Source: Candidatus Jordarchaeia archaeon (GTDB lineage Archaea; Asgardarchaeota; Jordiarchaeia; Jordiarchaeales; Jordiarchaeaceae). Taken from it: DNA of 64,000 nt. The DNA is taken from positions 7,609 to 71,608 of the forward strand of contig JAHQXB010000063.1 in the NCBI GenBank assembly GCA_029856435.1. Direction: 5' to 3'. The translations under genes and the position numbers were made by a program. Below, piece after piece: positions 1-64,000 of this stretch; the first letter of the stretch is position 1; the number at the start of each line of letters is the position of its first letter. The notes under the pieces are model-generated. The model was not told the origin of the DNA. It ran no database searches and saw only the letters and a program-made list of their open reading frames with translations.

Positions 1-967
1 CATATGTTTTGGGGGTTAAGGTCTTATAATCTTCTTTTAAGGAGAGCACATAAGCCTGCAATCTTGATTTTTCCTCAGTGAGCTGTAATTTTTTCTGGTA
101 AATTTCTTCCCTTTCGGCTGAAAGATTCTCCTCCCTTCTTTCCAAGCTGGAAATTTTTGTGCATGTAGAGTGGTATTCTTGTTCCTTCTTTTCAAGGGTT
201 GAGTTGAGTTCATTTATTTCGATATTTAGTTTTTCTAATTTTTCTGTGGCTTGGGATAGCTCCATTTCTTTGTGATATTTTTGGGAGAAGGGGTACATGG
301 CCTCCAGTTTATTTTTCATTTTTTCCAATTCAACCTTTTCCAAATATTTCTCTTTTCGAGTTTTTCGCAGTTTAAGCTCCTTTCTGGCTTCTCTCAATCT
401 ATTAGTCAAACCTTTAAGTTTCTCACTGTTTTCCCTGAGTTTTTCCCTACTTTCTTCGATTCTTTTCAGCACTGGGCCTAGCCCCAAAGCATCTACAAAG
501 AAATATGCGCGCTCATTTGGCTTGGCTTTAATAAGGTCGTTTACTTGTCCCTGGTGAATAGTTACCAAGGGATTGTCTGGATTTATACCCGCCTCGGATA
601 GCAACGTCCTCAAATTACGCAGGTGAATGGGTTTACCGTTTAGCCGGAATAGGGACTGTTTTCCCCTACGAAGAATGCGTGTTATTTCGACCATGTCGTC
701 GTCTAAATCTTTGAAAATTTTTTCTCCAAAGCTATTTTTGTTTTCTATTAATATGGATATTCTAGCAGCCTTTTCTCCGTGGCGTATATACCTATCAAGC
801 AATCTATGTCTCTCCCTTGCCAAAGATCCCAAAGCGATTCTAATTGCAGATATGATGGAAGTTTTTCCCGCCCCGTTACGACCCACTATTACATTGAAGG
901 TGGGTGAAATGGGTATCGAAATATTATCATAGGACATAAAGTTATTGAGTTTTAACTCCGTAATCAC
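1..967 (-). CDS. SMC/Rad50-family ATPase, N-terminal head plus the start of the coiled coil (partial; the 3' end lies beyond the window start)
   Basis: Absent from the ORF track because it runs off the edge. My own minus-strand translation from GTG at 967 gives VITELKLNNFMSYDNISIPISPTFNVIVGRNGAGKTSIISAIRIALGS...TIHQGQVNDLI. That covers an SMC-type first strand, a Walker A motif and a Q-loop, followed by K/E/L-rich coiled-coil-like sequence. The GTG start overlaps the TGA stop of the upstream gene (GTGA, 964-967). An alternative ATG lies at 937. Confidence 0.7.
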   Translation of the reverse strand, partial: MITELKLNNFMSYDNISIPISPTFNVIVGRNGAGKTSIISAIRIALGSLARERHRLLDRYIRHGEKAARISILIENKNSFGEKIFKDLDDDMVEITRILRRGKQSLFRLNGKPIHLRNLRTLLSEAGINPDNPLVTIHQGQVNDLIKAKPNERAYFFVDALGLGPVLKRIEESREKLRENSEKLKGLTNRLREARKELKLRKTRKEKYLEKVELEKMKNKLEAMYPFSQKYHKEMELSQATEKLEKLNIEINELNSTLEKKEQEYHSTCTKISSLERREENLSAEREEIYQKKLQLTEEKSRLQAYVLSLKEDYKTLTPKTY

Positions 968-2355
968 GTTCTCGCCCCCCACATCTTCTGCATTGTTTCC
1001 TGAACTCTCTGAAATCTTTCTCGCTTCTCCTTTAAAACTTCAATACTTTTTTCGGGATTGGAAGTTAAAAATTCAAAATTTTTAGCGATAACAATCTCAT
1101 CCTTTGACAATGAGTCCCCACTTTTTAGCTTTGTAAGGGTTAAGAGTAGCTTTTCATATTTTTTATCGTCAGTTACAACATCCTGAATGAGAGCTTGGTG
1201 AAGATACTCCTCCCTTTGCAAGTTTCTTTTTTGTAACTGTTTTTCCTTTATTCTCTGCGATATCTCCGTTCTCATGGAGTGAGCTATTTCCAAAAGTATG
1301 TCTGTTGTCAATATTTTTTTGCGTCTTTTCTCCAGTAAAACCACAGCTCTGGAGACGAGATTTTCAAGATCCGCCCCAGAAAAGTTTTCCGTAGCCTCAG
1401 AAACCTGAGGGAAATCTATGTTCTTCTCATACAAGAGGCGAGACAGCAATACATGTAAAATCTCCGTTCTTGCTCTAACATCAGGTAGGGGAACAGAGAT
1501 TACATCGTCAAACCTTGTCCAAACCGCTGCGTCCAACAAATCCGGCCTGTTGGTAGCTGCGATGACTAGTATGGAGTGGTCGCACAGATTGGTGGAGTCA
1601 AGTTCGTCCAATAAGGCGGAAAGGACGGAGGACTGGTTTAAATCTCTGCTTTGCGCCAGAGCATCAAAATTATCTATAAAAAGAATGAGAGGCTTATTGT
1701 TTAAGTCTTCGCGGATGAATTTGAAAATTGCACGAATACCTAGAACAGTATCCTCTGGTGACCCTGTTGCCAAACTCTTTAGAAAATCGACTATTGGGAC
1801 TTTAGACTCTTTGGCTAGGGCATAGACTAGAGTGGTCTTTCCAGTTCCAGGCCTCCCATATACAAGCAATTTGCCACCCAGCTTAATCCCCTTAGATTTA
1901 AGCTCCGAGATTTTTCTCAGAAAAGAAGCATAATCGTTCAACTGTGCCTTCACATCTTCATAGTTCCCAAGGTGGTCAAATGTGAACGTTAATTCTTCGG
2001 GTTTCTTTATTATAACTTGAAAATCGATCTCCTTTTCACGTTTAACTTTTTGTGTTAAAAGGATTGTTGCTGCTAACGCCCCAACAACTGAGTCAAACTT
2101 CTGGGATAAATTTCTTTTATCTTCCTCTAAACCGTTAATCCTATTAGTGAGGGTACTTATGCTCTTCTTAACAGTTTCTATTACTTCCCCACTCAGACCA
2201 CTAGCACCCTCCTTTAGGGAGTCTAATTCTTCTTTTAAACTGTTTATACTGTTTACAACATCCTCCAAGGCGTCCACAGTTGGAACATCTGCCAAGGGCG
2301 TTGAAATGTAGTCTACTCGTATTCTTCTACTCTTTGGCATGATGCATAACCCCAA
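964..2355 (-). CDS. AAA+ ATPase with an N-terminal coiled coil and a C-terminal helical extension; subfamily unassigned
   Basis: 463-aa ORF. Walker A is YGRPGTGKTT, Walker B is LILFIDNFDAL, and the second region of homology is ATNRPDLLDAAVWTRFD. Residues ~30-100 are heptad-like. No MIT domain or PAN-type OB region is recognisable. Confidence 0.8.
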   Translation of the reverse strand: MGLCIMPKSRRIRVDYISTPLADVPTVDALEDVVNSINSLKEELDSLKEGASGLSGEVIETVKKSISTLTNRINGLEEDKRNLSQKFDSVVGALAATILLTQKVKREKEIDFQVIIKKPEELTFTFDHLGNYEDVKAQLNDYASFLRKISELKSKGIKLGGKLLVYGRPGTGKTTLVYALAKESKVPIVDFLKSLATGSPEDTVLGIRAIFKFIREDLNNKPLILFIDNFDALAQSRDLNQSSVLSALLDELDSTNLCDHSILVIAATNRPDLLDAAVWTRFDDVISVPLPDVRARTEILHVLLSRLLYEKNIDFPQVSEATENFSGADLENLVSRAVVLLEKRRKKILTTDILLEIAHSMRTEISQRIKEKQLQKRNLQREEYLHQALIQDVVTDDKKYEKLLLTLTKLKSGDSLSKDEIVIAKNFEFLTSNPEKSIEVLKEKRERFQRVQETMQKMWGART

Positions 2356-2465
2356 TTTTAGTAAGAGGCACCGCTCCCAGAAAATGTTTTAACTATTTAG
2401 TGTTTTAATGTATAATCAACAAGGGGTACTAAAATATTTCTAGTGGATTTTAAAAGGTAGGAGAA

Positions 2466-2690
2466 ATGAGCGAAAAATATATCACTTTGACCAAGCACTT
2501 CGTCGGAAAATGGAAATGGAACTGTCTAATCTGCTCCCTTGATATCGATCCAGCTAAAGACGCGGGAAACGTGTACCAGTGCGGCAAATGTCGTTACATG
2601 ATGCACCTAGATGAACTCAAAAACTGGATGGCCTCCCGGAACACTAAAAGGTGTCCCTTGTGTGGATGTGAAGTTGAAATCAAGAGCTAA
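2466..2690 (+). CDS. Small RING-like zinc finger protein
   Basis: 74-aa ORF with the pattern CLIC-x15-CGKC-x4-H...CPLC. An AGGAG Shine-Dalgarno-like motif lies upstream of the ATG. It sits inside the ubiquitin-system island. Confidence 0.65.
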   Translation: MSEKYITLTKHFVGKWKWNCLICSLDIDPAKDAGNVYQCGKCRYMMHLDELKNWMASRNTKRCPLCGCEVEIKS

Positions 2691-2717
2691 AGATTCTAAA
2701 TTTTATGTTTAGGATTC

Positions 2718-3425
2718 CTATTTCTGAAGGATAGCGAATTTTCCACAGGTGGGACATTTTCCATTCAGTCTGACGTAGGCTTTTATGCAGCCCTCATGGA
2801 AGAGAACCGAGCAAGATTCACACTTCCAAATTGCTACCACATTGTTAAGGACTGTTTTGCAAAGTCCGCAGATTCCGCTTTTGGGAAGCAGTAGAGGGCG
2901 CAGATAAGCGATAGATGCGAGGTTTAAAGCTTCTGCAAAGGGGCAATAGGTGTGGAAAACGCCTGAACCAGCTTGACAGCCTATTCCACCCAACTGCTTC
3001 CACTCGCTCTTAAGCTCAAATACGTTTCCGACGCGGGTAATAACCCAACAAGGTTCCTTACAAAATCTTGAAAAAATTTTTTTGTAGCCATTTAGGAATC
3101 CTCTTGAAATAGCTTGTGTTGTCGCTGCTAGTTCTTCATCACGAGAATTTCTGAATAAAACATCTCGATTCACGAGATGACCCAATTCGTGAGCCATAAC
3201 AGCAGCAACTTCATCTTCGCTCCATCCCCTCAATTTTTCACTTATAGTAATAAAATGTTCCCTCACAACGCTTTTCCTCCCTTTTCTCAACTCAACGGTT
3301 TTAACACTCGCAAGCATATCCTTCTTAAGTTCACCAAACTTGGTTTTGAATTTTTCATTTTTTAAATCAGGGAACGCAGGCAGCACCAAATTTCTCAGAA
3401 TCCATCCCAAATAATGCTCACTCAT
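2718..3425 (-). CDS. HExxH zinc metalloprotease domain (M48/HtpX-like motif) fused to a C-terminal C4HC3 RING-type zinc finger
   Basis: 235-aa ORF. The N-terminal half carries AHELGHLVNRD (HExxHxxxxD). The C-terminus is CGLC-x12-CESC-x4-H-x2-C-x10-CPTC. Confidence 0.7.
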   Translation of the reverse strand: MSEHYLGWILRNLVLPAFPDLKNEKFKTKFGELKKDMLASVKTVELRKGRKSVVREHFITISEKLRGWSEDEVAAVMAHELGHLVNRDVLFRNSRDEELAATTQAISRGFLNGYKKIFSRFCKEPCWVITRVGNVFELKSEWKQLGGIGCQAGSGVFHTYCPFAEALNLASIAYLRPLLLPKSGICGLCKTVLNNVVAIWKCESCSVLFHEGCIKAYVRLNGKCPTCGKFAILQK

Positions 3426-3515
3426 TAGAACAGCTCCCGAAGACCAAACAGATAAAAAGCAAATAAGAAAGGTAAAACAGCATTTAAAAAGAATTCCGAA
3501 TATACAATATAGACA

Positions 3516-3633
3516 TTCCAGTTAATTTTTCCTTTTCGCTTCCAGAAAATATGGTTTTTTTCCGCCTTTTTTGGGAAAGAAGCCTTAAATAACCCCGGGT
3601 TAAGGATAGGTTTAGGAAAAAATTAATGAGAAA
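3516..3633. repeat. Dispersed ~120-bp intergenic repeat, copy A (inverted relative to copy B at 43187-43306)
   Basis: By hand alignment, the reverse complement of 3516-3633 matches 43187-43306 apart from a few substitutions and 1-nt indels (tttctcattaattttttcctaaacct...ttaacc(c)ggggttatttaaggcttctttccc...ccatattttctggaagcgaaaaggaaaaa). Confidence 0.6.
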
Positions 3634-3719
3634 CTCTATAAATACAAGTAAATTCTGGAATTCAAAGCCATAAAAATTTCAGAGTTTATGGAGAGTTTGA
3701 GGGCAGAAGATGGTTAAAG

Positions 3720-4580
3720 ATGGGAGATATAGATTATTATAAGCGTTTAACATTAGAAGCTAAACTGATTAAACAAAAGTACAAGACACTTGGAACCGGC
3801 AGAGAAGGAAAACTCTCCAAATGGTCGGGCTACATCACAGTTAGAAATCGCCCCCTTTTTGTTTCAATTCAGATACCTGAAGATTTCCCTAACAAGCCAC
3901 CCCTCATAAAGGCCAGCGGTGTTCAAACTAATTTAAATGAGGAGTTAGGCGTTCTCAAAAATTGGAGACAAGAATACAACGTAACAGATGTTATAGACGC
4001 TCTGAGAAAATATTTAGAAGAAAAAATAGATGCAGATAAGACCACACCAAGGAGGCTGGCAGAAGAACTTCAAAGAATGATAGAAAATTCACATTTACTT
4101 ATGAGTAGATCCGAGTATGTGTCCATTAGACTCACGAGGGACACCTCCAGCCTAAGAGAATACAGATTAATGGTTGTATTCCTAAAATACTCAAAACCAA
4201 GACTTAATGGAAAAGTAATAAACATTAAACTAGTTCTCCCAGAAGAATTTCCAACGGTGAAACCAAGAATAGAAATATCCAGCGGCAAAGAAGAAATAGA
4301 TTTGAATTTGGAAAAATATTTAGAGAATCTACCGCCTATGAGGAATTGGACTCCGGATAAGCACCTATTTGAAGTTGCATTATCCATTTTAGAATTTTTT
4401 AGTAATTTTGCGATGGCAGTTTGCCCAATTTGCCTAAACAAAATTACTGCACAGGAATATGATAGCGCCATCAAATGTATAAACCCCAGATGCCGGAGCT
4501 TGTATCACAAAAATTGCTTCGAAGGCTGGATAAGACAAGGATACAAAAGAGAATGTGTGTTTTGTGACACACCAGTATAA
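3720..4580 (+). CDS. Putative E3 ligase: two UBC/RWD-like modules followed by a C4HC3 RING-type finger (FANCL-like architecture)
   Basis: 286-aa ORF. Two modules carry the UBC/RWD signature (IPEDFPNKPPLIKA and LPEEFPTVKPRIEI), neither with a catalytic Cys context. The C-terminus is CPIC-x14-C-x5-C-x4-H-x2-C-x13-CVFC. Confidence 0.6.
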   Translation: MGDIDYYKRLTLEAKLIKQKYKTLGTGREGKLSKWSGYITVRNRPLFVSIQIPEDFPNKPPLIKASGVQTNLNEELGVLKNWRQEYNVTDVIDALRKYLEEKIDADKTTPRRLAEELQRMIENSHLLMSRSEYVSIRLTRDTSSLREYRLMVVFLKYSKPRLNGKVINIKLVLPEEFPTVKPRIEISSGKEEIDLNLEKYLENLPPMRNWTPDKHLFEVALSILEFFSNFAMAVCPICLNKITAQEYDSAIKCINPRCRSLYHKNCFEGWIRQGYKRECVFCDTPV

Positions 4581-4613
4581 ATCAATAAGACATCAAGATG
4601 CCAAGAGTTTAAC

Positions 4614-5765
4614 CTATTTTATGAAGTTTAACTTGAAGGTTTTAGGGGTGGCAAGATATTTTGATATTACAAATATATTTTCGCCAGACTTCAATCCAAC
4701 ATCCTTAAGCCTGAGTTCTTCCCCCAAGGGGAAGTGCTCCCTGTATGCTATTTCGGGGTCGGGAATGGCATATCTTTGGGAAATCTGTACTTTGATGTCA
4801 AAAACCGTAGCATTTGAATCCACGTTCATTTGCTGTGCTTCGTCTCCCAACCCGCAGAGCCAACAGTCAGCTCTTCGCGTCCGAGTCAAGCAATCGAGAC
4901 CCCCGCTGATTCCGTTATATCGAAACATCTCCACACTTCTAGGTAAGCCGAGCAAAACTTTTATTGCCTCTTGGGACTGAATCCCCGCTATTATGGCGTT
5001 CGTAGTTAGGATGGCTGGTAATTTTGGAGCTATCTTTTCCTGTATTTCTTTTGCGAGTTCCTCAGAAACTCCTGGAACTGAGACCAAGTTTTTAAGTTTG
5101 GCGTATTTTAGATCAAGCTCAGTCTTGTAGCCTCTTAAAAATAACTCTTCAACAATATCAAGTGTTAAACCTTTTATTCCGTACTTTTCCAACTCGTTGA
5201 ATAAATCGCGGGGCTTGCGTCTTCTCAAAGAACACCAAACTCTCTGCTTCTCTTTGGGAGGATAACACTCATAACAGGGAGTCACGTAAGGGATTATTAC
5301 ACGTACGTGACCAAAGAAACCATGTGTACCAGCATCAATAAAGGGTTTATTTAGAGACACCGCCACTGAGTTCAGATAACGGCGGCCTTCAAAATTATCC
5401 AAACTACTCAGAAAAATATCAGCTTTCCGATACACATCAATACTAATACACTCTATATTATCATAGTAAGATTCAACTTCTACGTTGGGATTCATTTCAG
5501 TCAAGTTACGTTTAGCAGCCACAACTTTGGGTGAACCGATATCCTGGTCTCTATACAACATTTGCCTACTTAGATTGGAGAGCTCCACAACATCATTATC
5601 TATTATAATTAATTTCCCAACACCCATAAGAATCAAATTTTTTGCCGATTCGCAACCCAGAGCACCCATACCCGCAATTAAAACAGTAGAATTCATCAGT
5701 TTATCCTGATTCCAAGCAACACCCATAACATTCACAAGTTTTTGTCTATGATAACGACCCTCCAT
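4614..5765 (-). CDS. Ubiquitin-activating E1-like enzyme (ThiF/MoeB/Uba family)
   Basis: 383-aa ORF. The nucleotide-binding motif is LIAGMGALGCESAKNLILMGVGKLIIIDNDVVELSNLSRQ. Two CxxC pairs are present (CYEC, CWLC). It is the last gene of the Ubl-E2-E1 string. Confidence 0.85.
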   Translation of the reverse strand: MEGRYHRQKLVNVMGVAWNQDKLMNSTVLIAGMGALGCESAKNLILMGVGKLIIIDNDVVELSNLSRQMLYRDQDIGSPKVVAAKRNLTEMNPNVEVESYYDNIECISIDVYRKADIFLSSLDNFEGRRYLNSVAVSLNKPFIDAGTHGFFGHVRVIIPYVTPCYECYPPKEKQRVWCSLRRRKPRDLFNELEKYGIKGLTLDIVEELFLRGYKTELDLKYAKLKNLVSVPGVSEELAKEIQEKIAPKLPAILTTNAIIAGIQSQEAIKVLLGLPRSVEMFRYNGISGGLDCLTRTRRADCWLCGLGDEAQQMNVDSNATVFDIKVQISQRYAIPDPEIAYREHFPLGEELRLKDVGLKSGENIFVISKYLATPKTFKLNFIK

Positions 5766-5794
5766 GCCAAAACCCTCACAGAAGTTTCACTTTT

Positions 5795-6214
5795 CTACCA
5801 ACCCTGGTTGGCGTAGTTTAGAACATATTCCCGGGCTATTTCAAGAAATTTTTGCGGTTCCCGTCTCTGCTGGTAAGCCGCCTGTGAATTAAGGGGATTA
5901 TCAGGGTTAGGATTGTTCAGCAGCGTCCTCAGAGCTTCTATAACCCCAACAATGTTTGTCTGTGGCTTCCACTCTCTCCCCAATATTGCTATACAAACCG
6001 AAAAAGGCGGCCGATCACCGAAAGCAATATTAGGATGCCATATCCGAGTGTGCCACAAAACTTCCGGTGGCTCAAAAGGAAAACGCCGAGTAATCTTAAT
6101 CTCAACCTTAAACATTCCCCCTTCGTAGGGGGAACCGGCGGAACCGTATATTATTCCGCGCCAATGAGTTAACTTACCATTCACCGAATGGAAGGTAGGC
6201 TCCTCCCTCCTCAT
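5795..6214 (-). CDS. Ubiquitin-conjugating E2 (UBC fold). The annotated ATG probably truncates the N-terminal helix (see finding).
   Basis: 139-aa ORF with WHPNI (HPN motif) and an active-site context FSVCIAIL. Also THWRGIIYGSAGSPYEGGMF, as in canonical E2s. Helix-1-like sequence (SERYWARLALEAQR) is encoded in frame upstream of the ATG but has no start codon. Confidence 0.85.
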   Translation of the reverse strand: MRREEPTFHSVNGKLTHWRGIIYGSAGSPYEGGMFKVEIKITRRFPFEPPEVLWHTRIWHPNIAFGDRPPFSVCIAILGREWKPQTNIVGVIEALRTLLNNPNPDNPLNSQAAYQQRREPQKFLEIAREYVLNYANQGW

Positions 6215-6367
6215 CCGCTGAGCCTCTAATGCGAGCCTAGCCCAGTAGCGTTCCGAATCAAGTTGAGCAGGCGTTTAGGAACCCCCTGAAGAATTATGTT
6301 CTAAGCTTCCATGGTAAGCTAAGACCATGTCGGAATTTTGTGTCGAATAGGAAATCCTTAAATGTTT

Positions 6368-6613
6368 CTAGAAGCCACCTTCAATATCAGAACTGACATA
6401 GAATATTTTATCGCCATCTTGAACTCCAACACTTCCCAGAGGGGCATTATCATCTTGTAGTTCAATACCCCTACAGGTTAGGGTGAGAGCACTTGCTGGA
6501 ACTCCACATTGTTTAGCCACTCTCTCTTTCAGAGACTTCACACTTTCCTCTGGGTCTACCTCCATCTCAAAGGGGGCTTCCTGACCGATAGCAGGTACAA
6601 TTCGGATGAGCAT
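6368..6613 (-). CDS. Ubiquitin-like protein precursor (beta-grasp) with a C-terminal GG followed by one extra residue
   Basis: 81-aa ORF ending ...SSDIEGGF. It is ubiquitin-sized and is the first gene of the Ubl-E2-E1 string. Confidence 0.8.
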   Translation of the reverse strand: MLIRIVPAIGQEAPFEMEVDPEESVKSLKERVAKQCGVPASALTLTCRGIELQDDNAPLGSVGVQDGDKIFYVSSDIEGGF

Positions 6614-6714
6614 TGTTTAACCACCAACAACTTAACTGGTAAGTGTAAATCTTATTATATGTATTCAGAGGAAGATGAACAATTTAAAGTCTTCTCATAG
6701 AAATCTAGCTACTA

Positions 6715-6749
6715 GAAAGACAACCTAGATCACGAGAAAGACAACCTAG
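6715..6749. promoter_or_regulatory. Two direct copies of GAAAGACAACCTAG spaced 21 bp apart, upstream of the Ubl-E2-E1 operon
   Basis: Exact 14-nt copies lie at 6715-6728 and 6736-6749. A partial third copy (acaacct) lies near 6778. They sit ~100-135 bp upstream of the Ubl start (6613, minus strand). Confidence 0.3.
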
Positions 6750-6947
6750 TTTACGGACAGCAACTTCGAATGAAGTACAACCTATAATAAGAGATGTTCT
6801 AATCCGCATTTCCCATTCCTAAAAAGTGAATCTATTTGTGGGTTTCCAGCCGCAAGTATTTGTGAAAAGTAAAAGGGACGTGAAGCGTGAGTCTATCTGT
6901 CCTTTTTTAACGAAAACTAGTTGTGAAGTCTTTTGAAAATTTGTTAT

Positions 6948-7637
6948 TTATTTGGTGAGCCAGCCATATTTTTTGTATGTTTTAATTCCTTCTTTTGATT
7001 TTAGGAATTGAATGAATTTTTTCGCCGTGTCTTTGTTTTTGCAGAAGGCGGTTGCTGCTATTAGGGTGCTTCTGTAAACTTGTGCTTCTCTGGGGATTTC
7101 AATTGCGTCGAATGTTTTGGGGTGTAGAGCTTTGTAGGTATTCCATCCGAATGCCACATCCACCTTTTTTCTGACTATGGAGCCTAGTAGTTCTCCGCAT
7201 CCATCGGCGAAAAGTGTTATGTTTTTTTGTATTTCTTGTGTTAGAGCAGTTTTGCTGGCTATTTCGTCCCAGACTCCCTTTAGACTGTCTACCGTAGATA
7301 TGGCGATTTTGATGTCTTTTTTTGTTAAATCATGGAGGGATCTTATTTTTTTGGGGTTACCTTTCTGTGTTAGGATTACTGATCTTCTGTAGCCTAGGAT
7401 GCTTCTGGTTTCTCTGTCTATTAAATTATTTTTTTGTAGTTCATCCATTATGTATGCTGCTCCACAGGTAAAAACGTCGCAGAGTCCAGTTTCGATTTTG
7501 GGAATTATTTCCGATGGCAGCCCTATGGTATATTTGAGTTCCACGCCACATATTTCTTGAAATCTTTTTCCAGAAATTTTTAGGGGGGTGGCAACATCAC
7601 AGCAAGAACAAATATTTAAAACCTGCTTCTGAGACAA
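6948..7637 (-). CDS. Periplasmic-binding-protein-fold protein (ModA/molybdate-tungstate-binding-like) without an obvious signal peptide
   Basis: 229-aa ORF. General resemblance to type-2 PBP/ModA proteins (DVFTCGAAY..., ILTQKGNPKKIRSLHDL, KIAIS, DVAFGWNTY). The assignment is by motif memory only. Confidence 0.45.
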   Translation of the reverse strand: MSQKQVLNICSCCDVATPLKISGKRFQEICGVELKYTIGLPSEIIPKIETGLCDVFTCGAAYIMDELQKNNLIDRETRSILGYRRSVILTQKGNPKKIRSLHDLTKKDIKIAISTVDSLKGVWDEIASKTALTQEIQKNITLFADGCGELLGSIVRKKVDVAFGWNTYKALHPKTFDAIEIPREAQVYRSTLIAATAFCKNKDTAKKFIQFLKSKEGIKTYKKYGWLTK

Positions 7638-7773
7638 ATATTTTCTCCTCCCTTTTACGGAATGTCAGAGTTATCAATAGTTTTATAATAAAATCTAATA
7701 AAATATGCCTCATATGTGGAAATAATGGATGATGGTGTAGAGTATTTGTGGCTCTGTTATTTGAGAAAAGAAA

Positions 7774-8478
7774 GTGGCGCGTCCGCTTGGGATTGCTCGG
7801 TGGGGAAAACTTATGGTTGATGTTAGGATTTATCCTTTGACTCTTGCTAAGATTATTAGGCATAGTACAATGTTTTCGGGTATAGAAGTGGCAGGTGTTT
7901 TGATTGGGAGATTAGTGAATGGTGTAGTTGAGATTTCGGATTCGGATACCGGTCCGCAGATTGGTACAACGGGCCATGTGAAGCTGGCGAGATATGTGGC
8001 GCCACTCATTGCTGAGAAGCTTCACAGGCAGGGAAGAAGTGATTACATTGTTGGGTGGTATCACTCACACCCGGGATTTGGCTGTTTTCTTTCTCCAATT
8101 GATGTAGACACCCAATCAGGACTCCAGAAGATGTTTTCCAAATGCGTAGCGTTGGTCGTTGACCCTTATGAGTTCATTATTTCGGGTCGCCCACGTGATG
8201 CAAAAATCGAAATGTTTAGAGTTCAAGATGGTAGAATTGTTACACTGGAATATGAGGTTGTTTTTGAGACTGATAAGATTATCAGAAACTTTATTGATAA
8301 CCTAGAGAGAGGCGAGGATCAATACGTAACTTCTTTAGACAAGATTAGGTTAGAGTTTTATGAATGGAACAGAAAGTTGGAAGAAAAAGTAGGTTTTGTT
8401 ACTGAGGAAATCAAACAAATCCGTGAAGCACTGGCAAACATTCTTGAAGCACTAAAGCAAGGTAGACGAATATCATAA
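7774..8478 (+). CDS. JAB1/MPN+ (JAMM) metalloprotease, Rpn11/CSN5-like putative deubiquitinase or Ubl-processing enzyme
   Basis: JAMM motif: EVAGVLIG ... HSHPGFGCFLSPIDV (E, HxH-x7-S-x2-D). The C-terminal ~60 aa are coiled-coil-like. A more likely start is the ATG at 7813 (MVDVRIYP...). Confidence 0.85.
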   Translation: MARPLGIARWGKLMVDVRIYPLTLAKIIRHSTMFSGIEVAGVLIGRLVNGVVEISDSDTGPQIGTTGHVKLARYVAPLIAEKLHRQGRSDYIVGWYHSHPGFGCFLSPIDVDTQSGLQKMFSKCVALVVDPYEFIISGRPRDAKIEMFRVQDGRIVTLEYEVVFETDKIIRNFIDNLERGEDQYVTSLDKIRLEFYEWNRKLEEKVGFVTEEIKQIREALANILEALKQGRRIS

Positions 8479-8610
8479 AATTTTAGAATTCAACAATTAA
8501 TAGGTCGCCTCATAATTTTTTAAGCTCCCTTTTGGCGCAGGACTTGTTTCAGAAATCTTCGGAAAGGAGTGGCCCTTTTGTGATTTTGAAAAGTTTTGGG
8601 TTAGGAGACA

Positions 8611-9342
8611 CTATTTTTTGATTAGGATGCAGATGGGTAGGCTGGCTCTTTTCCAGTCAGCATACTTTCCTTCGTATTCGATTTCAGGCGCTTGCTCCCT
8701 TCCATGAGTTCCCAATACTGCCAGAAGTGTTCCAGGAGTGGCTTGTTTATGGAGTACTTTTAGCCACTTGTCTGTGCGGGAAATTAACTTCTGTGTAATT
8801 TCTTTAGGAGGTCTGAAGCTGTATTGTTTATAAAGGGTTTCAAAGTCGATAAAGTGTATCCATAGAAAATCTGTTCGGTTAAGAATTTTAACAGTTTCAA
8901 TATATGTTCTATTATCTGAATCGCTTGGCCTTGTTTCCACTCCTTTTACTCCCTCGAGGTCCTCTGGCCTGGCAATCATTGTCACTTTACGTCCATGCTC
9001 CGCCATAAAAGTTAAGAGATTAAAATCAGCGTCGGGATTACCATGAATGACCTCTTGTAGGACATGGGGCGTGTAGGGATTCTCAGTTTCCAGCATTAAT
9101 ATTGCTTCTGATTTTCCAATGAGGAATTTAGGCTGATAATAAGTACACTCTAGCAAACCAAAATTGTCAAAAATGGCGAAAATTAAGTGATTGGATCTAA
9201 GAGTGTTAGGAATACCCTCTATTTGGGGTGGTATCCTACTCGGAGGTTGAATGCCCAAAAGGTTCAAAAGCGTAGCTGGAACTTGATTCATTCGTCCTTG
9301 AAACGCAGAGATATCACTCATGTTCCGCTTTCCACCTAACAA
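8611..9342 (-). CDS. Conserved hypothetical protein (possibly an alkaline-phosphatase-superfamily-like fold)
   Basis: 243-aa ORF with good coding appearance. Only a weak resemblance (IFAIFDNFG ... LGTHGRE) to metal-dependent phosphatase/sulfatase-type cores. Confidence 0.3.
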   Translation of the reverse strand: MLGGKRNMSDISAFQGRMNQVPATLLNLLGIQPPSRIPPQIEGIPNTLRSNHLIFAIFDNFGLLECTYYQPKFLIGKSEAILMLETENPYTPHVLQEVIHGNPDADFNLLTFMAEHGRKVTMIARPEDLEGVKGVETRPSDSDNRTYIETVKILNRTDFLWIHFIDFETLYKQYSFRPPKEITQKLISRTDKWLKVLHKQATPGTLLAVLGTHGREQAPEIEYEGKYADWKRASLPICILIKK

Positions 9343-9444
9343 TTGTAGAAGTTGAGAGCTACATGATTAAATTATTCTAAGGATATTATTAAAAATAACC
9401 TTATTTAAAACATTTCATTAAAAACAATTCCGGGGAATGCTTCC

Positions 9445-9789
9445 ATGGAGAAAGAGCTTCCAGGAACAGAAAAGGAAGAAGAAAAGGTAGACGCCCTCGC
9501 AACCCTACTATTTCTAATTTCCATATTAATTTTAGGCTACATTTTTCAAGGCTGGTGGACAGGGTTGTATCCCTTCACAATGAATTCCGTGGGGGAAGTA
9601 ATGATTACTTCACCAATAGTTTTACTAATTTTGGGTTCTCTGTCTCTTTTGAGTTTGGTTGGAGGAATGATTCGCGCCCACTACTCCCGAGAAGGGGTGA
9701 TTCTAACAGCAATAGCGGGAATAATTATACTTCTAATATTGGGTTATGTATTATTATCCAGCTATAACCCGTTTCAACTACTAGGATAA
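9445..9789 (+). CDS. Small integral membrane protein (about 3 TM helices)
   Basis: 114-aa ORF with an acidic N-terminus followed by three hydrophobic stretches. Confidence 0.5.
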   Translation: MEKELPGTEKEEEKVDALATLLFLISILILGYIFQGWWTGLYPFTMNSVGEVMITSPIVLLILGSLSLLSLVGGMIRAHYSREGVILTAIAGIIILLILGYVLLSSYNPFQLLG

Positions 9790-9828
9790 ACAAAGTAGTG
9801 GGGTATGTTTGATTTGATAAGGCTTTTA

Positions 9829-10747
9829 TCACTCTTCGCCGAACAAAATTTTGGATAGTTCTTTTAGTTGTTCTATGCCCCGGATTTCTTTGTCGTAGAG
9901 GGGAACCTCTGTTATGTTAAAGTCGTCGTATAGTTCATGTATTTCTTTAAGGTTCTCTAACTGCATACTTCTACGTGCCCGACAAAAGGGACAGTTAGGT
10001 ATGTCTGGATAAACCATGTTAACGATTATGTGGTCGCAGGGGATTTCGTACTCGTTGAGAGCGGAGAGTAATCTTTCTGTCTCAAAAACAGCCATTGCTT
10101 CAGGTATCATAACAACTACGAAAGCTGTACTCTCCGGATTCGATAGTTCAGCCCGAGCCACATCAATGGTAGTCTTCAGTTTTTCCAAAACTTCCATACT
10201 GCGATCAACTTCACCGCCCTTGCCGATTAATTTTTTAAAGAGTCCCGCTAGTCGTCCAAAGTATTCCCTTATTTTTAGCATGTTAATAACCCAGCCGCTG
10301 AGTACATCTGGCAGCGATAAGAGCCTTAAGGTGTGTCCCGTTGGGGCAGTATCAAATATTACGAGGTCATACTCAGGATTTTCGATGTATTCAAGTACCT
10401 TAGCAAACGCTAAGGCCTCGTCTGCTCCTGGAGGAGTCATACCAGTTAAGCCCCCCATACTCTCCAGTAGTGATTGGGCCTGAGGCTCGGAAAAATCTCC
10501 TTGCTCCAGATTTTTCTTGTAATCCTCAAAGGCTTTATGAGGGTCAATCTCTAATCCGTAGAGATTTTTTACTCCCTTAATTTTCTTAATTTTTGGACCT
10601 ATGTGTTGGTCAAAACTATCACTTAGGCTATGGGCAGGGTCTGTACTAATGATAAGGGTTTTGAGTCCATATTCCGCTGCCCAAATAGCTGCAGCAGCCG
10701 AGCAACTGGTCTTTCCTACTCCCCCTTTTGAGGGACTAGTTAAACAT
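9829..10747 (-). CDS. Get3/ArsA-family ATPase (TRC40-like). The 5' end is anomalous (see finding).
   Basis: The track ORF 9829-10458 contains DTAPTGHTLRLL and a CPFC (CxxC) motif. My translation upstream in the same frame gives LCLTSPSKGGVGKTSCSAAAAIWAAEYGLKTLIISTDPAHSLSDSF, which is the P-loop and switch region. No ATG/GTG/TTG lies in that frame after an in-frame TAG (10750-10752). An SD-preceded ATG at 10745-10747 is out of frame. Confidence 0.8.
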
Positions 10748-10998
10748 AACTAATCTTTCCTCCGAAGAGTAGGAATTTTACTTGCCTCTCTTTTAGTAGA
10801 TCGGCTATTGTCATTGCTTACTTCCACCTGTTTTTCAGTTATGATTATGATTGGTGACATATTTACACATTTATGCTTGAATTTAAGTTTTATTCATTAG
10901 ATTCTACCTGTTTTGAGAATTAATTTTTGACCTATTACCTTGAATCGGAGATTTACAATTTATAAAGGTTGAACTTATTTGAAATCCCTGTATTTATC

Positions 10999-11652
10999 TT
11001 ATTTTATCTTGACTCTTTTACCTGTGACCATATAGTAGATTCTTGCTGCCAAGTTACAGGAGTGGTCTGCTATTCTTTCTAGGTATCTTGCTATGAATAG
11101 GAGGTAGGCGGCATCAGATATTCCGCTTGGCTTCTCTATTACTAGGGTGATTAGTTCTCTAAATATTTGTTCGAAGAGTCCGTCTACTAGGTCGTCGTCC
11201 TCTGAGAGTTTCATTAAATTATCGACTCTTCTTGCGATGAAGGCGTCCAAGGATTTCCTTATCATTCCCTGTGCGATTTCTGACATGCGGGGAATATCTA
11301 TTAGTGGCTTGAAAAAGGGTTTTCCAGCTGTTTTTATGGCTATTTCTGCGATGTCTCCGGAATAGTCGCTTATTCGGTCTATGTCTGTTATGATTTTTAA
11401 GCAGGTTACAATAAAGCGTAAGTCTTCTGCCATGGGTTGCTGAAGTGCTAATAGTTCCATGCAGATTCTCTCTATTTCAAATTCTAGGTCGTCAACCTTC
11501 TTTTCTATCTCTATAACCCTTTGGGCTTGTTCTACGTCTTGTTTTTTGAGAGCGTTTACAGATTCTCGAACCGTCACAATTGACAGCTCACCCATATCGA
11601 CAACCATGTCTGCTAATTTTTTTAGTTGGTTCTGGTAACGTAGCCTCAACAT
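10999..11652 (-). CDS. phoU: Phosphate transport regulator PhoU
   Basis: Two PhoU repeats (ISDYSGDIAE, ERIADHSCNLA). The track ORF starts at 11775 but its first 41 codons overlap pstB, so the ATG at 11652 (MLRLRYQ...) is the likely start. Confidence 0.85.
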   Translation of the reverse strand: MLRLRYQNQLKKLADMVVDMGELSIVTVRESVNALKKQDVEQAQRVIEIEKKVDDLEFEIERICMELLALQQPMAEDLRFIVTCLKIITDIDRISDYSGDIAEIAIKTAGKPFFKPLIDIPRMSEIAQGMIRKSLDAFIARRVDNLMKLSEDDDLVDGLFEQIFRELITLVIEKPSGISDAAYLLFIARYLERIADHSCNLAARIYYMVTGKRVKIK

Positions 11653-11698
11653 TTTCTTTTCAGGTTTTAAAGTTTCTTCCTTCAATGCTATCCTTCCT

Positions 11699-12541
11699 TT
11701 AGCCGAACCTCCCCGTAATGTAATCCCTTGTGCGTTCTTCGCGGGGGTTTTCGAAAATTTTTTCGGTTTCATCATATTCTATAAGTTCGCCTAGATACAT
11801 AAAGGCTGTGTATTGAGAAACTCGCGCGGCCTGCTGCATGTTGTGGGTTACTATAACGACCGTGATTTTTTCTTTGAGATCCCATATAAGGTCTTCGATT
11901 TTTGATGTGGCAATGGGGTCGAGTGCTGAGCACGGCTCATCCATTAAAAGAACTTCCGGATTTATAGATAGTGCCCTAGCGATGCAGAGTCTTTGCTGCT
12001 GACCGCCAGAGAGTTCGTATGCATTTACATTTAACCTGTCTTTAACCTCGTCCCATAGGGCAGCCATTTTTAAACTATCTTCCACAATTTTGTCTAATTC
12101 CTTACTATTGTTTACTCCGTGAATTCTGGGGCCATAGGCAACATTGTCATATATGGACATGGGGAAGGGATTAGGTTTTTGGAAAACCATTCCCACCTTT
12201 TCTCTGATAGCTACCACATCGGCGCTATAATCATAGATGTTTTCGCCGTCAAGAAGCACCTCTCCCTCAACCCTAGCCCCATCAAGATCAACCAACCTAT
12301 TGAATGATCTTATTAATGTGGTTTTACCACACCCTGAAGGGCCAATTATTGCGGTGACCTTATTTTTTAATATTTTTAGGTTTATGTTTTTTAGGACATG
12401 ATTTTTACCAAACCATAGATTTAGGTCTTTAACCTCTATTTTAACGTTCCTTGTTCTAGTCCTTTTTTCTTTAACTACACTGTCCTCTCTATTATTTAAT
12501 GCCGATAATTTGTTTAACACAGATAACATCATTCTCACCAA
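11699..12541 (-). CDS. pstB: Phosphate ABC transporter ATP-binding protein PstB
   Basis: [24 protein letters not shown] and [12 protein letters not shown], in operon context with pstSCA. Confidence 0.95.
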
Positions 12542-13443
12542 CCCTTCCTCCTTTTTAAACCTTTATTTCGAATATACATTGCAAAAATGACGAATAGGAG
12601 AACCAGCCCCACAAGCACAAGAGCTGTTCCAAACTCGTAGGGTTTATTGACTGCTGCAAAAGGACTTGTTGTCGCCTCATAGTACAGGTGATATGTCAAA
12701 GCCATAACCGGCTGAAAGACATTTGTGGGGTAAAGGCTGCTTTGGTAGAAGACGGCTGCCGCGAAAAGTATGGCGGCAGTCTCGCCGGCGACCCGCCCAA
12801 TCCCCAGTATTGTACCTGTGGAGATTCCCGGCGCTGCTGCGGGTAGAACGGTTTTGGTAATGGTTTCCCACTTTGTGGCCCCTAGAGCTAGGCTTGCCTC
12901 TCGAAAGCTTTTCGGTATGGTCTTCAAGGCTTCCTCTGTTGACTTAACTATTATGGGGAGAGCCATGAACCCTAACACAAGCCAGCCTGAGAGGAGAGAG
13001 ACACCGAAGTCTAACTGTTTGCAGAAGAAGGCGAATGCAAAGAGACCGAACACTATCGAGGGAACACCCGCCAAGTTACTAATGGTCTGGATTATGAAAG
13101 ATTTCAGTCGACCCTCGTGCAGGTACTCATTAATGTAGATAGCTGAAAGAATTCCCAAGGGTACAGCTATACAGATAGCACCCGATACTAGAGCAAGAGT
13201 TCCAAATATCATGGGAAGTATCCCCCCATAAGAGAGAGACAAACCTAGTGGTGTGCCATAGAGCATCCTTGCTCCGGGTGTGCCAGTTATAAACTCCCAG
13301 TTGATTACTTGTGCACCGTTAATTATAATTACGCCCATAATTAGGATGAACGAAGCTAAAATTAGGAGGGTGGGAATGCTGAAAAGTATCTCGCCGAGAC
13401 CCACTCCCTTAGTAACAGCGGTTAACTCTTTTTCGACCTTCAC
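12535..13443 (-). CDS. pstA: Phosphate ABC transporter permease PstA
   Basis: 302-aa polytopic membrane ORF with an EAA-like loop ([14 protein letters not shown]). Its ends overlap those of pstC and pstB. Confidence 0.9.
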
Positions 13444-14555
13444 TACCTCACTCCTCCAAACTTCTTTTTGAATCTAGTGTTTATTGTATCTGCTACGAAA
13501 TTAACAATGTAGGTGATTATGAAAAGCACCAGTCCAACACCGAAGAGGGCGCTGTAGTGTAGGGTGCCCACTGCAGTTTCTCCCATCTCTGCCGCTATGG
13601 CTGCAGTCATAGGTTTAACAGAGGTAAAGAAAAGTTCCAAGGATAGGGGGGGAATGTTTGCTACGCCTCCACAAACCATAAGCACAGCCATCGTTTCCCC
13701 AAGCGCCCTACCAACAGCCAAAATAATACTCGCAGTAATTCCAGAAATAGCAGCGGGCAGAAGAACTTTACGTACTGTTTGGAAGTGTGTGGCTCCAAGG
13801 GCGAAAGAGGCTTCCTTGTAAGATTGGGGAACGGAGCTTATTGCGTCCTCGCTAATGGAAACAATGGTGGGAAGAATCATAATTGAGAGAATAATTGCCC
13901 CCGCGAGGGCTGTCTGACCAGATCTAAGATTGAAAATATTGGCAATGTATGGAACAAGAACTGCAAGCCCCACAAAACCATAAACTACGGATGGTATCCC
14001 TGCCAGAAGTTCAATTACTGGCTTTACGACATTTCTAATTCTTGGGGGGCAGTACTCCGATAGGTGAATTGCAGAGAGAATACCAATGGGCACAGCTATA
14101 AGTAGAGCACCGCCAACGACGGTGACGGTTCCAGCTATAAGTGGTAAAATTCCGAATTCGTAGCTACTTGGATCCCAAGTTGAGCCTGAAACAAAGTTTA
14201 CAAAACCAATAACAATGTTTCCATTTGCCTGAATTAAAGCATGAAGCCACAAATAGTCAGATAAACCCATTTCGTTAAGAAGAAGAGTAATATACAGTCC
14301 AATCTGCCAGTAGCCCATCTCCCGAATAATGGGAAGCCCCTGCTGCACTAGGAAAAAAAGAATGAGCATTGTGATGATAAAGCTAGAAAGAGCACAGAGA
14401 CCAGTAAGTCCTTCAGGAGAGAACACCCTCTTTAGAAGCTCCACAACCTTTAGTTGCAATATGTCGATTCTGGGAGTCGCAAATTTCATAAAACTAGAAA
14501 CAAAGTTTTTGAGAATTCCCTGTAAACGTTTTCCCAGAATCATAACACCACCCAT
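13443..14555 (-). CDS. pstC: Phosphate ABC transporter permease PstC
   Basis: 370-aa polytopic membrane ORF with an EAA-like loop (EASFALGATHFQTV), in operon context. Confidence 0.9.
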   Translation of the reverse strand: MGGVMILGKRLQGILKNFVSSFMKFATPRIDILQLKVVELLKRVFSPEGLTGLCALSSFIITMLILFFLVQQGLPIIREMGYWQIGLYITLLLNEMGLSDYLWLHALIQANGNIVIGFVNFVSGSTWDPSSYEFGILPLIAGTVTVVGGALLIAVPIGILSAIHLSEYCPPRIRNVVKPVIELLAGIPSVVYGFVGLAVLVPYIANIFNLRSGQTALAGAIILSIMILPTIVSISEDAISSVPQSYKEASFALGATHFQTVRKVLLPAAISGITASIILAVGRALGETMAVLMVCGGVANIPPLSLELFFTSVKPMTAAIAAEMGETAVGTLHYSALFGVGLVLFIITYIVNFVADTINTRFKKKFGGVR

Positions 14556-14592
14556 TAGGTATATTCCAGTCTCACACTTAATATTATGTGTA

Positions 14593-15513
14593 CTACGCGA
14601 ACGCTACGTAGCCCGCAGCCTCAACAGCCCTTTGACCTATTGGACTTAGCACAAATTTAATGTACATATCAACAGTGGACCCTGGGGTTGGAACCCCATT
14701 AGTAACATAGTAAAGTGGCCTAGTGGCAGGATAATTTCCATTTCTGATGTTTTCTCTTGTTGGAGCGAAAAATGTTCCGTCGCTTCCGGCAATCTCGGCA
14801 GTATTGACGTACTGGGTATAAGCAAAGCTGCAATACCCTATGGAGTAGGGGGTACCTAAAACTGAGAAAACCATGTCCTGATTATTGGTTACTTCTTGAT
14901 TTACCTTTGTCACACTAATCCCGAAGAGTTTTTCGAAGGATTCGCGGGTGCCAGAGTTGGGCTCTCTACCAATAACCCATATTGTTTCAGCAGGCAAACC
15001 TGAGTTAACCTGGTTCCATCTAGTGTAAACTCCGCTGTATATGTTTACCACCTGCTCTTTAGTCAGCTTCAAATTCACTTGCCCGGGAATATTCCAGATT
15101 ATACATATAGCATCCAGTGCCACAGCATTGAGATGGAGTGTTACACCATTTGCAGAAGCTCTAATAAGTTCACTGCTCTTAGGAGGGCGAGAAACAGCTC
15201 CTATGGGCGAAATCCTGTCAATAACATTACTGTACCCCAAGCCTGAGCCCCCAGCAGACACTTGAACATTAATCCCCGTGGCCGCGTGAAAGAGCGGCGC
15301 TTCAGCAAGTGTAATCGGCAAGACTGTGGTTGAACCTGCTATATTTAAGGTGTCTGAAGCCTGACCAGTGTATATACCTAAACTCTGCTGCAAATCTGCC
15401 TGAGGTTTTATGAAGATTATGGGATAAATAATGAACATTGAAATAGCTGCCATTGCTAGTATGAGCATTATTATTAGTAGTGTTTTTTTGCGGGGCAAGT
15501 TTAATGCCATCAT
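14593..15513 (-). CDS. pstS: Phosphate-binding protein PstS (membrane-anchored or signal peptide)
   Basis: 306-aa ORF with an N-terminal hydrophobic segment and PstS-like motifs (GSTTVLP, SGGSGLGY, REPNSGTR). Confidence 0.85.
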   Translation of the reverse strand: MMALNLPRKKTLLIIMLILAMAAISMFIIYPIIFIKPQADLQQSLGIYTGQASDTLNIAGSTTVLPITLAEAPLFHAATGINVQVSAGGSGLGYSNVIDRISPIGAVSRPPKSSELIRASANGVTLHLNAVALDAICIIWNIPGQVNLKLTKEQVVNIYSGVYTRWNQVNSGLPAETIWVIGREPNSGTRESFEKLFGISVTKVNQEVTNNQDMVFSVLGTPYSIGYCSFAYTQYVNTAEIAGSDGTFFAPTRENIRNGNYPATRPLYYVTNGVPTPGSTVDMYIKFVLSPIGQRAVEAAGYVAFA

Positions 15514-15624
15514 TTCCTATCCATTTTCTTCCTTTTCGCATGGACATCTAATTTTATGCTTTACTAATATTTTCCTAAAGATTCATAAGGATACATATGT
15601 ATACTTATTGTAGGTGTTTGTGGT

Positions 15625-16605
15625 ATGGAATCTAGAAAAATTCAAGAGGTTAAGGGGTCTTTCTATGTTTATTTGCCTAAGGACTGGTGTGCAAAGTCTA
15701 AAATAAAAGGTGGAAGCGAGGTAGTTATTCAGCAGTTGGATGATGGAAGTCTAGTAATATTTTCCAATAAGGAAGTCTATAAGCAGAAATTGAGCGGGGT
15801 TTTTGATGTTGAAAACTGCGATTCACATGTAGCCAACGTAATACTGCTTGCAGGGTATATAGTGGGACTGGATCAATTCAGCCTAGTATCTACAAAAGAA
15901 ATTTCCCTTGAATTCAGAGAAAATATAGAAAGCCATGTAAGAAATATGATAGGGGTAGAGGTTGTAGATGAAACAGACAAATCCATAGTAGTTAAGGACA
16001 TAAGTGAGGGCACATCCATAAAGCCTATAATTCAGAGGCTACTTAACACCACGGGTTACATTCTCACTAGTGTAGTAAGGATAATAAGGATCGGGGATCG
16101 CAAAGAGGCTCAGGCAATTATTAACCGTGATGATGATGTTGACAGGTACAATTGGTTGGTTCAGAGGATGGTTCACCTCATACTTGAGAATCCCGCGCTT
16201 GCTCGAGAATTAAATATATTACCCATAGAAGGGCTGCATTATAGCCATATAACAAGATACATTGAAAGAATAGCGGATCACGCAGTGGCCATAGCTGAGC
16301 AAATTTTGGCTAGTGGAACAATTAATGAGGATTTGTCCAAGTTTGCAGAAAAGGCTAATGAAGTATATAATTCACTCATTGATGTTTTCTTTAACAGAAA
16401 CTTGAAGAAGGCTTTTGAGATTTTGGAACAGAGATCTAATCTTAAAAGGGAACTACGAATTTTGGAAAAAGAGTTTCCAGAAAACAAGATAATTATTATA
16501 CACCTTGAAAGAATCATTGATTACTGCTCCGACATTGCTGAAACCGCCATAGATCAAACAGTATACAACATGGTTCTGAAAAAGAGAACCATAAAATGCT
16601 TTTAA
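15625..16605 (+). CDS. AbrB/SpoVT-like DNA-binding domain fused to PhoU domains (putative phosphate-uptake transcription regulator)
   Basis: The N-terminus SFYVYLPKDWCAKSKIKGGSEVVIQQLDDGSLVI is swapped-hairpin AbrB-like. The C-terminal half has two PhoU-type motifs (ERIADHAVAIAE, ERIIDYCSDIAE). It is divergent from the pst operon. Confidence 0.75.
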   Translation: MESRKIQEVKGSFYVYLPKDWCAKSKIKGGSEVVIQQLDDGSLVIFSNKEVYKQKLSGVFDVENCDSHVANVILLAGYIVGLDQFSLVSTKEISLEFRENIESHVRNMIGVEVVDETDKSIVVKDISEGTSIKPIIQRLLNTTGYILTSVVRIIRIGDRKEAQAIINRDDDVDRYNWLVQRMVHLILENPALARELNILPIEGLHYSHITRYIERIADHAVAIAEQILASGTINEDLSKFAEKANEVYNSLIDVFFNRNLKKAFEILEQRSNLKRELRILEKEFPENKIIIIHLERIIDYCSDIAETAIDQTVYNMVLKKRTIKCF

Positions 16606-16638
16606 CGAGTATACGTAGTAATTGAAAAGGAGTTCCGT

Positions 16639-18357
16639 TTAGAAGTCGGCGGAGAAGGGGCGTTCTCCATCTTTGAATTCAGGTATTGTATTCCACGCTT
16701 CATGAATTACCAGTATGGAGGAGGGGTTAATTATTCGATTTGCTTGGTCTATCGCCTCGCGTAAGTTATTCACATTGATGATGGGAAGTCTGCCAATATT
16801 TTTTAAGATCTTCCCAGAAACAAGTATGAGGTTCCTTCCCTCAAATTCTAGGATATTTCTTATCAGAAGGATCTTCGGGTCTTTATAGACCATATCAAGA
16901 AATTCATGATATTTAAGAGCCATAGCTTCTCCTAGCTTTCTTGAATCTTTACGGTCCAAGTCTGCAATCAGTACAGTTAAGCCGTGGGGGTTGAGGAGGT
17001 GTTTTATTGCCCCTATTGATTGTAAACTTGAATAAAAGTCTTGATCGTAGGGTTTTCCTGGTGCTAATATTACCATTTCTACTCTACCATCTACTTTGGT
17101 TGCAAAGAGTCTTCTTGATATTTCTATTCCTTTGGAGTAAGCGTCTTCGGGGTTTCCAGCAACTAAATCTACGATGTTACCTTCACCATCAACAATGGTG
17201 TTTATTATAAAGTCAATGCTGCAAAGTGGAGCTACACTTTGTGAATCTCTATGCACTGGATTTTTCTCAGTAAAGCCTATTCTGCTGTTCAAAAGCATCC
17301 CCCTGACTTGGTTGCACACAATTGCCTCTGCCCCAGCGACTCCAGGTAAGATTGTTTGGTAACCCCCTGTAAATCCAGAGTAAGGATGGGGATGTATGGA
17401 TCCAATGGTTATGCGGTAATCGGCATCCATCACTTTTGTGTTTATCTTAAGTCTGGCTCCAGAGAGTGTTCTACCAACTTCCGTTAGGTTATCTTCGTCC
17501 AAGGAGTCGTGAAAAGTAACATTGTAATTCTCCAAAATGTTACTCCCCAAAATCCTACTTATCGACTTGTTTGAGTTTGGCTTGTTTAGTCCACAGGCCA
17601 CTACTATGTTAATTTGAGGTATTTGTGCTTTTTTTAGGTCATTAAGAACCAGTTTGAGGATGTCGCTTGTAGTGGGGAGAGAATCATAGTCTATGATTAT
17701 AGCGACATTTTGTGCACCAGAAACCTCCCTTACCAGTGAATCAGTTCCCAGTGGTTCGTTTAAAATATTGTCAATAGAGTTTATTGAAAATTTTTTATGG
17801 GTGATTTTTGGGGGCTCTATAACACCGCTTAGAATCTGTTTTGGTATTTTTGCAAACTCCGACCGGCCCCTGCATCTTAATGAAACAATTATTTTATTCT
17901 TGTTTTCTTCCCTTCTGATTTTCTCCTTTTTAAACCAAACCAATTTATCATGCACAATACCCTTAGCAAGACCGTACTGTTCCAATAAGGGATGATTAAC
18001 ATTATAAATGAAAGCAGGTTTGTCTAAGTCATCGAAACCCATACCGAGCTCTTCACCGCACAGTATGGAATTTTGGAGCAGGTCAAAAAGCGCCCCTTTG
18101 TACTTTTCACGCCTCTCCTCTTCGCCATCAATTTTTGACAGATTGTCCAGAATTGCAAAGGCATTAAGGCCCAACCATTTAACATTAAACCCCCTTAAAA
18201 CCTCGGGATGCTTCTCTACCACCTTTTCAACACAAGATTTGAATCTAGAGCTGGCGTTGGATGTATACACCATCTCTACGGCGCTCATTAACTCGCTGAA
18301 GAGCATCACTGATACTATGACTACCCTATCCAATGCAACCTTAGCCTCCTTTTTCAT
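16639..18357 (-). CDS. LarA-like (DUF2088) domain protein with a ~190-aa N-terminal extension
   Basis: 572-aa ORF. The central and C-terminal region resembles the lactate racemase N-terminal domain family (IIIDYDSLPTT..., VVACGLNKP, GSIHPHPYSGFTGGYQTILPGVAG). Confidence 0.55.
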   Translation of the reverse strand: MKKEAKVALDRVVIVSVMLFSELMSAVEMVYTSNASSRFKSCVEKVVEKHPEVLRGFNVKWLGLNAFAILDNLSKIDGEEERREKYKGALFDLLQNSILCGEELGMGFDDLDKPAFIYNVNHPLLEQYGLAKGIVHDKLVWFKKEKIRREENKNKIIVSLRCRGRSEFAKIPKQILSGVIEPPKITHKKFSINSIDNILNEPLGTDSLVREVSGAQNVAIIIDYDSLPTTSDILKLVLNDLKKAQIPQINIVVACGLNKPNSNKSISRILGSNILENYNVTFHDSLDEDNLTEVGRTLSGARLKINTKVMDADYRITIGSIHPHPYSGFTGGYQTILPGVAGAEAIVCNQVRGMLLNSRIGFTEKNPVHRDSQSVAPLCSIDFIINTIVDGEGNIVDLVAGNPEDAYSKGIEISRRLFATKVDGRVEMVILAPGKPYDQDFYSSLQSIGAIKHLLNPHGLTVLIADLDRKDSRKLGEAMALKYHEFLDMVYKDPKILLIRNILEFEGRNLILVSGKILKNIGRLPIINVNNLREAIDQANRIINPSSILVIHEAWNTIPEFKDGERPFSADF

Positions 18358-18788
18358 TCTCTGTCAAAATAACCAGCTCAGACTCATTTGATAGAAATGC
18401 ACAGTTATATTACCCTATAAATCGCTTGAGGATAATATTAACAATAATTGGGGGTAAATGTGTTTCGCATCATAATCAGACCAGAAGTCTCATTACGATG
18501 CTGATGGGTATTCACTTTCTGGAATTCAAACTTGTACGAAAGAAGTATTCGTATTTTGAGAAATTAAATATTTAGGTGATTTTAAACGAATTAAGTAAAC
18601 AAAAAAGATGTACAAATTAAATACCCGCAGCTGTTTACCAACTAGAAATTTAAACATAAAAAGGATTATTCCAACTATTTTCCAAGGCGAAATATTATAA
18701 ACGAAAAGGGAGCAATATTAAAAGTGAAAACGGTACAGATTCAGAATCACGTTAGGCTCACAACAAAAAGTGCAGGAGACGAACTGGT

Positions 18789-19307
18789 ATGGGTGAGGAA
18801 CCCCGGGTTGTTAAAATTTTGGTCACAGGACCTTACTCCTCTGGAAAAAGTACAGTGGTCAGCAAACTCTGCAAAGATGCAGTAAGCATAGATGCGCTTC
18901 AGACAACTGTTGGTTTTGATTTTGGTTCCAGATACGAGGAAGTCAATTTTTTGGATTTGAAGATTTTTGGAACGCCCGGACAAGAGAGGTTCAAATTTTT
19001 ACAAGAGATTTTAGCTAAGGGGAGTGCGGGTATTTTGTTAGTGGTGGATAGTACTTCTCCTGAAAATGTGGATTTAGCGAAAAATATTCTAGTGAGGATA
19101 AGGAAGGAGCTTTCAAAGAAGGTACCTGTTGTTATTCTTGCTAACAAACAGGATTTGGTAGGGGCCTTAAGCCCCGAGGAAGTTAGAAAAAAGATGGGAG
19201 TTTCGCGCAATGTCCCAGTCATAGGCACCGTGGCTCCAGAATCCATTGGTCTAAAAGAAGCTATTACAACTTTAATCAAACTAATGTTAAAGGCGGAAAA
19301 ACAGTAG
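18789..19307 (+). CDS. Small Ras-superfamily GTPase (MglA/Arf-like)
   Basis: G1 is GPYSSGKST, the switch I Thr lies in LQTTVGF, G3 is GTPGQERF and G4 is ANKQDL. 172 aa. Confidence 0.8.
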   Translation: MGEEPRVVKILVTGPYSSGKSTVVSKLCKDAVSIDALQTTVGFDFGSRYEEVNFLDLKIFGTPGQERFKFLQEILAKGSAGILLVVDSTSPENVDLAKNILVRIRKELSKKVPVVILANKQDLVGALSPEEVRKKMGVSRNVPVIGTVAPESIGLKEAITTLIKLMLKAEKQ

Positions 19308-19385
19308 ACGTAAATTAGAACTATTACTTAACTGTAAATTTGTTTTATGATGGTTTTTATTGTGTAATTCTACTGTTTTTGGATT

Positions 19386-20084
19386 CTATATTGCGGGTTT
19401 TCCACATTTTTTGCAGTACCTTGCTTTTGGGGGCAATCTTGATCCACAGTATATGCAGAAGGAAAATTCGTCGTCGTTTTCTGAGAATAGTGTGGTGCTC
19501 CCATAGTTTTGTGGATAGTTTGATTCGTTTTGATTCATTTCTTCAGAGTGGTTAAAAATGTCAGATATGGATTCTGTGGTGTGGCTTCCTTTTTCTTTGG
19601 GAGCGGGTGGGATTGAGTTGTGCTCGGTGTTTTCTGCATTTTCGAATAGGTCTGACGCTGTGATTGGTTTATTGCGGTAGGGGTATGGTTTGGCGGATTC
19701 TTTGGGTTCGCAGTATCGAGGCCCGAGGTTATTAATGTCCAGACCTTTTGAGTATTCTATGAATTTATTGTGCAAGTATGTTTTTAATCGAAAATAGTCT
19801 TCTTTAGATAAGCCCAGTAGTTCAAGTGCTCTATCTCTGTTTTCGCATGGTTTTTCTAAGCTGCAGCAGTAGGCTAAGCTACCATAACAGGTGGTTGCCA
19901 TTGCTTGTTCTTGTGGACTTTTAAATATGGGGGGTATGCGGGCACCACCAATTATTAGGACGCTCCCCTCTTCTACCTTTATGTCTGCGAAGCCTTCTGT
20001 TATTAGAGCTTGTAAAACTTGGTTTGCAGGGTAGACTCTGCCACCAATAACGATGAACCCCTCAGCCTTAGGCGCCCTTTCCAT
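19386..20084 (-). CDS. Hypothetical protein with a C-terminal zinc ribbon
   Basis: 232-aa ORF. The C-terminus is CIYCGSRLPPKARYCKKCG. The N-terminal domain is unrecognised. Confidence 0.4.
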   Translation of the reverse strand: MERAPKAEGFIVIGGRVYPANQVLQALITEGFADIKVEEGSVLIIGGARIPPIFKSPQEQAMATTCYGSLAYCCSLEKPCENRDRALELLGLSKEDYFRLKTYLHNKFIEYSKGLDINNLGPRYCEPKESAKPYPYRNKPITASDLFENAENTEHNSIPPAPKEKGSHTTESISDIFNHSEEMNQNESNYPQNYGSTTLFSENDDEFSFCIYCGSRLPPKARYCKKCGKPAI

Positions 20085-20256
20085 GCGTATCCATCCAGAG
20101 TTTAAAAGTATATTTGAAAACAGCTGTTTTAAGCAGTATTAACATTTTTACGCTTCAAATAGCGGTTCTTAAAATATTTTTTAATGTCCATATTAATAAT
20201 TGTAAATATTTTCCACGTATATTGGTTTAGCTAGTTTTTAATTAAAGGCTAGATGT

Positions 20257-20787
20257 TCATCCGCAAGGTGCTTCGGAGAGAATTATTTCTTCCCTTTTTT
20301 TAGATGTTTTCCTTTTTCTGACCATATTTCTGTTATTAATTTTTTCAGTTTTTCCCGATGGGCAGTTGTGCTTTTCGGGTAGTCTATGTTCGGCGCAGTA
20401 GTATCCGCCGCAGCGTTTACATTTGAAGGTTAAGGGAGTTATGGCCAAGCAGTAGTTGCAAGTTCCGCTGGCATATCCTAAGCGTGTCACCGTTATTTCT
20501 TCGAATTTCACCTTTTTGCCTAAGAGGAGGTATAGTCTTATTAAGATTTTTTTTGCTATTTCTTCGCACTCCTCTTTAGAAATACGCTCTTCTGGAATTA
20601 TTATGTTTATTTTATCTCCGTCCACGATGAGAGTGAGGTCTACAATTCGTCCATTGTGTTCTATGCTTCCCCGGGCAATATTTTGGCCAATAATACTTAA
20701 AGCCATTTCTGAGGTTAATCTCCGGAAGATTACTTGATTTAAGCCATTAATTAGCGCCTGAAAAATTTGATTACTCATACTTTTCAC
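20257..20787 (-). CDS. AN1-type zinc finger protein
   Basis: The C-terminus CNYCLAITPLTFKCKRCGGYYCAEHRLPEKHNC fits the AN1 pattern C-x2-C-x9-12-C-x2-C-x4-C-x2-H-x5-H-x-C. Confidence 0.7.
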   Translation of the reverse strand: MKSMSNQIFQALINGLNQVIFRRLTSEMALSIIGQNIARGSIEHNGRIVDLTLIVDGDKINIIIPEERISKEECEEIAKKILIRLYLLLGKKVKFEEITVTRLGYASGTCNYCLAITPLTFKCKRCGGYYCAEHRLPEKHNCPSGKTEKINNRNMVRKRKTSKKREEIILSEAPCG

Positions 20788-21046
20788 CCAAATTTAGCTC
20801 TTTGAAATAAAAGAGCCACTTAAAGTTTATTAAGTAATCCCAAAAAAATATATCCTGACGCTTACGCAAAAATAAATTCTAGCTATTGGATTTTAGTTAA
20901 ATATTTTATTTACTTGTGTTAACATATGTTTTTTCGGGGTACTAATTTACACTAGTTGGGCTTTTTTTATGCCCACATCAAAAGTTTTAATATGTTAGGT
21001 TAGTAGATATTCTGTAGAGAAAAAGTGAAAGGGGCTGTTAAAAGCG

Positions 21047-21841
21047 TTGTCCAGCAGCAATTTTGAACTAACCCTGGCACGGGAAACTCAACTAATGTAT
21101 CAGAGAACTCGCGGTTTTGAGCCAGTTAAAGGCGATCTTACCCGTTGGAGAGGCGAAATCGCCGGTAGAGGCGAATTCCGAGGACTTAAATTTGAGGTGG
21201 AAATTAGGGTTCCTCCCACATTCCCAATAGATCCTCCTCAAGTGTACATGATTTCTCCCACTGAGCACCCTAATGTAGATATTGAAACGGGAAGAGTTCA
21301 ACTGAATATTTTGGAGCACTGGAGACCGGAATACCACCTTTATCATGTAGTAAACACCTTGAAGGGTGCTTTTGCGAGGATCCCTCCACGTCCAGCAACA
21401 AGTCGAGTTAGATTTGGAAAAGAGGCTCCTAAGGTGACTTTAACACTGGTTGGGAAAGAGGATAAGACCGAGGAGGGAGAAGTAACTAGCTCTGAGGCCG
21501 CTTCAGAATTATCTGAGGGTGAGTCGGAAATCCAGAAACTTAGACGCTTGCTCCAGGAACGCGAGGAAGAAATAGCCATGCTACGTGGCAGATTGTCCGC
21601 TCACAATGTACCAGAAGTGGCTCAGGAGAGCGAGTCTACGTCTCTTCCTGGGGATCCCGCGTTTCGTGAAGTTCTGGATGTTGAGAGCGAGAAAATAGCT
21701 ATTGAGGACTTGATCAGGACACTTGAAGAAAAATTTGAAGCGGGGGAAGTAGGTCCAACCGAGTATGCTAAGCTATATAAGAGGTATAAGAAACAGCTGT
21801 ACATAGTAAACAAGAGACTGGAGAAGCTTTCGGCTAGGTAA
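21047..21841 (+). CDS. ESCRT-I Vps23/Tsg101-like protein: UEV (catalytically inactive E2 variant) domain plus coiled-coil stalk
   Basis: TTG start. A UBC fold with HPNV, but the active-site Cys position reads GRVQLNIL (no Cys). An acidic linker and a long coiled coil follow. It sits directly upstream of the Vps28-like gene. Confidence 0.7.
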   Translation: MSSSNFELTLARETQLMYQRTRGFEPVKGDLTRWRGEIAGRGEFRGLKFEVEIRVPPTFPIDPPQVYMISPTEHPNVDIETGRVQLNILEHWRPEYHLYHVVNTLKGAFARIPPRPATSRVRFGKEAPKVTLTLVGKEDKTEEGEVTSSEAASELSEGESEIQKLRRLLQEREEEIAMLRGRLSAHNVPEVAQESESTSLPGDPAFREVLDVESEKIAIEDLIRTLEEKFEAGEVGPTEYAKLYKRYKKQLYIVNKRLEKLSAR

Positions 21842-21864
21842 TCCGCGAGGATGGAGGATAAAAA

Positions 21865-22533
21865 ATGAAGACTGCAGAAAAATCTAGAGGGAAACAATCG
21901 AAGAACGATTTGGAAGAACATTTGGAATTAGAGGCGGAACTGTACTCTTGCATAGCTACTCTGGATATGCTGGGTAAAAATTATGATAATGGTTTAATTG
22001 ATGCCTCCACCTACAGCCGCCAAATGAGAGCCTACATCCAAAAAATTATCGACGTACGTAAAAAATTGGAAGAAAAAGGTTTTGATCTAACCAAGTTTAT
22101 AGAGCAAGAAAAAATCATAGAAAATTATCCCAACGCTGCGGTGAAGCTAAGAATTGTTAAATCCGATGAAACTGTTATGAGACCAGAGGAAGAGATACCC
22201 TTAGAAATAGTTAAGTTCTCACCAGCAAAATTAGCCACGGAAACAGCTGACCTTGTAACAAACTTCATCACATTAATAGACTGCGTCCAATTAGGAGACT
22301 ATGCCCGGGTGGATAACATAGTTCCCATAATGGATGACATAATACTCCTCATGGAAAACTACACAGGACTGAATGACAAGAACTACTGGGTTTACAAAGA
22401 GATAACCGCTTGGCGTGACAAACTCAAAAACGAGCCTCCAGACCTTGTGATTGACTCCGAAGACGCAAAAAAAATAGAGTACGACGCAGTAAGGTGGTTT
22501 AAAGACTTCCGCCAAAGAATAAGACAATTATAG
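21865..22533 (+). CDS. ESCRT-I Vps28-like protein
   Basis: The N-terminal region AELYSCIATLDMLGKNYDNGLIDASTYSRQMRAYIQK resembles the Vps28 core motif (LYAII.T.E.LEKAY.RD.I...EY) recalled from eukaryotic Vps28. The C-terminal half is helical. Confidence 0.65.
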   Translation: MKTAEKSRGKQSKNDLEEHLELEAELYSCIATLDMLGKNYDNGLIDASTYSRQMRAYIQKIIDVRKKLEEKGFDLTKFIEQEKIIENYPNAAVKLRIVKSDETVMRPEEEIPLEIVKFSPAKLATETADLVTNFITLIDCVQLGDYARVDNIVPIMDDIILLMENYTGLNDKNYWVYKEITAWRDKLKNEPPDLVIDSEDAKKIEYDAVRWFKDFRQRIRQL

Positions 22534-22551
22534 AAGAGGAGCCATAAAAAG

Positions 22552-23286
22552 ATGGGAATACGGGAATTACGCGACCGGATGGAGAAAAAAAAGTACATGC
22601 AAAAAAAGGCCACAGAATTCAAATTGGAGGAAATAAAAAGCGATTTGGAAACCGCAACAGAAACAAAAGAGAAACTGGAAGAAATCGCTAGAAAATATGG
22701 AGTCATCATAGCTACCAGTCCCAAACTACAGGATGAAATTGAAAGAATCAGAAAACAGTACGGAATACCCAACGAATCCATAATCACCCAAATAATTTCC
22801 GAAGAAGAAGTACTTAAAAGGGGAACAATGGGAATAGGAACAAAAATCGACCACGAAAAACTGGGAATGCTACTCTATCAAAGAGCCCTGCTTAAACGCA
22901 AAGAAAACGGAGGAATAATGACCTTCGCAGAAGCCTACCTACTAACAAACACGGGGAAACTCGCCCAAAAACTTGAAAACAAAGACATTGAAAAAGCAGT
23001 AAAAATACTTGAGAAAAACAAACTCATACCAGGAATACGCCAACTGAAAAGCGGAGTAAAAATAATAAGCTTCTTCCCCATAGAACTAACCGACGACCAA
23101 AACGAAGTACTAAGCATAGCAAGTAGAAGCGGAAGCGTCACCCTAGAAGAAATAATGCTAAAAACAGGTTGGACAAAAACCCGCGCACAAAGCGTACTAC
23201 AAACCCTAGAAGAAGAAGGAATAACCAGAAAAGACAAAAGCTACGCCCACGGAGAAAAATACTACTTCCCAGGATTCGTGCACTAA
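22552..23286 (+). CDS. ESCRT-II EAP30-family (Vps22/Vps36-like) protein with tandem winged helices
   Basis: An N-terminal basic helix, then GGIMTFAEAYLL... and a second wH (SGSVTLEEIMLKTGWTKTRAQSVLQTLEEEGI). It lies in a string with the Vps23-like and Vps28-like genes. Confidence 0.6.
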   Translation: MGIRELRDRMEKKKYMQKKATEFKLEEIKSDLETATETKEKLEEIARKYGVIIATSPKLQDEIERIRKQYGIPNESIITQIISEEEVLKRGTMGIGTKIDHEKLGMLLYQRALLKRKENGGIMTFAEAYLLTNTGKLAQKLENKDIEKAVKILEKNKLIPGIRQLKSGVKIISFFPIELTDDQNEVLSIASRSGSVTLEEIMLKTGWTKTRAQSVLQTLEEEGITRKDKSYAHGEKYYFPGFVH

Positions 23287-23457
23287 AACTACTACAATCC
23301 CAGAAGAGCCCTTCACAAAATCCTCTCTTTTCCCGAACGTCACAGCTGCCTTCTGGCTGGTTTTACTTTTAACACCTTCCCCCTTTTTGAAACATTTAAG
23401 GACACTTGAAGTAGAACAAGAATTTAAAAAAAAGGGAGGAAAAGGGAATTTTCCGCA

Positions 23458-25188
23458 CTACTCAGGCGGAATTTCGGCGTATATAGTAGCCATATCTATG
23501 CCTACTCTCTTGTTGTGGGCATAGTATGCCGCGAAGATTAAACCGCCCAGGCCGAATACGAACACGTTGAGCAAGAATCCTTGCAGAGCCAGTGCTCTTA
23601 TAGCTGCAAATATTACGAAAGTTGTGCCGAAGAACGCTATAACACCAGCAATGGTAATGACCGGTACGCGGCCCACTTGCCACTTGAATCCTCTCTCATA
23701 GATTTCGGGCTTAATGTAGGGGAACAGTATTGCTGCCATGGATCCAAACCAGAGCATAGTTGTATCCATAACCACAGTATCGAAGGCCGCCATGAAGATG
23801 TCAAGTGATGAGAGCAGAACACCTGCAACGGCAACTATGGCTACTAGTGTGGTTGCCCAAACTGGGCTGTGCCATCTCTCACTAACCTCAGCGAACTTCA
23901 CTGGGAATGTTCTGTCGAATGACCATGCGAAGGTGGTTCTGGCAGCGGTGATGAGGAATGGTGGAATGTCGTTCATCAACCATAGGGCGCCCGCTATGGC
24001 AATTAGGAATGCGATGGGCCCTGAAGCATATGGAACTTGCAGTGTCGCGTAGAATGGCAACTGAGTTCCTATAGGAGCCGGCCAACTGGGAAGGGCCCAT
24101 GGAGGTATCATCGCCAAGTACATTGAGAGGTTGTCACCCCACACAGCTTGCAGGGCAGCGTATAGACCCGCATATTCAGGGTTCATTGTGAGGGCCCATG
24201 TGATGTCACTCTGAGCTCCTGCTGCGACAACGTACACGTTTGCGAAAAGCCCGCTAGTGTTTAGCGCCAGGAAGCTGATTCCAATGTAGTATGCTGCAAT
24301 TATTAGGGTACCGTAGATTACGGATATTATCATGTTTCTGTTGGGTTCCTTCATCTCGCCACCCACGAATGTGGATGCGGTGAACCCGATGTAAGCCCAA
24401 GTGAGCAGTGCTACTGCGCTAACGGTGTCATCCATTGGTGTGGTGGCAAGGATACCGTTCCAATAATGCAACATGGCTGCTTCAAAGTAGTTGTTGAATA
24501 GTCGGGTAAGGGCGTTGTCCAGCCCTCCACTTGTAATGAAGTCTATGGGGTTGGAGTAGGCTAGGGCGTAGTTGACCATGGCGTTGGCTGTGTTTCCAGT
24601 TATCAGGTAGAATATTGTGAAGAGGCTTCCTATTGCTGAGATGATGAGCATGGCGTTTAGTACTTTTCCAAAGATGTTTAGTCCAGCTACTGTGACTATG
24701 TAGAAGACTATCACCATGATTATTCCTACTATGATGCCAGCTTCTTTTGACTGCATCCAGGTTCCTATTTGGAACAGTCCATCTGTGGGGACTCGTCCAA
24801 TGACTTGGAGTCCGAAGCCCAAGAAGGCTGTGTCTAGAAACGCGATGATGCCGAAGGATAGTGCTACTGATACCCACCAGACCCAGCTGCTTAGGAATCC
24901 TATGAAGGGGCTCATGGTCCGGCTGATATATACGTAGCCGCCGCCGGATCGGGGCATTGCTACTCCGAACAGGGCGAAGACTACTGCAGCAGATATGGCG
25001 GGTATTGCGCCTATGGCGAATGCCAGTGGTACGTTGGCTAAGGGGAGTGTGGCGGGGGTATTTACTGAGTATTTGTTGATTCCTCCGCCGATGACGTTGC
25101 AGAGCACTATGGATAGGGCGGTGAACCATCCAATTTCACGTACTAAACCTGTAGCATCTCTTGCGAAGGTTACCTTTTTTGCTCCCAT
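23458..25188 (-). CDS. APC-superfamily amino acid/polyamine permease
   Basis: 576-aa ORF with 12 or more hydrophobic helices and a typical APC N-terminal motif region (GGGYVYISR). Confidence 0.8.
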   Translation of the reverse strand: MGAKKVTFARDATGLVREIGWFTALSIVLCNVIGGGINKYSVNTPATLPLANVPLAFAIGAIPAISAAVVFALFGVAMPRSGGGYVYISRTMSPFIGFLSSWVWWVSVALSFGIIAFLDTAFLGFGLQVIGRVPTDGLFQIGTWMQSKEAGIIVGIIMVIVFYIVTVAGLNIFGKVLNAMLIISAIGSLFTIFYLITGNTANAMVNYALAYSNPIDFITSGGLDNALTRLFNNYFEAAMLHYWNGILATTPMDDTVSAVALLTWAYIGFTASTFVGGEMKEPNRNMIISVIYGTLIIAAYYIGISFLALNTSGLFANVYVVAAGAQSDITWALTMNPEYAGLYAALQAVWGDNLSMYLAMIPPWALPSWPAPIGTQLPFYATLQVPYASGPIAFLIAIAGALWLMNDIPPFLITAARTTFAWSFDRTFPVKFAEVSERWHSPVWATTLVAIVAVAGVLLSSLDIFMAAFDTVVMDTTMLWFGSMAAILFPYIKPEIYERGFKWQVGRVPVITIAGVIAFFGTTFVIFAAIRALALQGFLLNVFVFGLGGLIFAAYYAHNKRVGIDMATIYAEIPPE

Positions 25189-25769
25189 TTTTTAAGTCCT
25201 CCTTCCTAAGTTGGACTTTCTTCTAAAATTTTTGTTTCACTTATATAAGATTATCTATTTACAATTGTATAGTATTACGACAAACGCCGAAGCGAACCAA
25301 GAAAGGGAGAGTATGGCTTTAGCCAAGGGGAATTAAGAATATTCAAAAAAATTTTTTATTGATATTAGAAATTAAGTCAAAAAAGGTGATTTAACTAATA
25401 ATATGAGAATAAGCCTTGTTAGCGGGGAAAATATATAAAAAATTATTATTTTAAATTATTTTTATATATATTAATAATTGAATAACTATTTTTATTTGAA
25501 AAAATATAAATATTAAGTCAAAATTGTCAAAAAAATTCAAAAGAGGGACAGAAGCGATTTAACCAACGAAAATTGTCGTAAGAATTCTGTTTAATTGACA
25601 AAACCGTTAAAAGAAAAAACCAAACATATAATTTAATGGTTTAAACAAATAACTTTTAAAGATAAACAAAAGCACGTATATAAAAGCCAACTAAACGCCC
25701 CCAAAAAAGCCCTAAAACGCGAAAAAGAAAAGATTCATCCCCAGAAAAGGGAAAAGCAACGTAGAAACA

Positions 25770-28700
25770 GTGGTTGAAATGAAAAACAGGAAAAAAGCTA
25801 CAGTAGCACTCATACTTTGCGCAATACTCTTCTTTACCACGGCAGTCACACTTACCAATATGATACCTTTAGCACTCCCAACTAGCCAGAATAATCCTCC
25901 CCCACCGAAGGAAAACGGAGCTTATGCAATAATCCAGATAAATGGAATATATTACAATGTAACCTGGTTTGAAATAAACAACGAAACCATGAACCAAACA
26001 ATCGAAGACAGCATCGTAGGCACAAATAACTACAGTCTTAACGTCAGCTGGAACAATAATGTTAATTGTTCAGTTGCCATGTCTTTCAACACCACGAATG
26101 ATACAATATATTTCAACGGCGTCCAACTATATATAGGGTATAATAATTCTCCACCAGCTCTCAGGGTGGAGCTAAGAAACGGAACCCAAGAGAACTCAAA
26201 ATGGGTACCAAGCAACGAAACCATAACACACAAAGAATACAGTAGTAGCAATTTTACTCAAGAGGGAAGTTGGAATACTTTACTAAATGAGACATCCATA
26301 AGACTTGTCCCATTACATACCTATTTCATACTGCTCAGGTTGGATGACACTACAGGTGAGGATAATAGTAGTTATTACTATTGGCGGTGTACTCCAGATA
26401 GCGGTAGTGATAGTGATGGTGTCGATGAGGGAAACGCACTGGCCCTAGGATTTAAAGATATAAGCGATTTAAATAACTCTGCTCTTTGGGCTGGCTGCAG
26501 TGATGATTATGACTGCTGGATGATTGTGAATTTCACGAAGCTTCAATACACTCTAAGCCTACAGCTTCCTGTGAATTGGACGCTGAGTTACCTTATGGTG
26601 GATGTTTTCAACAGTACCGGATCTTTCTTTTATCACATTTCGGATAGTGTCTCGGGGAACATTACTGGGGGTACAGGGAGCTTCAATGTTACTCTGCCTG
26701 ATGGCGATAGACTGTATCTTGCAGTTATTAAATTTACAGACATACGTCCAATTTCGTGGTTAACCGTAATTGAAGATACGAGGAATTCTGATGGCTACGC
26801 CCACACTGTAGGAAATATGAGTGAAGCTCAAAGATTTAGGTTGCCACACGACTCAAACAATCTCTCAGTGCAAATATTGATACGCAACACGGGCTTGACA
26901 GAGAATCTCATAGCGGAGATATGGAATGCCACGTTCGTTGAGTCAGTGGGTAGCTATAACCTTACAGGGAAAGTAGTTGAGTTGGATGTGCCATACTGGA
27001 ACGTTAATTCAGACTATAATTGGTATACCCTCAACTTTGAAGGCTACTTCTTGGAAGGGGACTATTTTCTAGTGATTCATACGAAGGACTGGGCGGGCGA
27101 TCCAAGTAGCGGTTTGTTTTACGATTGGGCAAGTCGTACTAGCTTTTATGAGATTCCCCCATTAGAAGGCTATGAAATATGGACTTCACAGGATAACCGC
27201 AACAATTGGAACTGGCAGGATATGCGAGACCCTTACGGTCACAGGTACTGGCATTGTATGAAGGTGGAGTCGTACAATTCAACGGACACAAGGAACATTA
27301 GTATCTGGATTAATGACAAGCTGGTTGGCAACAATTGGGTGTGGAATGATACAGTTTGGATACCGATACAAAAGACTCAGGGTGATAATGTCACCTTCAC
27401 CGTAACCAGTAATATAGACTTTGAGTATAGTTTAGACTATGACATGTATTACTATAATTATAGCTATGATTTGAATAATGAAACGCAGTTCTACGTTAAC
27501 AATTATTCCATGAGCAACAGCACCCAAGGCTATTTCGCCCAGTACTTTACCAGCAGCCAGCTGGGATACAACAGTAGCAAGGGACTGGTTAACCTGACTT
27601 TCAAGGCTTGGAACATAACCAGTAAGGAGTGGATAGTTACAAGCATTAACGCCACAATAAGCGCCTCAATGTATTACACAGAAAACATTTCGGTGCCATC
27701 TGCGACAGAACTAAACTACACTTATATACATAGCAGTGACGCTACCATTTCCCTTTCACAAGAACCCCTACACATCGACTACTCTGACCTAAATGTATGC
27801 GCAGTTGACATGGTTCAACTTAATGGCACAATCCTCTATGGCAACTGGACAAACAACACCTTAACCAGTAAGGTAACAGTGCTCAAAAACGCTTTTAACG
27901 ATACATTAATAGGGCAAGAAATCTTGGCAGGGGACAATGTAACAATCACCGTGAACTTTTACTCCATGGTAAATATTGAAACCCCAATCCTACCCTACAT
28001 TGGTGAGCCAGCCACATTAAATATTACGAATGTAATCGATACTCCTGACTACTTGAACGTAACCATAATAAGACCCAACGGCACAATACAAACGTGTCAA
28101 GGAACCAAGGTGAATAATGAGAACTGGAGCATTAGTTTCACACCTGAAGAAGCCGGAAAATACATTGCGTCAATCACCACGCAATCCACAGGTGAAAATA
28201 TAATAAGGAGAGAAGTGGCAAATCAAAGTTTAGAACAATATTACTATGTATTCAATGTATACCAATTAGGGGTGGGACTTAATAAACCTGACATTGGCGC
28301 CAAGGAAACTCTAAGCCTAGGAGTACCATATACGTTACAGATATGGGTAAGGTACTTACCATTCAACTCCTCGGAAACCCCGCAGGTTAATGTAAGTAGC
28401 ATAACAGTTTTCCTGAATGGTAGTAAAACAATAAATGATCCAGAATTCAATACTTTAACGGGATTCTGGGAGCTTACAATAATATGGAACAGCCTCTGTA
28501 ACCTAAACATCACAGTGAACGTTACTGATGATAACAATAGGATTATCGTCGAAAGTTTTGTAGTTCAAGTGGTCTTCCCAAAACCACCATCACCTATTCC
28601 CATATTATCATTGATGACAGCATATGCGGCCGTGAGTCAGTTCAATATGGACACACTGGCAAGAATCGCCACTATCGTATTCTGGCTACTAATAGTAGTT

Positions 28701-28772
28701 CTCATCTTTATGCGCGTCTTTTATCCAGATACTCTAATCAAAATCCACAAAAAGCTACTGAGAAAAACATGA
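25770..28772 (+). CDS. Large secreted surface protein with very many N-x-S/T sequons and a C-terminal TM anchor (candidate S-layer or surface glycoprotein)
   Basis: 1000-aa ORF. It has an N-terminal signal/TM segment (VALILCAILFFTTAVTL) and a C-terminal TM (IATIVFWLLIVVLIF) followed by basic residues. Sequons occur throughout (NVT, NET, NQT, NYS, NVS, NCS, NTT, NDT ...). Confidence 0.6.
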   Translation: MVEMKNRKKATVALILCAILFFTTAVTLTNMIPLALPTSQNNPPPPKENGAYAIIQINGIYYNVTWFEINNETMNQTIEDSIVGTNNYSLNVSWNNNVNCSVAMSFNTTNDTIYFNGVQLYIGYNNSPPALRVELRNGTQENSKWVPSNETITHKEYSSSNFTQEGSWNTLLNETSIRLVPLHTYFILLRLDDTTGEDNSSYYYWRCTPDSGSDSDGVDEGNALALGFKDISDLNNSALWAGCSDDYDCWMIVNFTKLQYTLSLQLPVNWTLSYLMVDVFNSTGSFFYHISDSVSGNITGGTGSFNVTLPDGDRLYLAVIKFTDIRPISWLTVIEDTRNSDGYAHTVGNMSEAQRFRLPHDSNNLSVQILIRNTGLTENLIAEIWNATFVESVGSYNLTGKVVELDVPYWNVNSDYNWYTLNFEGYFLEGDYFLVIHTKDWAGDPSSGLFYDWASRTSFYEIPPLEGYEIWTSQDNRNNWNWQDMRDPYGHRYWHCMKVESYNSTDTRNISIWINDKLVGNNWVWNDTVWIPIQKTQGDNVTFTVTSNIDFEYSLDYDMYYYNYSYDLNNETQFYVNNYSMSNSTQGYFAQYFTSSQLGYNSSKGLVNLTFKAWNITSKEWIVTSINATISASMYYTENISVPSATELNYTYIHSSDATISLSQEPLHIDYSDLNVCAVDMVQLNGTILYGNWTNNTLTSKVTVLKNAFNDTLIGQEILAGDNVTITVNFYSMVNIETPILPYIGEPATLNITNVIDTPDYLNVTIIRPNGTIQTCQGTKVNNENWSISFTPEEAGKYIASITTQSTGENIIRREVANQSLEQYYYVFNVYQLGVGLNKPDIGAKETLSLGVPYTLQIWVRYLPFNSSETPQVNVSSITVFLNGSKTINDPEFNTLTGFWELTIIWNSLCNLNITVNVTDDNNRIIVESFVVQVVFPKPPSPIPILSLMTAYAAVSQFNMDTLARIATIVFWLLIVVLIFMRVFYPDTLIKIHKKLLRKT

Positions 28773-28905
28773 ATTCTCTCATTTTTTTCATTAATTGATA
28801 GAAGAGATTTTACACCCTCCTCAACTTTAAGTCGGGACTTTATAGCCAATGATTCTGTAATTCCGTACCTCTATTTTTGGAGGGTTAAATAGAGAAAAGG
28901 AGGGA

Positions 28906-29112
28906 TGGTGCGGAGGACGAGATGTGTTCAGGGGGTAGCAGGTACCACCGCCTTTGAACTCGTGTAGGCCTATGTGAACTCCCAGATGACTGGGGGTTTC
29001 TACGCCACAGGAGCTCTGATATGCGAGTGATTTGAACTCGAAAACCTCAGTCCTGCTCCATGCCAGTCGAGCCCTTGAGGGGCGACATTTGACCTGGCTC
29101 GGAAACCTCCGC
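28906..29112 (-). tRNA. tRNA-Leu(GAG) with four introns (D-loop, 37/38, variable arm, T-loop) and an encoded CCA
   Basis: Hand-folded cloverleaf elements:
- acceptor GCGGAGG (29112-29106) / CCTCCGC (28916-28910), then A and CCA;
- D arm TCC-GAGCCAGGTCAAA...GGA;
- anticodon stem CAGGA/TCCTG with loop CTGAGG..C (anticodon 29048-29046);
- variable arm GGC-GTAG-GCC;
- T arm ACGAG-TTCAAA..T-CTCGT.
Intervening segments: 29087-29060 (28 nt), 29044-29014 (31 nt), 28999-28970 (30 nt) and 28952-28923 (30 nt). The 88-nt mature tRNA plus 119 nt of introns gives the observed 207 nt. Confidence 0.85.
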
Positions 29113-29180
29113 ACATATACATATATTGGCAAAATAGGATTACACTAAACCAGTTTTTATAAGTTTCTATGGTAGGTAAC

Positions 29181-29287
29181 GGTGATGTAGATTAGTCCTA
29201 TTCTATCCCTCATTTCGAGGCTCTAAATTATAAAAGAAGCCCTATGAAAGCTTCCTTCGAAGGTGAAACCGAATGAATCTACACCGC
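29181..29287. mobile_element. Possible 107-bp MITE-like element or structured RNA, flanked by a 10-bp direct repeat
   Basis: Direct repeat ggtaggtaac at 29171-29180 and 29288-29297. Just inside lie imperfect inverted ends, ggtgatgtagatt (29181-29193) and aatctacaccgc (29276-29287), with 11 of 12 positions pairing. An internal palindrome ccttcgaagg is present. Confidence 0.3.
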
Positions 29288-29488
29288 GGTAGGTAACAAT
29301 ATAATGCAATATGATTATATTTTTCGTGTTTAAAAAAGGGGATAGCATACTATTAAAAAATTTTTTGGGACTCTATTTTTAAAGAGTAAGGTTCAAAAGG
29401 AAAACGTATAAAAATTATAATGCGTATCCATTTTGTGTGGTAGAACTTTGTCTGAGCCCAAAAATTTATTTAGGATATTTGGAATAGT

Positions 29489-29657
29489 GCAGGGATTTCC
29501 GAGTGGTCAATACCCAGCAGTGGTTGGCTACAGGAGCTGGGCTTAGGACCCAGTGGCGTAGTGGTGTCGGCCTGTTTTGGTGGCGCCGCGTAAGCCTTCG
29601 CGTGTTCGAAAAGAAGCATCAGATTGATGCAGCTCGATAGTCACGCTCCCTGCACCA
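29489..29657 (+). tRNA. tRNA-Leu(UAG) with three introns (D-loop, variable arm, T-loop) and an encoded CCA
   Basis: Hand-folded cloverleaf elements:
- acceptor GCAGGGA (29489-29495) / TCCCTGC (29647-29653), then A and CCA;
- intact anticodon arm CTGGG-CTTAGGA-CCCAG (anticodon 29544-29546);
- T arm GCGTG-TTCGAA[30 nt, 29611-29640]T-CACGC.
Extra sequence: ~19 nt in the D-loop (within 29511-29532) and ~32 nt in the variable arm (about 29562-29593). Confidence 0.85.
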
Positions 29658-29695
29658 ATTTTTAAAAGTAGGTATATGCCCTGTTTATTTGGACT

Positions 29696-30544
29696 GTGAG
29701 GTCTTTATTTTTTGGTTTTTGTTTGACGGTGGTTATTTTGGATAAGCGTATTGATAGGATCGATCGCAAGATTGATAAGGGTAGAATTAAAAGGAAGCGC
29801 TCAGAGGATTTGGAGACGACGCAAGCGGTTATTGATAAGAGAACCGCTATGGTTTTGTACGATTTGATTAATAGGGGTTTTTTGGATAGTATGAAGGGGG
29901 TTGTGGCTTCGGGTAAGGAGTCGAATGTTTATTGGGCGACTGCCGAGGAAAATGGGTTTACTCGGGATTTGGCGGTCAAGATTTATAGGACTTCGACTAT
30001 GGATTTTAAGAGGATTTGGGTTTACATTCAGGGGGATCCTCGCTTTACTAAGGTTAAGAGGGATACGCGTTCCATTGTTTATGCATGGGCTGAGAAGGAG
30101 TTCAAGAATCTTAGGTTGGCGGATGAGGCGGGTGTTAGAGTTCCCAAACCCGTTGTTTGGAGGGGTAACGTTCTCGTTATGGAGTTTATTGGTGAAAATG
30201 GAGTTTCTGCCCCTAGGCTGAGAGAGGCAATGGTTGAGGATCCGGAGCCCATTTTTAAAATTGTTTTTGATTATGTTGCTAAGCTTTATGAGAAGGCGGA
30301 ATTGGTGCATGCAGATCTTAGCGAGTATAATATTTTATATTGGGATGAGCCGGTAATAATTGATGTTTCTCAAGCGGTTCTTCTCAGCCACCCTTTAGCA
30401 TTAGATTTTTTGGCTCGTGATCTAAGGAATATTTTAAGATATTTTTCAAGTTTAGGAGTGGAGGTTCCCTCCTTGGAAGAAGCATATAAAAAAGTTACGG
30501 GTGAAGAATTGGTTGGAGACAAGAGAATTTATAAAAGTTCCTAA
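29696..30544 (+). CDS. rio1: RIO-type serine protein kinase Rio1
   Basis: SGKESNVYWA, AVKIYRTS, LVMEFIG, LVHADLSEYNILY and IIDVSQAV. The GTG start at 29696 gives a hydrophobic leader, so a TTG near 29738 (MDKRIDR...) may be the true start. Confidence 0.85.
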   Translation: MRSLFFGFCLTVVILDKRIDRIDRKIDKGRIKRKRSEDLETTQAVIDKRTAMVLYDLINRGFLDSMKGVVASGKESNVYWATAEENGFTRDLAVKIYRTSTMDFKRIWVYIQGDPRFTKVKRDTRSIVYAWAEKEFKNLRLADEAGVRVPKPVVWRGNVLVMEFIGENGVSAPRLREAMVEDPEPIFKIVFDYVAKLYEKAELVHADLSEYNILYWDEPVIIDVSQAVLLSHPLALDFLARDLRNILRYFSSLGVEVPSLEEAYKKVTGEELVGDKRIYKSS

Positions 30545-31094
30545 AGAGCGGGTGGCAGTCATCATAGGTTCAAATGGACAGGTTAAATCTATAATTGAAA
30601 GGGAAACCAAAACCAAGCTAGACATCAATAGTGAAGATGGCAGCATAGTTATCACTCCAACTGAGGAAACAGATGATCCTTTAGCGGTTTGGAAGGCTAG
30701 AGACATTGTGAGGGCTATTGGCAGAGGCTTCAGCCCCACCAGAGCCCTTAGACTCTTGGATGAGGGGGAACTGTTGGAAATAGTGGATCTCACACTTTTC
30801 ACCAATAAATCTAAGAATTCTCTGACCAGAATTAAGGGTCGGATTATAGGCGCCGGAGGAAAAACGAGAAAAATTATAGAGGAGATCAGTGGCGCCAATA
30901 TATCAGTTTATGGGCACACGGTGGCCATAATAGGAAATGTTGAACAGGGCAGAATGGCTAAGGAAGCAATAATGATGCTGATTAAGGGTGCCCCCCACTC
31001 CACAGTTTATAGTGTCCTCCAGAAGAGAAAAAGGTCCCAAAAGAGAAAATGGACCTCTTGGAAGACCTTGGGAGAAAATCAAATCGGAAGCTAA
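30501..31094 (+). CDS. KH-domain RNA-binding protein (archaeal Dim2/Pno1-like)
   Basis: Two KH-like GxxG regions (IIGSNGQVK, IIGAGGKTRK). It follows rio1, which is the conserved archaeal rio1-KH-aIF1A neighbourhood. Confidence 0.8.
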   Translation: MKNWLETREFIKVPKERVAVIIGSNGQVKSIIERETKTKLDINSEDGSIVITPTEETDDPLAVWKARDIVRAIGRGFSPTRALRLLDEGELLEIVDLTLFTNKSKNSLTRIKGRIIGAGGKTRKIIEEISGANISVYGHTVAIIGNVEQGRMAKEAIMMLIKGAPHSTVYSVLQKRKRSQKRKWTSWKTLGENQIGS

Positions 31095-31096
31095 AA

Positions 31097-31414
31097 TCAA
31101 ATTCCCTTCAAATAACCATTATCCTCAAGCCACTTTGCCTGCCCTTTAGAGTATCTCCAAATTATATCCGCCCTGTCATCCTGAAAGTCCCAAGGGGCAA
31201 CAATGACGACGTCCCCCTCTTTGATCCAGACACGTTTCTTCATTTTTCCTCTTATTCTGCTGAGTCTAACTTTCCCATCGGTACACTTTACTTGAAGGCG
31301 GTCGTAGCCCATCATTTTAACCACTATTCCAAGAATTTCGCCCTGTCTTGGAGTGCGAACCTTCCGGAATTCGCCTTCGTCTTCTTCTATGAGGTCTTTT
31401 TTCTTCGGTGTCAC
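31097..31414 (-). CDS. eif1a: Translation initiation factor aIF-1A
   Basis: 105-aa S1/OB-fold protein (GIVVKMMGYDRLQVKCTDGKVRLSRIRGKMKKRVWIKEGDVVIVAPWDFQ). GTG start. Confidence 0.9.
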   Translation of the reverse strand: MTPKKKDLIEEDEGEFRKVRTPRQGEILGIVVKMMGYDRLQVKCTDGKVRLSRIRGKMKKRVWIKEGDVVIVAPWDFQDDRADIIWRYSKGQAKWLEDNGYLKGI

Positions 31415-31479
31415 AATTTCAACCTTCTTTTAGTCCCTTAAGAATACGTTTCCGTTCTTTTAAAATTTCCTAAATGGCT

Positions 31480-31660
31480 GAACTTGTTAAAAAATTGTTG
31501 TTCGGTTTTTCTTGGTTTGGTGTTTCCGCAGGGTGCTTGAGTGATTCTTGCAGGTTTGCGATGGTGCTCTCCCCGCCGTCATGGGAGGTGGCACCCGCCA
31601 CAACAGAACCTTGGAAGAGTCGCAGTTCAGACCGAGAAACGAAATTATTTTTTAACAAGT
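31480..31660. mobile_element. 181-bp MITE-like element, or excised structured RNA, with perfect 14-bp terminal inverted repeats and an 11-bp flanking direct repeat
   Basis: aacttgttaaaaaa (31480-31493) is the exact reverse complement of ttttttaacaagtt (31647-31660). Both are flanked on the outside by ctaaatggctg (31469-31479 and 31661-31671). The interior is GC-rich with nested helices (ggtgc/gcacc, ctccc/gggag). Confidence 0.45.
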
Positions 31661-31709
31661 TCTAAATGGCTGTTGGGAATTGTTAGGTTTCCTAGAGGAG
31701 TACCGATTA

Positions 31710-32777
31710 TTAAGTTTCTGGTATGAGGATGGTTATTTCTTCGTCTATTTTTATTGCTTGTATTATTTCTCCTTCTTTAAGGTTTGTGTGGGTTTGCTCT
31801 CTTTTTATTTCTGCTATTTCATATGTTTTTAGGTCCATTAGTTGGATGGTATCTTTAGTTTTGGAGATTATGAGGTATTGTTTTGTTTCTGGTTTCCAGC
31901 TTTGTATTTCTGATTCCCAGAAGTCCTTGTACTGTATAATTTGCTTTTCTCCAGTTTTGGGGTTTTTTCCTATAAGGTTGCCTTTTTCGATTTTTTCGAA
32001 TATGAGGGTTTTGTCCGTTAATTGTATAATCTCGCCTGGAGTGAAGGAGGGGAGTCTCACTGATACTGATGTTGTTCCTTTCTTTTTTCCATCCTTCATT
32101 CCGGACAATTTGAATGATTCATGGATATTTGCGCCCATTTGTTCTTTTGCGGATGTGGCAATGCTTTTCGCGAGTCCAGTTGAGCTAACGTAGAGGTCGA
32201 AGCCTTCTTTTTTCTCCTTTATTTCGGGTATGTATTCATCTTTGTATCTTTCAGATTCGAGAGCTTTGTCTATTATTTGGTAGATTTGTTGTCTCTCTTC
32301 TTCGCTTATTCTGCCTCTTAGCCCCCTGAACTGGACTATGGCCTCATAGGCGCCTTGTTTTTTCTTAGTACAAATGCCGCAAGGTGAAGATTCGAGTTTT
32401 ACGGTGACTTTGACCATTTCACTGATGGCAGTGTCGTTTTTTTTGGCGGTTATTAAAATGGGAACATCGATTTTTCCGGTTAATTCCACTTCTTCGGCTA
32501 TCTGTGGTTGTATAATTATCTCAAATTCTGGTGAGTGTTTTATGAAGCGCTGTAAGTTCTGCTCTATTACTATCTCTAAGAATTCTTTCGGGTTAAAGCT
32601 ATTGGTTTGCACCCACTTTTTGGAAAGCTTGTAACTGTAACAGTGTGGACAAATTCTCACTTCAAACTCATGTTTAACACTGAATGGGGGATTCTTCTTG
32701 AGGTAACATGATTCACAGAGGTTTTCAATCAGGGGGATATCTGTTTTTCCACACAGCGCACAGAATCTTTTTGTCAT
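31710..32777 (-). CDS. NMD3-family protein (archaeal 60S-export/ribosome-biogenesis factor homologue)
   Basis: N-terminal Cys clusters CALCG...CESC...CPHC and 355 aa, typical of archaeal NMD3-like proteins. Confidence 0.8.
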   Translation of the reverse strand: MTKRFCALCGKTDIPLIENLCESCYLKKNPPFSVKHEFEVRICPHCYSYKLSKKWVQTNSFNPKEFLEIVIEQNLQRFIKHSPEFEIIIQPQIAEEVELTGKIDVPILITAKKNDTAISEMVKVTVKLESSPCGICTKKKQGAYEAIVQFRGLRGRISEEERQQIYQIIDKALESERYKDEYIPEIKEKKEGFDLYVSSTGLAKSIATSAKEQMGANIHESFKLSGMKDGKKKGTTSVSVRLPSFTPGEIIQLTDKTLIFEKIEKGNLIGKNPKTGEKQIIQYKDFWESEIQSWKPETKQYLIISKTKDTIQLMDLKTYEIAEIKREQTHTNLKEGEIIQAIKIDEEITILIPET

Positions 32778-32804
32778 TTACATGTTACCTCATAAAGTAT
32801 GAAT

Positions 32805-33122
32805 CTACATAATTACCTTTTGTGCGTGGGCTACGCCTTCAATTTTTATGATTCCTTGGGGAGGTATTAGTCCCTCAATTATGGCTTGGGAAACAATGTT
32901 GTTGCCAACTATGTTTATTATGGTTCCTTGTTTGATTGCTGCTATGCCCTCCTCTATTGAGACCAGCTCACCACAATAAAATTCCTTTTTCACCTCTATT
33001 TTGAGCTTGCCTTCTCTGAAGGTTTTTCCTAATATCTCTTCGTCGCAAACGGCAACCATAATTTCATTATTTACTCTCCTTACATGAAGGTAGACTCGCA
33101 TCTTAAAGCTCTCCTTACTCAT
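32805..33122 (-). CDS. DUF424-like small conserved archaeal protein
   Basis: The core MRVYLHVRRVNNEIMVAVCDEEILGKTF... resembles DUF424. The track ORF start (33245) overlaps aIF2-beta, so an internal ATG at 33122 or 33101 is more likely. Confidence 0.55.
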   Translation of the reverse strand: MSKESFKMRVYLHVRRVNNEIMVAVCDEEILGKTFREGKLKIEVKKEFYCGELVSIEEGIAAIKQGTIINIVGNNIVSQAIIEGLIPPQGIIKIEGVAHAQKVIM

Positions 33123-33147
33123 TATGGTAGGTGGCTTTGAAGCAACT

Positions 33148-33558
33148 CTATTGTATGGCTTTGATTGATGCTCTTGCTCCGCAGGCTTCGCACACAAGGA
33201 AGTAGAATCTATCCTGTTTTTCAATATGGGTGTCTGGCTTTCCACACTCGGAACAGAGAACGTAGGTGTGGGTGTATCTTGATATTAGTTCATCAAGAGC
33301 CTTGTTTGTAAACTTTCCCTGGAAAATCGCTCTCTGACCTTCTATAATACCTGCGGTTGCTAACTCCCGCATAAGATACTTCATTAAGTGTTGAGGGTCT
33401 CTGTTCAGAGCCGAAGCTATATCTCTATAGTTTCTAACAATTGTCCTGTTTCCCTCAACAAAAATTACTGATTTGGGGATCTCGAATCTTTTGCGTTCAA
33501 AAACTTCAGGGGGTAACTGTTGACGTGCTCTATCTAATAGACGCTCATAGTTTTCCAT
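33148..33558 (-). CDS. eif2b: Translation initiation factor aIF-2 beta subunit
   Basis: 136 aa. An eIF2-beta/eIF5-type core and a C-terminal zinc ribbon CSECGKPDT...CEACGA. Confidence 0.9.
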   Translation of the reverse strand: MENYERLLDRARQQLPPEVFERKRFEIPKSVIFVEGNRTIVRNYRDIASALNRDPQHLMKYLMRELATAGIIEGQRAIFQGKFTNKALDELISRYTHTYVLCSECGKPDTHIEKQDRFYFLVCEACGARASIKAIQ

Positions 33559-33578
33559 TACACAACCACCTCGAGTGT

Positions 33579-34250
33579 TTAGAGTTTCCTGTAAGTCTGT
33601 GGCCTGGGCTCATAGATTGTTCCATCAGACAACAACTCTGTGAGGCAGGACTCTAATTCCTTAAGTGATAATCCAGTTTCTTTCTTTATGATCTGGAAAT
33701 CCACTCCTTCACCTTCGTCAAATTTTTCGATAACTTCCATAATGCGGGTAATCTTACTGGCGAGGTCTTCTTCAGGTACAGTTTTATCTTCTTCGGATAC
33801 TCCAATATCTTCTTTTAGAGGGCTAGTCTCACCTACAGGTTTTAACAACATTAACTCCAATTCTCTAACAATTTCCCAATTGGGGTCGTCAACATTTATA
33901 ACAAGTTCTGGGACTAAATAAACCTCGCCCCGATACTCTTTAACCTTACCGATAATGTCTACTATATCACCAATCTGGACCTTATTAATAGGGGAATTCT
34001 GATTCTTCCAGAACTTAGCCCTAATTGTCTCGGAACCATCATCAATTGTAATGCTACCAAAGTCTGGCTGGGAGCTGATAAACTTGTCGACCACAGTTCC
34101 CATAACCCTAGCTCTCTGAACCTCTAATCCTGAACCAGTAACGATAAACCGCCCATTAGGTTTTTCCACCCACTTACCATTAACCAGATCCGAAATATGC
34201 ACCTTATACGCGGTGGCCCTCTTTTTAATGATTCTACTCAACTCCATCAC
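33579..34250 (-). CDS. OB-fold plus C-terminal winged-helix protein (RPA32/Stn1-like ssDNA-binding subunit)
   Basis: OB-like core (RARVMGTVVDKF...ITIDDGSETIRAKFW...GDIVDIIGKVKEYRGEVYL), an acidic linker, and a C-terminal wH (VDFQIIKKETGLSLKELESCLTELLSDGTIYE). Confidence 0.55.
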   Translation of the reverse strand: MMELSRIIKKRATAYKVHISDLVNGKWVEKPNGRFIVTGSGLEVQRARVMGTVVDKFISSQPDFGSITIDDGSETIRAKFWKNQNSPINKVQIGDIVDIIGKVKEYRGEVYLVPELVINVDDPNWEIVRELELMLLKPVGETSPLKEDIGVSEEDKTVPEEDLASKITRIMEVIEKFDEGEGVDFQIIKKETGLSLKELESCLTELLSDGTIYEPRPQTYRKL

Positions 34251-34350
34251 TCTGAAAATTTCTTAAACAGTTTAACATCTTTATTCGACACATTCCAGAA
34301 CGATTTCCAATAAGCATTAATTTGGAATCCTAAGGGTGGATTTTGAACGT

Positions 34351-35211
34351 TCAAAAAAACTGAACGCCATAAATTTTTTCTGGAAGTTCCTTGTTAACTT
34401 TCCAAAGTCTATCCTTTAAATCTTCTTGCTTTCTTAATTGATTTACCAACTTGGGTACAGATTTTGGTCCCAGTACCGCCCCTGGCCTCTTGGGATCGTC
34501 AAGGTAATCAGTTTCGAGGAGGAAGCGGTCTCCCTCCTTAAACGCAGCTTCGACATTTTTCCTAGATGCAATTAGGGAGGGAAAAATTTTTTCGCGTTCA
34601 CAAATTTTAATTAGCGGTGGACAAAAATGCTTTATTACCCTACAGGGGCTCAAGTTAGATTTTCGTATCATGCCAGATAATTCAATTATTTCCTTTTCGC
34701 CCACACTTTCTGTATGAAGCTGTACCGCGCACCCACAGTCTCTTGCCCTTCCAAGAGCGTAAAGTAATATTTCATTTGAGACTTCCCAAATTTCGGGACT
34801 TACCTGATAATGGGGCCGCCCCACCTCCCCAATGGCTATCGCTCTCCCCTCCTCAATCCACTTTACCGCTATGTCCAAACCAGCACACATAAGCTCCTTG
34901 GCTTTTTTTATTTCCATTCCTCTGTTTAACATCTGTGTCAGTTCAGCTGGGTGAACTCCTATAACACCATAGGCATAAATATTGAAAGCCCTAATTTTTT
35001 CCACGCAATCAGAAACATAACTGTAACAGGTTTCATAATCGGAAGGCTTTGAAACAGTTACTCCATAGCTCCATGAAGGGAGACAAACTATAATTAGAGC
35101 TGTACCCCCCGCTCTCTTGAATTCTTTTCCAATGTTTACAGGTCCAAGTCCTTTAAATGGATTAATGTGCATATGGTTATCCGTGGCGGGAAAACTTTGC
35201 ATATTAATCAC
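34351..35211 (-). CDS. TatD-family metal-dependent hydrolase
   Basis: DNHMHIN at the N-terminus, IGEVGRPHY, VQLHTES and a C-terminal ETDYLDD, consistent with the TatD/amidohydrolase fold. Confidence 0.7.
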   Translation of the reverse strand: MINMQSFPATDNHMHINPFKGLGPVNIGKEFKRAGGTALIIVCLPSWSYGVTVSKPSDYETCYSYVSDCVEKIRAFNIYAYGVIGVHPAELTQMLNRGMEIKKAKELMCAGLDIAVKWIEEGRAIAIGEVGRPHYQVSPEIWEVSNEILLYALGRARDCGCAVQLHTESVGEKEIIELSGMIRKSNLSPCRVIKHFCPPLIKICEREKIFPSLIASRKNVEAAFKEGDRFLLETDYLDDPKRPGAVLGPKSVPKLVNQLRKQEDLKDRLWKVNKELPEKIYGVQFF

Positions 35212-35439
35212 ACACAGCTAATTCTCTTGAAAATAGTAGGGTGAGAAAATTTAATATTTGTTATTTATCAGCATTTTTTACCAAACGTTTAAAACAGCCC
35301 TGTCTCATCGTTCTGATAATGAGAACATAATTCTGAAGAAACATTTTTACATATGGGAATGTTTGTTCCAAAAGGTTCTTAAGAAAAATTATTGTTGCTA
35401 CCTAAAATAAGGTGACTTATTTGTTCGAGGTGGTAGAGT

Positions 35440-37449
35440 TTGAGTAGGATACTGATTACTTCCGCGTTGCCCTATGCTAATGGTGACCTTCACATAGGAC
35501 ATGTTTCCAGCACATATATTCCCGCTGACGCTTATGCAAGATTTTGCAGATTAAAAAAACACGACGTAGTTTTTGTATGTGGAAGCGACGACCACGGGAC
35601 TCCAATTTCAGTTGCAGCACGCGAAGCAGGGCGCACACCCCTCGAACATATCGATTATTATCGCGAGAGACAACTAAATGATCTTAAAGCATTAAACATA
35701 AGTTTTGATAACTATTATAAAACTCACAGCGAAGAAAACCGGGAAATAACAGAATACTTTCTCCTAAAACTAAGAGAAAAGGGCTACATCTACCAGAAAG
35801 AAGTTGAAGAATTCTACTGCGAGAGGGACAAAACCTATCTTCCCGACAGAATGATAAAAGGCACCTGCCCCCACTGCGGAGCAGAAGACCAGTATAGTGA
35901 CGCCTGTGAAGTTTGTGGAAGAACAATTGAGCCGGGAGAAATACTTAAACCCTACTGCATCCTGTGTGGTGAACCTCCAGTAACCAGAAGGGAAAAACAT
36001 TTCATATTCAAGCTAAGTGTGTTCTCTGACAGATTATACCAATGGTTAACATCGGACAAAACGGGTAAGAACTTTCCCAAAGATGTTATAAACTATGTTG
36101 TTCAATGGATAAAATCGGGGCTCCAAGACTGGGACATCACTCGGGAGGATTACTGGGGATTCAAATTACCATACCCTGACGCAAAGGAGAACCAGTACGT
36201 CTATGTCTGGTTCGATGCACCCATAGGGTATATAGCCTCCACAATTAATTGGAGTAGAAAAAACAAAGCAAACTGGGAGGACTACTGGAAGAGGGAGGAT
36301 AGCTTCATCACACATTTCATTGGTAAGGATATAATATACCACCACTTTCTTTTCTGGCCAGCCATGCTTATGGGAACCGAGGAAATAACGCTCCCCAAAA
36401 AGTATGTGGTGAACGGATACCTCACCCTCGAAGGTTTAAAGATGAGCAAAAGCCGAAAATGGCTAATTCCCCTAAACTACATTTTGCAAAGATACCCGGC
36501 AGATTATGTGAGATTTTATCTGGCCTTCAAAGCCGCAAACACCATAAAGGACAATAACTTCAGCTGGGAAGAATTTCAAGAAAGAATAAACGGAGACCTT
36601 GTGGACAACATTGGAAACTTCATCCACCGAATCCTGCACTTCATCAACAACCGATACAACAGCAAAATACCAGAACCCTCAGATTTCGACGAACAGGACA
36701 GGGAATTTATCCAATTAATTAAAACCGCCCCTGACGAACTCGCCACATACTATGAAGAATGCGACCTCTCAAAAGCCATCAAAAGAATAATCGAACTCTT
36801 CAAATTCGCCAATAGTTACTTCTCAGCAAAAGAGCCCTGGAAAGCCATAAAGGAAAAACCCAAACAAGCCAAAAACACGCTCTACCTTTGCGCCAACTTC
36901 CTGCTCTCAGCATCTATACTCCTATATCCAATAGTACCCCAATCAGCAGAAAAACTCCAAGAACTACTAAAAATAAAACCAGAAAATTGGGACACCGCAA
37001 AAGAGTTCCTACTAAAACCCGAACACCAAATCCAAAAAGCAGAACCGCTATTCGAGAAAATCCCAAAAGAAGAAATAATAAAAGAAATAGAAACATTAAA
37101 ACAACAAACAGAACAAGCAGGAAAAAAGGTAGAAGTCGACATCAGCGAATTCGACAAACTGGACATAAGAATAGGGGAAATAATCTCCGCAAAACAACTA
37201 CAAGGAGACCTAACACACATAATCGTCAAAACAGAGCCCAACAAACAATTAAACATAATAGGCAAACTAGGAAAAAACTACAAACCCCAAGAATTAAACG
37301 GTAAAAAAGTAACAGTGATAACAAATCTTAAACCCAAAAAGATCCAAGGAATACTATCAGAAGGCATGCTCCTAGCAGCCATAGACGGAGAAAAAATATC
37401 ACTACTAGTACCAGACAAGGACGTTGAAACAGGAAGCAAAGTCAAATAA
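35440..37449 (+). CDS. metG: Methionyl-tRNA synthetase with a C-terminal tRNA-binding (Trbp111/EMAP-like) domain
   Basis: TTG start. PYANGDLHIGH (HIGH), a zinc knuckle CPHCG...CEVCG, KMSKS, and a C-terminal OB domain (LDIRIGEIISAK...). Confidence 0.95.
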   Translation: MSRILITSALPYANGDLHIGHVSSTYIPADAYARFCRLKKHDVVFVCGSDDHGTPISVAAREAGRTPLEHIDYYRERQLNDLKALNISFDNYYKTHSEENREITEYFLLKLREKGYIYQKEVEEFYCERDKTYLPDRMIKGTCPHCGAEDQYSDACEVCGRTIEPGEILKPYCILCGEPPVTRREKHFIFKLSVFSDRLYQWLTSDKTGKNFPKDVINYVVQWIKSGLQDWDITREDYWGFKLPYPDAKENQYVYVWFDAPIGYIASTINWSRKNKANWEDYWKREDSFITHFIGKDIIYHHFLFWPAMLMGTEEITLPKKYVVNGYLTLEGLKMSKSRKWLIPLNYILQRYPADYVRFYLAFKAANTIKDNNFSWEEFQERINGDLVDNIGNFIHRILHFINNRYNSKIPEPSDFDEQDREFIQLIKTAPDELATYYEECDLSKAIKRIIELFKFANSYFSAKEPWKAIKEKPKQAKNTLYLCANFLLSASILLYPIVPQSAEKLQELLKIKPENWDTAKEFLLKPEHQIQKAEPLFEKIPKEEIIKEIETLKQQTEQAGKKVEVDISEFDKLDIRIGEIISAKQLQGDLTHIIVKTEPNKQLNIIGKLGKNYKPQELNGKKVTVITNLKPKKIQGILSEGMLLAAIDGEKISLLVPDKDVETGSKVK

Positions 37450-37663
37450 CCAAAAAATTGAACCTACCAACACCTTTGCAACTGTTGTTACATGTTTAAG
37501 ATTTTACTATCTTACCTTATCTTGAGTATAATGTTGATTAGTGAAAGCATTAGAATTACTTTCTCTTCTTCTAAGCCACAAATACTCTTCTTTTAGGAAG
37601 CGCCTTTTCCCAAAAGTAGTCTTTAACACCCAGCCCAAAAGCTTGGCTTAAAGAACGCTAAAT

Positions 37664-38448
37664 TTAAAGCCACCACTGGAAAAGCAAGCACCCAGAGGTA
37701 ACAAGTATCCCCAAATTCACCCAACCCCATCGGCTTGGAGACAGGGAAATCCTCAACGTAATCTTCTCAGAATAGCTGCTTAAATTGAACTCTTCTGCAG
37801 CCCACATGGCTACTCCACGAGGCCACTCTAACAATCTCTTAACATCTTCCTCACTAGGCTCAACCATTAAAAGCATACTATTATCTAGGTAACTCTTGGA
37901 ATGGGGGTTCCCAAGGGATTCGAAGGTAGAATAGGAAATCGTAGCCGTAGATAATACGCCACGGGATTTCTACCCCCGTCCCGTAAGGAAACCATGGAAC
38001 CTATTACCACCACCCTATGGTTGTCCAGTACGGTAGATTATTAGCGACGATGTGAAAGTATGGGTCTGCTATCATTGTTCCGTTGGAGCTGCAAATTGAT
38101 ATTTTGGTCACGGTTTGGATGGTTCCGTTTATTTCCAGCTCGTACACTCTTGACTGTTGTGGTGCAGTTTTCACCATCGATTGTGACAGTGCCATTCCGC
38201 TCATACACCAATTTTCCCTGCTGTACCTTGACGTCTATGTCTTTGAACGACTCGTACACCTGCTGGGTTATGTTCTCCATTTTCAGTTCTATCTCTCGGC
38301 TTAGAAGCTGATCGAATTGTTTGAATTGTTCTAGGTACACTGGGTTCTGTTTCAGGAAGCTGAAGAAGTTGCGTTTCAAAGTTTCATTATCTGGATTGTT
38401 TTGACTCATTAACGAACCATATTCTGGAGTGTTTTTGATATTCTGCAT
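37664..38448 (-). pseudogene. Series of same-strand ORF fragments: an interrupted hypothetical gene that is either intron-containing or decayed
   Basis: The fragments are 38448-38041, 38204-38004 (+1 frame), 38000-37881 (same frame as the previous fragment, after TAATAG) and 37876-37664 (+1 frame). Removing 37854-37884 (31 nt) fuses the last two frames (...PFQELP|SEEDVKRLL...). Confidence 0.35.
37854..37884 (-). other. 31-nt stop-containing insertion (candidate mRNA intron) in a hypothetical gene
   Basis: The minus strand reads CCTAG|ATAATAGTATGCTTTTAATGGTTGAGCCTAG|TGAGG. The segment is bounded by a 5-nt repeat CCTAG. It contains TAA, TAG and TGA, and its length is 1 mod 3, which is the shift needed to join the two ORFs. 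Confidence 0.4.
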
Positions 38449-38495
38449 CTGCCATTCTCAGAATCCCTGATTTATACTGTCCTGGAATGTTTTCT

Positions 38496-38729
38496 TTAAT
38501 TCATCGACTTCTCGAGGGTGAGTGAACCATTCTCTATCCTTGCAATTGCTTCTGGGTCCAGTAAAGAATCTGCCCCCAAGTTAATCTTCTGGTTTGAAAC
38601 AAGCAGGGACATCCCAGTGTGAGGCAGTTTGGTTCTGGCAGCCTGTACACTTACTGTTGTTATGCCAATTCCTATCCCTAGTATAATTGCCGCAAAAAAC
38701 GACACAAAGAAAACTTTACTCTTGCACAT
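38496..38729 (-). CDS. Small membrane-anchored or secreted hypothetical protein
   Basis: 77-aa ORF with an N-terminal hydrophobic segment (VFFVSFFAAIILGIGIGITTV). Confidence 0.35.
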   Translation of the reverse strand: MCKSKVFFVSFFAAIILGIGIGITTVSVQAARTKLPHTGMSLLVSNQKINLGADSLLDPEAIARIENGSLTLEKSMN

Positions 38730-38985
38730 CCAAAATCCTCCAACAATTTAACTTATTATCTATAAAAAGTAGTATATACATCGGAAGTTTGGAGACACTA
38801 CACTCCTTACCAGTGAAGAGATATTGTGTTTTGAGAGATGCTCATCTTTTAAGTTTGTGAAAAAAAGAGCTATCTCAACCCCCAAAAAATAATCCTCCAG
38901 ACAATAATAGAGTGCAACCAATCTCACATAAAAAACACCAAAAAAACAACCCACACACAAACCTACAAACACACAACAACAATCA

Positions 38986-39888
38986 TCACACCCATTCCTG
39001 AAAAACAACACTGGAATAGGTATCAATAACATCTTCCATCTCAAAAATTTTCAGTAAAAATCTATTATAATGTTTAATATCCTTGACACGTACCACAGCC
39101 ATTAACCCATACTCCTCGCCTGTCCGATAAAGACTCCAAACCTCATCAAACCCACACAGATTCCTAGCCACCGAAAGATAGGCTGCGGGATCAACTCTAA
39201 TTTCTAAATAAAACTTCGCATCCAAACCAATTGCAGAAAAATCTACTTTTGCAGTATAACCGATAATTACGTCCTCACTGCGAAGTTTAGAAATTCGCCG
39301 AGAAACCACAGGTTGCGAAACACCTAACTTCTTAGCCAAATCAGTTTGGGAATAAGGCATAGAATTGGTTTGCTGCCTAAGGATACTAAGCAACTTCCAA
39401 TCAAAATCAGAAACAGGGTAATAATCGGTTTTTGAATCAGGAACAACAAAACCCGACTCCTTGAAGGTAGCCAGTATCTCCACCAAACGATACTTCTTAA
39501 ACCTAGAAACCACCATCAAACAATCAAGACCAGAAAGAAAAGAAGAAAACTCAGAAGGAGAACGAAAACGATACACCCCCAAAAGAGAATACTCACCCGA
39601 AATCCCATCCATAGACTGAATCTGGGGAATACTTAACAGACCTCTAACAATATCATACTCGTGAGGATTCGTCTTAACAAAAAGAAAAATACTACGATCA
39701 AAAAGTATCTTCAAAGGATTCAAAACTACAGTATATCCTCTCAAAACCTTCCTCTCAAATAACCGACTAATCACCTTAGCAATATGATTACGGCTCTTAC
39801 CCAGCCTCTCCGCCAAACCCTTCACACCAGCAGAAGAATCCTTCAACAAAAGATTCAAAACCGCCTCTTCTAGAGCATCTAACCGCAT
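38986..39888 (-). CDS. Tandem (duplicated) Lrp/AsnC-family transcription regulator
   Basis: There are two HTH regions (GVKGLAERLGKSRNHIAKVISRL and QTDLAKKLGVSQPVVSRRISKL), each followed by a RAM-like domain. The likely start is the ATG at 39888 (MRLDALE...). It is divergent from ahcY. Confidence 0.8.
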   Translation of the reverse strand: MRLDALEEAVLNLLLKDSSAGVKGLAERLGKSRNHIAKVISRLFERKVLRGYTVVLNPLKILFDRSIFLFVKTNPHEYDIVRGLLSIPQIQSMDGISGEYSLLGVYRFRSPSEFSSFLSGLDCLMVVSRFKKYRLVEILATFKESGFVVPDSKTDYYPVSDFDWKLLSILRQQTNSMPYSQTDLAKKLGVSQPVVSRRISKLRSEDVIIGYTAKVDFSAIGLDAKFYLEIRVDPAAYLSVARNLCGFDEVWSLYRTGEEYGLMAVVRVKDIKHYNRFLLKIFEMEDVIDTYSSVVFQEWV

Positions 39889-40003
39889 AAAAACCACACA
39901 AAACAAGCCAGTACAAAAGCAAATTATAACAAACAAAATATATAAACTTTATAAGATTACACCCACAAAAAGGAAAACAAAAACACCACAAGGGAGAAAA
40001 AGT

Positions 40004-41374
40004 ATGACACAAACGCAAAAAGGAGAAAAATTTGAAGTCAAAGACCTAAAACTAGCACCAAGCGGACGAGCAACAATTGAGTGGGCAGAATCAAGAATGC
40101 CCGTGCTCATGCAAATAAGAGAGAGGTTCCGAAAAGAAAAACCGCTTAAAAACACCATAGTAGGAGCATGCCTCCATGTAACAAAAGAAACAGCAGTTCT
40201 TGCAAAAACCCTGAAAGCTGGAGGTGCAGAAGTCTACCTCTGTGCCTCAAACCCCCTATCAACACAGGACCATGTAGCCGCCGCACTGGTAGAAGAAGGA
40301 ATAAACACATTCGCCTGGAAAGGCATGGACTACGAAGGCTACTACCGAGCAATAGCCAACGTTATTAAGGGAGAACCGAACATCACACTAGACGACGGCG
40401 CCGACCTAGTATCAACCTTAATCAAACTCAAAAGAGGAGAAACCGGCGAGGAAATCAAGGTAGTTAAGAAAATTCTTGGAAGCCGAACAGACTGGGCGGA
40501 CAAAGTATGGGCCGGAGCCGAGGAGACCACAACGGGCGTAATCCGCCTTAGAGCCATGGCAAAAGATAACGTGCTACTATACCCAATTATAGCTACAAAT
40601 GATACCCCCACAAAATGGGAAACATAAACACCCCCCGTGTTTAAGCCCAAATTTGACAACCTGTGGGGAACTGGGCAAAGCACCATAGACGGCATACTGA
40701 GAGCAACAGCAGACCTTATCGCGGGCAAAATTTTTGTAGTCGCAGGGTATGGCCATTGCGGTAGAGGCGTAGCGCTAAGAGCTAAGGGGCTAGGAGCGAG
40801 AAGAGTCATCATATGCGAGATAAATCCACATCGAGCCTTAACAGCCGCCTTAGAGGGTATGGAAGTAATGCCCATGAGGGAAGCCGCAGAGGTGGGAGAC
40901 ATTTTCGTAACCGCCACAGGATGCAAGAACGTCATAAATGCAGAACATATGAAAAAGATGAAAAACGGAGCAGTGATGTGTAACACAGGTCACTTTAATG
41001 TGGAAATAAATATACCTGACTTGGAGAAAATCAGCGTTAGCAAGAGAGAGATAAGACCACTAGTCGATGAGTACACACTGGAGGATGGAAGAAAAATCTA
41101 CCTACTAGCCCAAGGCAGGCTTGTGAATCTAGCATGTGCTGAGGGACACCCAAGCGAAGTTATGGACATGAGCTTTTCTGATCAGGCTTTAGCTGTGGAG
41201 TGGATTGTTAAGAATAGGGATAAGCTGTCTGGGATGGGTAGTGTGGTTTTGGATATTCCTGAAGAGATTGATAGGACTGTTGCAGAATTGAAGTGTAAGG
41301 CTATGGGTCTTAGATTAGATGTTTTGACCCCTGAGCAGGAAGCTTATTTGTCGGGCTGGGCTGAAGGAACCTAG
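40004..41374 (+). CDS. ahcY: S-adenosyl-L-homocysteine hydrolase, interrupted by a 30-nt in-frame insertion carrying a TAA
   Basis: Track ORFs 40004-40627 and 40637-41374 are in the same frame. Together they give a full AhcY ([17 protein letters not shown], ...[36 protein letters not shown]). Confidence 0.9.
40616..40645 (+). other. 30-nt insertion with an in-frame TAA and an internal hairpin inside ahcY (candidate mRNA intron; the junction is ambiguous by 1-2 nt)
   Basis: tgggaaacataaacaccccccgtgtttaag. Removing it gives NDTPTK-PK-FDN, which is the canonical ND..TK..FDN spacing. Helices tggg/ccca, caaa/tttg and aaacat/gtgttt, with an aag bulge, are visible. Confidence 0.55.
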
Positions 41375-41525
41375 TTTCCCTCTTCCTTTTTATTTTGCGA
41401 GGTTTTGTTGTTTTTTTGGTCTACTTACTTTATAGGTTTATGGTTTTTTTGTTGTTGCAGGGTTAAGTCTATCTTTATTGGGGATTTTGCCTCTCCAAAA
41501 ATAAAAAGTTCTAGTTAATTTGCTT

Positions 41526-41852
41526 TTAAATTAGGGATAATAGCGCTATTGGAGCGAGGTTCTGGGTTAACAATTGGTTAATTAGTTGATATAAGTAGAT
41601 TCCGAGGTATTGGGTTACTCCGCCTGAAATTTCGATGATTATAGGGATAAGGAGATGCCACTTAGAGGAAACCCCTATTAGCAGTAGGCTTATTACTATT
41701 CCTATTATGTAGGAGAGGCGGCGGTGGAAGACGGCTAGTAGTGCTAGGTTCATGATGAACATACCCACCCCAATCATTAGTAGTATACCAAAAATTGTGT
41801 TGAGCAGATTATAAGTTAAGGGGTTGGTAAGAAGCCAGTACACATTTATCAT
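41526..41852 (-). CDS. Small integral membrane protein
   Basis: 108-aa ORF, almost entirely hydrophobic (3-4 TM helices). Confidence 0.45.
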   Translation of the reverse strand: MINVYWLLTNPLTYNLLNTIFGILLMIGVGMFIMNLALLAVFHRRLSYIIGIVISLLLIGVSSKWHLLIPIIIEISGGVTQYLGIYLYQLINQLLTQNLAPIALLSLI

Positions 41853-42055
41853 AGGAATCCTCTCTATTGTATTTTTGTGTAGGAAAGGATATGAACCCCT
41901 CGAAATTTAATAGGCTGATTTCATTATTGGGGGAGGTAAGATGTATAGGAAAGTTTTAATTACGTTTTTAGGATTAAATTTTGCAGATATTTGGCGTTGA
42001 TTGTTGATTTTTGTGGTTTGGATGTTGATGTTAATGTTGATTGGAGGAGAATCTG

Positions 42056-43174
42056 ATGGATACTGAGGAAAAGGTTCAGCGTGTCTTGCGTGGCTTGAGT
42101 GAGGTTATTACTGTTGAGGATTTGCGCAATTTGTTTGAGGTAGATAACCACCCTAAGGCTTACATAGGTGTTGAGCCTTCTGGATAAACCTTTTAGGCTT
42201 TCTAGGGTTCCAGAATATTTCATTTGGGCTGGGTGGTTTGGGCCTGGAAGGTTCAGGATTTGGTTCTTTGTGATGTGGATATGCATGTTCTCGAAGCGAC
42301 TTGGCATGCTAAGATTAATGACAAGTTTGGTGGAAACATGGATACCATACACACCTGTGCAAAGTATATTGAGCACTGTTTACAAGCGTTGGGTGTAGAT
42401 ATTGGTAGGGTTCGTTTTCCAAAGGCTGAGGATCTTATGGATAGTTTGGATTATTGGGCCACAGTGATAAACATTGCTAAAAACACTACGCTGGCACGTA
42501 TTAAGAGAGCTATGAGTATTATGGGCCGCAAAGTAGACGATGCTGAATCGGATTATTCAAAAACGCTTTATCCTTGCATACAAGTGGCTGACATCTTATA
42601 TGCTGGTTTTAAGCTGTGTCTGGGTGGGACTGACCAGAGAAGAGCTCACATATTGGCGAGGGAGTTGGCTCCTAAGTTCGGCTTGGATTGGAAGCCGGTA
42701 GCGATTCACACTCCTCTCCTCATAGGCTTGGAGGGATTATCGAGGATGGAGGTTGAAGGTGTGAATGAGGATGTTTTAATGGAGGCCAAGATGTCGAAAT
42801 CCAAACCTCAAACAGCAATTTTTATACATGATAAGCCAGAGGAAATCAGGAGTAAAATCTCTGCTGCCTTTTGCCCACCTAAACAGGTAGAATTCAATCC
42901 AATAATTGAAATAAATAGGCTTCTTCTTTTTTCCAGAGAAGGTTTCATTCTTCATGTGGAACGTGAGGAAAAATTTGGAGGGGATGTAGATTTTGAGAGC
43001 TTTGATGAATTGAAATCTGCCTACAGCGCCGGTAATCTCCATCCTCTGGACTTGAAACGGGCTACTGCAGAGGCACTCATTGCACTGCTGAAAAATGTTA
43101 GACAACATTTTGAAAAGAATAGTGAAGCCCGTAACCTTTTAGAAACATTAAAAAAGGCTACAGTGACCCGGTAA
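42056..43174 (+). CDS. tyrS: Tyrosyl-tRNA synthetase (archaeal type), interrupted by a 30-nt in-frame insertion carrying three stops
   Basis: A 43-codon ORF from ATG 42056 (MDTEEKVQRVL...KAYIGVEPSG) is in the same frame as track ORF 42224-43174 (KMSKS, FGGDV, LHPLDLKRATAEALI). By memory it is collinear with M. jannaschii TyrRS. Confidence 0.9.
42185..42214 (+). other. 30-nt insertion with three in-frame stops inside tyrS (candidate mRNA intron)
   Basis: taaaccttttaggctttctagggttccaga. Removing it gives EPSG-IF-HLGW. The upstream 6 nt tctgga (42179-42184) are complementary to the last 6 nt, tccaga (42209-42214). Confidence 0.6.
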
Positions 43175-43186
43175 TAAACCTATGAC

Positions 43187-43306
43187 TTTCTCATTAATTT
43201 TTTCCTAAACCTCTTCTTAACCGGGGTTATTTAAGGCTTCTTTCCCCAAAAAAAGGTGGAAAAAACCATATTTTCTGGAAGCGAAAAGGAAAAAATTTAG
43301 TTGGAA
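43187..43306. repeat. Dispersed ~120-bp intergenic repeat, copy B, with 11-nt inverted termini
   Basis: It matches the reverse complement of 3516-3633. The internal inverted termini are aattttttcct (43196-43206) and aggaaaaaatt (43287-43297). Confidence 0.6.
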
Positions 43307-43423
43307 AATTTATAGTAGGGATACTTCCACGCAGGATCATAAGAAAACTTTATTTTGTTCGGGTTTAACATTGTGTTCAAGAGAATGTCGTTTGTTTCTC
43401 TTTGCTAGTTTGGATGGCTGATT

Positions 43424-43849
43424 ATGTCTTGTAATAATTTATATGAAGAATTGGAACGGTTGATATCAAAGCTCAGAACGATTTCTGAAAACGGTACCCC
43501 CATTGTTGTGGAGGGCTATAAAGACGAGAGAAGCCTAAGAGAACTGGGAGTTCAAGGAATAATTCTCAAGTTATCTGGAAGAAAACTCATAGAAATCGCT
43601 GAGGAACTTGCCAATTATGAGAACTTTCTGATTCTAACCGACTTTGACCGCAAAGGACAAAATATGGCGCTGCGCCTCTTGGAGTATTTAGATTACCACA
43701 AGGCGGAGTTGACGCTGAGTTTCAGGAGAAGATTTAAAAATTTAACCTCAAAAGTCACCTGCGACATAGAAGGATTAGCATCCTCATATTTCACTCTTCA
43801 AAACAAAAACAATGAAAACATGGAATTCGAAGTTGAAAAATTCTTTTAA
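43424..43849 (+). CDS. Small Toprim-domain protein (RNase M5/primase-like)
   Basis: 141-aa ORF. It has a Toprim Glu context (PIVVEGYKDERSL) and a DxD context (LILTDFDRKGQ). Confidence 0.6.
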   Translation: MSCNNLYEELERLISKLRTISENGTPIVVEGYKDERSLRELGVQGIILKLSGRKLIEIAEELANYENFLILTDFDRKGQNMALRLLEYLDYHKAELTLSFRRRFKNLTSKVTCDIEGLASSYFTLQNKNNENMEFEVEKFF

Positions 43850-44009
43850 GAATAAGTGGGAGAAAGACATAATTATATCCGAAAATACGTTAATGTTAAA
43901 AATGGCATATTATCATGCTAAAGCTTAATTAAATAAACAGTCACTCTTACCAAAACTTCAATCATTATACACCCTTATTATCTTATTTCATTATGGAGGT
44001 GACGCTTAC

Positions 44010-45242
44010 ATGGTTAATCGAAACGAGTTTAGCACAACAAAGTACATTATAAAAGCTAAAATAGAAGTAGACGGAGTTGTTGAAAAACCAGACGTTGTAG
44101 GAGCAATATTTGGACAAACCGAGGGACTGCTGGGTTCTGAACTTGACCTGCGGGAGCTACAGAGAACTGGGCGAATAGGTAGAATAAAAGTTACAATAGA
44201 ATCGCATGGAGGCAAATCAACGGGAACAGTAATAATCCCCTCAAGCCTTGACAAAGTGGAAACTGCAATGCTAGCAGCCGCTGTGGAATCCGTTGACAGA
44301 GTAGGGCCATGTACCGCTCATGCAACCTTAGAGATAATTGAAGATGTACGAGAGGTTAAAAGAAGAAAGATTGTTCAGAGAGCAGCAGATATTATAAGAA
44401 AATGGTCCGAAGAGGTGTCGCCTGAAAGTCAACAGCTCACAGACGAGGTTTTGGATGCAGTTCGAGTAGCTGAAATCACTAAGTACGGTCCTGAAGAATT
44501 ACCAGCGGGACCAGCCATAGACAGCTCTGACGATATAATAATAGTTGAAGGGCGGGCGGATGTTCTTAATCTTTTGAGATGTGGTTATAAGAACGTTATA
44601 GCGATGGAAGGAACAAGTATACCAAAGACTATAATCGATCTTAGCAAGAAAAAAACGATCACAGCCTTTCTAGATGGGGATAGGGGAGGGGACTTGATTC
44701 TGAAGGAATTACAACAAGTAGCAGATATAGATTATGTGGCGCGAGCTCCTCAGGGAAGGGAGGTTGAAGAACTCACCCAAAAGGAAGTGGTTAAGGCCCT
44801 GAGAAACAGATTACCTGTAGAGCAATTAGAAGCAGAAGAACCCAAAAAGAAGGAGAAGGAGAAAAGAAGAGAGCAGGAAAAAGAAGAAAAAAAGGAAAGA
44901 GAGTTGGAAGAAAAAAAACCCAAAAGGATGGAAATTCCTCCCAAAATTAAGCTTCCAGAACAGATTCTGAGCTACCTGCACAACATCAAGGCTTCAAATA
45001 AGGCTGTACTTTTGGGGAAAAATTTTGAATTAATGGAAGAAATGGAGGTATCTTCGTTAGCAGAGCGTCTGAAAGAAGTGGACTCGGTTAGAGCCATCAT
45101 TTTTGACGGAATTATTACTCAGAGGTTGGTGGACCTAGCTCAGGATAAAGGGGTGGAGTATATTTTAGGGGTAAGACAAGAGAATGTTACAAAGAAACCC
45201 TTAAATTTAAAGATTGTAGAGTTCAACGAGGTAATAACTTAA
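44010..45242 (+). CDS. dnaG: Archaeal DnaG-like primase (Toprim; exosome-associated type)
   Basis: N-terminus KYIIKAKIEVDGVVEKPDVVGAIFGQTEGLLG and Toprim motifs (IIIVEGRADVLNL, FLDGDRGGDLI). A GGAGGTGA Shine-Dalgarno motif lies upstream. Confidence 0.85.
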   Translation: MVNRNEFSTTKYIIKAKIEVDGVVEKPDVVGAIFGQTEGLLGSELDLRELQRTGRIGRIKVTIESHGGKSTGTVIIPSSLDKVETAMLAAAVESVDRVGPCTAHATLEIIEDVREVKRRKIVQRAADIIRKWSEEVSPESQQLTDEVLDAVRVAEITKYGPEELPAGPAIDSSDDIIIVEGRADVLNLLRCGYKNVIAMEGTSIPKTIIDLSKKKTITAFLDGDRGGDLILKELQQVADIDYVARAPQGREVEELTQKEVVKALRNRLPVEQLEAEEPKKKEKEKRREQEKEEKKERELEEKKPKRMEIPPKIKLPEQILSYLHNIKASNKAVLLGKNFELMEEMEVSSLAERLKEVDSVRAIIFDGIITQRLVDLAQDKGVEYILGVRQENVTKKPLNLKIVEFNEVIT

Positions 45243-45281
45243 AAATTTACACCCCGTTAGAAACTGTAGGGTGAGAAATTT

Positions 45282-46403
45282 TTGAAGGAAAAAAGTGAAA
45301 AGATTCGACATATTTCTACTTCCGTCCGTGAAGAGCCTTTAAAAAAGAAGGAACGAATGCAATATCTATCTGTGGTGGAGCTACAGCCATCAGGTTTTCC
45401 TTTCCGGCTTGTGGGAGAGGAGCCCCCTATAGCCTTATTGACCGACGACACTGAACTGTTCCAAGCATACGCTAGGGAACAGTGGGCGGGTATTTGTGTT
45501 AAGAAGGGGGATTACCTATTTGACCAACTGGTTTTCCCAGATTTCGCCTTTAAGGTTTCCGACGCTCAGCCAGCTCGGGGAAGGATAGGTTTTTCCACAC
45601 GTTTCATTCTTAAGAGGAAACCCTTCAGTGAGGAGAAGAGACCGTCAATTCGTTTCTCAGATGTTATAGGGCAAAACGAAGCTAAAAGCAAGTGTCTGAT
45701 AATTAAAAAATATTTGGAAAATCCGAAAGCCTTTGGGGACTGGGCGCCGAGAAACATTCTGTTCTATGGGCCTCCAGGAACGGGGAAAACAATGCTGGCT
45801 CAAGCACTGGCCAACGAAACAAATGCGCCCTTCTATTTAATTAAATCCACAGATTTGATAGGAGTTAATGTCGGTGATGCTTCAAGAAGGATACACTCTG
45901 TCTTCAAAATAGCGTCGGACAATGCGCCTAGCGTTATATACCTTGACGAAATTGACGCCATAGGGTTAGATCGCAGCTTCCAAAACATAAGAGGGGACGT
46001 ATCAGAGGTAGTTAATGCTTTGTTGGGGGAGCTGGACGGATTAACCGCGAATTTTGGCGTTGTATGCATAGGAGCCACAAATAATCCTATCATGCTAGAT
46101 AAGGGAATCAGAAGCAGATTCGAAGAGGAAATAGAGTTCAAACTTCCCAACGCTGAAGAACGGGAACAAATTCTCAGACTCTACATATCAAAAATGCCCT
46201 TGCCGGTAAAAGTGGACATTAAAAAGATAGTTAGAAACACTGAAGGCTTCTCTGGAAGAGACCTTAAAGACAAAATCCTTAAAGCAGCGCTACACAAAGC
46301 TATACTACAAGAGGAAAAATGTGTAACCCAAGACATAATAGACGCCGTACTTAAACAACTCAATGACAAATCACCAAAAGAAAAACCCAAAATGTTCACT
46401 TGA
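45282..46403 (+). CDS. AAA ATPase with a Cdc48-N-like domain and a single AAA module
   Basis: TTG start. ILFYGPPGTGKTMLAQALA, VIYLDEIDAIG and GATNNPIMLDKGIRSRFE. Confidence 0.8.
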   Translation: MKEKSEKIRHISTSVREEPLKKKERMQYLSVVELQPSGFPFRLVGEEPPIALLTDDTELFQAYAREQWAGICVKKGDYLFDQLVFPDFAFKVSDAQPARGRIGFSTRFILKRKPFSEEKRPSIRFSDVIGQNEAKSKCLIIKKYLENPKAFGDWAPRNILFYGPPGTGKTMLAQALANETNAPFYLIKSTDLIGVNVGDASRRIHSVFKIASDNAPSVIYLDEIDAIGLDRSFQNIRGDVSEVVNALLGELDGLTANFGVVCIGATNNPIMLDKGIRSRFEEEIEFKLPNAEEREQILRLYISKMPLPVKVDIKKIVRNTEGFSGRDLKDKILKAALHKAILQEEKCVTQDIIDAVLKQLNDKSPKEKPKMFT

Positions 46404-46461
46404 AATAATTTAAATTGTTAAACCCAAAAATTTCTATAAACAGTTTTCTACAGATTAACAG

Positions 46462-47013
46462 GTGCCAGTCTTGAAAATCATCGGCCTTGTAGGAATGCCG
46501 GGCAGCGGAAAGACATTAGCGGTAAATGTAGCAAAAAACTTGGGTATACCAGTAATATCAATGGGAGACGTGGTTCGTGAAGAGGTAAAATTAAGAGGCT
46601 TGGAGGAAACGCCCCAAAACGTAGGCTATGTGTCAAAGGATTTGAGGGAAAAAGAAGGCCCCCAAGCTGTGGCCCAAAGGATACTCGCCAAAATTAAGAA
46701 GGAAAAGGCTCCCGTTATTCTTGTTGAGGGAATTAGAAGCCTCCAAGAGATAGAATTATTCAAGACACTCACATCTGACTTCACACTAGTCGCTATCCAT
46801 TCGTCGCCCAAAACCCGCTACCGACGTTTAAGTGGAAGGGGACGGTCGGACGACGCTAAGGACATCAGAATTTTTCAGGAAAGAGACCTCAGAGAAATAA
46901 ATTATGGGATAGGGGCGGCAATCGCTATGGCAGATTACATGATAGTAAATGAGGGCAGCGAATCAGAGCTGATGAGAAAAGTTCAAACAATTCTAGAGGG
47001 GATAATACAATGA
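46462..47013 (+). CDS. P-loop nucleotide kinase (UPF0200/dephospho-CoA-kinase-like family)
   Basis: IGLVGMPGSGKT P-loop, 183 aa. It is followed by the UPF0201-like gene, a common archaeal pairing. Confidence 0.6.
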   Translation: MPVLKIIGLVGMPGSGKTLAVNVAKNLGIPVISMGDVVREEVKLRGLEETPQNVGYVSKDLREKEGPQAVAQRILAKIKKEKAPVILVEGIRSLQEIELFKTLTSDFTLVAIHSSPKTRYRRLSGRGRSDDAKDIRIFQERDLREINYGIGAAIAMADYMIVNEGSESELMRKVQTILEGIIQ

Positions 47014-47441
47014 TAGAAATGGAAATCGAAGCCCCAGTATACCACACTGAGAGTAGAGACAAAGTGGAAAAAGCTCTAAAGTCTGTCGTGGACACAACCT
47101 ACACTTTATTAGAGGGGGTAGGATTAAAGGTTCTTCGTGGCAAAGCTCAAGGTCTGGAGGGACTTGTGAAACTTCATCAACAGTTGAGGGAACAACTCAT
47201 AGTTGAATCGGCAAGAAAAATTTTGGTAAGAAACATAATGGGAAACACAGTAACATTCTACCTACATAAGCAAGCAGCCTTTATGGGAAAAATACACTTC
47301 TGCCAACCAGAATCAGAATCCCCAATGGGTTCCATAAAAGTAACAATAAAAAGCACCAACATTGAGAAGCTGGTGGACTGGCTTACGCCAAAAACTATTG
47401 AGGGCAAGCCCTTAGAGAGGCCCCCACCAACAGACTGTTAA
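47010..47441 (+). CDS. UPF0201-like small conserved archaeal protein (predicted RNA-binding)
   Basis: 143-aa ORF overlapping the upstream kinase gene by 4 nt. The assignment rests mainly on size and neighbourhood. Confidence 0.45.
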   Translation: MIEMEIEAPVYHTESRDKVEKALKSVVDTTYTLLEGVGLKVLRGKAQGLEGLVKLHQQLREQLIVESARKILVRNIMGNTVTFYLHKQAAFMGKIHFCQPESESPMGSIKVTIKSTNIEKLVDWLTPKTIEGKPLERPPPTDC

Positions 47442-47459
47442 AAAAGGGAAGAAATAAAA

Positions 47460-48266
47460 TTGGCAGGTATGAAACTAGGCATCTCAACTATGCCCTTCAT
47501 AAAAAGTCACTTCAACGAAATTGTGAAAACAATTGAGAATACTCCAGAAAATTTAGAATTGGACTGTTGGGAAATCATTGAAGAAGGATTCCACTTTTTA
47601 AACCCGGAAAGAATAAAAATGTTAAAGAATGCCGCTTCAACATGCAAAATAAGTTATACAGTTCACGCTCCCTTCGCAGGAATCAACTTAGCCTCACCAG
47701 AGCCTCTCCAATCGGTTCTGCTAGATTTCATGGACAAGTCACTTGAAAGAAGCCACACCCTAGAGGCTGAAATATTTATAGTACACCCAGGGGTACTTTC
47801 ACCCTTCACGATTCACTTCCCCGAATTAGCTTGGGAGAGCCTAAAAAACGCAATAAGACATCTGTGTAAGCTTTCAGAGGCTTTGGGCTCTCCTAAAATT
47901 GCAGTTGAAAATATGGCGCCACCTTATCCTTTTCTGGTTTCCCAAAGTCAAGATATAGAGAGGCTGTTTCAAGAACTTGAAGATTGTGAATTTGGTTTGT
48001 GTCTGGACATTGGACACGCCCAAAAATCGGGCGGAGTGAAAACCTTCATTAAACATGTGGAACAGTACGTAACACATGTGCATGCCCATGATAATATTGG
48101 GGATGATGACGCTCACCTACAGGTTGGAAAGGGAATCGTTGATTGGAAATATGTTGTCGGCACACTTAAAAAACTAAATTTTGGAGGATATATTGTTGTT
48201 GAGAATACTACCTTAGATGATGCTTATAATAGTGTGCGCTTTTTAAAATCAGTTATTAACCATTAG
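47460..48266 (+). CDS. Xylose-isomerase-like TIM-barrel protein (sugar phosphate isomerase/epimerase or AP-endonuclease-2 family)
   Basis: 268-aa ORF with metal-ligand-like motifs (VHAPF, IVHPG, VENM, DIGHA, HAHDN, LQVGKG). Confidence 0.6.
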   Translation: MAGMKLGISTMPFIKSHFNEIVKTIENTPENLELDCWEIIEEGFHFLNPERIKMLKNAASTCKISYTVHAPFAGINLASPEPLQSVLLDFMDKSLERSHTLEAEIFIVHPGVLSPFTIHFPELAWESLKNAIRHLCKLSEALGSPKIAVENMAPPYPFLVSQSQDIERLFQELEDCEFGLCLDIGHAQKSGGVKTFIKHVEQYVTHVHAHDNIGDDDAHLQVGKGIVDWKYVVGTLKKLNFGGYIVVENTTLDDAYNSVRFLKSVINH

Positions 48267-48278
48267 GTTTTCTCAGTA

Positions 48279-49181
48279 CTATTCCAGAACTATCTCCATA
48301 AGATCCTCTCCTAGGATGCTGTTTTTAAAAATTTTTTTAGCTTGTTCCAAAAGTTCGTTGGAGTTCTTGTACCTTGAACTTATATGAGTAAGAATCAATT
48401 TTTGCACCCCCGCTTCTTTAGCCACTTTTGCAGCTTGGGTGGTTGTGGAGTGCTTTGTCTCCATTGCCTTTTCTTCCAAGTCTTCTCCATATGTGCTATC
48501 ATGTATTAGGATAGTGGCGCCTCTACTTATTCTTTTAACAGAGTCGCAGGGAGGAGTATCTCCTGAATAAACAATTCTTCTTCCAGGCCTTGGAGGATCC
48601 ACCACTAGGTTTGGCTCTATTCTTCTCCCATCTGGAAGTGTAACGTTTTCGCCGTATTGTAATTTTTTCCATAGAGGTCCCATAGGTATTCCTAAAGCTC
48701 TAGCCTTTTCAGGATGGAATTTACCCGGCCTATCCTTTTCAATAAAGGCAAAGGCAAAAGAATTGTTGTGCTCCGTCCTTGTACATTCAATGGTATAGAG
48801 GTTCGTCTCACATACTAACCCTTCAGTAACCTCTTCGATATACACGTGGAATGTGAGAGTAAATTCTACCGTTGTCTCTATGGCTTTGACGAAGTCGGCA
48901 ATGCCCTTTGGACCAAATATGTAGAGGGGTTTCTCACGGTTCATTAGAGAAAGTGTTTGCAATATTCCGGGAATGCCCATTATGTGGTCACCGTGAAGGT
49001 GAGTGATAAAAATTCTATTAATTCTGTTTACACTTAAATTTGCCTTCTCCATCTGTCTTTGTGTTCCCTCAGCACAGTCGAACAAAATAATCTCTCTATC
49101 TATCTTTATGGCTATTGCCGGAAGGTTCCTATCGGCAGTAGGCATTCCGCCAGAGGTTCCCAGCAGTACTATTTTCAGCAA
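48279..49181 (-). CDS. rnz: Ribonuclease Z (tRNA 3' endonuclease)
   Basis: LGTSGGMPT, the ITHLHGDH metallo-beta-lactamase motif and a C-terminal THIS..., 300 aa. Confidence 0.9.
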   Translation of the reverse strand: MLKIVLLGTSGGMPTADRNLPAIAIKIDREIILFDCAEGTQRQMEKANLSVNRINRIFITHLHGDHIMGIPGILQTLSLMNREKPLYIFGPKGIADFVKAIETTVEFTLTFHVYIEEVTEGLVCETNLYTIECTRTEHNNSFAFAFIEKDRPGKFHPEKARALGIPMGPLWKKLQYGENVTLPDGRRIEPNLVVDPPRPGRRIVYSGDTPPCDSVKRISRGATILIHDSTYGEDLEEKAMETKHSTTTQAAKVAKEAGVQKLILTHISSRYKNSNELLEQAKKIFKNSILGEDLMEIVLE

Positions 49182-49184
49182 CTT

Positions 49185-50216
49185 TCACTTCCTCAGCACT
49201 ATAATTTGACGTGTTAAACTCTTGTGTACCGGTATCAAATGTTTTTCTACTATTCGAAAACTTGTCCCCGAAATAAATTCATTTACATTGATTGTTAAGG
49301 GAGTGCCCAGACAGACATATCCCTTTGGACTAGATAGTTCATCCAATTCCTGTAAGAAGAACTCAATAAGTTCCTCGGGGCGGGCGCCCTTAGTGGAGGC
49401 CGATCCTCCGTATGGAGGATCCGTTGCTATGCTGTCAAAACGGTTGAAGGGAAGATGCTTTGCGTCTGAAAGTATAATGTTCCAGTTGACTACGTTGAAG
49501 TGTAGGAGGTTCCTTTTCGCGCCTCGAACCATTTTTTTGTCTACGTCGGAACCTATAGTTTTACAACCCATAAGGCCCGCCTCAATTAGAAGACCTCCCG
49601 CTCCACAGAATGGATCCAAGAAGAATTCTTTGGGTCTAGCCCGGGAGAGATTAACCATGGCTCTGGCAAGATGGGGATTCATAGAGCTGGGAATAAAGAA
49701 AGGCCTGAACTTTGCCTTTCTGAGACCTAAGGCCTTCCTTTCAGATTCCCTGACACTTATCCCAAATAGGAATACGCCGTCCGTTAAAACGCCATAAAAC
49801 AATTTATCAGGGTTTTCAAGATTGGCCCTTGCCCCCACACTTCTATGAATGAAGGCGCCGATTTCTTTTTCCAAAAGGAGTGAACTCACCTCCGGTGAAT
49901 AATTTTTTATGCGTTTCACTCTAACGGCAAAAGTTTCTCTGGCTGAGATGTGTTTCTGAAAATCTGTGTCTCGAAGCGAAGTCATTATCTGGTTGAAATC
50001 CGCTTCACATTTAAATAGTGAAATGCAGCATCTGTGAACCATTGCGGCGCGTTCAGCTATTCTTTGGCAGCTCTCTTCCTCCGCGTTTAAGAGTAGTATT
50101 TGGTCATATTTTTCTGCTTTATAATCCATGTTCAGGCTTTCAAGTATTGCTAAGCACTCTGCAATGGCTATTGTTGTGGTTTCTCCAGATAGAAGGTAAA
50201 AATGGTTTTTAATCAC
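49185..50216 (-). CDS. THUMP-domain tRNA (guanine-N2) methyltransferase (Trm11/TrmG10 family)
   Basis: An N-terminal THUMP-like region, a SAM motif DPFCGAGGLLIEA and a catalytic DPPYG. Confidence 0.8.
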   Translation of the reverse strand: MIKNHFYLLSGETTTIAIAECLAILESLNMDYKAEKYDQILLLNAEEESCQRIAERAAMVHRCCISLFKCEADFNQIMTSLRDTDFQKHISARETFAVRVKRIKNYSPEVSSLLLEKEIGAFIHRSVGARANLENPDKLFYGVLTDGVFLFGISVRESERKALGLRKAKFRPFFIPSSMNPHLARAMVNLSRARPKEFFLDPFCGAGGLLIEAGLMGCKTIGSDVDKKMVRGAKRNLLHFNVVNWNIILSDAKHLPFNRFDSIATDPPYGGSASTKGARPEELIEFFLQELDELSSPKGYVCLGTPLTINVNEFISGTSFRIVEKHLIPVHKSLTRQIIVLRK

Positions 50217-51106
50217 TCTTTCAACGCCTCAGCGATAATAGGAGCTACAGACACTAAACTAACATCGCTGGGGACTGTGTCGGTTGCAATTATTTCAGTT
50301 ACTCCTGCGTTAAGAATCCTCAACCGGGAGTCCCCCACTAGGATGGCGTGAGTGCATGCGGCGTAAATTTTTGAGGCGCCTTGATTTTTAGCGATTTCAA
50401 CTGCTTTAACCATAGTTCCGCCAGTACTGATAATGTCATCCACTACAACCACATCGTGATTGATGACATCGATCTCTTTACTCTTGGTTTCGATTTCACC
50501 CGTGTACTTATCCCTAGACTTGCTGAGAACCACATATTCGGCGCCTAAAAATTCCGCGAGTTTTTTGGCCCTATTCGTAGCTCCTTCATCTGGGGAGATA
50601 ATAACAGGCTTCATCAGTTCATACTTGTTTAAATATTCACCCAGAAGGGGAACAGCGCTCAAGTCCTTCACAGGAATTCTGAGATTCTCAAAAAGTCTTT
50701 TGTTATGAATATCAACTGTTATTATTTCGTCGGCACCCGCATTCTGGATTATGTTACAAACTATTTTTCCACTCACCGCTTCGCCGGGCAGAAATCTTTT
50801 GTCTTGTCGGGCGTAAGCAAAATAGGGAACAACCGCTGAAACCTTCGCTACGCCCAATTCTTTTAGAGTTTCAATTATGAAACAGAGCTCAACTATACCT
50901 TGATCAGGGTTTGGAGGTATCGTGGACTGAACCACAATAGCGTGACGATTTTTTGGCGCCTCTTTAATTCTGATGTATTTCTCCCCATCTGGGAAGGTCT
51001 TGAACTCAACTGGAATAACTTCACATTTTAAACATCTAGAGATACGCAGACCCAAGAGTTGTGAACTGGGACCAGGTACTACTACTTTTTCCGACAAATT
51101 CATCAA
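50213..51106 (-). CDS. prs: Ribose-phosphate pyrophosphokinase
   Basis: FPDGE, YARQDK, and the PRPP-binding loop VVVVDDIISTGGTM. Confidence 0.9.
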   Translation of the reverse strand: MMNLSEKVVVPGPSSQLLGLRISRCLKCEVIPVEFKTFPDGEKYIRIKEAPKNRHAIVVQSTIPPNPDQGIVELCFIIETLKELGVAKVSAVVPYFAYARQDKRFLPGEAVSGKIVCNIIQNAGADEIITVDIHNKRLFENLRIPVKDLSAVPLLGEYLNKYELMKPVIISPDEGATNRAKKLAEFLGAEYVVLSKSRDKYTGEIETKSKEIDVINHDVVVVDDIISTGGTMVKAVEIAKNQGASKIYAACTHAILVGDSRLRILNAGVTEIIATDTVPSDVSLVSVAPIIAEALKE

Positions 51107-51361
51107 CTCTTCTCTAAAACATTAATCTACCAAATTTTCTAAAAATCTGCTCTTAACACGAGATAACTTACAGATATTTAAAGGCTGTTCATCTTTATTC
51201 CTGATATATTAAAAATATTTTAGGTCAAATAAGCTCGCAAAAACATCCACAGAACATTATTTTGGGTTGCAGCATCTGACTACAATGTTTTAAAAGTTGG
51301 AAGGGTACATATGTATCTAGAAAACTCTTTAATTTTGGTGAAGCTTTTGCTAAAGGAAACA

Positions 51362-52363
51362 ATGATTTACGAGAAGCTTGAAAATGACATGGTAAAATGC
51401 GGGATCTGTCCTCATCGCTGTTTAATTAAACCCGGAAAGAGAGGAAAATGTAAAACAAGAGAAAACAGAGAGGGGGTTCTCTACTCCCTTGTTTATTCTT
51501 CAATATCTGCGATGGCTAATGATCCCATTGAGAAAAAACCTCTGTTCCACTTTTATCCGGGTAGCACTGCCTTTTCTATATCAACAGTGGGTTGTACTTT
51601 TCATTGTCTCCACTGCCAAAACTGGAGCATCTCTCAAGCAGAGCCCGAATCTGGCTTAACTAGGGAGTTCCCACCAGAAGAGATTGTTTCAGCAGCTAAG
51701 AGAAGTGGTAGCCGTTCCATTGCATATACCTATAATGAGCCCTTCGTTTTCTACGAATTCGTCTATGATACTGCAAAGATTGCAAAGGAAAACAACATAA
51801 AAAATATTCTGGTTACAAATGGATATGCTACACCTGAGGCCATAGAAAAAATAGCCCCTTTAATAGATGCAGCAAACATTGATGTGAAAGCAATGAGCGA
51901 AGAATTTTACAAAGAAGTATGTGGGGCGCGGCTTCAACCAGTCTTAGACGCCGTGCTCCTCATGAAGGAGAAGGGCATTCATGTAGAAATTACGTATCTG
52001 ATAATCCCCCAGAAAAATGATAGTGCAGAGGAAATAAAGAGATTTGTAGAATGGGTTAAGGGTAATTTGGGACTGGATATACCCATCCATTTCTCAAGGT
52101 TTTATCCCCATTACAAAATGACAAATCTTAATCCCACCCCAGTTCAAACAGTCATTAAAGCCAGAGAAATCGGGCAAAAAGCAGGGCTGCACTACGTCTA
52201 TTGCGGGAATATACCGGGGCAGGGAGAGAACACGTATTGCTACAATTGTAACCAATTAATAGTGGGACGATGGGGATACTCAATAGAAGAGTACAAACTT
52301 GCCAAAGGCAACACGTGCCCAAACTGCGGAACGAAGATAAACATGATTGGAGGAGGGGGATAG
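51362..52363 (+). CDS. AmmeMemoRadiSam-system-type radical SAM enzyme (PflA-related)
   Basis: CGICPHRC...GKCKTR, EKKPLFHFYPG and the radical SAM cluster CTFHCLHCQNW. The track ORF starts at 51311, but the ATG at 51362 (MIYEKLEN...) is more likely. Confidence 0.8.
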   Translation: MIYEKLENDMVKCGICPHRCLIKPGKRGKCKTRENREGVLYSLVYSSISAMANDPIEKKPLFHFYPGSTAFSISTVGCTFHCLHCQNWSISQAEPESGLTREFPPEEIVSAAKRSGSRSIAYTYNEPFVFYEFVYDTAKIAKENNIKNILVTNGYATPEAIEKIAPLIDAANIDVKAMSEEFYKEVCGARLQPVLDAVLLMKEKGIHVEITYLIIPQKNDSAEEIKRFVEWVKGNLGLDIPIHFSRFYPHYKMTNLNPTPVQTVIKAREIGQKAGLHYVYCGNIPGQGENTYCYNCNQLIVGRWGYSIEEYKLAKGNTCPNCGTKINMIGGGG

Positions 52364-52380
52364 CTCCCATCTAAAATGTT

Positions 52381-53530
52381 TTAGGATACTGGACGCCAGA
52401 TAATTCCTAGTTCATCCGCTGTTTTGTATGCTTCCTCCATTTCGTGGCTAGTAACCCTTCTACATATGTCTGCATATTCCTTCCTTCTTGGCACCTCGTG
52501 TGTTGGGTGATACTGTTCCATTATGTTAACTAAAGCCTTGGGGCAATTTTTAGCCACCCATTCAAGAACCGGTTTGGTGCAACACTCAATGTGTCCCGGT
52601 AAAACTAGGTGCCTTATTATCATGCCAGATGTTCCTGGTTCCACAGTTTCATCATAGGCCATTTTATGATTTCTTGAAACAATTTCCCAGTAATTAGAAA
52701 CTTTACTCAACCTTTCTGCGCATTGATCATTCCCATATTTAAAGTCGGGGAGCCAGAAATCCATAACGTCTAATAAAAGCTTCATACATTCTTTGGAACA
52801 GTACATATTAGAATTCCATAGTTGTACAATGTTTGTTTTAGTTTCCCTTACGCCCTTTAAAATGTTGTAGGTGTTTGGAGTTGGTTCTCCACCCACATAA
52901 TTTATGTTTCTTGCACCTTCCCTCTTTAGATCTCTTGAGATTCGTGCAAGGCTCTCACCCGAAGTTTCTATACCGTTTTTTGGATTTGTGGAAATGTCAT
53001 AGTTCTGACAAAACACGCATTTAAAAGTGCAACTGGAGAAGAAGAATGCACCGTAAGAGCCTTAACTCTTAAGCGTTTGTGCCTGAAGGAACTAAAGGGG
53101 CCTCTTCTCCAGTATGTATGAATGCTGAGGATACATAAGACTCTCTGCCAAGTTTACAAAATCCTTTTTCACCCTCCAGTCTATTAGCCCCACACCGTCT
53201 TTCACAGAAATGACACTGCGATAGAATCCTTCTTGCTAGTTCCACCTTAGCATCTAAATAAGAAATCTTCGGCGAATCAATGTTTCCCAGATCCAGTTCA
53301 CCTGCATCAATCCGCCTCAAGACACTCCTAAAAACACCACTTATTCTATCATGCTCATCCCAAAGCTTGCCCAGCTCCGCATCTAGCTCAACATCTACAC
53401 CTACTTTTAAAGCTATCATAAACTTAGCATAAAGCCTATCATTGAATACCTCATAGTACCTCCAAAGCCTCTCACGAACTGTACCGTCATCCCAAACACG
53501 GTAAGCATCTGGGCGAATTAGCTTCCACAT
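52381..53530 (-). CDS. PflX-type radical SAM protein, interrupted by a 13-nt hairpin insertion just upstream of the CxxxCxxC motif
   Basis: Track ORFs 53069-53530 (…CHFCERRCGANR…HTGEEAPLVPSGTNA*) and 52381-53016 belong to one protein. My translation upstream of 53016 gives GSYGAFFFSSCTFKCVFCQNYDIS in the +1 frame. Confidence 0.8.
53062..53074 (-). other. 13-nt palindromic insertion carrying two TAA codons inside the radical SAM gene (candidate mini-intron)
   Basis: The minus strand reads ACAAAC|GCTTAAGAGTTAA|GGCTCT. The stem is CTTAA/TTAAG with loop GAG. Removing it gives ...PSGTN-GSYGAFFFSSC..., which restores the frame and the usual G-xx-GSG-x-FF spacing. The junction is ambiguous by 1 nt. 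Confidence 0.5.
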
Positions 53531-53861
53531 TTTTTAAACCCTCCAACTCTTTAAGTTCTTAATAAAACAGACACAACAAGTAAATATAATTTTTACACAA
53601 AATCCCAAAAATATTTGTGATTGTAATGAGGGAAATGCAGACTTATTTGGCTCCTTTTCCCCTCAAACAGGCTCTATAGTTTACTAGAAGCCAATTTTTG
53701 AAGCGCGGATGAACTGTTCTACATCACTATTAGAATGTGGGAAAATACTTAAATGTATATTAAAGCCTCAGAAATGAGGATTATAATTTAAAAAGTTATG
53801 GATGAGAAATGTTCATGCTGTTCAATTCGAGAACCAAATATAGTCATTTCTAAAAAGAGTA

Positions 53862-54884
53862 TTGGAGGCTAATTTTTTGACCTGTCACGTCTTGGTGGGC
53901 GGTTTCTTCGGAGATGAAGGAAAAGGGAAAATTATTTCCTACCTAGCTATAAAGGATAATGCGTCAATATGTGTAAGGGCAGGTGTTGGCACAAACGCGG
54001 GACACACAGTTGAATACAAAGGTAAAACCTACAAGTTGAGGCAGATATCAAGCGGATTTGTCCAAGAAAAGGCCAAAATACTAATCGGGCCCGGCGTACT
54101 GGTTAATCCTGACATTCTAAAAAAGGAGATAGAGGAAACAGGAGTGGGGAACAGAATAAAAATTGATGGACAGTGCGCAATAATCGAAGCAAAGCACATA
54201 GAAGAAGATAGAGGCTCCTCGTTTCTCAAAGAGAAGATTGGGAGTACTGGCAGCGGATGTGGACCTTGCAACGTGGAGAGGGTAATGAGACGGGCTAAAC
54301 TGGCAAAGGACATTGCAAATCTTTCCCAGTATATCACAGATGTCCCATTGGAGGTTAACACAGCCATCGATGAGGGTAAGCATGTTTTAGTGGAGGGAAC
54401 TCAAGGCACGTTCCTGTCACTATACCACGGTACTTACCCTTTTGTAACCAGTAAAGACACCACCGCATCTCAAGCTTGTGCAGATGTGGGCGTGGGGCCA
54501 ACCAAGGTGGACGAAGTTTTCGTTGTTTTCAAGTCGTATACTACTAGAGTTGGAGCAGGACCTCTCACTGAAGAATTGTCTGAGGAGGAAGCTAAAAAGA
54601 GGGGGTGGTTTGAAACTGCAACAGTGACTGGAAGGAAAAGAAGAGCAGCGCCCTTTAACTTTGAATTGGCAAAAAGAGCCGTCATGCTCAATGGCGCCAC
54701 ACAGGCTGCCTTGACGAAACTTGACGTAATCTATCCAGAATGCGCTGGAGCTAGGTCTATAGAAGACCTGTCCAGAGAGGCCCTCTCCTTCGTAAGAAAA
54801 ATTGAGGAAACAATAAAAATTCCCGTAAGTCTTATAGGAACAGGGCCTAACACCATGGATATAATAGACCTCAGAGAAGCATAA
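53862..54884 (+). CDS. purA: Adenylosuccinate synthetase (short archaeal type)
   Basis: TTG start. GGFFGDEGKGKII, NAGHTV, GSTGSGCGP and TGRKRR. Confidence 0.9.
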   Translation: MEANFLTCHVLVGGFFGDEGKGKIISYLAIKDNASICVRAGVGTNAGHTVEYKGKTYKLRQISSGFVQEKAKILIGPGVLVNPDILKKEIEETGVGNRIKIDGQCAIIEAKHIEEDRGSSFLKEKIGSTGSGCGPCNVERVMRRAKLAKDIANLSQYITDVPLEVNTAIDEGKHVLVEGTQGTFLSLYHGTYPFVTSKDTTASQACADVGVGPTKVDEVFVVFKSYTTRVGAGPLTEELSEEEAKKRGWFETATVTGRKRRAAPFNFELAKRAVMLNGATQAALTKLDVIYPECAGARSIEDLSREALSFVRKIEETIKIPVSLIGTGPNTMDIIDLREA

Positions 54885-54914
54885 TTCTTGATAAAAACAT
54901 AAAGTATTGTGAAA

Positions 54915-55694
54915 TTAGAGCTTTTCTTTAGAAGTGGTGAGCTGGGGGACTTCTTTTGACATGAAGTTTCTTAAGGCTCTTATTAGTGCATCGACCCCCT
55001 CTATCATGGATATTGCGACAGGGATGCGTTCCACTTCTGCTATTTTTACAGCAAGGGGGTCCAGTTTCTTTGGTCCATGAATTATAAGTAGGGACGGTTT
55101 CAATGAGCGGGTGGTTCCTATCTGGCTAGTTTTAATAGCCACCATAGAAGCTCTTCCACTAATCACATTTGTGAATATGGCAGCACGCTGGGGCGTAGCT
55201 CCATAGAGTTTGAGAAGCTGTTCGGAGGAAAGATTAACTATAGCGTTGATGACGTCAATAGCAGTATATCCATATATCGGCTGGCTTAGCAGATCCTTGT
55301 TTACAAGTACTTCGCATTCTAGGTATTCACATAAAACCTCAGATTTGATAGCATATGGAAACTCTCTAATATCTAGAATGATGTCTGAAGGAATTTCCTT
55401 GGTTATAATTCTAGTCAAACCATTAACTACTTGGCCGCCCTTCAGGTCGTCTAGGTAGACTAAAGCCTCAACAAATTTTTTAATGGTGTCTATTCGGGGA
55501 GAAACCCTTCTACCACTCTCATAGTCACTAATCACTGAGGGAGAGAGTCCAAGAATGTCCGCTAGGTCCTTTTGAGGAATCTGAAACCTTTCTCTCCACT
55601 TCCGCATCACTTTGCCTGGATCATCAGATAATGCTATTTCTCCGGCAATGCTCTGACATAAACTTTTTTTACTTTCATCGATGGAGCTACGCAT
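54915..55694 (-). CDS. XRE-family HTH transcription regulator with a C-terminal archaeal regulator domain
   Basis: HTH region IPQKDLADILGLSPSVISDYESGRR. 259 aa. Confidence 0.6.
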   Translation of the reverse strand: MRSSIDESKKSLCQSIAGEIALSDDPGKVMRKWRERFQIPQKDLADILGLSPSVISDYESGRRVSPRIDTIKKFVEALVYLDDLKGGQVVNGLTRIITKEIPSDIILDIREFPYAIKSEVLCEYLECEVLVNKDLLSQPIYGYTAIDVINAIVNLSSEQLLKLYGATPQRAAIFTNVISGRASMVAIKTSQIGTTRSLKPSLLIIHGPKKLDPLAVKIAEVERIPVAISMIEGVDALIRALRNFMSKEVPQLTTSKEKL

Positions 55695-55966
55695 AGACTA
55701 TGAACACTCCTTTGAAAAATAGTTTAATGATTTAAAGCATTTAAGGGATAGAATATAAGTCTTTCGACAAATGTTGAAAAAAGTTCTAATTTTGTCGAAT
55801 ATACCCTTTATGAAACGGCAATTTTATTTTGGGAAATTTATAGGTCGAACTTCTTTATAAATAAAATTTGTTTTAAATTATTTAAAATTTTTGTGTAGAT
55901 TTTTCCAAAATTTTTAAATAGTATGAGGAATTTTTATCCGTTTTGTGTCATTCTTTTTTGTATCTA

Positions 55967-56509
55967 TTAGAGCTTTTTTAATATGTTATCTAGGCTATCT
56001 ACATCTGATTTGAGCACGTTTTGAAGATGCTTCAGAGCGAAATTGTGATCTTCATCTGTTAGTGCCGCTACACAGTCCCTTGGAACTATTACTTTATATC
56101 CGAGCAGGGTGGCGCTGCTACCCGTGTGTAGAATGCAGATATCGGTACACACTCCCGTTAACACAAGCGTGTCTATTTTCTTACTTTTTAGAATTTTTTC
56201 TAGGTTCGTTCTAAAGAAGCCGTCATATGTTTTTTTCTTAACTACTATGTCATCCTTCTGGGGCTTCAGCTCATCTATAACCTCAGATCCCTTAGTTTTT
56301 TCTACAGCGTGTGGCGGCCATATTTTGAATTCTCGGTCATCAGGGTCATGGCTATCCGCTATGAATATTACGGGGATTTTTTTGTTCCTTGCGTGTTCTA
56401 TGAGTCTCTTTATGGGAGCTATTATTTTTCTTCCAGCAGAACATTCTAGGGGTGCTCCTTCCAGAATAAAATCATTTAGCATATCTATAACCAAGATTGC
56501 AGGTTTCAT
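55967..56509 (-). CDS. Isochorismatase-family cysteine hydrolase (nicotinamidase-like)
   Basis: ILVIDMLNDF, the active-site context LTGVCTDICI. 180 aa. Confidence 0.75.
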   Translation of the reverse strand: MKPAILVIDMLNDFILEGAPLECSAGRKIIAPIKRLIEHARNKKIPVIFIADSHDPDDREFKIWPPHAVEKTKGSEVIDELKPQKDDIVVKKKTYDGFFRTNLEKILKSKKIDTLVLTGVCTDICILHTGSSATLLGYKVIVPRDCVAALTDEDHNFALKHLQNVLKSDVDSLDNILKKL

Positions 56510-56512
56510 TTC

Positions 56513-58159
56513 TCAGCATCCTCCAAATTTTTTAATTTTTTCTACGAATGACTCGAGACTGCATTCAAAAGCGCCCACAGGATACTCTAAATCGAAATTA
56601 TTTAACACTTCTGGGTGAATTTCACCGACATGCCCTATAATTTTTCGATCGGTCTCAATTGAAGCCACCCGTCCTTCCATAAAACTTGGGTGGGAGATTG
56701 GGCGGAATTTCCACTGTTTACATCCTAACTCCCTTAGGAGAGCCTCTACGATAGCCTTTATGTCAGTGAACCCTACCTTAGTGTCGGTAATGGCTGCTGC
56801 GACGTTTAGTTGGCGTCGGGCACTAGTTTCAGCTTCAGGATCATAAAATACGATATCTCCCACTTCAAATATTTTTTGAGGAAGAGCTTCGTGCTTATTA
56901 ATTTTTAGAATCTTAATTAGCCCTGGAAGTAGGGCATCTCTAACCATGTTGAATTCGACACTCACAGGATTAAGTAGCTCCACTGGTTTACCTTTCGTTC
57001 GCATGTAATCATAGTGTTCTTTGAAGTTTGTCAATGTGAAGCTGATAACTTCATTAAGCCCCAGCCCTACTAACACACTTTTTACAATGTTTGATAATTT
57101 CTGGTAGGGGTGGGCTTCAGCAATAGTCAAGGTTTTGGGAAAAGTTGGCTTCAGGTTGTAAAGACCATAACCTATGGCTACCTCTTCTACAAAGTCTACT
57201 TCGTGCATAATATCGTGGCGATATGCTGGAACCCGCACATTTATCTTGTCACCATTATATTCTGCTTCCATGCGAACTTTTTCTAGGGATTTAATGATTT
57301 CCTGTACGGGGAGCTCTAGTCCCAGTAAGCGGTTTACATAATCCGGGTGTATCGACCAAGTTTTGGGTGTAAGGTCAGGGGTTGTGATAACTTTGTCGGA
57401 GTATTCCACTTTCACACTCTCTATTTTAGCGCCCCCCTCAGCTAGAGAGGTTACGAGAATGTTTAGTGTACTAGTAACATCCTTCATTGTGGTCCCGGTT
57501 ACATCTATGAAAAGATTTCTAGTTTCCTCCGTGAGCTGGGTCAAAATGCCATTAATTATGGGGGGGAAGGATAAAACGTTGTTGTTAACATCAGTGATGA
57601 GGGGATATTTAGGTTTTCCTTCCATTATGTGGGCGTAATCCCTACCCTTTGGATGTTTCATCAAAATTTCTTTGGGAGTAAGCTCCACTGCCCAGTTAAG
57701 AGGAATAAATTTTATTCCCTCAGGATCTACAGCTCGATACTCGAAGGGGGGTTTAACCTTGTCAAAATCATGAATCCCTATAGACGATTTTACCCTGTCT
57801 CTACCTATAGCCCAATGTAGGTCTTCTTGCATCCCTATAAGTTCAACTATGTTTTCATCGTTAAGTGAAACATTTCTAACTACTGCACAGACAATGTATG
57901 GTCTAATCTCTGCCAGTGCGGGATCTACTCTCACTACCACGCCGCTTTCGGCAACCTTGTATTTTGGAAGCCCAGTCTCTATTTCCATAAATCCTCGGAG
58001 AGCCCGAGCAATTCCTTCCTGGCTTGAAAAGTCTGGACGATTAGGATTATATTCGACTTTAAGGTAATTTTCTGCCTTCTCTTCTATGTCCACTCCCAGC
58101 CAGGGAACCATTTTTTCAAGTTCGTCGGAATCGATTTTTCTTCCCAACAATTCACTCAT
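56513..58159 (-). CDS. pheT: Phenylalanyl-tRNA synthetase beta subunit (archaeal type)
   Basis: 548-aa ORF with B3/4 and B5 domain-like regions. It sits directly downstream of pheS. Confidence 0.9.
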   Translation of the reverse strand: MSELLGRKIDSDELEKMVPWLGVDIEEKAENYLKVEYNPNRPDFSSQEGIARALRGFMEIETGLPKYKVAESGVVVRVDPALAEIRPYIVCAVVRNVSLNDENIVELIGMQEDLHWAIGRDRVKSSIGIHDFDKVKPPFEYRAVDPEGIKFIPLNWAVELTPKEILMKHPKGRDYAHIMEGKPKYPLITDVNNNVLSFPPIINGILTQLTEETRNLFIDVTGTTMKDVTSTLNILVTSLAEGGAKIESVKVEYSDKVITTPDLTPKTWSIHPDYVNRLLGLELPVQEIIKSLEKVRMEAEYNGDKINVRVPAYRHDIMHEVDFVEEVAIGYGLYNLKPTFPKTLTIAEAHPYQKLSNIVKSVLVGLGLNEVISFTLTNFKEHYDYMRTKGKPVELLNPVSVEFNMVRDALLPGLIKILKINKHEALPQKIFEVGDIVFYDPEAETSARRQLNVAAAITDTKVGFTDIKAIVEALLRELGCKQWKFRPISHPSFMEGRVASIETDRKIIGHVGEIHPEVLNNFDLEYPVGAFECSLESFVEKIKKFGGC

Positions 58160-58210
58160 CCTATTGCAAGTCAGGGTTATTACTGGAATTTTAATTCCCT
58201 CCGATAATTT

Positions 58211-59734
58211 CTATAATAGTATGGGAGTTCTTCTAATCCACCCTAAATCGTTTTTATAGAGGTCTCTTATGTCCTCTAAACCTAGGCGAAGCATAGCAAG
58301 CCTTTCAAAACCCCCGCCCCAAGCTAGAACAGGAACTTTTACGCCGAGGGGAATCGTTACTTCGGGGCGAAAGATGCCCATACCGCAGAGTTCTATCCAA
58401 CCAAACTCTTCCACGTAAACAGTGGATTGTAGCGAAGGCTCCGTGTATGGGAAATAGCTAGGCCAGAACTGCACCTTCTCGAAACCTAAACGTTTATAAA
58501 ACTCAGTTAAGGTTCCCATCAGGTCTCTAAGTGTCACATTCTCGTCTACAATAATACCCTCTATTTGAAAGAATTCTGCTAAATGTTTGTAGTCCAGTTT
58601 TTCATTCCTATAGACTCTGTCAACGGAAAAAACCTTTACGGGGGGTTCGGGGTGCTCCGCCAGGTAGCGAATCGTTGTTGCGGTAGTATGTGTTCTCAGA
58701 ATAGTTTGGCGAGCAATACGGGCATCCCATTTGTAGCCCCATCCAGTTGAACCAGTTTTCCATCCGTCTTCGTGTGTTTTTGACACCCTTTGAACAGTCT
58801 GTTTATCCGGAAGCTTGGCGGTTTTGGGAAACTTTAGATAAAAGGTATCATGCATTTCTCGTGCCGGATGGTCCTGAGGTTGGAACAAGGCGTCAAAATT
58901 CCAAAAAGCAGACTCCACAAACGGTCCTCTTATTTCGGTGAATCCTAAATTCAAAAAGATTTCCCTAATTTCGTTAATCAATTCCGCTACGGGGTGAATT
59001 TTCCCCGGATGAATCGTGACTACTGGAGCTTCAACATCATACTTCCTAAATTTGGTACTGCGCCATTTCCCTGACTTTATGAGATCTGAAGTAAGGATGC
59101 TGACTTCCTCTACAACACTAACTCCTGATTGAACGAGTCTTCTTCCCTCCTCAGTTATAATTAGAGAACGAACCTTTTCCTGGCGTACGTTAATTACATT
59201 TCTTTTTTGTAAAAGGTCAAGCATTTCTTTCATTTCGTTTGGTAGCTGGGATTCCTCTACTACACCTCTGTCCTTTAATAAGTTTAATAAGTTCTCGTCA
59301 TCCCCTAGAGGGGGCTGCTCCTTAACACAGATAAGAGTTTCGTTATCTTGTTTCCTAAATTCAGCCCAATTTTTTCTTCGAAGCCACCCGAGAGCTATTT
59401 TTAGTTCCTCCTCGGAGAAACTAGCTTCTTTAGAAAGTTGGGATAAAGTGGCGCTGCCCCCCAACTTTAATATAATATTCAAGAGCCGCCTCTCCGGAAG
59501 TCCTTCTTCCACGTATCTAGAGCCCTCTTTGAGTATTTCCACGTAAAGTTTTTGTGTTTCTCTCAGCTCAACCAAACCCTTTTCGCCCAGCCATGCTGAG
59601 GCTCTAACCACCGCAACATGGTCTAACCCCGTTTCTTTCCCTAAATCGCTGATTGTGGTTTCCGCTTTGCTATTGCTTAATGCTTTTAGAATTTTAAGCT
59701 CTATTTCCCGTAAATTTACTTGTTCTTTCTCCAT
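58211..59734 (-). CDS. pheS: Phenylalanyl-tRNA synthetase alpha subunit (archaeal type with N-terminal wH repeats)
   Basis: Class II motifs (HPAREMHDTFY, LRTHTTA, GMGIFRPEV, GGGFERLAML). 507 aa. Confidence 0.9.
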   Translation of the reverse strand: MEKEQVNLREIELKILKALSNSKAETTISDLGKETGLDHVAVVRASAWLGEKGLVELRETQKLYVEILKEGSRYVEEGLPERRLLNIILKLGGSATLSQLSKEASFSEEELKIALGWLRRKNWAEFRKQDNETLICVKEQPPLGDDENLLNLLKDRGVVEESQLPNEMKEMLDLLQKRNVINVRQEKVRSLIITEEGRRLVQSGVSVVEEVSILTSDLIKSGKWRSTKFRKYDVEAPVVTIHPGKIHPVAELINEIREIFLNLGFTEIRGPFVESAFWNFDALFQPQDHPAREMHDTFYLKFPKTAKLPDKQTVQRVSKTHEDGWKTGSTGWGYKWDARIARQTILRTHTTATTIRYLAEHPEPPVKVFSVDRVYRNEKLDYKHLAEFFQIEGIIVDENVTLRDLMGTLTEFYKRLGFEKVQFWPSYFPYTEPSLQSTVYVEEFGWIELCGMGIFRPEVTIPLGVKVPVLAWGGGFERLAMLRLGLEDIRDLYKNDLGWIRRTPILL

Positions 59735-60020
59735 GTCTTTTTCCTCCAGAGCCTAAACAATAGAGGCTGGCAACTAATTACTGGCTCAGCGTTAACCAAA
59801 CGTTTAAAACTCTTAAAAAAATTTGGGTTACCCTTACTTAAGAGCCCTCATAATTATTTTTAGTAAAATTATAAAAAAGTTACGAAGTGCATTTTTGACA
59901 TTTCCCGCAACTTAGTCGGGAGCCTTCTTGTCAACGGTTCTGCAAGAGGCATAATCGAAAAGGGTAATATTAATAAGATTTGTTTCGCAATGATATTCGG
60001 GTGTTTGTTAGAATAGAAAT

Positions 60021-60494
60021 TTATTTCAATAGTTTTCCCTGTTCATTTATTTTTCCTTCTCGAATTCTCGTACTCGAAATGCGTTGCCCATCTTGAGCTA
60101 GAACAAGGGGTGCTAGAACGATTTCTAGAGGAGGTAACCCTTTTTCCTCACGTATCATGTTAATTTTTTTAACTCCGGGCAGTGTTTCTTCGGTTGCAAC
60201 TAAAGCTTCTAAACCCGCATCCATTATAGCTGGACCGTAGGGATCATCCAAGCTTATTATTTCAGCCCTATTCAAGTAACCTTCTTCTTTGAGAAACTCC
60301 TCCAATTTTTTCTTTCTCACCGCGTAAGGTTCTATCTTGTTTGCCAGAGTCTTGTGTTGTGCCATTCTGCTTGTGGTCAGCCCAATCATTACTCGTTCAC
60401 TGACCTCGAAGGCTTTACGTATCAGAGCTTTGTGCCCAATGTGAAGTCTATCAAAAGTTCCCGAAACACCAACTAACCTAAAACGGTAGGACAT
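60021..60494 (-). CDS. Archaeal phosphopantetheine adenylyltransferase (cytidylyltransferase family)
   Basis: GTFDRLHIGHKALI (HxGH nucleotidyltransferase motif) and ISSTRIR. 157 aa. Confidence 0.8.
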   Translation of the reverse strand: MSYRFRLVGVSGTFDRLHIGHKALIRKAFEVSERVMIGLTTSRMAQHKTLANKIEPYAVRKKKLEEFLKEEGYLNRAEIISLDDPYGPAIMDAGLEALVATEETLPGVKKINMIREEKGLPPLEIVLAPLVLAQDGQRISSTRIREGKINEQGKLLK

Positions 60495-60595
60495 ATTAAT
60501 TTCTCCAAAATCACTATTATACTGGTAACAATTATATATGCATCTTCACAGAAAACTTAACGAGTTAAAACTATTGTATGGTGGGGACATAAATA

Positions 60596-61477
60596 ATGCT
60601 TGATGCTAATGTTTTGGAGTCTTATAGGACGGCCGGCGGTATAGCGGCTAAGGTTAGAGAAGAAGCAGGAAAAATCGTGAAGGAGGGGATACCACTAATA
60701 AAAGTCTGTGAGGTACTTGAGAGGAAAATAGTAAAGGAGGGTGGGAAGCCTGCTTTTCCACTAAACATTTCATTAGACGATGTGGCTGCCCATTATACCT
60801 CGCCTCCCGATGATAAAACAACTATTCCCCCCAAGGCCCTAGTTAAGGTGGATATAGGAGTTCACGTTGAAGGCTACATTGCCGATACAGCCGTTACAAT
60901 CAGTGTGGGTAAGGTGGGGATGGAACTAATCAAGGCATCAGAACTAGCCCTCGAAAACGCCTTGAAAACAATAAAACATGGAGCAAAATCTAGCAGTATA
61001 GGAGAAATTATTGAAAAAACCATAAAAGAATTTGGCTTTAAACCCATTTCCAACCTCACCGGCCACTTACTAGAAAGGTATAATCTACATGCGGGAAAAG
61101 CCATCCCAAATGTGAAGACGAGGATAGGATTTGTTCTAAAGGAGGGAGAAGTTTACGCCATGGAGCCCTTCGCCACCATAGGGGAGGGAATAGTGGAAGA
61201 CTCCAAGTACGCCTACATTTACCGCCTACCCAGCCCCAAAGCATCACCACAATTTTTATCCTATATTGCTCGAGAATTTAAAACATTGCCCTTCGCAGCT
61301 CGATGGCTAATCTACAAGTTTCCAAGAAACAAAATAGAGGAACTCATCAGAAAGTTTATATTGTCACAAACAATTCAAGCCTACCCGGTTTTAATGGAAA
61401 GGGGAAAGGGAGCGGTATCCCAAGCGGAACACACATTTATCGTTAAAAGGAATGGCTGCGAAGTAATCTCTGCTTAG
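60596..61477 (+). CDS. map: Methionine aminopeptidase, type 2 (archaeal)
   Basis: Pita-bread fold metal-ligand contexts (VKVDIGVHVEGYIADTA, GHLLERY, AMEPF, AEHTF). 293 aa. Confidence 0.9.
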   Translation: MLDANVLESYRTAGGIAAKVREEAGKIVKEGIPLIKVCEVLERKIVKEGGKPAFPLNISLDDVAAHYTSPPDDKTTIPPKALVKVDIGVHVEGYIADTAVTISVGKVGMELIKASELALENALKTIKHGAKSSSIGEIIEKTIKEFGFKPISNLTGHLLERYNLHAGKAIPNVKTRIGFVLKEGEVYAMEPFATIGEGIVEDSKYAYIYRLPSPKASPQFLSYIAREFKTLPFAARWLIYKFPRNKIEELIRKFILSQTIQAYPVLMERGKGAVSQAEHTFIVKRNGCEVISA

Positions 61478-61893
61478 TACTCCTCCTTCTCCTCTATCTT
61501 AGACATGGGCACAGAGTATATGGCACTTATGTATCTCTCAGAATTACAAGCGTTGCAAGTCCCAATTTTTTTGAAAACGTAGTCACCCCTTTGGAAATCT
61601 CTAACCTCCCTATAATCACAACCATAACATTTCAAAACTGTCACAGTCTTATACTCTACAGCTGGCTTGGAGCGGGAAAACAGTATCAAAGGATAAATTG
61701 CAATAAGAAACGCGAAAAACGCATATAACAATCTCTGATTCCTAACACCAGTAAACAAATCCCAAAAAAGATCACTCAACGAAGGATTAAAGTAGAGATA
61801 TAGTATGAACACTCCAACGGCTGCGACTCCCGCCGAGAACACGAATAAAAACAAATTGAATATTCTTCTTCTACTCTGCGACACAATGATCAC
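61474..61893 (-). CDS. Membrane protein with a C-terminal zinc-ribbon-like motif
   Basis: 139-aa ORF with two hydrophobic helices, then CYGC...CNAC. Confidence 0.4.
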   Translation of the reverse strand: MIIVSQSRRRIFNLFLFVFSAGVAAVGVFILYLYFNPSLSDLFWDLFTGVRNQRLLYAFFAFLIAIYPLILFSRSKPAVEYKTVTVLKCYGCDYREVRDFQRGDYVFKKIGTCNACNSERYISAIYSVPMSKIEEKEEY

Positions 61894-61899
61894 CCAATT

Positions 61900-63051
61900 T
61901 TAACCTATACCTATACAATTACCTATTCCAGCAACAATAACCGTGTCGCCGGGCTTGGTGCGTTCAAGAATCATGTTTTTTACCCGCTCAGCGGCTTTAT
62001 AGGCACCATCATAAATTTCCTTCTTCATAGGGGTCAAAGCTTCTTCAACAGACATTTTAATTATAACTGCATCCACAGGAACTTTATGACTCGTTACCTC
62101 CTGCTCTATCTTAAACTTGTCAACACCCGGACCGCCAATAGCAGCCCCAACACCCTCCACTACTTTACCAGTCTTCTCTCCTTCAAATTTCAACCCAGCG
62201 TCAATCATAATAACTCTAGCAATTTTCCCATTAGCCTCCTTGATAAGATTAACAATAGCATCACCCGGCTTTCCAACACGACCCCCCGGACCGATAGCCC
62301 TCACAATTAACACATTTCTATCCTCAAAAGTTATGGGAGTTAGGGAAATGTCCTCAGCAATCTCACTAGACTCGGCATTCCCATCCTTCGAAAATTCGTT
62401 TTTAAAAATAGAAGCAACGAGAGCACCAGCACCGTCCCCTATAGGCTGACCCTCATTAAAGGCCTTCAAAGCGTTATAATAAGCCTTAGCATACTTCATA
62501 ATAAATGAAAGCGCAACCTGAACACTCACAATCATAGCATAATTATTAGTCTCCTTACCCATGTAGTAGAAGTGCCTAATAACCAAAAACATCTGACGCA
62601 AAGCCATAGCAGCCTCAAAGGTCATATCAATGTTAGCCCTCTGATCACGATCCGCAGCCGGCGCCAACCTAGCAATAAGATCATCAAACCTAGACTTCCT
62701 CACATCAAGCAAATGTTCAAGCCTCTTAAAAACACCCGAAGGATCACGCTCCACAGGCTCAATTAAAACAAACTCCATATAGTCCTCCACTATGGGCGCA
62801 GGATCCTTCTCCGGCTTACCCAACTCCCTAATCATCCTAATAGTAGTCTTTTTAGCCTCCTCAGACCACTTCTCAAGCTGAGTTATAACCTCCCGAATCT
62901 GCGCCAAATACTGCATACTCTGAACCTTCAAAATTAAACCACTAAAAATCATAAAGATAAAGAAAAGGAATATCAGAATATTCATGATAAGAATGTATGG
63001 GTCAGAATAGCCAAGCGGCAACTGCAACGAGGGAAACAACATAACCATCAC
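61900..63051 (-). CDS. Conserved archaeal membrane-anchored protein (DUF1512-like)
   Basis: 383-aa ORF with an N-terminal TM helix followed by a large soluble domain. The family call is from memory of DUF1512 architecture only. Confidence 0.4.
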   Translation of the reverse strand: MMVMLFPSLQLPLGYSDPYILIMNILIFLFFIFMIFSGLILKVQSMQYLAQIREVITQLEKWSEEAKKTTIRMIRELGKPEKDPAPIVEDYMEFVLIEPVERDPSGVFKRLEHLLDVRKSRFDDLIARLAPAADRDQRANIDMTFEAAMALRQMFLVIRHFYYMGKETNNYAMIVSVQVALSFIMKYAKAYYNALKAFNEGQPIGDGAGALVASIFKNEFSKDGNAESSEIAEDISLTPITFEDRNVLIVRAIGPGGRVGKPGDAIVNLIKEANGKIARVIMIDAGLKFEGEKTGKVVEGVGAAIGGPGVDKFKIEQEVTSHKVPVDAVIIKMSVEEALTPMKKEIYDGAYKAAERVKNMILERTKPGDTVIVAGIGNCIGIG

Positions 63052-63195
63052 ACAACACTAAACCTTCACATTTGCAAAACTATTAAAACACACACATAAA
63101 AGATTTATAAGCATTGCCAGAAAACACAATCCAAAATACTCCTGAGAAAATAAAAGGCATAGAAAAGTAAAAGGCAAAGTTAAGAAAAAGTGGAT

Positions 63196-63379
63196 TGGTC
63201 CCGCAGGCCGGACTTTCAAATATAGTGTATAGTGCACTATAAACTTTGAACCAGCGACGTTGGGGCTGAGTACTATGCGCACCCAGTTATCCCGGTGTCT
63301 GAGTGCCTACTGGGGTAAGCCACACTTAACGAGTGCAGCTCTACAGCCGGGCACTCTAGCCAGTCTGAGTTACTGCGGG
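63196..63379 (-). tRNA. tRNA-Tyr(GUA) with three introns (37/38, variable loop, T-loop), a C1-G72 pair and an encoded CCA
   Basis: Hand-folded cloverleaf elements:
- acceptor CCCGCAG (63379-63373) / CTGCGGG (63206-63200), then A and CCA;
- D arm ACTC-AGACTGGCTA-GAGT;
- anticodon stem CCCGG/CCGGG with loop CTGTAGA (anticodon 63344-63342);
- variable loop AT..GTC;
- T arm GCTGG-TTCAAA..T-CCGGC.
Introns: 63339-63296 (44 nt), 63288-63259 (30 nt) and 63244-63213 (32 nt). The spliced 3' half (AUGUC GCUGG UUCAAAU CCGGC) matches M. jannaschii tRNA-Tyr as I recall it. Confidence 0.9.
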
Positions 63380-63498
63380 ACCTTCAGGGTATCCTTTTCA
63401 GTTATGATTTCTAGATGTTTATTGTCAGATAAATTTTTCGTATTTGCGGATGCGGATTTAACTTGTATATTTTTTAAGGGTTGGTTGGGAGATGTGTT

Positions 63499-64000
63499 TT
63501 AGGTTAGAGCTTTGGCTAGGGTTCCCGCTATTTCTACGACGGATATTGGCGAGGGGATAGTGGTTGTTCCAATGACGGTGTAGGCTCCGGCGGTGTATAT
63601 TTTTTTGAGGGCGTTGTCTACAAGGACGGGGTGGGTGCATGCGGCGACTATTTTTTTTGCGCCTTTCTTTTTGAGGGTTTCGATGGTTTTTGCTATGGTT
63701 CCTCCTGTGGAGATGATGTCGTCTATTATTACTATGTCTCTGTTTTTCACTTCTATTTCTCTGGTTGTTATTTCAACTTCTGTGGAGCTGAGTCTCTTTT
63801 TTTCGAGTACATCGTATTCTGTTCCTAGTTGTTCTGCGGCTAGTTTGGCCCATTGTTCGGCTTCTTCGTCTGGTCCTATGATTAGTGGTTTTTGTAGTGA
63901 TAGGTTTGCTCCTATGTAGCTTGCTATGTCTGGAATTGCTGTGAGGTTTTTTGCGGGGATTTTGAATATTTTTCTCATGTCGTCTACTCTGTGGAGGTGC
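63499..64000 (-). CDS. Second ribose-phosphate pyrophosphokinase paralogue (C-terminal part; the 5' end lies beyond the window end)
   Basis: The track ORF shows the PRPP loop IVIIDDIISTGGTI. The frame stays open upstream of the listed Met to the window edge (…HLHRVDDMRKIF…). Confidence 0.8.
   Translation of the reverse strand, partial: HLHRVDDMRKIFKIPAKNLTAIPDIASYIGANLSLQKPLIIGPDEEAEQWAKLAAEQLGTEYDVLEKKRLSSTEVEITTREIEVKNRDIVIIDDIISTGGTIAKTIETLKKKGAKKIVAACTHPVLVDNALKKIYTAGAYTVIGTTTIPSPISVVEIAGTLAKALT

Follow-up and report, generated by a model that had tools for sequence, protein, structure and literature searches.

The locus raises the question of whether a zinc protease and a ubiquitin ligase are combined on one polypeptide in an Asgard ubiquitin island and, if so, what such a protein would do. 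The gene occupies 2718..3425 on the minus strand of the window, the whole 64,000-nucleotide stretch of DNA analysed, and encodes 235 amino acids plus a stop codon, with a protease, a Cys cluster and a RING finger laid out in that order. It is a single ORF of 235–248 aa in eight genomes, and the seven close orthologues of the protein are all full-length; since the frame is uninterrupted in all eight, the fusion is not two genes, and the idea that two genes had been read as one was rejected. The dN/dS ratio is 0.06–0.10 for the complete gene and about 0.05–0.12 for each of its three modules, indicating strong purifying selection. An earlier note had described a single 235-aa ORF with a C-terminal C4HC3 finger inside a ubiquitin island, and all of this stands: one chain encoded in the island carries both a cross-brace C4HC3 RING and the fold of a zincin protease. 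The architecture is rare, as 1.84 billion representatives contain five clusters of it at 50% identity, and, in agreement with the note, which had not recognised it as a described one, no description of a zincin–RING architecture was found in the literature covered; the survey of prokaryotic RING fingers by Burroughs, Iyer and Aravind (2011), outside that coverage, may mention a related architecture. A scan of the window for Rfam families and tRNAs found nothing, and neither the fusion protein nor its stand-alone protease relative P0029 matches any defence system in PADLOC. Public labels of the orthologues read either “M48 family metalloprotease” or “RING finger domain-containing protein,” each of them a half-annotation.

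An AlphaFold (AF2) model of the fusion protein, built from 14 diverse relatives, has a pLDDT of 82.4 and contains three modules: the zincin core, a Cys-rich subdomain and the RING. An earlier model, built from seven close orthologues, had reached a pLDDT of 52.7, with the RING part alone usable. The zincin core (residues 1–107; 3105..3425, minus strand), delimited by the AF2 model, Foldseek and profile matches, is minimal and comprises a backing helix (residues 3–17), three strands (25–62), an active-site helix (70–85) and a “glutamate” helix (94–107). The HELGH sequence (residues 79–83; 3177..3191, minus strand), a putative zinc-binding and catalytic motif read directly from the sequence, sits on the active-site helix, next to the strands and the backing helix, as in zincins (clan MA). 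Its residues H79, E80 and H83 are invariant across the 14 relatives, down to 24% identity, and the putative metal ligands are all invariant in the seven orthologues. The HExxH region is modelled as a zincin core, and a chance occurrence of the motif was rejected on the basis of the Pfam match to M48, the invariant ligands and the purifying selection.

The third zinc ligand is probably E98, in the pair E97–E98 (3132..3137, minus strand; HExxH-X13-EE), as suggested by conservation and by its place in the model on helix 94–107, where a gluzincin would carry its Glu ligand. At least 90% of the 14 relatives have it, always 10 residues away from the conserved R108-G-F, and no conserved histidine is found between H83 and E98 in these relatives. 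The best PDB match of the model in Foldseek is proabylysin (4jiu; prob 0.99, TM 0.61 normalised to the target), other fold matches of the core being ZMPSTE24, ArdC and SprT-like proteins, and its viral fold matches are mostly SprT-like proteins. Profile searches against the PDB gave MJ1213/selecase (E 0.0065 over query residues 2–92) and HtpX (E 0.054), and the Pfam DA1-like model does not match the fusion protein. The likeness to WLM/SprT proteases drawn in the earlier note is reasonable at the level of the fold, with a minigluzincin as the best match and the SprT-like viral matches, but it does not extend to the profile, which gives the fusion protein 15.7 bits, short of the required 25.6 (its lowest E value across the family is 4e-4), nor to the third histidine.

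The core is followed by a family-specific, Cys-rich β-subdomain (residues 108–168; 2922..3104, minus strand), defined by conservation and the model and containing C122, C126, C150, H158 and C161-P162. Across the 14 relatives C122, C150, C161 and P162 are invariant and P125, C126 and G147 nearly so, and the dN/dS of the subdomain is 0.035–0.09. No Pfam or NCBIfam model covers these residues. From its pattern of conserved residues, the subdomain may bind zinc or act as a cysteine switch. A variable linker (residues 169–183; 2877..2921, minus strand), with low pLDDT (below 50 for residues 170–179) and only 33% of its columns invariant among the orthologues, connects it to the finger.

The RING finger (residues 184–229; 2739..2876, minus strand), identified by its ligand pattern, Pfam RING_2 and Foldseek, has the arrangement C186-x2-C189-x12-C202-x2-C205-x4-H210-x2-C213-x10-C224-x2-C227. 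This C4HC3 pattern is common to the RING described here and to PHD fingers. In the model, the finger superposes on the RING domains of RNF165, RNF38 and EL5 (Foldseek prob 0.98–1.0, rmsd 1.2–2.5 Å), as expected for a cross-brace, and RING E3 domains are its best-scoring matches in both PDB fold searches. The Pfam model zf-RING_2 matches all seven fused members, with a best E value of 4e-8 in the relatives; in the fusion protein itself it gives E 1.7e-4 and 22.2 bits, under the gathering score of 27.3. The positions L188, Y217 and P225, which correspond to E2 contacts, are kept in all five fused lineages, together with a basic residue after the last cysteine (K229), and the RING finger is predicted to contact an E2.

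The finger might instead be a binuclear zinc module, PHD-like or structural, whose partner is a protein or a nucleic acid, leaving the protease independent of ubiquitin transfer. The C4HC3 spacing fits the PHD consensus equally well, the finger has weak Pfam matches to C1_1 (E 0.0012) and PHD (E 0.17), its RING_2 score is the sub-threshold one given above, and in one fused relative, P0011, D replaces the second cysteine. However, the RING models beat PHD by three orders of magnitude in Pfam, the fold searches and the conserved E2-contact residues point to a RING, and the gene is linked to those for E1 and E2. PHD fingers typically carry a tryptophan two residues before ligand 7, whereas the equivalent residue here, two before C224, is G222. 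We therefore consider a finger other than an E3 unlikely.

The surroundings of the gene are those of a compact ubiquitylation cassette. In Jordarchaeia the order is always JAMM-Ub-E2-E1-(RWDx2-RING)-[fusion]-small RING-AAA-SMC. Ubiquitin (6368–6613; Pfam ubiquitin 1e-11), E2 (5795–6214; UQ_con 3e-32) and E1 (4614–5765; ThiF 1e-60), all on the minus strand, form the cascade that the RING would use, and a JAMM/Rpn11-like deubiquitinase is encoded at 7774..8478 on the plus strand (JAB 2e-17). Two further RING proteins flank the fusion. One, divergent from it (3720..4580, plus strand), has tandem UEV/RWD-like domains and a C4HC3 RING in a FANCL-like layout (Pfam RING_2 1e-5, UQ_con 2e-5, RWD 1e-4, FANCL_C 2e-4), and its position is kept in every Jordarchaeia locus. 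The other is a small RING finger protein of 74 aa, convergent with the fusion gene (2466..2690, plus strand; zf-RING_16 E 2e-6, above the gathering score), also kept in position across the Jordarchaeia loci. Beyond it lies a single-domain classical AAA ATPase with an N-terminal coiled coil (964..2355, minus strand; AAA 7e-26), whose best PDB matches are to the D2 domain of p97/Cdc48 (3e-48) and whose gene overlaps the start of the SMC gene, the SMC N-terminus being at 967.

Hot-spring metatranscriptome contigs, derived from a related strain, cover the fusion gene. Two of them stop precisely at 3426, a single base upstream of the fusion ATG, and a third stops at 3685, 35 nt short of the ATG at 3720, which points to probable promoters in the divergent intergenic region common to the fusion and the RWD-RWD-RING genes (3426..3719). 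One contig spans 1233–3426, covering the fusion and AAA genes; the contigs are unstranded, and the small RING gene, in antisense orientation, separates the two genes.

These neighbours have a bearing on a more specific version of the explanation preferred below, in which the protein would be a chromatin or DNA–protein-crosslink protease of the Wss1/SPRTN kind, its basic protease and zinc subdomain binding nucleic acid, its partners being the Cdc48-like AAA and SMC-ScpAB, and its RING adding a ubiquitin mark. It draws on the kinship of the fold with minigluzincin and SprT-like proteases, on SprT-like Pfam matches in 6/14 family members and on the position of the Cys-rich subdomain directly behind the protease core, as in SprT-type enzymes. 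The fusion protein is also basic (pI 9.3, net charge +13), the order protease-RING, small RING, AAA, SMC, ScpA/B is conserved in Jordarchaeia, with a Cdc48-D2-like AAA overlapping the start of SMC and a FANCL-like gene adjoining, and a single metatranscriptome contig runs from the fusion into the AAA gene. Against this, the linkage to AAA and SMC is found in Jordarchaeia only and is absent at five other loci (P0008, P0009, P0010, L015 and L022), the SprT-like matches all score under the gathering score, the third histidine of WLM/SprT enzymes is missing, and the contig is unstranded and crosses an antisense gene. We regard this narrower role as doubtful.

The distribution of the family extends well beyond this locus. 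A word-indexed protein search returned Jordarchaeia orthologues only, even with a diverse profile, and a locus search with the close alignment returned only Jordarchaeia/“Freyarchaeota” genomes; the distant relatives came from an exhaustive HMMER search. The full-length fusion is kept in Jordarchaeia/“Freyarchaeota” and is also present in Hodarchaeota and three further lineages, at 30–36% identity. In Hodarchaeota a JAB gene is found two genes upstream of the fusion, and another fused relative, P0008 (36% identical), is outside any ubiquitin island. Neighbours of other relatives include VWA genes, a RimI-type acetyltransferase and unannotated small genes; the GNAT genes that follow P0009 and P0012 were dropped as a lead, as the two are not similar to each other. 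The stand-alone protease relatives P0029 and P0017 are found in, or at the end of, two other operons of the type Ubl-E2-JAB-E1-(TM-RING), and P0029 begins 5 nt past the end of the RING gene, so that, as judged from gene order, the pair reads as a split version of the fusion. The RING assignment of the TM proteins in L015 and L022 is weak (Pfam E 0.007–0.05, PDB E 0.044), and BLASTP between the RING of the fusion and the L015 TM-RING protein gave no significant match. Comparative genomics supports a role in the ubiquitin system for the protease module itself, which would probably be, as part of the best overall explanation, an unnamed family and a recurrent accessory of archaeal-type Ubl-E2-JAB-E1-RING operons.

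Such an accessory could also be a peptidase specific for ubiquitin or Ubls, maturing the C-terminus of the modifier or removing it from targets, with the RING merely holding it at the conjugation machinery. The ubiquitin of the window and that of Freyrarchaeum end in GGF and therefore need trimming, the Ubl of L022 ends in ...RWGA, and zincin-like peptidases are among the listed superfamilies of deubiquitinases (PMC1779556). Yet a JAMM/JAB peptidase gene is nearby in 3/4 of the ubiquitin-linked contexts, a JAMM-type motif was read by eye in the fourth (L015), and in Caldiarchaeum JAMM does both jobs (PMC5654768). Moreover, a Jordarchaeum sp. whose ubiquitin has the mature ...GG end retains the fusion, and the isopeptidase activity attributed to Wss1 was not confirmed (PMC4559962). 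A modifier-processing role thus appears improbable.

The “M48/HtpX-like HExxHxxxxD” reading of the earlier note is not supported: D88 is G in most orthologues, and it is E98, one helix further on, that is conserved as an acidic residue. That the protein is simply an M48 enzyme of quality control (HtpX/Ste24-type), as the NCBI name of the orthologues implies, is very improbable: Peptidase_M48 (PF01435) is above its gathering score (30.1 bits against 20.3, E 5e-7) and is the sole protease model above a curated threshold for the fusion protein, but the match is limited to 40 positions of the profile (61–100 of 186), the NCBIfam HtpX equivalogs reach 13–18 bits against cut-offs of 245–422, the probable Glu ligand comes 14 residues after HExxH instead of tens, and the name ignores the Cys-rich and RING modules. 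No transmembrane segment was seen in the fusion protein (19-residue Kyte-Doolittle maximum 1.12), and a membrane M48 protease was rejected on this ground, together with the partial profile match and the short ligand spacing.

On balance we lean towards a latent but catalytically competent, soluble, minimal gluzincin endopeptidase that is coupled to the ubiquitin system and carries a Cys-rich subdomain, a flexible linker and its own C4HC3 RING E3. In its M48/minigluzincin-like core, zinc would be held by H79, H83 and probably E98, with E80 as the general base. The protease module would have become fused to a RING in Jordarchaeia, Hodarchaeota and a few other lineages, and the RING would dock the charged E2~Ub of the island. 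Ubiquitin might then be placed on the protease itself, so that a latent peptidase becomes active in the way that plant DA1 is activated by RING E3s, or on a protein held in the protease cleft; either way, cleavage and ubiquitylation would be coupled on one polypeptide, as in yeast Wss1, which is both ligase-like and a protease. A bolder proposal, which we hold to be unlikely, would count the unnamed zincin family among the integral components of archaeal-type E1/E2/RING/JAMM systems, as the fourth or fifth, and would make the Asgard E3 fusion a self-ubiquitylating, ubiquitin-activated protease acting with the Cdc48-like AAA on chromatin-bound (SMC-associated or DNA-crosslinked) proteins. Such a protease would be the prokaryotic equivalent, perhaps even the forerunner, of DA1, Wss1 and SPRTN in their ubiquitin-dependent proteolysis outside the proteasome.

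Proteasome-independent, ubiquitin-dependent proteolysis (DA1, Wss1, SPRTN, Ddi1) is viewed as an elaboration of eukaryotes. The Asgard ubiquitin island described here encodes one chain that carries both an E3 and a dedicated zinc protease, and unfused relatives recur in other Ubl-E2-JAB-E1-RING operons. This suggests that site-specific proteases may have been coupled to ubiquitin transfer before eukaryotes arose, and hints at prokaryotic counterparts of the DA1/Wss1-type proteases. The analysis also corrects two public half-annotations and defines a Cys-rich subdomain for which no model existed. As the fusion protein is small and soluble and the cognate E1, E2 and ubiquitin genes are adjacent, a direct in vitro test is feasible.

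Among known systems, the closest are the minigluzincins (proabylysin 4JIU, projannalysin and selecase MJ1213), which share the same soluble scaffold of ~100 residues, with its backing helix, three-stranded sheet, HExxH helix and ligand-bearing helix. In known minigluzincins the third zinc ligand is a histidine located a short way past HExxH, whereas the fusion family has a conserved Glu (E98) and no conserved His there; it also adds the Cys-rich subdomain and, in some lineages, the RING, and the sequence similarity is marginal. Lopez-Pelegrin et al. in 2013 reportedly found minigluzincins to be zymogens that the C-terminal segment of the same chain keeps latent. M48 enzymes (HtpX, Ste24, Oma1, BepA) have a gluzincin site of HExxH and a downstream Glu, which the fusion probably shares, but they are membrane-embedded, or periplasmic with TPR domains, whereas the fusion is soluble and its putative ligand spacing is far shorter. 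The Arabidopsis peptidase DA1, also of clan MA, has the motif HEMMH-X15-EE, which HExxH-X13-EE resembles, and is activated through ubiquitylation by the RING E3s BB and DA2 (PMC5322733). DA1, with its UIM and LIM domains, meets its E3 in trans, whereas the fusion has a RING in cis and no detectable sequence homology to DA1. Wss1, a protease resembling minigluzincins, also has SUMO-ligase activity and is kept latent by a cysteine switch, and a minigluzincin served as the scaffold for modelling Wss1/Spartan (PMC4559962). A Cdc48-type AAA ATPase is the partner of Wss1/SPRTN, and in Jordarchaeia the fusion has a Cdc48-like AAA gene close by; WLM/SprT enzymes, however, have a third His and bind SUMO or ubiquitin through SIM/UBZ elements, in place of which the fusion has a RING. 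Finally, the Caldiarchaeum/Asgard operon, in which ubiquitin, E2, E1 and a small RING, a proven E3, are encoded with Rpn11 (PMC5654768), is the same kind of cassette as the Jordarchaeia island; the reconstituted Caldiarchaeum system contains no zincin protease, whereas the Jordarchaeia island encodes three RING proteins, one of which is the fusion.

The gene at 2718-3425 (minus strand) is a single open reading frame of 235 residues, in which the motif HELGH was read directly from the sequence at residues 79-83 (nt 3177-3191, minus strand) and a finger of the pattern C186-x2-C189-x12-C202-x2-C205-x4-H210-x2-C213-x10-C224-x2-C227 lies near the C-terminus. The joining of an HExxH motif and a C4HC3 finger in one frame, as well as the ligand order of the finger, are therefore as claimed in the earlier note. 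In Pfam, Peptidase_M48 matches residues 69-108 (E 5e-7, 30.1 bits against a gathering score of 20.3), although only over positions 61-100 of its 186, and zf-RING_2 matches residues 186-227 at E 1.7e-4, under its gathering score; SprT-like, C1 and PHD profiles give weaker matches. The protein is basic (pI 9.3), and no transmembrane segment was found in it. A search of 5.8 billion proteins returned seven full-length relatives with 73-100% identity, all from Jordarchaeia and labelled "M48 family metalloprotease" at NCBI, and in a scan of GTDB species genomes it turned up in five species, whose labels are Jordarchaeia or "Freyarchaeota". The frame did not turn out to be two genes, being uninterrupted and 235-248 residues long in all eight genomes. 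Measured against the window copy, Nei-Gojobori dN/dS is 0.10-0.16 in residues 1-107, 0.035-0.09 in residues 108-170 and 0.06-0.08 in residues 171-235, so strong purifying selection acts on all three parts.

The location inside a ubiquitin island was borne out by Pfam, which assigned ubiquitin (6368-6613, minus strand), an E2 (5795-6214), an E1 (4614-5765), a JAMM/Rpn11-like peptidase (7774-8478) and two RING proteins: a small one at 2466-2690, on the strand opposite to the protease-RING gene, and one at 3720-4580 (plus strand) in which two UEV/RWD-like domains precede a C4HC3 RING. The order is constant in every Jordarchaeia locus: JAMM peptidase, solute-binding protein, ubiquitin, E2, E1, tandem-RWD-RING (opposite strand), protease-RING, small RING (opposite strand), AAA, SMC and two genes in the ScpA/ScpB position, one of which has a weak SMC_ScpB Pfam match in related genomes. 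The solute-binding protein, of periplasmic type (SBP_bac_11; 6948-7637, minus strand), is an odd but stable passenger, kept between ubiquitin and JAMM in all these islands. The tandem-RWD-RING gene, whose position is equally constant, matches FANCL_C, RWD and UQ_con weakly and has a FANCL-like layout; RWD-like domains in Asgard archaea were noted previously (PMC6601020), and no description of a tandem-RWD-RING protein was found in the literature. The AAA ATPase (964-2355, minus strand; with the SMC gene the region covers 1-2355) has a coiled-coil N-terminus and one classical AAA domain, nearest to the D2 domain of p97/Cdc48 (3e-48). The two genes are translationally coupled, the start of SMC (967) overlapping the stop codon of the AAA gene (964-966), and their operon directly adjoins the ubiquitin island.

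The protease-RING gene is covered by contigs of two hot-spring metatranscriptomes, from a strain about 92% identical, and one contig reaches 1233, within the AAA gene. Two contigs stop exactly at 3426, one base ahead of the protease-RING start codon, and another ends at 3685, 35 nt short of the tandem-RWD-RING start codon. Such ends would fit two transcripts that start back to back, the first leaderless and the second with a short leader; that at 3426 has the pattern expected of leaderless archaeal mRNA, which is suggestive only, the contigs carrying no strand information and both runs coming from one study. Between the two genes there is an element of ~108 bp (3526-3633), repeated on the opposite strand at 43187-43294 with 93.6% identity between copies; inverted repeats of ~12 bp (TTAATTTTTTCC...GGAAAAAATTAA) form its termini. 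In two metatranscriptomes the contigs are 5-7x deeper over 3470-3726 than in the flanks, with loose ends entering unrelated sequence. These features suggest a MITE-like element that is multi-copy and transcribed, placed in the promoter region from which the two RING genes diverge. The RNA fold of the element is unremarkable (z -0.86).

When 1.84 billion representatives at 50% identity were searched exhaustively with HMMER, only 27 matches reached E <=1e-3. Four are further full-length fusions (P0008-P0011, 30-36% identity), of which one is encoded by a Hodarchaeota genome, where its sole annotation is "RING finger domain-containing protein"; seven are stand-alone relatives of 150-210 residues, aligned to residues 1-165 only, and the remainder cover only the RING. 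The fusion is thus rare, with five 50%-identity clusters among these representatives. The earlier note had not recognised a protease-E3 fusion as a described architecture, and no paper describing one was found in the literature covered, to which a 2011 survey of RING fingers in prokaryotes did not belong. Among 14 members of the family, H79, E80, H83, F118, C122, C150, C161 and P162 are invariant and E98, R108, P125 and G147 nearly so, while Pfam finds M48 in 8, SprT-like in 6 and RING_2 in all 7 fused members (best E 4e-8). The HExxHxxxxD motif proposed in the earlier note did not hold as a family feature: D88 is glycine in most orthologues, and the acidic position that is kept is E98, which in every case precedes a conserved R-G-F by ten residues. 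The motif of the window protein is HExxH-X13-EE, the spacer being shorter in some relatives, and no conserved histidine lies between H83 and E98 in the 14 members.

The most informative contexts of the relatives are two metagenomic operons of one shared plan, each containing a stand-alone protease module. The tightly packed operon of P0029 (locus L015, 3043-9621) encodes a possible Ubl, an E2-like protein, a JAB with a C-terminal TM segment, a ThiF-type E1, a TM protein with a RING-like C4HC3 finger and the protease, which starts 5 nt past the end of the RING gene; membrane and Cys-rich proteins and a HerA-like ATPase follow. Its E2 and JAB were called from weak Pfam scores (E 0.05-0.08), below profile significance, and from motifs seen by eye. 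P0017 is the last gene of an operon (L022, 2725-7528) with Ubl, E2, JAB, TM protein, E1, TM-RING, M50-like protease, small TM protein and wHTH protein. The RING calls of the TM proteins in both operons are weak (Pfam E 0.007-0.05; best PDB match a RING E3, E 0.044). The putative Ubls end in ...KWA and ...RWGA, not in GG, and PADLOC has no model for these operons beyond generic E1 and HerA. The Hodarchaeota fusion is encoded two genes downstream of a JAB gene. Despite the weak TM-RING calls, the protease module is linked to E1, E2, JAB or RING genes in four separate settings; a RING gene is its immediate neighbour in one, and it is fused to a RING in five lineages. A second recurrent context, left unaccounted for by a ubiquitin explanation, is a VWA neighbourhood: the P0010 fusion adjoins five VWA genes and a kinase (L010, 352-7847), and the stand-alone P0018 has a VWA gene on either side (L008, 4187-7444). 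The P0008 fusion is outside any ubiquitin island, next to a histone, BacA, a PhoU-like gene and a tRNA endonuclease; of the stand-alone modules, P0012 is followed by a RimI-type acetyltransferase gene and P0015 lies amid small unannotated genes.

Alternatively, the zincin might mature or remove ubiquitin. The C-terminus of ubiquitin is ...GGF both in the window and in Freyrarchaeum, whereas Jordarchaeum sp. has the mature ...GG, so the need for C-terminal processing varies among close relatives (window 6368-6613; L001, 4862-5107; L004, 4866-5108). Such a role is less likely, because Jordarchaeum sp. keeps the fusion with a ubiquitin already ending in GG, because a JAMM/JAB peptidase gene is nearby, with Pfam support in three of the four ubiquitin-linked contexts and as a JAMM-type motif seen by eye in the fourth (L015), and because the isopeptidase activity once claimed for yeast Wss1 was not reproduced (PMC4559962).

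AlphaFold gave a model of pLDDT 52.7 from seven close orthologues and of pLDDT 82.4 and pTM 0.80 from the 14-member alignment. The latter model starts with a helix (3-17) and strands 25-31, 39-48 and 51-62, followed by helices 70-85, bearing HExxH, 94-107, bearing E98, and 111-121. Region 127-150 is small and beta-rich, with the conserved cysteines at its edges, and a low-confidence linker (170-179) leads to a compact finger (183-227). Of the refuting outcomes named in the earlier note, the profile and model checks yielded neither a non-protease helix pair nor a finger without a cross-brace fold. C4HC3 order is common to PHD fingers and RING variants, and the finger could accordingly be a PHD-like, non-E3 domain. 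Such a reading is disfavoured by the Pfam scores, where RING profiles exceed PHD by three orders of magnitude, and by both PDB fold searches, in which the best-scoring finger matches are RING E3 domains; in Foldseek many RING-H2 E3 domains (RNF165, RNF38, EL5, gp78) align over ~50 columns with an rmsd of 1.6-2.5 Å. It is also opposed by residues kept in all five fused lineages: the hydrophobic L188 between ligands 1 and 2, the aromatic Y217 four past ligand 6, P225 after ligand 7, and a Lys one or two residues past ligand 8, at positions known to touch the E2 in canonical RINGs. Sequence and model together favour an E3-type RING.

For the protease, the top Foldseek match in the PDB is the minigluzincin proabylysin (4JIU; probability 0.99, TM 0.61 on the target), with ZMPSTE24, ArdC and a "zincin-like" protein as weaker matches. 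A profile of the N-terminal 168 residues against PDB sequences finds best the minigluzincin MJ1213/selecase (E 0.0065, residues 2-92), then HtpX and proabylysin, and matches among predicted viral structures are SprT-like, zincin, IrrE and M48 proteins. The reading as an ordinary M48 protease of the membrane was rejected: the profile is matched only in part, the HtpX equivalogs fail, TM helices are absent and the protein has two extra modules. Both halves of the fusion come from known superfamilies, and the N-terminal half folds, as modelled, and would work like a minigluzincin. A His third ligand is one defining feature of described minigluzincins, whereas the N-terminal half has none conserved, and it also fails the full-length M48 profile test; we would accordingly class it as a separate family, probably of gluzincins, that is as yet unnamed and has a Cys-rich subdomain of its own.

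The gene is conserved and transcribed and lies in ubiquitin-system operons. Its product combines a soluble zincin core, whose catalytic residues are all in place, with a conserved Cys cluster and a RING fold. The architecture is real and expressed within the Asgard ubiquitin system. The mechanism is inferred: the protein would be an active but probably latent endopeptidase, whose own RING couples its action to ubiquitin transfer. On balance, the analysis leans towards a protease that is coupled to ubiquitin and has a working E3 finger; any single mechanism, whether activation in cis, marking of the substrate that is cleaved or chromatin/DPC clearance, is considerably less probable. With the fusion, a link from E3 activity to site-specific proteolysis can be tested directly. 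Two eukaryotic systems are comparable. Plant DA1 belongs to peptidase clan MA, has the motif HEMMH-X15-EE and is activated through multiple mono-ubiquitylation by the RING E3s BB and DA2, which it then cleaves (PMC5322733); the protease-RING protein has HELGH-X13-EE and carries its RING in cis. Yeast Wss1, described as a minigluzincin-like protease with SUMO-ligase-like and latent protease activity, is kept inactive by a cysteine switch and has Cdc48 as its partner (PMC4559962). The protease-RING protein has a conserved Cys cluster beside its active-site helices, and a Cdc48-like AAA gene adjoins its gene in Jordarchaeia.

What the first reader, a model, noticed from the sequence alone, without database searches (positions are those of the whole stretch)
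10732..10860. The get3/arsA 5' end is anomalous: the P-loop frame has no start, there is an in-frame TAG, and an upstream in-frame mini-ORF ends in a beta-strand-like MSPIIIIT
The Get3/ArsA P-loop (SKGGVGKTS) is encoded upstream of the listed ORF. In that frame the only thing preceding it is a TAG (10752-10750).

Thirty-six codons further upstream, in the same frame, is ATG 10860 (MSPIIIITEKQVEVSNDNSRSTKREASKIPTLRRKD*). MSPIIIIT looks like the beta-1 strand that normally abuts the deviant Walker A.

Two excisions give a classic ParA/ArsA N-terminus:
- removing 10836-10732 (105 nt) gives MSPIIIIT-SKGGVGKTS;
- removing 10836-10738 (99 nt, bounded by a TAACT repeat) gives MSPIIIIT-SPSKGGVGKTS.

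The exon end CATAACT (10843-10837) is perfectly complementary to AGTTATG (10751-10745) near the 3' end of the intervening segment.

There is a competing reading. A GGAGG-preceded ATG (10747-10745) lies one nucleotide out of frame, which is compatible with a 1-nt indel or a +1 frameshift. The C-terminal CPFC motif suggests a genuine Get3-type zinc-linked dimer.
Basis: partly seen in the sequence, partly recalled or inferred. Interest (0 to 1): 0.65.

Follow-up and report, generated by a model that had tools for sequence, protein, structure and literature searches.

The report
Mini-intron splits an archaeal Get3 gene
The Get3/ArsA ATPase gene of this Asgard archaeon is interrupted, in the middle of its ATP-binding motif, by a 29-base insert that folds like the introns of archaeal tRNAs. 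At least three other genes nearby carry the same kind of insert, so this lineage probably splices many of its messenger RNAs.

Summary
The P-loop frame has no start codon and an in-frame TAG.

The real N-terminus lies in the third frame: ATG 10814, MTIADLLKERQVKFLLFGGK. A 29-nt insert (10756-10728, minus strand) separates it from GGVGKTS.

- **Orthologues:** uninterrupted Freyarchaeia/Jordarchaeia (Asgard archaea) orthologues read ...FGGK|GGVGKT..., exactly at this joint.
[quoted passage not shown] Cutting after the second bulge nucleotide, the known rule for the archaeal splicing endonuclease, removes exactly 29 nt. This restores a 318-aa full-length Get3.
- **Conservation:** five sequence variants of the insert, from at least 10 independent assemblies, keep the fold. 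dN/dS among them is 0.015-0.07.
- **Sister introns:** the same rule restores three more split genes in this window: a radical SAM enzyme, S-adenosylhomocysteine hydrolase (AhcY) and tyrosyl-tRNA synthetase (TyrRS). It also restores three introns in AhcY of Freyarchaeum deiterrae.
- **Gap in the evidence:** I could obtain no RNA evidence for get3.

I found only one coding-gene BHB intron (cbf5, Crenarchaeota) in the literature searched.

The parts
10824..10828 (-). Shine-Dalgarno-like GGTGG, 9 nt upstream of the true start codon
   Evidence: Sequence. It is conserved in the intron-bearing copies and, as GGTG(G/A), GGCGG or GGAGG, in the intron-less orthologues.
10757..10814 (-). Exon 1 coding sequence: ATG 10814 ... 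GGA GGA A. It encodes MTIADLLKERQVKFLLFGG plus the first base of the Lys20 codon.
   Evidence: Third-frame translation. It matches the N-termini of the uninterrupted orthologues. It stays open in all 5 variants, with synonymous changes.
10764..10775 (-). 5' strand of the exon-exon helix h (UUCCUACUCUUC, the codons of FLLF)
   Evidence: RNAfold. It pairs 12/12 in all five intron-bearing variants, against 6-9/12 in eight intron-less orthologues.
10759..10762 (-). Central 4-bp helix H, 5' strand (GAGG)
   Evidence: It is invariant and paired in all 5 variants.
10756..10758 (-). 5' bulge AAA. The predicted cut lies between 10757 and 10756.
   Evidence: The fold. The cut rule, between the 2nd and 3rd bulge residue, is from PMC2738675.
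10728..10756 (-). The 29-nt intron AGAUUAGUUAUGUUUAACUAGUCCCUCAA. A-runs at both ends mean that removing 10758-10730, 10757-10729 or 10755-10727 gives the same product.
   Evidence: It is absent from the orthologues in L003-L006, L009-L015 and L027. It is 28 nt long in L002.
10734..10755 (-). Intron hairpin h' (GAUUAGUUA / UAACUAGUC, loop UGUU)
   Evidence: Two of its pairs change on both sides among the variants: G-C to A-U, and C-G to U-A or U-G.
10730..10733 (-). Central helix H, 3' strand (CCUC)
10725..10729 (-). 3' bulge AAA(AG). The predicted cut lies between 10728 and 10727. The bulge is relaxed: 5 nt opposite the single G10763 in the minimum-energy register, or 3 nt plus an A.G mismatch in the canonical register.
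   Evidence: the registers were worked out by hand from the sequence.
10713..10724 (-). 3' strand of the exon-exon helix h (GGGGAGUAGGAA, within the codons of GGVGK)
   Evidence: The two synonymous differences among the variants keep the pairing (G-U to A-U and the reverse).
9829..10727 (-). Exon 2 coding sequence: AA GGG GGA GUA ... through to the stop codon. Together with exon 1 it gives a 318-aa Get3/ArsA.
   Evidence: The spliced translation. Pfam ArsA_ATPase matches profile positions 2-304 of 305, E = 2.5e-96. Residues 5-317 align to archaeal Get3 3zq6.

Best explanation
The get3/arsA gene carries a 29-nt bulge-helix-bulge (BHB) intron in the codon of the first Walker A lysine (phase 1).

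**Proposed mechanism.**
1. The pre-mRNA folds so that the codons of FLLF pair with the codons of GGVGK. This gives the outer helix.
2. Next to it lie a 4-bp helix (GAGG/CCUC), an AAA bulge on each strand, and an intron hairpin.
3. The archaeal RNA-splicing endonuclease (EndA, which in Asgard archaea is the broad-specificity alpha-beta heterotetramer) cuts after the second nucleotide of each bulge.
4. The tRNA ligase RtcB joins the exons.
5. The spliced mRNA reads ...FGG-K-GGVGKTS... and encodes a complete 318-aa Get3.
6. Unspliced mRNA can only give a 24-residue peptide (MTIADLLKERQVKFLLFGGKISYV).

**Shown here:** the insert, its exact boundaries relative to orthologues, the conserved fold, purifying selection on the gene, and that the same cut rule repairs several other genes.

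**Inferred:** that EndA and RtcB do the cutting and joining, and that splicing is efficient.

I see no sign of a regulatory role. The simplest view is a tolerated intron, gained recently in a lineage where BHB introns proliferate.
For: **(1) Exact joint.** Removing 29 nt gives MTIADLLKERQVKFLLFGGK|GGVGKTSC.... This is colinear with the uninterrupted orthologues of Freyarchaeum deiterrae, Jordarchaeia and metagenome relatives. These share the gene neighbourhood where I compared called genes: the intron-less L027 against the intron-bearing loci L017-L023.

**(2) Fold.**
- MFE -29.1 kcal/mol, z = -4.69, 0 of 200 shuffles fold as well.
- The geometry is that of a pre-tRNA BHB: on each strand the bulge lies 3' of its H strand.
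- The published cut rule removes exactly 29 nt.

**(3) Rank in the window.** My BHB scanner ranks this site first in the whole window on both strands. It scores 18. The next real hit scores 15, shuffles reach 16 and the reversed sequence reaches 17. Among ORF-joining hits the next scores 11, and the control reaches 13.

**(4) Conservation.** There are five variants from at least 10 independent assemblies. The intron is 29 nt in four variants and 28 nt in one. All fold alike. 95.8% of cells are paired, against 44-60% when the partners are slid. Two pairs change on both sides.

**(5) Exon-exon helix.** It is 12/12 paired in every intron-bearing copy but only 6-9/12 in eight intron-less orthologues that encode almost the same peptide.

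**(6) Selection.** dN/dS is 0.015-0.07 at dS up to 0.38 among intron-bearing copies.

**(7) The same rule repairs other genes.**
- Radical SAM gene: 31 nt removed, recreating the conserved Ile in PSGT-I-FF.
- AhcY: 30 nt removed.
- TyrRS: 30 nt removed, giving EPSG-LF-HLGW.
- Three introns in F. deiterrae AhcY: the product is 446 aa and aligns with 0 gaps.
- The shared AhcY intron is 30 nt in the window but 29 nt in F. deiterrae.

**(8) Context from the literature.** Asgard archaea have EndA with the broad-specificity loop. In Freyarchaeia, 92-95% of tRNA genes carry introns.

**(9) RNA.** In a true RNA-Seq run, a 219-nt closed-cycle contig has its junction at the predicted 5' cut of the TyrRS intron.
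Against: - No spliced get3 RNA was seen. The only runs labelled as RNA that cover the site (X11, X19) hold the unspliced form. They look like DNA, because they contain 85-kb contigs.
- X20 does not cover the site.
- No full-length protein more than 90% identical exists in the 5.8-billion-protein collection, so no assembled spliced transcript is on record.
- The 3' bulge is not canonical: 5 nt opposite 1 nt in the minimum-energy register.
- With five sequences, the covariation is not significant by the shuffle control (135 of 500 shuffles reach the observed score).
- EndA and RtcB were not identified in this genome.
Confidence: 0.85

Rival explanations
1. Translational bypassing (hopping), as in phage T4 gene 60 or the mitochondrial byp elements. 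The ribosome would take off at Lys codon AAG 10757-10755, skip the hairpin, and land on AAA 10728-10726. The same protein would result without any RNA splicing.
For: The take-off and landing codons are both Lys, and a hairpin starts right at the take-off site. For get3 the product would be identical, so the sequence alone cannot exclude this.
Against: - No stop codon follows the take-off codon. The next codon is AUU, and the stop comes four codons later.
- Bypassing does not explain the conserved 4-bp helix with 3-nt bulges, or the 12-bp exon-exon helix tuned by codon choice. A translating ribosome would melt that helix.
- The sister inserts argue against it. In TyrRS, the in-frame Gly codon inside the insert (GGU) that could serve as a landing site would add two residues before the HIGH motif. 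In AhcY, matching Lys codons would delete two residues. The BHB rule gives gap-free proteins in every case.
- One F. deiterrae AhcY insert is 191 nt long.
Confidence: 0.06
2. The gene is inactivated by a 29-nt insertion (a pseudogene), or it makes only an N-terminally truncated protein from an internal start.
For: Every public gene call in this 90% cluster is truncated. There are 12 members, the longest 296 aa, and the calls that I inspected (L017/L018) start at the GTG of GGVGK. Several are annotated as 'partial'.
Against: - dN/dS is 0.015-0.07 over dS up to 0.38 since the insert arose.
- Exon 1 keeps its ATG, its Shine-Dalgarno-like motif and an open frame in all variants.
- A protein that starts at Val23 lacks beta-1 and half of the Walker A motif. 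In the window even that GTG is GTA, so the first possible start is 10458.
- The essential TyrRS gene carries the same kind of insert.
Confidence: 0.04
3. Either MSPIIIIT (ATG 10860) is exon 1 and a 99- or 105-nt segment is excised, or a 1-nt indel or +1 frameshift puts ATG 10747 in frame.
For: The arithmetic of the excisions works, and MSPIIIIT looks like a beta strand.
Against: - No orthologue has such an N-terminus.
- The mini-ORF and ATG 10747 are not conserved among close relatives.
- The assembly is backed by 70x depth in run X1, and by at least 10 independent assemblies with the same insert.
- ATG 10747 lies in the loop region of the intron hairpin.
Confidence: 0.01

Closest known systems
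The cbf5 pre-mRNA intron of Crenarchaeota (Aeropyrum, Sulfolobales, Desulfurococcales)
   Same: - It is a BHB-type intron inside a protein-coding sequence.
- Its motif is often relaxed.
- It is cut between the 2nd and 3rd bulge residues by the hetero-oligomeric EndA.
- It sits in phase 1 in the codon of a catalytic residue. In cbf5 this is the catalytic Asp (PMC2738675). Here it is the first Walker A Lys.
- It is present in some lineages and absent in close relatives.
   Different: - The gene differs (Get3/ArsA) and so does the phylum (Asgard).
- Here it is one of several such introns in a 64-kb stretch. For cbf5 it is the only coding-gene case reported (PMC7714728).
- Splicing of cbf5 was shown by cDNA and by in vitro cleavage. 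Here it is only inferred.
BHB introns of archaeal pre-tRNAs, especially the intron-rich tRNA genes of Atabeyarchaeia and Freyarchaeia
   Same: - The motif geometry is the same: helix, 3-nt bulge, 4-bp helix, 3-nt bulge, helix, with each bulge 3' of its H strand.
- The presumed enzymes are the same.
- The host lineage is the one in which 92-95% of tRNA genes carry introns, often at non-canonical positions (PMC11291895).
   Different: - The host RNA is an mRNA.
- The exon-exon helix is built from codons, not from a tRNA stem.
- The paper on these genomes does not mention mRNA introns.
The BHB intron in the 5' UTR of HVO_1309 mRNA (Haloferax volcanii)
   Same: It is an EndA-processed BHB in an mRNA (PMC7714728).
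   Different: It lies in the untranslated leader, so the reading frame does not depend on its removal.
Unconventional cytoplasmic splicing of HAC1/XBP1 mRNA (IRE1 plus tRNA ligase/RtcB) in eukaryotes
   Same: From my own knowledge, not tested here. A very short intron (26 nt in XBP1) is defined by RNA stem-loops and removed by an endonuclease that leaves a 2',3'-cyclic phosphate. The exons are joined by the tRNA ligase, and removal changes the reading frame.
   Different: The endonuclease is different (IRE1) and so is the recognition motif. That splicing is regulated by stress, and nothing here suggests regulation. This is a resemblance in how it works, not family membership.
Translational bypass elements (T4 gene 60; byp inserts in Magnusiomyces mitochondria)
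   Same: They are short inserts (27-55 nt) in coding sequence that contain a hairpin and lie between matching codons. (From my own knowledge.)
   Different: They are removed at decoding, not at the RNA level. They have no BHB core and no need for an exon-exon helix. Bypassing does not fit the sister inserts here.

Membership tests
Archaeal BHB intron (substrate of EndA and RtcB) | A 4-bp central helix flanked by a 3-nt bulge on the 5' strand, with the bulge 3' of the H strand | tested here: met
   GAGG/CCUC is 4 bp, invariant and paired in 5 variants. The AAA bulge (10758-10756) follows it directly, and is followed by a hairpin stem of 5-9 bp in the five variants.
Archaeal BHB intron (substrate of EndA and RtcB) | A second 3-nt bulge on the 3' strand, directly followed by the exon helix | tested here: inconclusive
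   AAA is followed either by an A.G mismatch plus a 5-bp helix, or (in the MFE register) by a 5-nt bulge opposite 1 nt plus a 12-bp helix. This makes it a relaxed motif. The sister introns have canonical 3-nt 3' bulges: radical SAM (AUU), TyrRS (AAU) and F. deiterrae AhcY A, B and C.
Archaeal BHB intron (substrate of EndA and RtcB) | Outer helices on both sides of the bulges | tested here: met
   The exon-exon helix is 12 bp (12/12 in all variants). The intron helix is 5-9 bp.
Archaeal BHB intron (substrate of EndA and RtcB) | Cutting between the 2nd and 3rd nucleotide of each bulge gives the functional joint | tested here: met
   The rule removes 10756-10728 (29 nt) and restores the frame and the orthologue-identical FGGK|GGVGKT. 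The same rule gives gap-free proteins for 6 further introns.
Archaeal BHB intron (substrate of EndA and RtcB) | The RNA is actually cleaved by EndA and the exons are ligated (a spliced RNA exists) | not testable with these tools
   No RNA run covers the get3 site. The only RNA hint is a circular contig ending at the predicted TyrRS 5' cut.
Archaeal BHB intron (substrate of EndA and RtcB) | The host encodes a splicing endonuclease able to accept relaxed motifs | not tested
   This rests on the literature only: Asgard archaea carry the (alpha-beta)2 EndA with the L1 loop (PMC5829648). I did not look for endA or rtcB in this genome. None turned up among the window ORFs that I scanned.
Get3/ArsA (TRC40) ATPase | A full-length ArsA_ATPase domain with the deviant Walker A motif GKGGVGKT | tested here: met
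   This holds only after the 29 nt are removed. Pfam PF02374 matches profile positions 2-304 of 305, E = 2.5e-96. The protein aligns over residues 5-317 to archaeal Get3 3zq6 and over 6-318 to 3ug6.
Get3/ArsA (TRC40) ATPase | The CxxC zinc motif of Get3 dimers, and a role in targeting tail-anchored proteins | tested here: inconclusive
   CPFC is present. The function cannot be tested here.
Translational bypass element (T4 gene 60 type) | Matching take-off and landing codons, with a stop codon directly after the take-off codon | tested here: not met
   Lys/Lys codons do match (AAG and AAA). But the codon after take-off is AUU, and the stop comes four codons later. The sister inserts in AhcY and TyrRS lack a usable codon pair that would give the right protein length.

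The most novel reading that the evidence does not exclude
Protein-coding genes of the Jordarchaeia/Freyarchaeia (Asgard archaea) are routinely interrupted by short BHB introns (28-31 nt, some up to about 190 nt).

- At least 4 of about 60 genes in this window carry one, including the essential TyrRS.
- Three lie in a single gene of the complete F. deiterrae genome.
- Gain and loss are ongoing. The get3 intron is confined to one shallow clade. AhcY has one intron here and three in F. deiterrae.

This would be an archaeal lineage in which mRNA splicing by the tRNA-splicing machinery is a normal step of gene expression. Many of its database proteins would be mis-called as fragments.
Probability: 0.75. 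Interest if true: 0.9.

Novelty: new member of a known kind. Interest (0 to 1): 0.85.

Why it matters
**A rare kind of intron.** The papers I found report only one protein-coding gene family (cbf5, Crenarchaeota) with a BHB intron in its coding sequence. That has been the case since 2002.

**What is new here.** A second, unrelated gene carries one, in an Asgard archaeon. It is not alone: three more genes in the same 64 kb carry one, and one gene of the closed F. deiterrae genome carries three.

**Consequences if RNA data confirm splicing.**
- Messenger RNA splicing by the tRNA-splicing endonuclease and ligase would be common in a lineage close to the origin of eukaryotes. That bears on how introns invade coding genes, and on the origin of RtcB-dependent mRNA splicing (HAC1/XBP1).
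- Gene catalogues of these genomes would need correcting. All 12 Get3 entries of this clade are truncated. AhcY pieces are annotated as separate proteins, one of them as 'NAD(P)-dependent oxidoreductase'. Metabolic reconstructions and gene-content phylogenies therefore count broken or duplicated genes.
- The introns seen here lie at or beside conserved active-site motifs (Walker A, CxxxCxxC, HIGH). Whether this reflects an insertion preference or a detection bias is open.

Tried and rejected
  - X11 and X19 are labelled metatranscriptomic but contain 85-kb contigs and hold the unspliced form, so I treat them as DNA-like.
  - The raw reads of X21 gave 0 hits.
  - X20 does not cover the get3, radical SAM or AhcY introns.
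- **Covariation statistics.** With 5 sequences the shuffle control is not significant. I rely instead on the slid-partner control and on the comparison with intron-less orthologues.
- **My first strict BHB scanner.** It found only get3 and wrongly suggested there were no other split genes. Very permissive versions drowned in gene-boundary hits. A mid-stringency version recovers all four introns but still lists many adjacent-gene joins. These I judged by Pfam and PDB alignments, not by score.
- **tRNA and Rfam scans of the window.** Both found nothing.
- **A second copy of the intron sequence in the window.** None was found.
- **Alternative readings considered and rejected.** These were Sec or Pyl readthrough of the in-frame stops (the AhcY intron is 30 nt here but 29 nt in F. 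deiterrae), programmed frameshifting (it would put about 10 residues between beta-1 and the P-loop), and assembly error (at least 10 independent assemblies carry the insert).
Full report
**1. The observation**

I read the region on the minus strand.
- The Get3/ArsA P-loop (SKGGVGKTS) lies upstream of the only listable ORF (9829..10458).
- Its frame holds TAG 10752-10750 and no start codon before 10458.
- ATG 10860 opens MSPIIIIT...RRKD*.
- ATG 10747 lies one base out of frame behind GGAGG.

There, ATG 10814 is preceded by GGTGG at the right distance. It opens MTIADLLKERQVKFLLFGGK and then runs into ISYV*. FLLFGGK is the beta-1 strand and the first half of the deviant Walker A motif (GKGGVGKT) of this family. 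Taking out 29 nt joins it to GGVGKTSCSAAAA.... The result is a 318-aa protein. That protein covers Pfam ArsA_ATPase from profile position 2 to 304 of 305 (E = 2.5e-96). It aligns over residues 5-317 to the archaeal Get3 structure 3zq6.

**2. Orthologues fix the joint**

The organism is an Asgard archaeon of the Jordarchaeia/Freyarchaeia group.

*Copies with the insert.* Scans of genomes and metagenomes returned loci that carry it: L001/L008, L002 and L007. Contig look-ups added L017-L023 and L026.

*Copies without it.* Loci L003 (Ca. Freyarchaeum deiterrae, complete chromosome), L004-L006, L009-L015 and L027 lack it. They share 70-87% protein identity with the window. Where called genes could be compared (L027 against the intron-bearing loci), the neighbours match. 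These uninterrupted genes read MT(I/L)xDLL...F(M/L/I)LFGGKGGVGKTSC. The exon-exon joint is therefore known to the codon.

The mini-ORF is broken in L001 and has no ATG in L002. ATG 10747 is lost in L002 and L007.

**3. The insert is a bulge-helix-bulge motif**

The stretch 10780-10708 folds as follows:
- A 12-bp exon-exon helix (UUCCUACUCUUC / GGGGAGUAGGAA).
- One unpaired G.
- A 4-bp helix (GAGG / CCUC).
- A 3-nt bulge AAA on the 5' strand.
- A 9-bp hairpin.
- AAAAG unpaired on the 3' strand.

The MFE is -29.1 kcal/mol, with z = -4.69, and 0 of 200 shuffles fold as well. On each strand the bulge lies 3' of its strand of the 4-bp helix, as in pre-tRNA. The splicing endonuclease cuts between the second and third bulge residue (PMC2738675). 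Applied here, that rule cuts at 10757|10756 and 10728|10727. It removes exactly 29 nt and forms the Lys20 codon A|AA across the joint.

The 3' bulge is relaxed. It is either 3 nt followed by an A.G mismatch, or 5 nt opposite 1 nt in the MFE register.

A BHB scanner I wrote ranks this site first in the window on both strands. It scores 18, the next real hit scores 15, shuffles reach 16, and the reversed sequence reaches 17. Among ORF-joining hits it scores 18 against 11, and the control reaches 13.

**4. Conservation**

- There are five distinct variants from at least 10 independent assemblies. The intron is 29 nt in four of them and 28 nt in L002, where the loop is shorter. All fold the same way.
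- 95.8% of pair cells are paired, against 44-60% when the partners are slid by 1-3 columns.
- Two hairpin pairs change on both sides: G-C to A-U, and C-G to U-A or U-G.
- With five sequences, the shuffle control is not significant (135 of 500).
- The exon-exon helix is more telling. It is 12/12 paired in every intron-bearing copy. It is only 6-9/12, with scattered mismatches, in eight intron-less orthologues that encode nearly the same peptide. Codon choice therefore serves the helix.

**5. The gene is alive**

Among intron-bearing copies, dN/dS is 0.015-0.07 at dS up to 0.38. Exon 1 keeps its start codon, its Shine-Dalgarno-like motif and its frame.

All 12 public gene calls of this cluster are N-terminally truncated. 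The longest is 296 aa, and several are annotated as 'partial'. The calls I inspected (L017/L018) start at the GTG of GGVGK. No full-length protein more than 90% identical is on record.

**6. The same rule repairs other genes**

While annotating the window I found three more split genes. Each has a 4-bp helix with A/U-rich 3-nt bulges.

- *Radical SAM enzyme (minus strand).* H is GCAC/GUGC and the bulges are AAA and AUU. The rule removes 53076-53046 (31 nt) and creates the Ile codon A|UC. This gives PLVPSGT-I-FFSSCTFKCVFCQN, which matches the consensus of the uninterrupted homologues. A relative at 85% identity (L028) has a 28-nt version with a different, perfectly paired hairpin.
- *AhcY (plus strand).* H is UGGG/CCCA. 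The rule removes 40622-40651 (30 nt, in frame, containing a TAA). This gives TK-WE-FDN, gap-free against PDB 7r39.
- *TyrRS (plus strand).* H is CUGG/CCAG. The rule removes 42186-42215 (30 nt, containing three stops). This gives EPSG-LF-HLGW, gap-free against A. pernix TyrRS. The intron is conserved in F. deiterrae with a different interior.
- *AhcY in F. deiterrae.* The gene is in three called pieces there. Rule-based removal of three introns (56, 29 and 191 nt) gives 446 aa, 86.8% identical to the window's spliced AhcY, with no gaps. The intron shared with the window is 30 nt here and 29 nt there. Readthrough of the in-frame stop is therefore excluded.

One fixed rule thus restores orthologue-colinear proteins in seven introns.

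**7. RNA evidence**

There is none for get3.

There is one hint elsewhere. In the true RNA-Seq run X20, from a relative, a 249-nt contig maps as 42216-42403, then one extra letter, then 42186-42243. Its depth is 25.8. The length 249 equals 219 + 30, which is what a 219-nt closed cycle gives in a graph built with k = 31. The junction falls at the predicted 5' cut of the TyrRS intron. I cannot explain the other end of the cycle. It suggests cleavage and ligation at the predicted site, but it is not a spliced mRNA.

**8. Rival explanations**

- *Translational bypassing.* It would give the same Get3 protein (Lys to Lys). It does not explain the BHB core or the exon-exon helix, and it gives wrong protein lengths for TyrRS and AhcY.
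- *A dead or truncated gene.* This is contradicted by dN/dS, and by the same kind of insert in an essential gene.
- *Frameshifting.* It would insert about ten residues between beta-1 and the P-loop.
- *Assembly error.* This is excluded by the independent assemblies.

**9. Comparison with what is known**

The closest known case is the cbf5 intron of Crenarchaeota. It too is a BHB-type intron, often relaxed, in phase 1 in the codon of a catalytic residue, and it is gained and lost among relatives. As of 2020 it was described as the only additional BHB intron besides a 5'-UTR case in Haloferax. Asgard archaea carry the broad-specificity EndA. In Freyarchaeia and Atabeyarchaeia, 92-95% of tRNA genes carry introns, but the paper on those genomes does not mention mRNA introns. 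Eight literature searches found no report of such introns in Asgard coding genes.

**10. Verdict**

It is a 29-nt BHB intron in the Walker A lysine codon of get3, a new member of a very small known class. Evidence from the same window suggests that the class is common in this lineage. Confidence that the segment is removed by BHB-type RNA splicing is 0.85.

Noticed in passing
window 53046-53076 (minus strand); the gene spans 53530-52381: A radical SAM enzyme gene ('PFL-activase-like') is split by a 31-nt BHB insert five codons before its CxxxCxxC motif. H is GCAC (53082-53079) / GUGC (53051-53048), and the bulges are AAA and AUU. A rule-based splice gives PSGT-I-FFSSCTFKC, matching the homologues. 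Relatives carry 31-nt and 28-nt versions with compensatory hairpin changes (L028-L031). Public gene calls are truncated (P0148, P0160).
   Followed up: yes
window 40622-40651 (plus strand); the gene spans 40004-41374: S-adenosylhomocysteine hydrolase is split by a 30-nt in-frame insert containing a TAA. H is UGGG (40616-40619) / CCCA (40646-40649). The outer helix is CCCCACA / UGUGGGG. The spliced protein (446 aa) is gap-free over the joint against PDB 7r39 and 7o5l.
   Followed up: yes
window 42186-42215 (plus strand); the gene spans 42056-43174: The tyrosyl-tRNA synthetase gene is split by a 30-nt insert with three in-frame stops, just before the HIGH motif. H is CUGG (42180-42183) / CCAG (42210-42213), and the bulges are AUA and AAU. 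The spliced protein (362 aa) is gap-free against A. pernix TyrRS 2cya. Relatives, F. deiterrae included, all show a 43-aa 'exon 1' ORF.
   Followed up: yes
L032 (CP147778.1, Ca. Freyarchaeum deiterrae) 3369-3424, 3508-3536, 4042-4232: AhcY of the closed F. deiterrae genome carries three BHB introns (56, 29 and 191 nt) and is annotated as three proteins. One of them (WXG40865.1) is named 'NAD(P)-dependent oxidoreductase'. Rule-based splicing gives 446 aa with 0 gaps against the window's enzyme. The window has only the middle intron, so introns are gained and lost within the group.
   Followed up: yes
window 42186-42403 (RNA run X20): A 249-nt RNA-Seq contig behaves as a 219-nt closed cycle. It joins about 42403 back to 42186, the predicted 5' cut of the TyrRS intron. 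Its depth is higher than that of the neighbouring contigs. It may be a circular processing product. The downstream end is unexplained.
   Followed up: partly
window about 40633 and 42199-42204 (DNA run X1, second organism at about 6.5x depth): A lower-abundance relative in the same sample has the AhcY intron 3 nt shorter and the TyrRS intron 2 nt longer. The TyrRS insert is therefore not always a multiple of three.
   Followed up: partly
window 4614-8478 and 18789-23286: The window holds eukaryote-like gene clusters typical of Asgard archaea. One has an E1-like ThiF (4614-5765), an E2 UQ_con (5795-6214) and a JAB deubiquitinase (7774-8478). The other has a small Ras/Arf-like GTPase (18789-19307), an E2/UEV-like protein (21047-21841), Vps28 (21865-22533) and EAP30/Vps36 (22552-23286).
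   Followed up: no
window about 5790-5823 (minus strand): The mid-stringency scan lists a BHB-like hit with a strong hairpin (CCAACCAGGGUUGG) at the 3' end of the E2 gene. It could be a terminator or another small intron near the C-terminus. I did not examine it against homologues.
   Followed up: no
window 1-64000: ARAGORN finds no tRNA, and Rfam finds nothing at gathering score, in 64 kb. tRNA genes of this lineage are reported to be intron-rich, so hidden tRNA genes cannot be excluded.
   Followed up: no

Follow-up and report, generated by a model that had tools for sequence, protein, structure and literature searches.

Introduction

Introns of the bulge-helix-bulge (BHB) type are rarely described in archaeal mRNA. 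The pre-mRNA intron of cbf5 in Desulfurococcales and Sulfolobales (Watanabe 2002, Yokobori 2009, PMC2738675) is a short BHB intron within a coding sequence (CDS), and it established that an mRNA can be spliced by archaeal EndA (PMC2738675). It affects one gene per genome, and no further gene had been confirmed as of 2009 (PMC2738675). Archaeal pre-mRNA splicing has been tied to the hetero-oligomeric tRNA splicing endonuclease (Yoshinari 2006), and a 2020 paper lists just one other BHB intron of an archaeal mRNA, that of cbf5. The BHB intron in the Haloferax volcanii HVO_1309 mRNA is a substrate of archaeal EndA in vivo and in vitro (PMC7714728). However, it is a single euryarchaeal case and lies in a 5'UTR, where it interrupts no reading frame.

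Genes for tRNAs with several introns are known from Thermoproteales and from Freyarchaeia/Atabeyarchaeia (PMC11291895). In Freyarchaeia and Atabeyarchaeia, 92-95% of the tRNA genes contain introns; that report describes introns for tRNA genes only and does not mention CDS introns (PMC11291895). The EndA of Asgard archaea is reported to be an (alpha-beta)2 enzyme with a broad-specificity L1 loop (PMC5829648).

Two further systems share features with the interruptions described below. In eukaryotes, the IRE1/RtcB pathway removes a short structured CDS segment from HAC1/XBP1 mRNA independently of the spliceosome, changing the frame. The XBP1 segment has 26 nt, and in animals RtcB joins the exons. 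In phage T4 gene 60, ribosomes bypass a short untranslated gap in the ORF, which has a stop codon at its start and holds a hairpin.

Here we analysed a stretch of 64,000 nucleotides (the window) from an Asgard archaeon (Freyarchaeia/Jordarchaeia). Like cbf5, its interrupted protein genes have introns with a lineage-specific presence or absence and are mis-annotated as frameshifts or split genes. In contrast to cbf5, which is crenarchaeal and one gene per genome, at least four genes in 64 kb are interrupted, with up to three introns per gene in relatives. The introns are also uniformly ~30 nt long and lie in catalytic motifs of housekeeping enzymes. From sequence comparison, we consider it highly probable that tRNA and protein genes alike carry tRNA-type (BHB) introns, which would be excised by EndA and joined by an RtcB-type ligase.

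tRNA genes with several introns

Three tRNA genes in the window, Leu-GAG, Leu-UAG and Tyr-GUA, contain 10 introns of 23-44 nt in total. ARAGORN and Rfam gave no match for the raw, unspliced sequence of these genes. With the introns taken out, ARAGORN called tRNA-Leu(gag), tRNA-Leu(tag) and tRNA-Tyr(gta). All three genes encode the CCA end.

The tRNA-Leu(GAG) gene (28906-29112, reverse strand; 88 nt after splicing) has introns in the D-loop (29060-29087, 28 nt), at position 37/38 (29014-29044, 31 nt), in the variable arm (28970-28999, 30 nt) and in the T-loop (28924-28953, 30 nt). The central BHB helix had 4/4 bp in each, apart from the variable arm intron with 3/4. For tRNA-Leu(UAG) (29489-29657, forward strand), all spliced variants tried gave the same ARAGORN call. 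Its introns are located in the D-loop (29510-29532, ~23 nt, or 17-23 nt given uncertain boundaries; helix 4/4 bp), the variable arm (29562-29593, 32 nt, 4/4 bp) and the T-loop (29611-29640, 30 nt, 3/4 bp). The tRNA-Tyr(GUA) gene (63196-63379, reverse strand; 78 nt after splicing) is interrupted at position 37/38 (63297-63340, 44 nt, 3/4 bp), in the variable loop (63259-63288, 30 nt, 3/4 bp) and in the T-loop (63213-63244, 32 nt, 4/4 bp).

Cutting within the bulges according to the rule given below fits the T-loop introns of tRNA-Tyr and tRNA-Leu, and yields a 7-nt T-loop, TTCAAAT. The number and sizes of the ten introns agreed with the initial annotation, apart from the Leu-UAG D-loop intron, given there as ~19 nt. 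The T-loop pairings noted there, TTCAAA/TTTGAA in Tyr and GTTCA/TGAAC in Leu-GAG, are real and correspond to the central BHB helix. These genes belong to the known multi-intron class, whose Freyarchaeia/Atabeyarchaeia members (PMC11291895) come from the same organism group as the window. As in that class, a gene holds several introns of ~30 nt, which lie at non-canonical positions and have relaxed BHB motifs.

Common architecture of the protein-gene introns

Four protein genes are interrupted by 29-31 nt: a get3/arsA-type ATPase gene, ahcY, tyrS and a radical-SAM protein gene. All of these segments either include a stop codon or change the reading frame, and removing them gave complete ORFs of 318, 446, 362 and 372 aa, respectively, with near full-length Pfam coverage.

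The BHB geometry was set as a prior expectation and verified on the tRNA introns of the window, with cuts placed between bulge nucleotides 2 and 3. A canonical BHB core was present in 4/4 CDS interruptions: the end of exon 1 forms a 4-bp helix with the 3' end of the intron, the bulges are A-rich and 3 nt long, and the intron has a hairpin. In all four, exon 1 ends with a 4-nt helix strand plus 2 nt, the intron ends with the complementary 4 nt plus 2 nt, and the hairpin directly adjoins the 4-bp helix. The ~30-nt size follows from this minimal architecture of one bulge nucleotide, a ~20-nt hairpin, a 4-nt helix strand and two bulge nucleotides. RNAfold recovered helix, 3-nt bulge and hairpin for every intron copy. 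The CDS introns thus have the size class and helix rule of the ten tRNA introns. Different introns had no sequence in common, the longest shared word being 8 nt. A weak outer helix (h) makes the tyrS and radical-SAM introns relaxed motifs of the HBh' type, so efficient cleavage would need a broad-specificity enzyme.

Generic BHB motif scans gave no more matches than shifted controls. The motif alone is therefore no evidence. Support is provided by comparative data, together with the nucleotide-exact junctions: in all four genes, the cutting rule predicted the residues of intron-less homologues, including three codons divided between exons.

Individual protein genes

The get3/arsA gene (9829-10814, reverse strand; exon 1 10814-10757, exon 2 10727-9829) has a 29-nt, phase 1 intron (10728-10756) with the helix GAGG/CCTC, both bulges AAA, and a 9-bp hairpin. 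It divides the P-loop, FGGK|GGVGKT, through an A|AA codon. Splicing extended the Pfam ArsA_ATPase profile coverage from 9-304 to 2-304 of 305. The intron was found (28-29 nt) in three relatives (L011, L012, L017), with compensatory changes between G-C, A-T and A.C at the base of the hairpin. The complete Freyarchaeia-1 genome (L013) and Jordarchaeia (L014-16) lack it and have an uninterrupted FGGKGGVGKT, and it is missing from a relative at 83% protein identity. The pairing first proposed for this gene, CATAACT/AGTTATG, did not hold, its CATAACT being 5'UTR sequence that precedes the end of the exon by ~60 nt.

In ahcY (S-adenosylhomocysteine hydrolase, SAHH; 40004-41374, forward strand; exon 1 40004-40621, exon 2 40652-41374), the intron is 30 nt long and in phase 0 (40622-40651). 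Its helix is TGGG/CCCA, its bulges AAA and AAT, and its hairpin CATAAACAC/GTGTTTNNG. The spliced product matched the AdoHcyase Pfam family in one stretch, residues 10-440. The intron has 27-30 nt in four relatives (L001, L005, L008, L009), with the length varying in the hairpin loop, and a compensatory change from CAT/GTG to CGT/GCG was seen in the hairpin. The junction, TKWE|FDN, equals that of intron-less Asgard homologues. WE was present in 17/35 homologues with the TK..FDN motif, in which WD, WQ and WN occur too, and naive boundaries gave other residues. The initial annotation had recognised the 30-nt insertion, but the true intron lies 6 nt downstream, WE being exonic and PK intronic. Three extra ahcY introns (56, 31 and ~183 nt) occur in relatives at two additional sites; by inspection, they have the same geometry, all with 4/4 bp in the central helix and with a junction that keeps the frame.

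The tyrS gene (tyrosyl-tRNA synthetase; 42056-43174, forward strand; exon 1 42056-42185, exon 2 42216-43174) has a 30-nt, phase 1 intron in the HIGH-motif region (42186-42215), with the helix CTGG/CCAG, bulges ATA and AAT, and the hairpin AACC../..GGTT. Six distinct relatives have 30 or 31 nt here, the 31-nt forms causing a frame shift, and every closely related protein in the database was annotated as N-terminally truncated (302-336 aa). Pairing was found in 96% of cells, against at most 61% with the partners slid. The junction GGA T|TA encodes Leu (EPSG-L-FH), as in 81/86 intron-less homologues; Ile was present in 0/86, and naive boundaries gave another residue. The 30-nt insertion was correctly noticed, but the helix is not TCTGGA/TCCAGA and the cuts fall 1 nt downstream of the boundaries first given.

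The radical-SAM gene (52381-53530, reverse strand; exon 1 53530-53077, exon 2 53045-52381) has a 31-nt, phase 1 intron (53046-53076) immediately upstream of the CxxxCxxC cluster motif, with the helix GCAC/GTGC, bulges AAA and ATT, and the hairpin CGC../..GCG. A blastn comparison with an intron-less relative (L027) returned exactly 53046-53076 as the segment present only in the window. The insertion is 31 nt long instead of the 13 nt claimed earlier. Nine sequences have it at the identical site (27-34 nt), and ~70 others lack it. Pairing occurred in 84% of cells, versus 31-50% when slid, and six pairs were changed on both sides, a number equalled by 1/500 shuffles. Splicing joins an A|TC codon and gives PSGTIFF, the consensus of intron-less homologues (~70 loci).

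Distribution among relatives

The same interruptions were recovered from NCBI, ENA, JGI and Logan assemblies in diverged sequence, with 27-34 nt, often not multiples of three. Relatives share conserved CDS introns whose structures covary, although not every relative has each intron. No protein from a spliced transcript was found in a collection of 5.8 billion proteins, in which the best full-length SAHH match had 74% identity and closer relatives were all split.

Two further candidates of the initial annotation found no confirmation. The E2 insertion (TAAACG..GGAACGC, 6277-6248, reverse strand) evolves as coding sequence, with 5/6 variable sites at synonymous third positions, and its proposed upstream exon showed no conservation. 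For the hypothetical gene, the 31-nt insertion was not found.

Alternative explanations

Assembly or sequencing artefacts, or chimeric bins, have practically no probability left, even though the window probably stems from a metagenome-assembled genome. Over 15 independent contigs, drawn from four archives, carry the insertions at identical positions, with diverged sequence and compensatory changes, which already refutes this explanation. It is very unlikely that the genes are pseudogenes with inactive fragments, or truly split genes whose pieces are translated separately and assembled as proteins. Gene callers do give separate or truncated ORFs (ahcY 207+245 aa, tyrS 313 aa). However, the breaks lie within catalytic motifs, the first get3 piece stops after 19 aa in the middle of the P-loop, and the pieces downstream of the break have no start codon there. 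None of the four genes had a second copy in the window and the loci examined, and tyrS has an essential function. The tyrS and ahcY exons keep 80-96% protein identity across intron-carrying relatives, intron-less orthologues are collinear, and the interruptions have a conserved, covarying RNA structure.

We give equally little credence to translational recoding, in which ribosomes would bypass or frameshift over the segments in an uncut RNA, in the manner of phage T4 gene 60. At 27-34 nt the segments are short, and they start near a stop (TAA right after GGA in tyrS) and hold a hairpin, but this resemblance is superficial. The junctions that match the consensus divide codons (T|TA, A|TC and A|AA), and hopping cannot make a codon whose parts are separated. 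Bypassing is not RNA processing and needs matching take-off and landing codons, which are missing here. The geometry is also that of tRNA introns, and tRNAs are untranslated. Somewhat less improbable, though still unlikely, is excision by another machinery, for instance a self-cleaving element or some other nuclease that recognises RNA structure. In its favour, some motifs are relaxed, with a weak outer helix, and neither endA nor rtcB was found in the window, as stated in the initial annotation, or in the relatives' loci (1.29 Mb together). On the other hand, bulge size, 4-bp spacing and cut position are those that define an EndA substrate and those of tRNA introns in the same genome. A length of 30 nt is below that of a group I or group II ribozyme, and the window contained no Rfam family.

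Proposed mechanism and implications

It is strongly inferred that the tRNA splicing endonuclease excises these introns and that RtcB then ligates the exons. In the primary transcript, exon-1 nucleotides -6 to -3 relative to the 5' splice site pair with intron nucleotides -6 to -3 relative to the 3' splice site. This 4-bp helix is bordered by two 3-nt A-rich bulges, with the intron's own hairpin on the inner side. The endonuclease would cut each bulge between nucleotides 2 and 3, and an RtcB-type 3'-P/5'-OH ligase would join the exons, the intron probably being circularised. A single excision machinery for tRNA and mRNA, as suggested initially, is supported by the tRNA-intron geometry of 4/4 CDS introns, the exact junctions and the covariation. 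IRE1, in contrast, cuts stem-loops and not BHB motifs, and HAC1/XBP1 splicing is stress-regulated and concerns one mRNA; the introns here appear constitutive, their removal being needed for any function.

A point counted against splicing is that a cell without a nucleus would have to avoid translating unspliced mRNA. Translation of unspliced mRNA would yield truncated proteins; productive translation must therefore wait for splicing. Our literature search found no prior report of pervasive CDS BHB introns in Asgard archaea. In the literature searched, cbf5 is the single archaeal CDS intron of the BHB type, compared with at least four genes in 64 kb here. Splicing of these genes would restore the frame and rebuild the P-loop, the HIGH region of TyrRS, the catalytic TK..FDN motif of SAHH and the radical-SAM cluster loop.

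Introns in four protein-coding genes

Four coding sequences of the window (get3/arsA, ahcY, tyrS and a radical-SAM gene) carried introns with bulge-helix-bulge (BHB) architecture. A BHB has two 3-nt bulges on opposite strands with a 4-bp central helix (H) between them. One strand of H, followed by 2 nt, forms the end of exon 1; the complementary 4 nt, likewise followed by 2 nt, form the end of the intron. H was fully paired (4/4 bp) in all four introns, and the first 3-nt bulge (B1) was closed by the intron hairpin (h'). RNA folding showed h' to be strong in all of them, with 6–10 bp or an interrupted helix. The outer, exon-exon helix (h) was present in get3 and ahcY, but tyrS and the radical-SAM gene had just 1–2 bp of it, and these two introns are therefore relaxed HBh' forms. 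In each of the four genes, predicted cleavage between bulge nucleotides 2 and 3 gave the junction of the homologue consensus; other frame-restoring junctions in tyrS and ahcY led to residues off consensus. Once the introns were removed, the ORFs were complete, with 318 (get3), 446 (ahcY), 362 (tyrS) and 372 aa (radical-SAM), and Pfam coverage of the spliced products was close to full length. Phase 1 was found for three of the four introns.

Scans of the whole window for BHB motifs, run under three parameter sets and filtered for restored ORFs, were discarded as evidence, since reversed or shifted controls gave equal match numbers. The motif alone can thus neither discover nor validate introns.

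The tyrS frame reads from its initial M to GVEPSG and then runs into a stop codon. With the joined TyrRS as query, all 11 of the closest relatives (80–96% identity) were annotated as N-terminally truncated, and more distant homologues (≤57% identity) were of full length. In the public gene calls of these relatives (P0001–P0011), tyrS begins after the intron and has 302–336 aa, versus 362. An insertion of 30 or 31 nt was found at the same site in 10/10 contigs from NCBI, ENA, JGI and Logan, the 31-nt forms causing a frame shift. Invariant among them were the exon CTGG, the 3-nt bulge A(T/C)A, the AACC../..GGTT hairpin stem around a variable loop, CCAG and AAT, which together make up a BHB core. 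In the alignment, 96% of the cells were paired, versus at most 61% with the partners slid. The cutting rule places the tyrS intron at 42186–42215 (forward strand), with cuts at 42185|42186 and 42215|42216 that create the codon T|TA (Leu). The junction residue was Leu in 81 of 86 intron-less TyrRS; the Ile that the naive boundary would encode was absent from all 86.

For ahcY, the insertion was common to the relatives, with lengths of 30, 30, 28, 27 and 29 nt and frames shifted accordingly. The length variation resides in the hairpin loop. No canonical BHB fitted the boundaries first assigned (TK|PKFDN). When the frame-restoring junctions were enumerated, a canonical BHB emerged once the intron was moved 6 nt downstream, to 40622–40651 on the forward strand (H = TGGG/CCCA, B1 = AAA, B2 = AAT, 9-bp hairpin). 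The predicted spliced sequence TKWEFDN corresponds exactly to the residues encoded by intron-less Asgard SAHH proteins, and the hairpin of one relative (locus L009) had a compensatory change from A-T to G-C. A mirror-image motif, and splicing that is nested or proceeds in two steps, were also considered for ahcY; the 6-nt shift, with which the homologues agree, made them needless.

Relatives had up to three introns in a single ahcY gene. Three extra introns, absent from the window, were found: one of 56 nt near residue 180 (L009), one of 31 nt near residue 375 (L004/L005), and one of ~183 nt very close to the latter site (L009/L010). The regions concerned are L009 2064–2106 and 2734–2917 and L005 3293–3310 (also in L004 and L010). 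By inspection, all three had a helix paired at 4/4 bp and a junction that was exact and in frame. With its 183 nt, the longest could hold additional cargo. Public gene calls in the relatives' loci L001–L010 divide ahcY into two or three ORFs; like the short tyrS calls, these are errors that the introns introduce systematically into the annotation. In another relative (L006 1–2700, JGI Ga0315314_1000283), ahcY is reduced to its final ~66 codons. Its neighbours there are a DDE-transposase ORF and a radical-SAM/SPASM gene of no relation, an arrangement that suggests that the locus has been rearranged.

Both the start of the get3 ORF and the first half of its P-loop are missing. With a 29-nt intron at 10728–10756 on the reverse strand (H = GAGG/CCTC, 9-bp hairpin) removed, MTIADLLKERQVKFLLFGGK is directly followed by GGVGKT. 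The pairing CATAACT/AGTTATG, by which the insertion had initially been described, is not the BHB helix, its partner lying in the 5'UTR and not at the exon end. The intron was present in three relatives with 97–98% protein identity, with variation between G-C, A-T and A.C at the foot of the hairpin stem. An uninterrupted FGGKGGVGKT was found in the complete Freyarchaeia-1 genome (83% identity) and in three Jordarchaeia.

The radical-SAM gene was compared with 80 related metagenome loci. Intron-less homologues read PSGTIFF(A/T/S)(G/S)C, and according to them the insertion, initially taken to be 13 nt long and without an acceptable BHB at that size, is an intron of 31 nt at 53046–53076 on the reverse strand (H = GCAC/GTGC, B1 = AAA, B2 = ATT). 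Exactly this segment was specific to the window in a blastn comparison with an intron-less locus (L027), and the junction ACA A|TC encodes Ile. Nine sequences, with proteins 59–97% identical to that of the window, had the intron at the same site (L018–L022, L028, L030 and L070, compared with L023–L027 and others). It was missing in ~70 others, some of them at 70–74% identity. This patchy distribution points either to an old intron with repeated loss or to repeated insertion at one site. Among the orthologues, the hairpin sequence was almost wholly replaced and its pairing retained: 84% of the alignment cells were paired versus 31–50% when slid, and six pairs had changed on both sides, a number equalled by 1 of 500 shuffles.

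All intron sites examined were within strongly conserved motifs. The window introns interrupt the Get3 P-loop, the SAHH catalytic TK..FDN, the TyrRS HIGH region and the radical-SAM loop preceding CxxxCxxC, and conserved motifs are also interrupted by the extra ahcY introns of the relatives. Introns may insert preferentially at such places, or their imprecise loss there may be lethal.

Comparison with the tRNA introns

Neither ARAGORN nor Rfam detected any tRNA in the raw window, and Rfam at a permissive threshold gave only chance matches in the tRNA region. Spliced versions were built from the three regions named in the initial annotation, Leu-GAG (28906–29112, reverse strand), Leu-UAG (29489–29657, forward strand) and Tyr-GUA (63196–63379, reverse strand). 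ARAGORN called them tRNA-Leu(gag), tRNA-Leu(tag) and tRNA-Tyr(gta); it still missed the precursors. The intron sizes were 28/31/30/30, ~23/32/30 and 44/30/32 nt, respectively, in line with those deduced earlier. Under the cutting rule, the central helix was paired at 4/4 bp in six of the tRNA introns and at 3/4 in four, and a 7-nt T-loop, TTCAAAT, resulted in two of the tRNAs. Multi-intron tRNAs are known from this part of the archaeal tree, with 92–95% of tRNA genes interrupted in Freyarchaeia and Atabeyarchaeia (PMC11291895).

The coding-sequence introns resemble the tRNA introns in architecture and size, and not in sequence. No common sequence was found among 16 introns compared, the longest shared word having 8 nt, as expected of BHB introns, which are recognised by structure and have no conserved sequence at their splice sites; similarity between introns, sought as a sign of transposition, was thus not seen.

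Splicing machinery and other explanations

As proposed in the initial annotation, the simplest mechanism that the sequences suggest is one in which the tRNA splicing endonuclease would cleave the coding-sequence introns and RtcB would ligate the exons. Cleavage by EndA would leave 2',3'-cyclic phosphate and 5'-OH ends, and the intron would be released as a circle. Four Asgard genomes are reported to encode an (alpha-beta)2 EndA whose L1 loop makes it tolerant of relaxed motifs, and relaxed HBh' motifs are tolerated by (alpha-beta)2 and epsilon2 enzymes (PMC5829648). The weak outer helices in tyrS and the radical-SAM gene match this reported tolerance. Domain searches found no endA or rtcB in the window, as had been noted before, and a regular-expression scan of the fetched loci of relatives gave no RtcB or EndA motifs. 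A full-length, high-identity protein of the type expected from a spliced transcript was not found in a collection of 5.8 billion proteins.

In ribosomal bypassing of the gene 60 type, ribosomes would pass over the insertions between identical take-off and landing codons. There are no matching codons of this kind, and the tyrS, get3 and radical-SAM junctions each assemble a codon from two partial ones; codons split in this way, at three junctions out of four, exclude bypassing. Pseudogenes are excluded because both the exon sequences and the RNA structure are conserved. Artefacts are excluded as well because the insertions recur in independent assemblies. Group I or group II self-splicing introns, with a ribozyme core of several hundred nucleotides and conserved domains, do not agree with a size of 29–31 nt and had no Rfam match in the window. 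Inteins, which are translated in frame and removed from the protein, do not agree with segments that carry stop codons and have lengths (28, 29, 31 and 34 nt) that are not multiples of three.

Further candidates

Two other insertions had been claimed initially. The one in the E2 gene is coding sequence: four orthologues had six variable sites, five of them synonymous third positions, and the supposed upstream exon had indels that are not multiples of three. At its upstream end (6248–6330, reverse strand), the E2 (UQ_con) gene (5798–6274) has a frame that begins with ACG right behind a conserved in-frame TAA. No ATG, GTG or TTG precedes the UQ_con domain, and the first in-frame ATG is ATA in the relative L012; 6 nt upstream lies a Shine-Dalgarno-like GGGGGT/GGAGGT. 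Removal of a weak candidate intron of 29–31 nt at 6304–6276 (reverse strand) would put a conserved ATG (6312) into the reading frame of three sequences, the window, L011 and L012; RNAfold did not predict it, and the complete Freyarchaeia-1 genome (L013) did not fit. The other claim, a 31-nt insertion in a hypothetical gene, could not be located in a listing of adjacent ORFs, and region 37458–38989 held no convincing BHB.

This region (~1.5 kb, from metS to an AsnC-type regulator) is missing in the otherwise collinear L001, which is ~89–93% identical to the window in the aligned flanking segments. Its ORFs are short or interrupted and had no Pfam matches, and it may be a degraded insertion.

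A search for tblastn HSP breaks and blastn indels in ~45 orthologous genes from relatives, which may miss in-frame 30-nt introns kept in all relatives, recovered known sites only.

Host and surrounding genes

The window has a G+C content of ~41%. Domain searches showed a ubiquitin system (ThiF-type E1, UQ_con E2, RING and JAB proteins), and ESCRT components (Vps28, EAP30, UEV) and a Ras/Arf-type GTPase are also encoded. The nearest relatives were contigs that carry the labels Candidatus Freyarchaeota and Jordarchaeia, among them the complete genome CP147778.1. By gene content and closest relatives, the host is an Asgard archaeon of the Freyarchaeia/Jordarchaeia group.

The eukaryote-like genes form two clusters, one at 2721–8475 (RING proteins, ThiF-type E1, E2 and JAB deubiquitinase) and one at 21029–23283 (UEV/E2-like, Vps28 and ESCRT-II-like EAP30 genes), with the GTPase gene near the latter at 18756–19304. 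Downstream of tyrS, a pair of Toprim-domain genes (43409–43846, 141 aa, and 43929–45239, ~410 aa) was kept in all relatives; because each has a separate Toprim domain, they are not one split gene.

Significance

The kind of element is already known. One archaeal coding-sequence BHB intron was found in the searchable literature, in cbf5 of Crenarchaeota (PMC2738675), and one 5'UTR case in Haloferax (PMC7714728). No report of Asgard mRNA introns was found in the literature searched, and the Freyarchaeia genome paper mentions tRNA introns only (PMC11291895). Compared with the single cbf5 intron, four of ~62 genes (about 6%) are affected here, in an Asgard host; density, host lineage and turnover between close relatives are what is new. 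Where archaea had a single well-studied coding-sequence BHB intron, there are now several within 64 kb. We see an even chance that in Freyarchaeia/Jordarchaeia such introns are routine and genome-wide in protein-coding genes, and gained and lost between close relatives. The window's density extrapolates to roughly one to two hundred introns per 3.5-Mb genome.

For annotation, this means that gene calling in the clade systematically renders essential genes as truncated or split. In the 5.8-billion-protein collection, no close TyrRS has its N-terminus. Such mis-calls distort Asgard completeness estimates, pseudogene counts and phylogenomic alignments. The cutting rule predicts junctions to the nucleotide and, together with homology, can be used in gene finders. 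The presence/absence polymorphisms make intron gain, loss and a possible insertion preference for conserved motifs testable.

The tRNA splicing machinery probably acts on a substantial set of mRNAs. If the introns are indeed routine and genome-wide, mRNA splicing by this machinery would be an obligatory expression step in a close prokaryotic relative of eukaryotes, and some means of keeping ribosomes off unspliced transcripts would be implied. Intron removal before translation, near the eukaryotic ancestor, would bear directly on the idea that transcription and translation were driven apart by invading introns.
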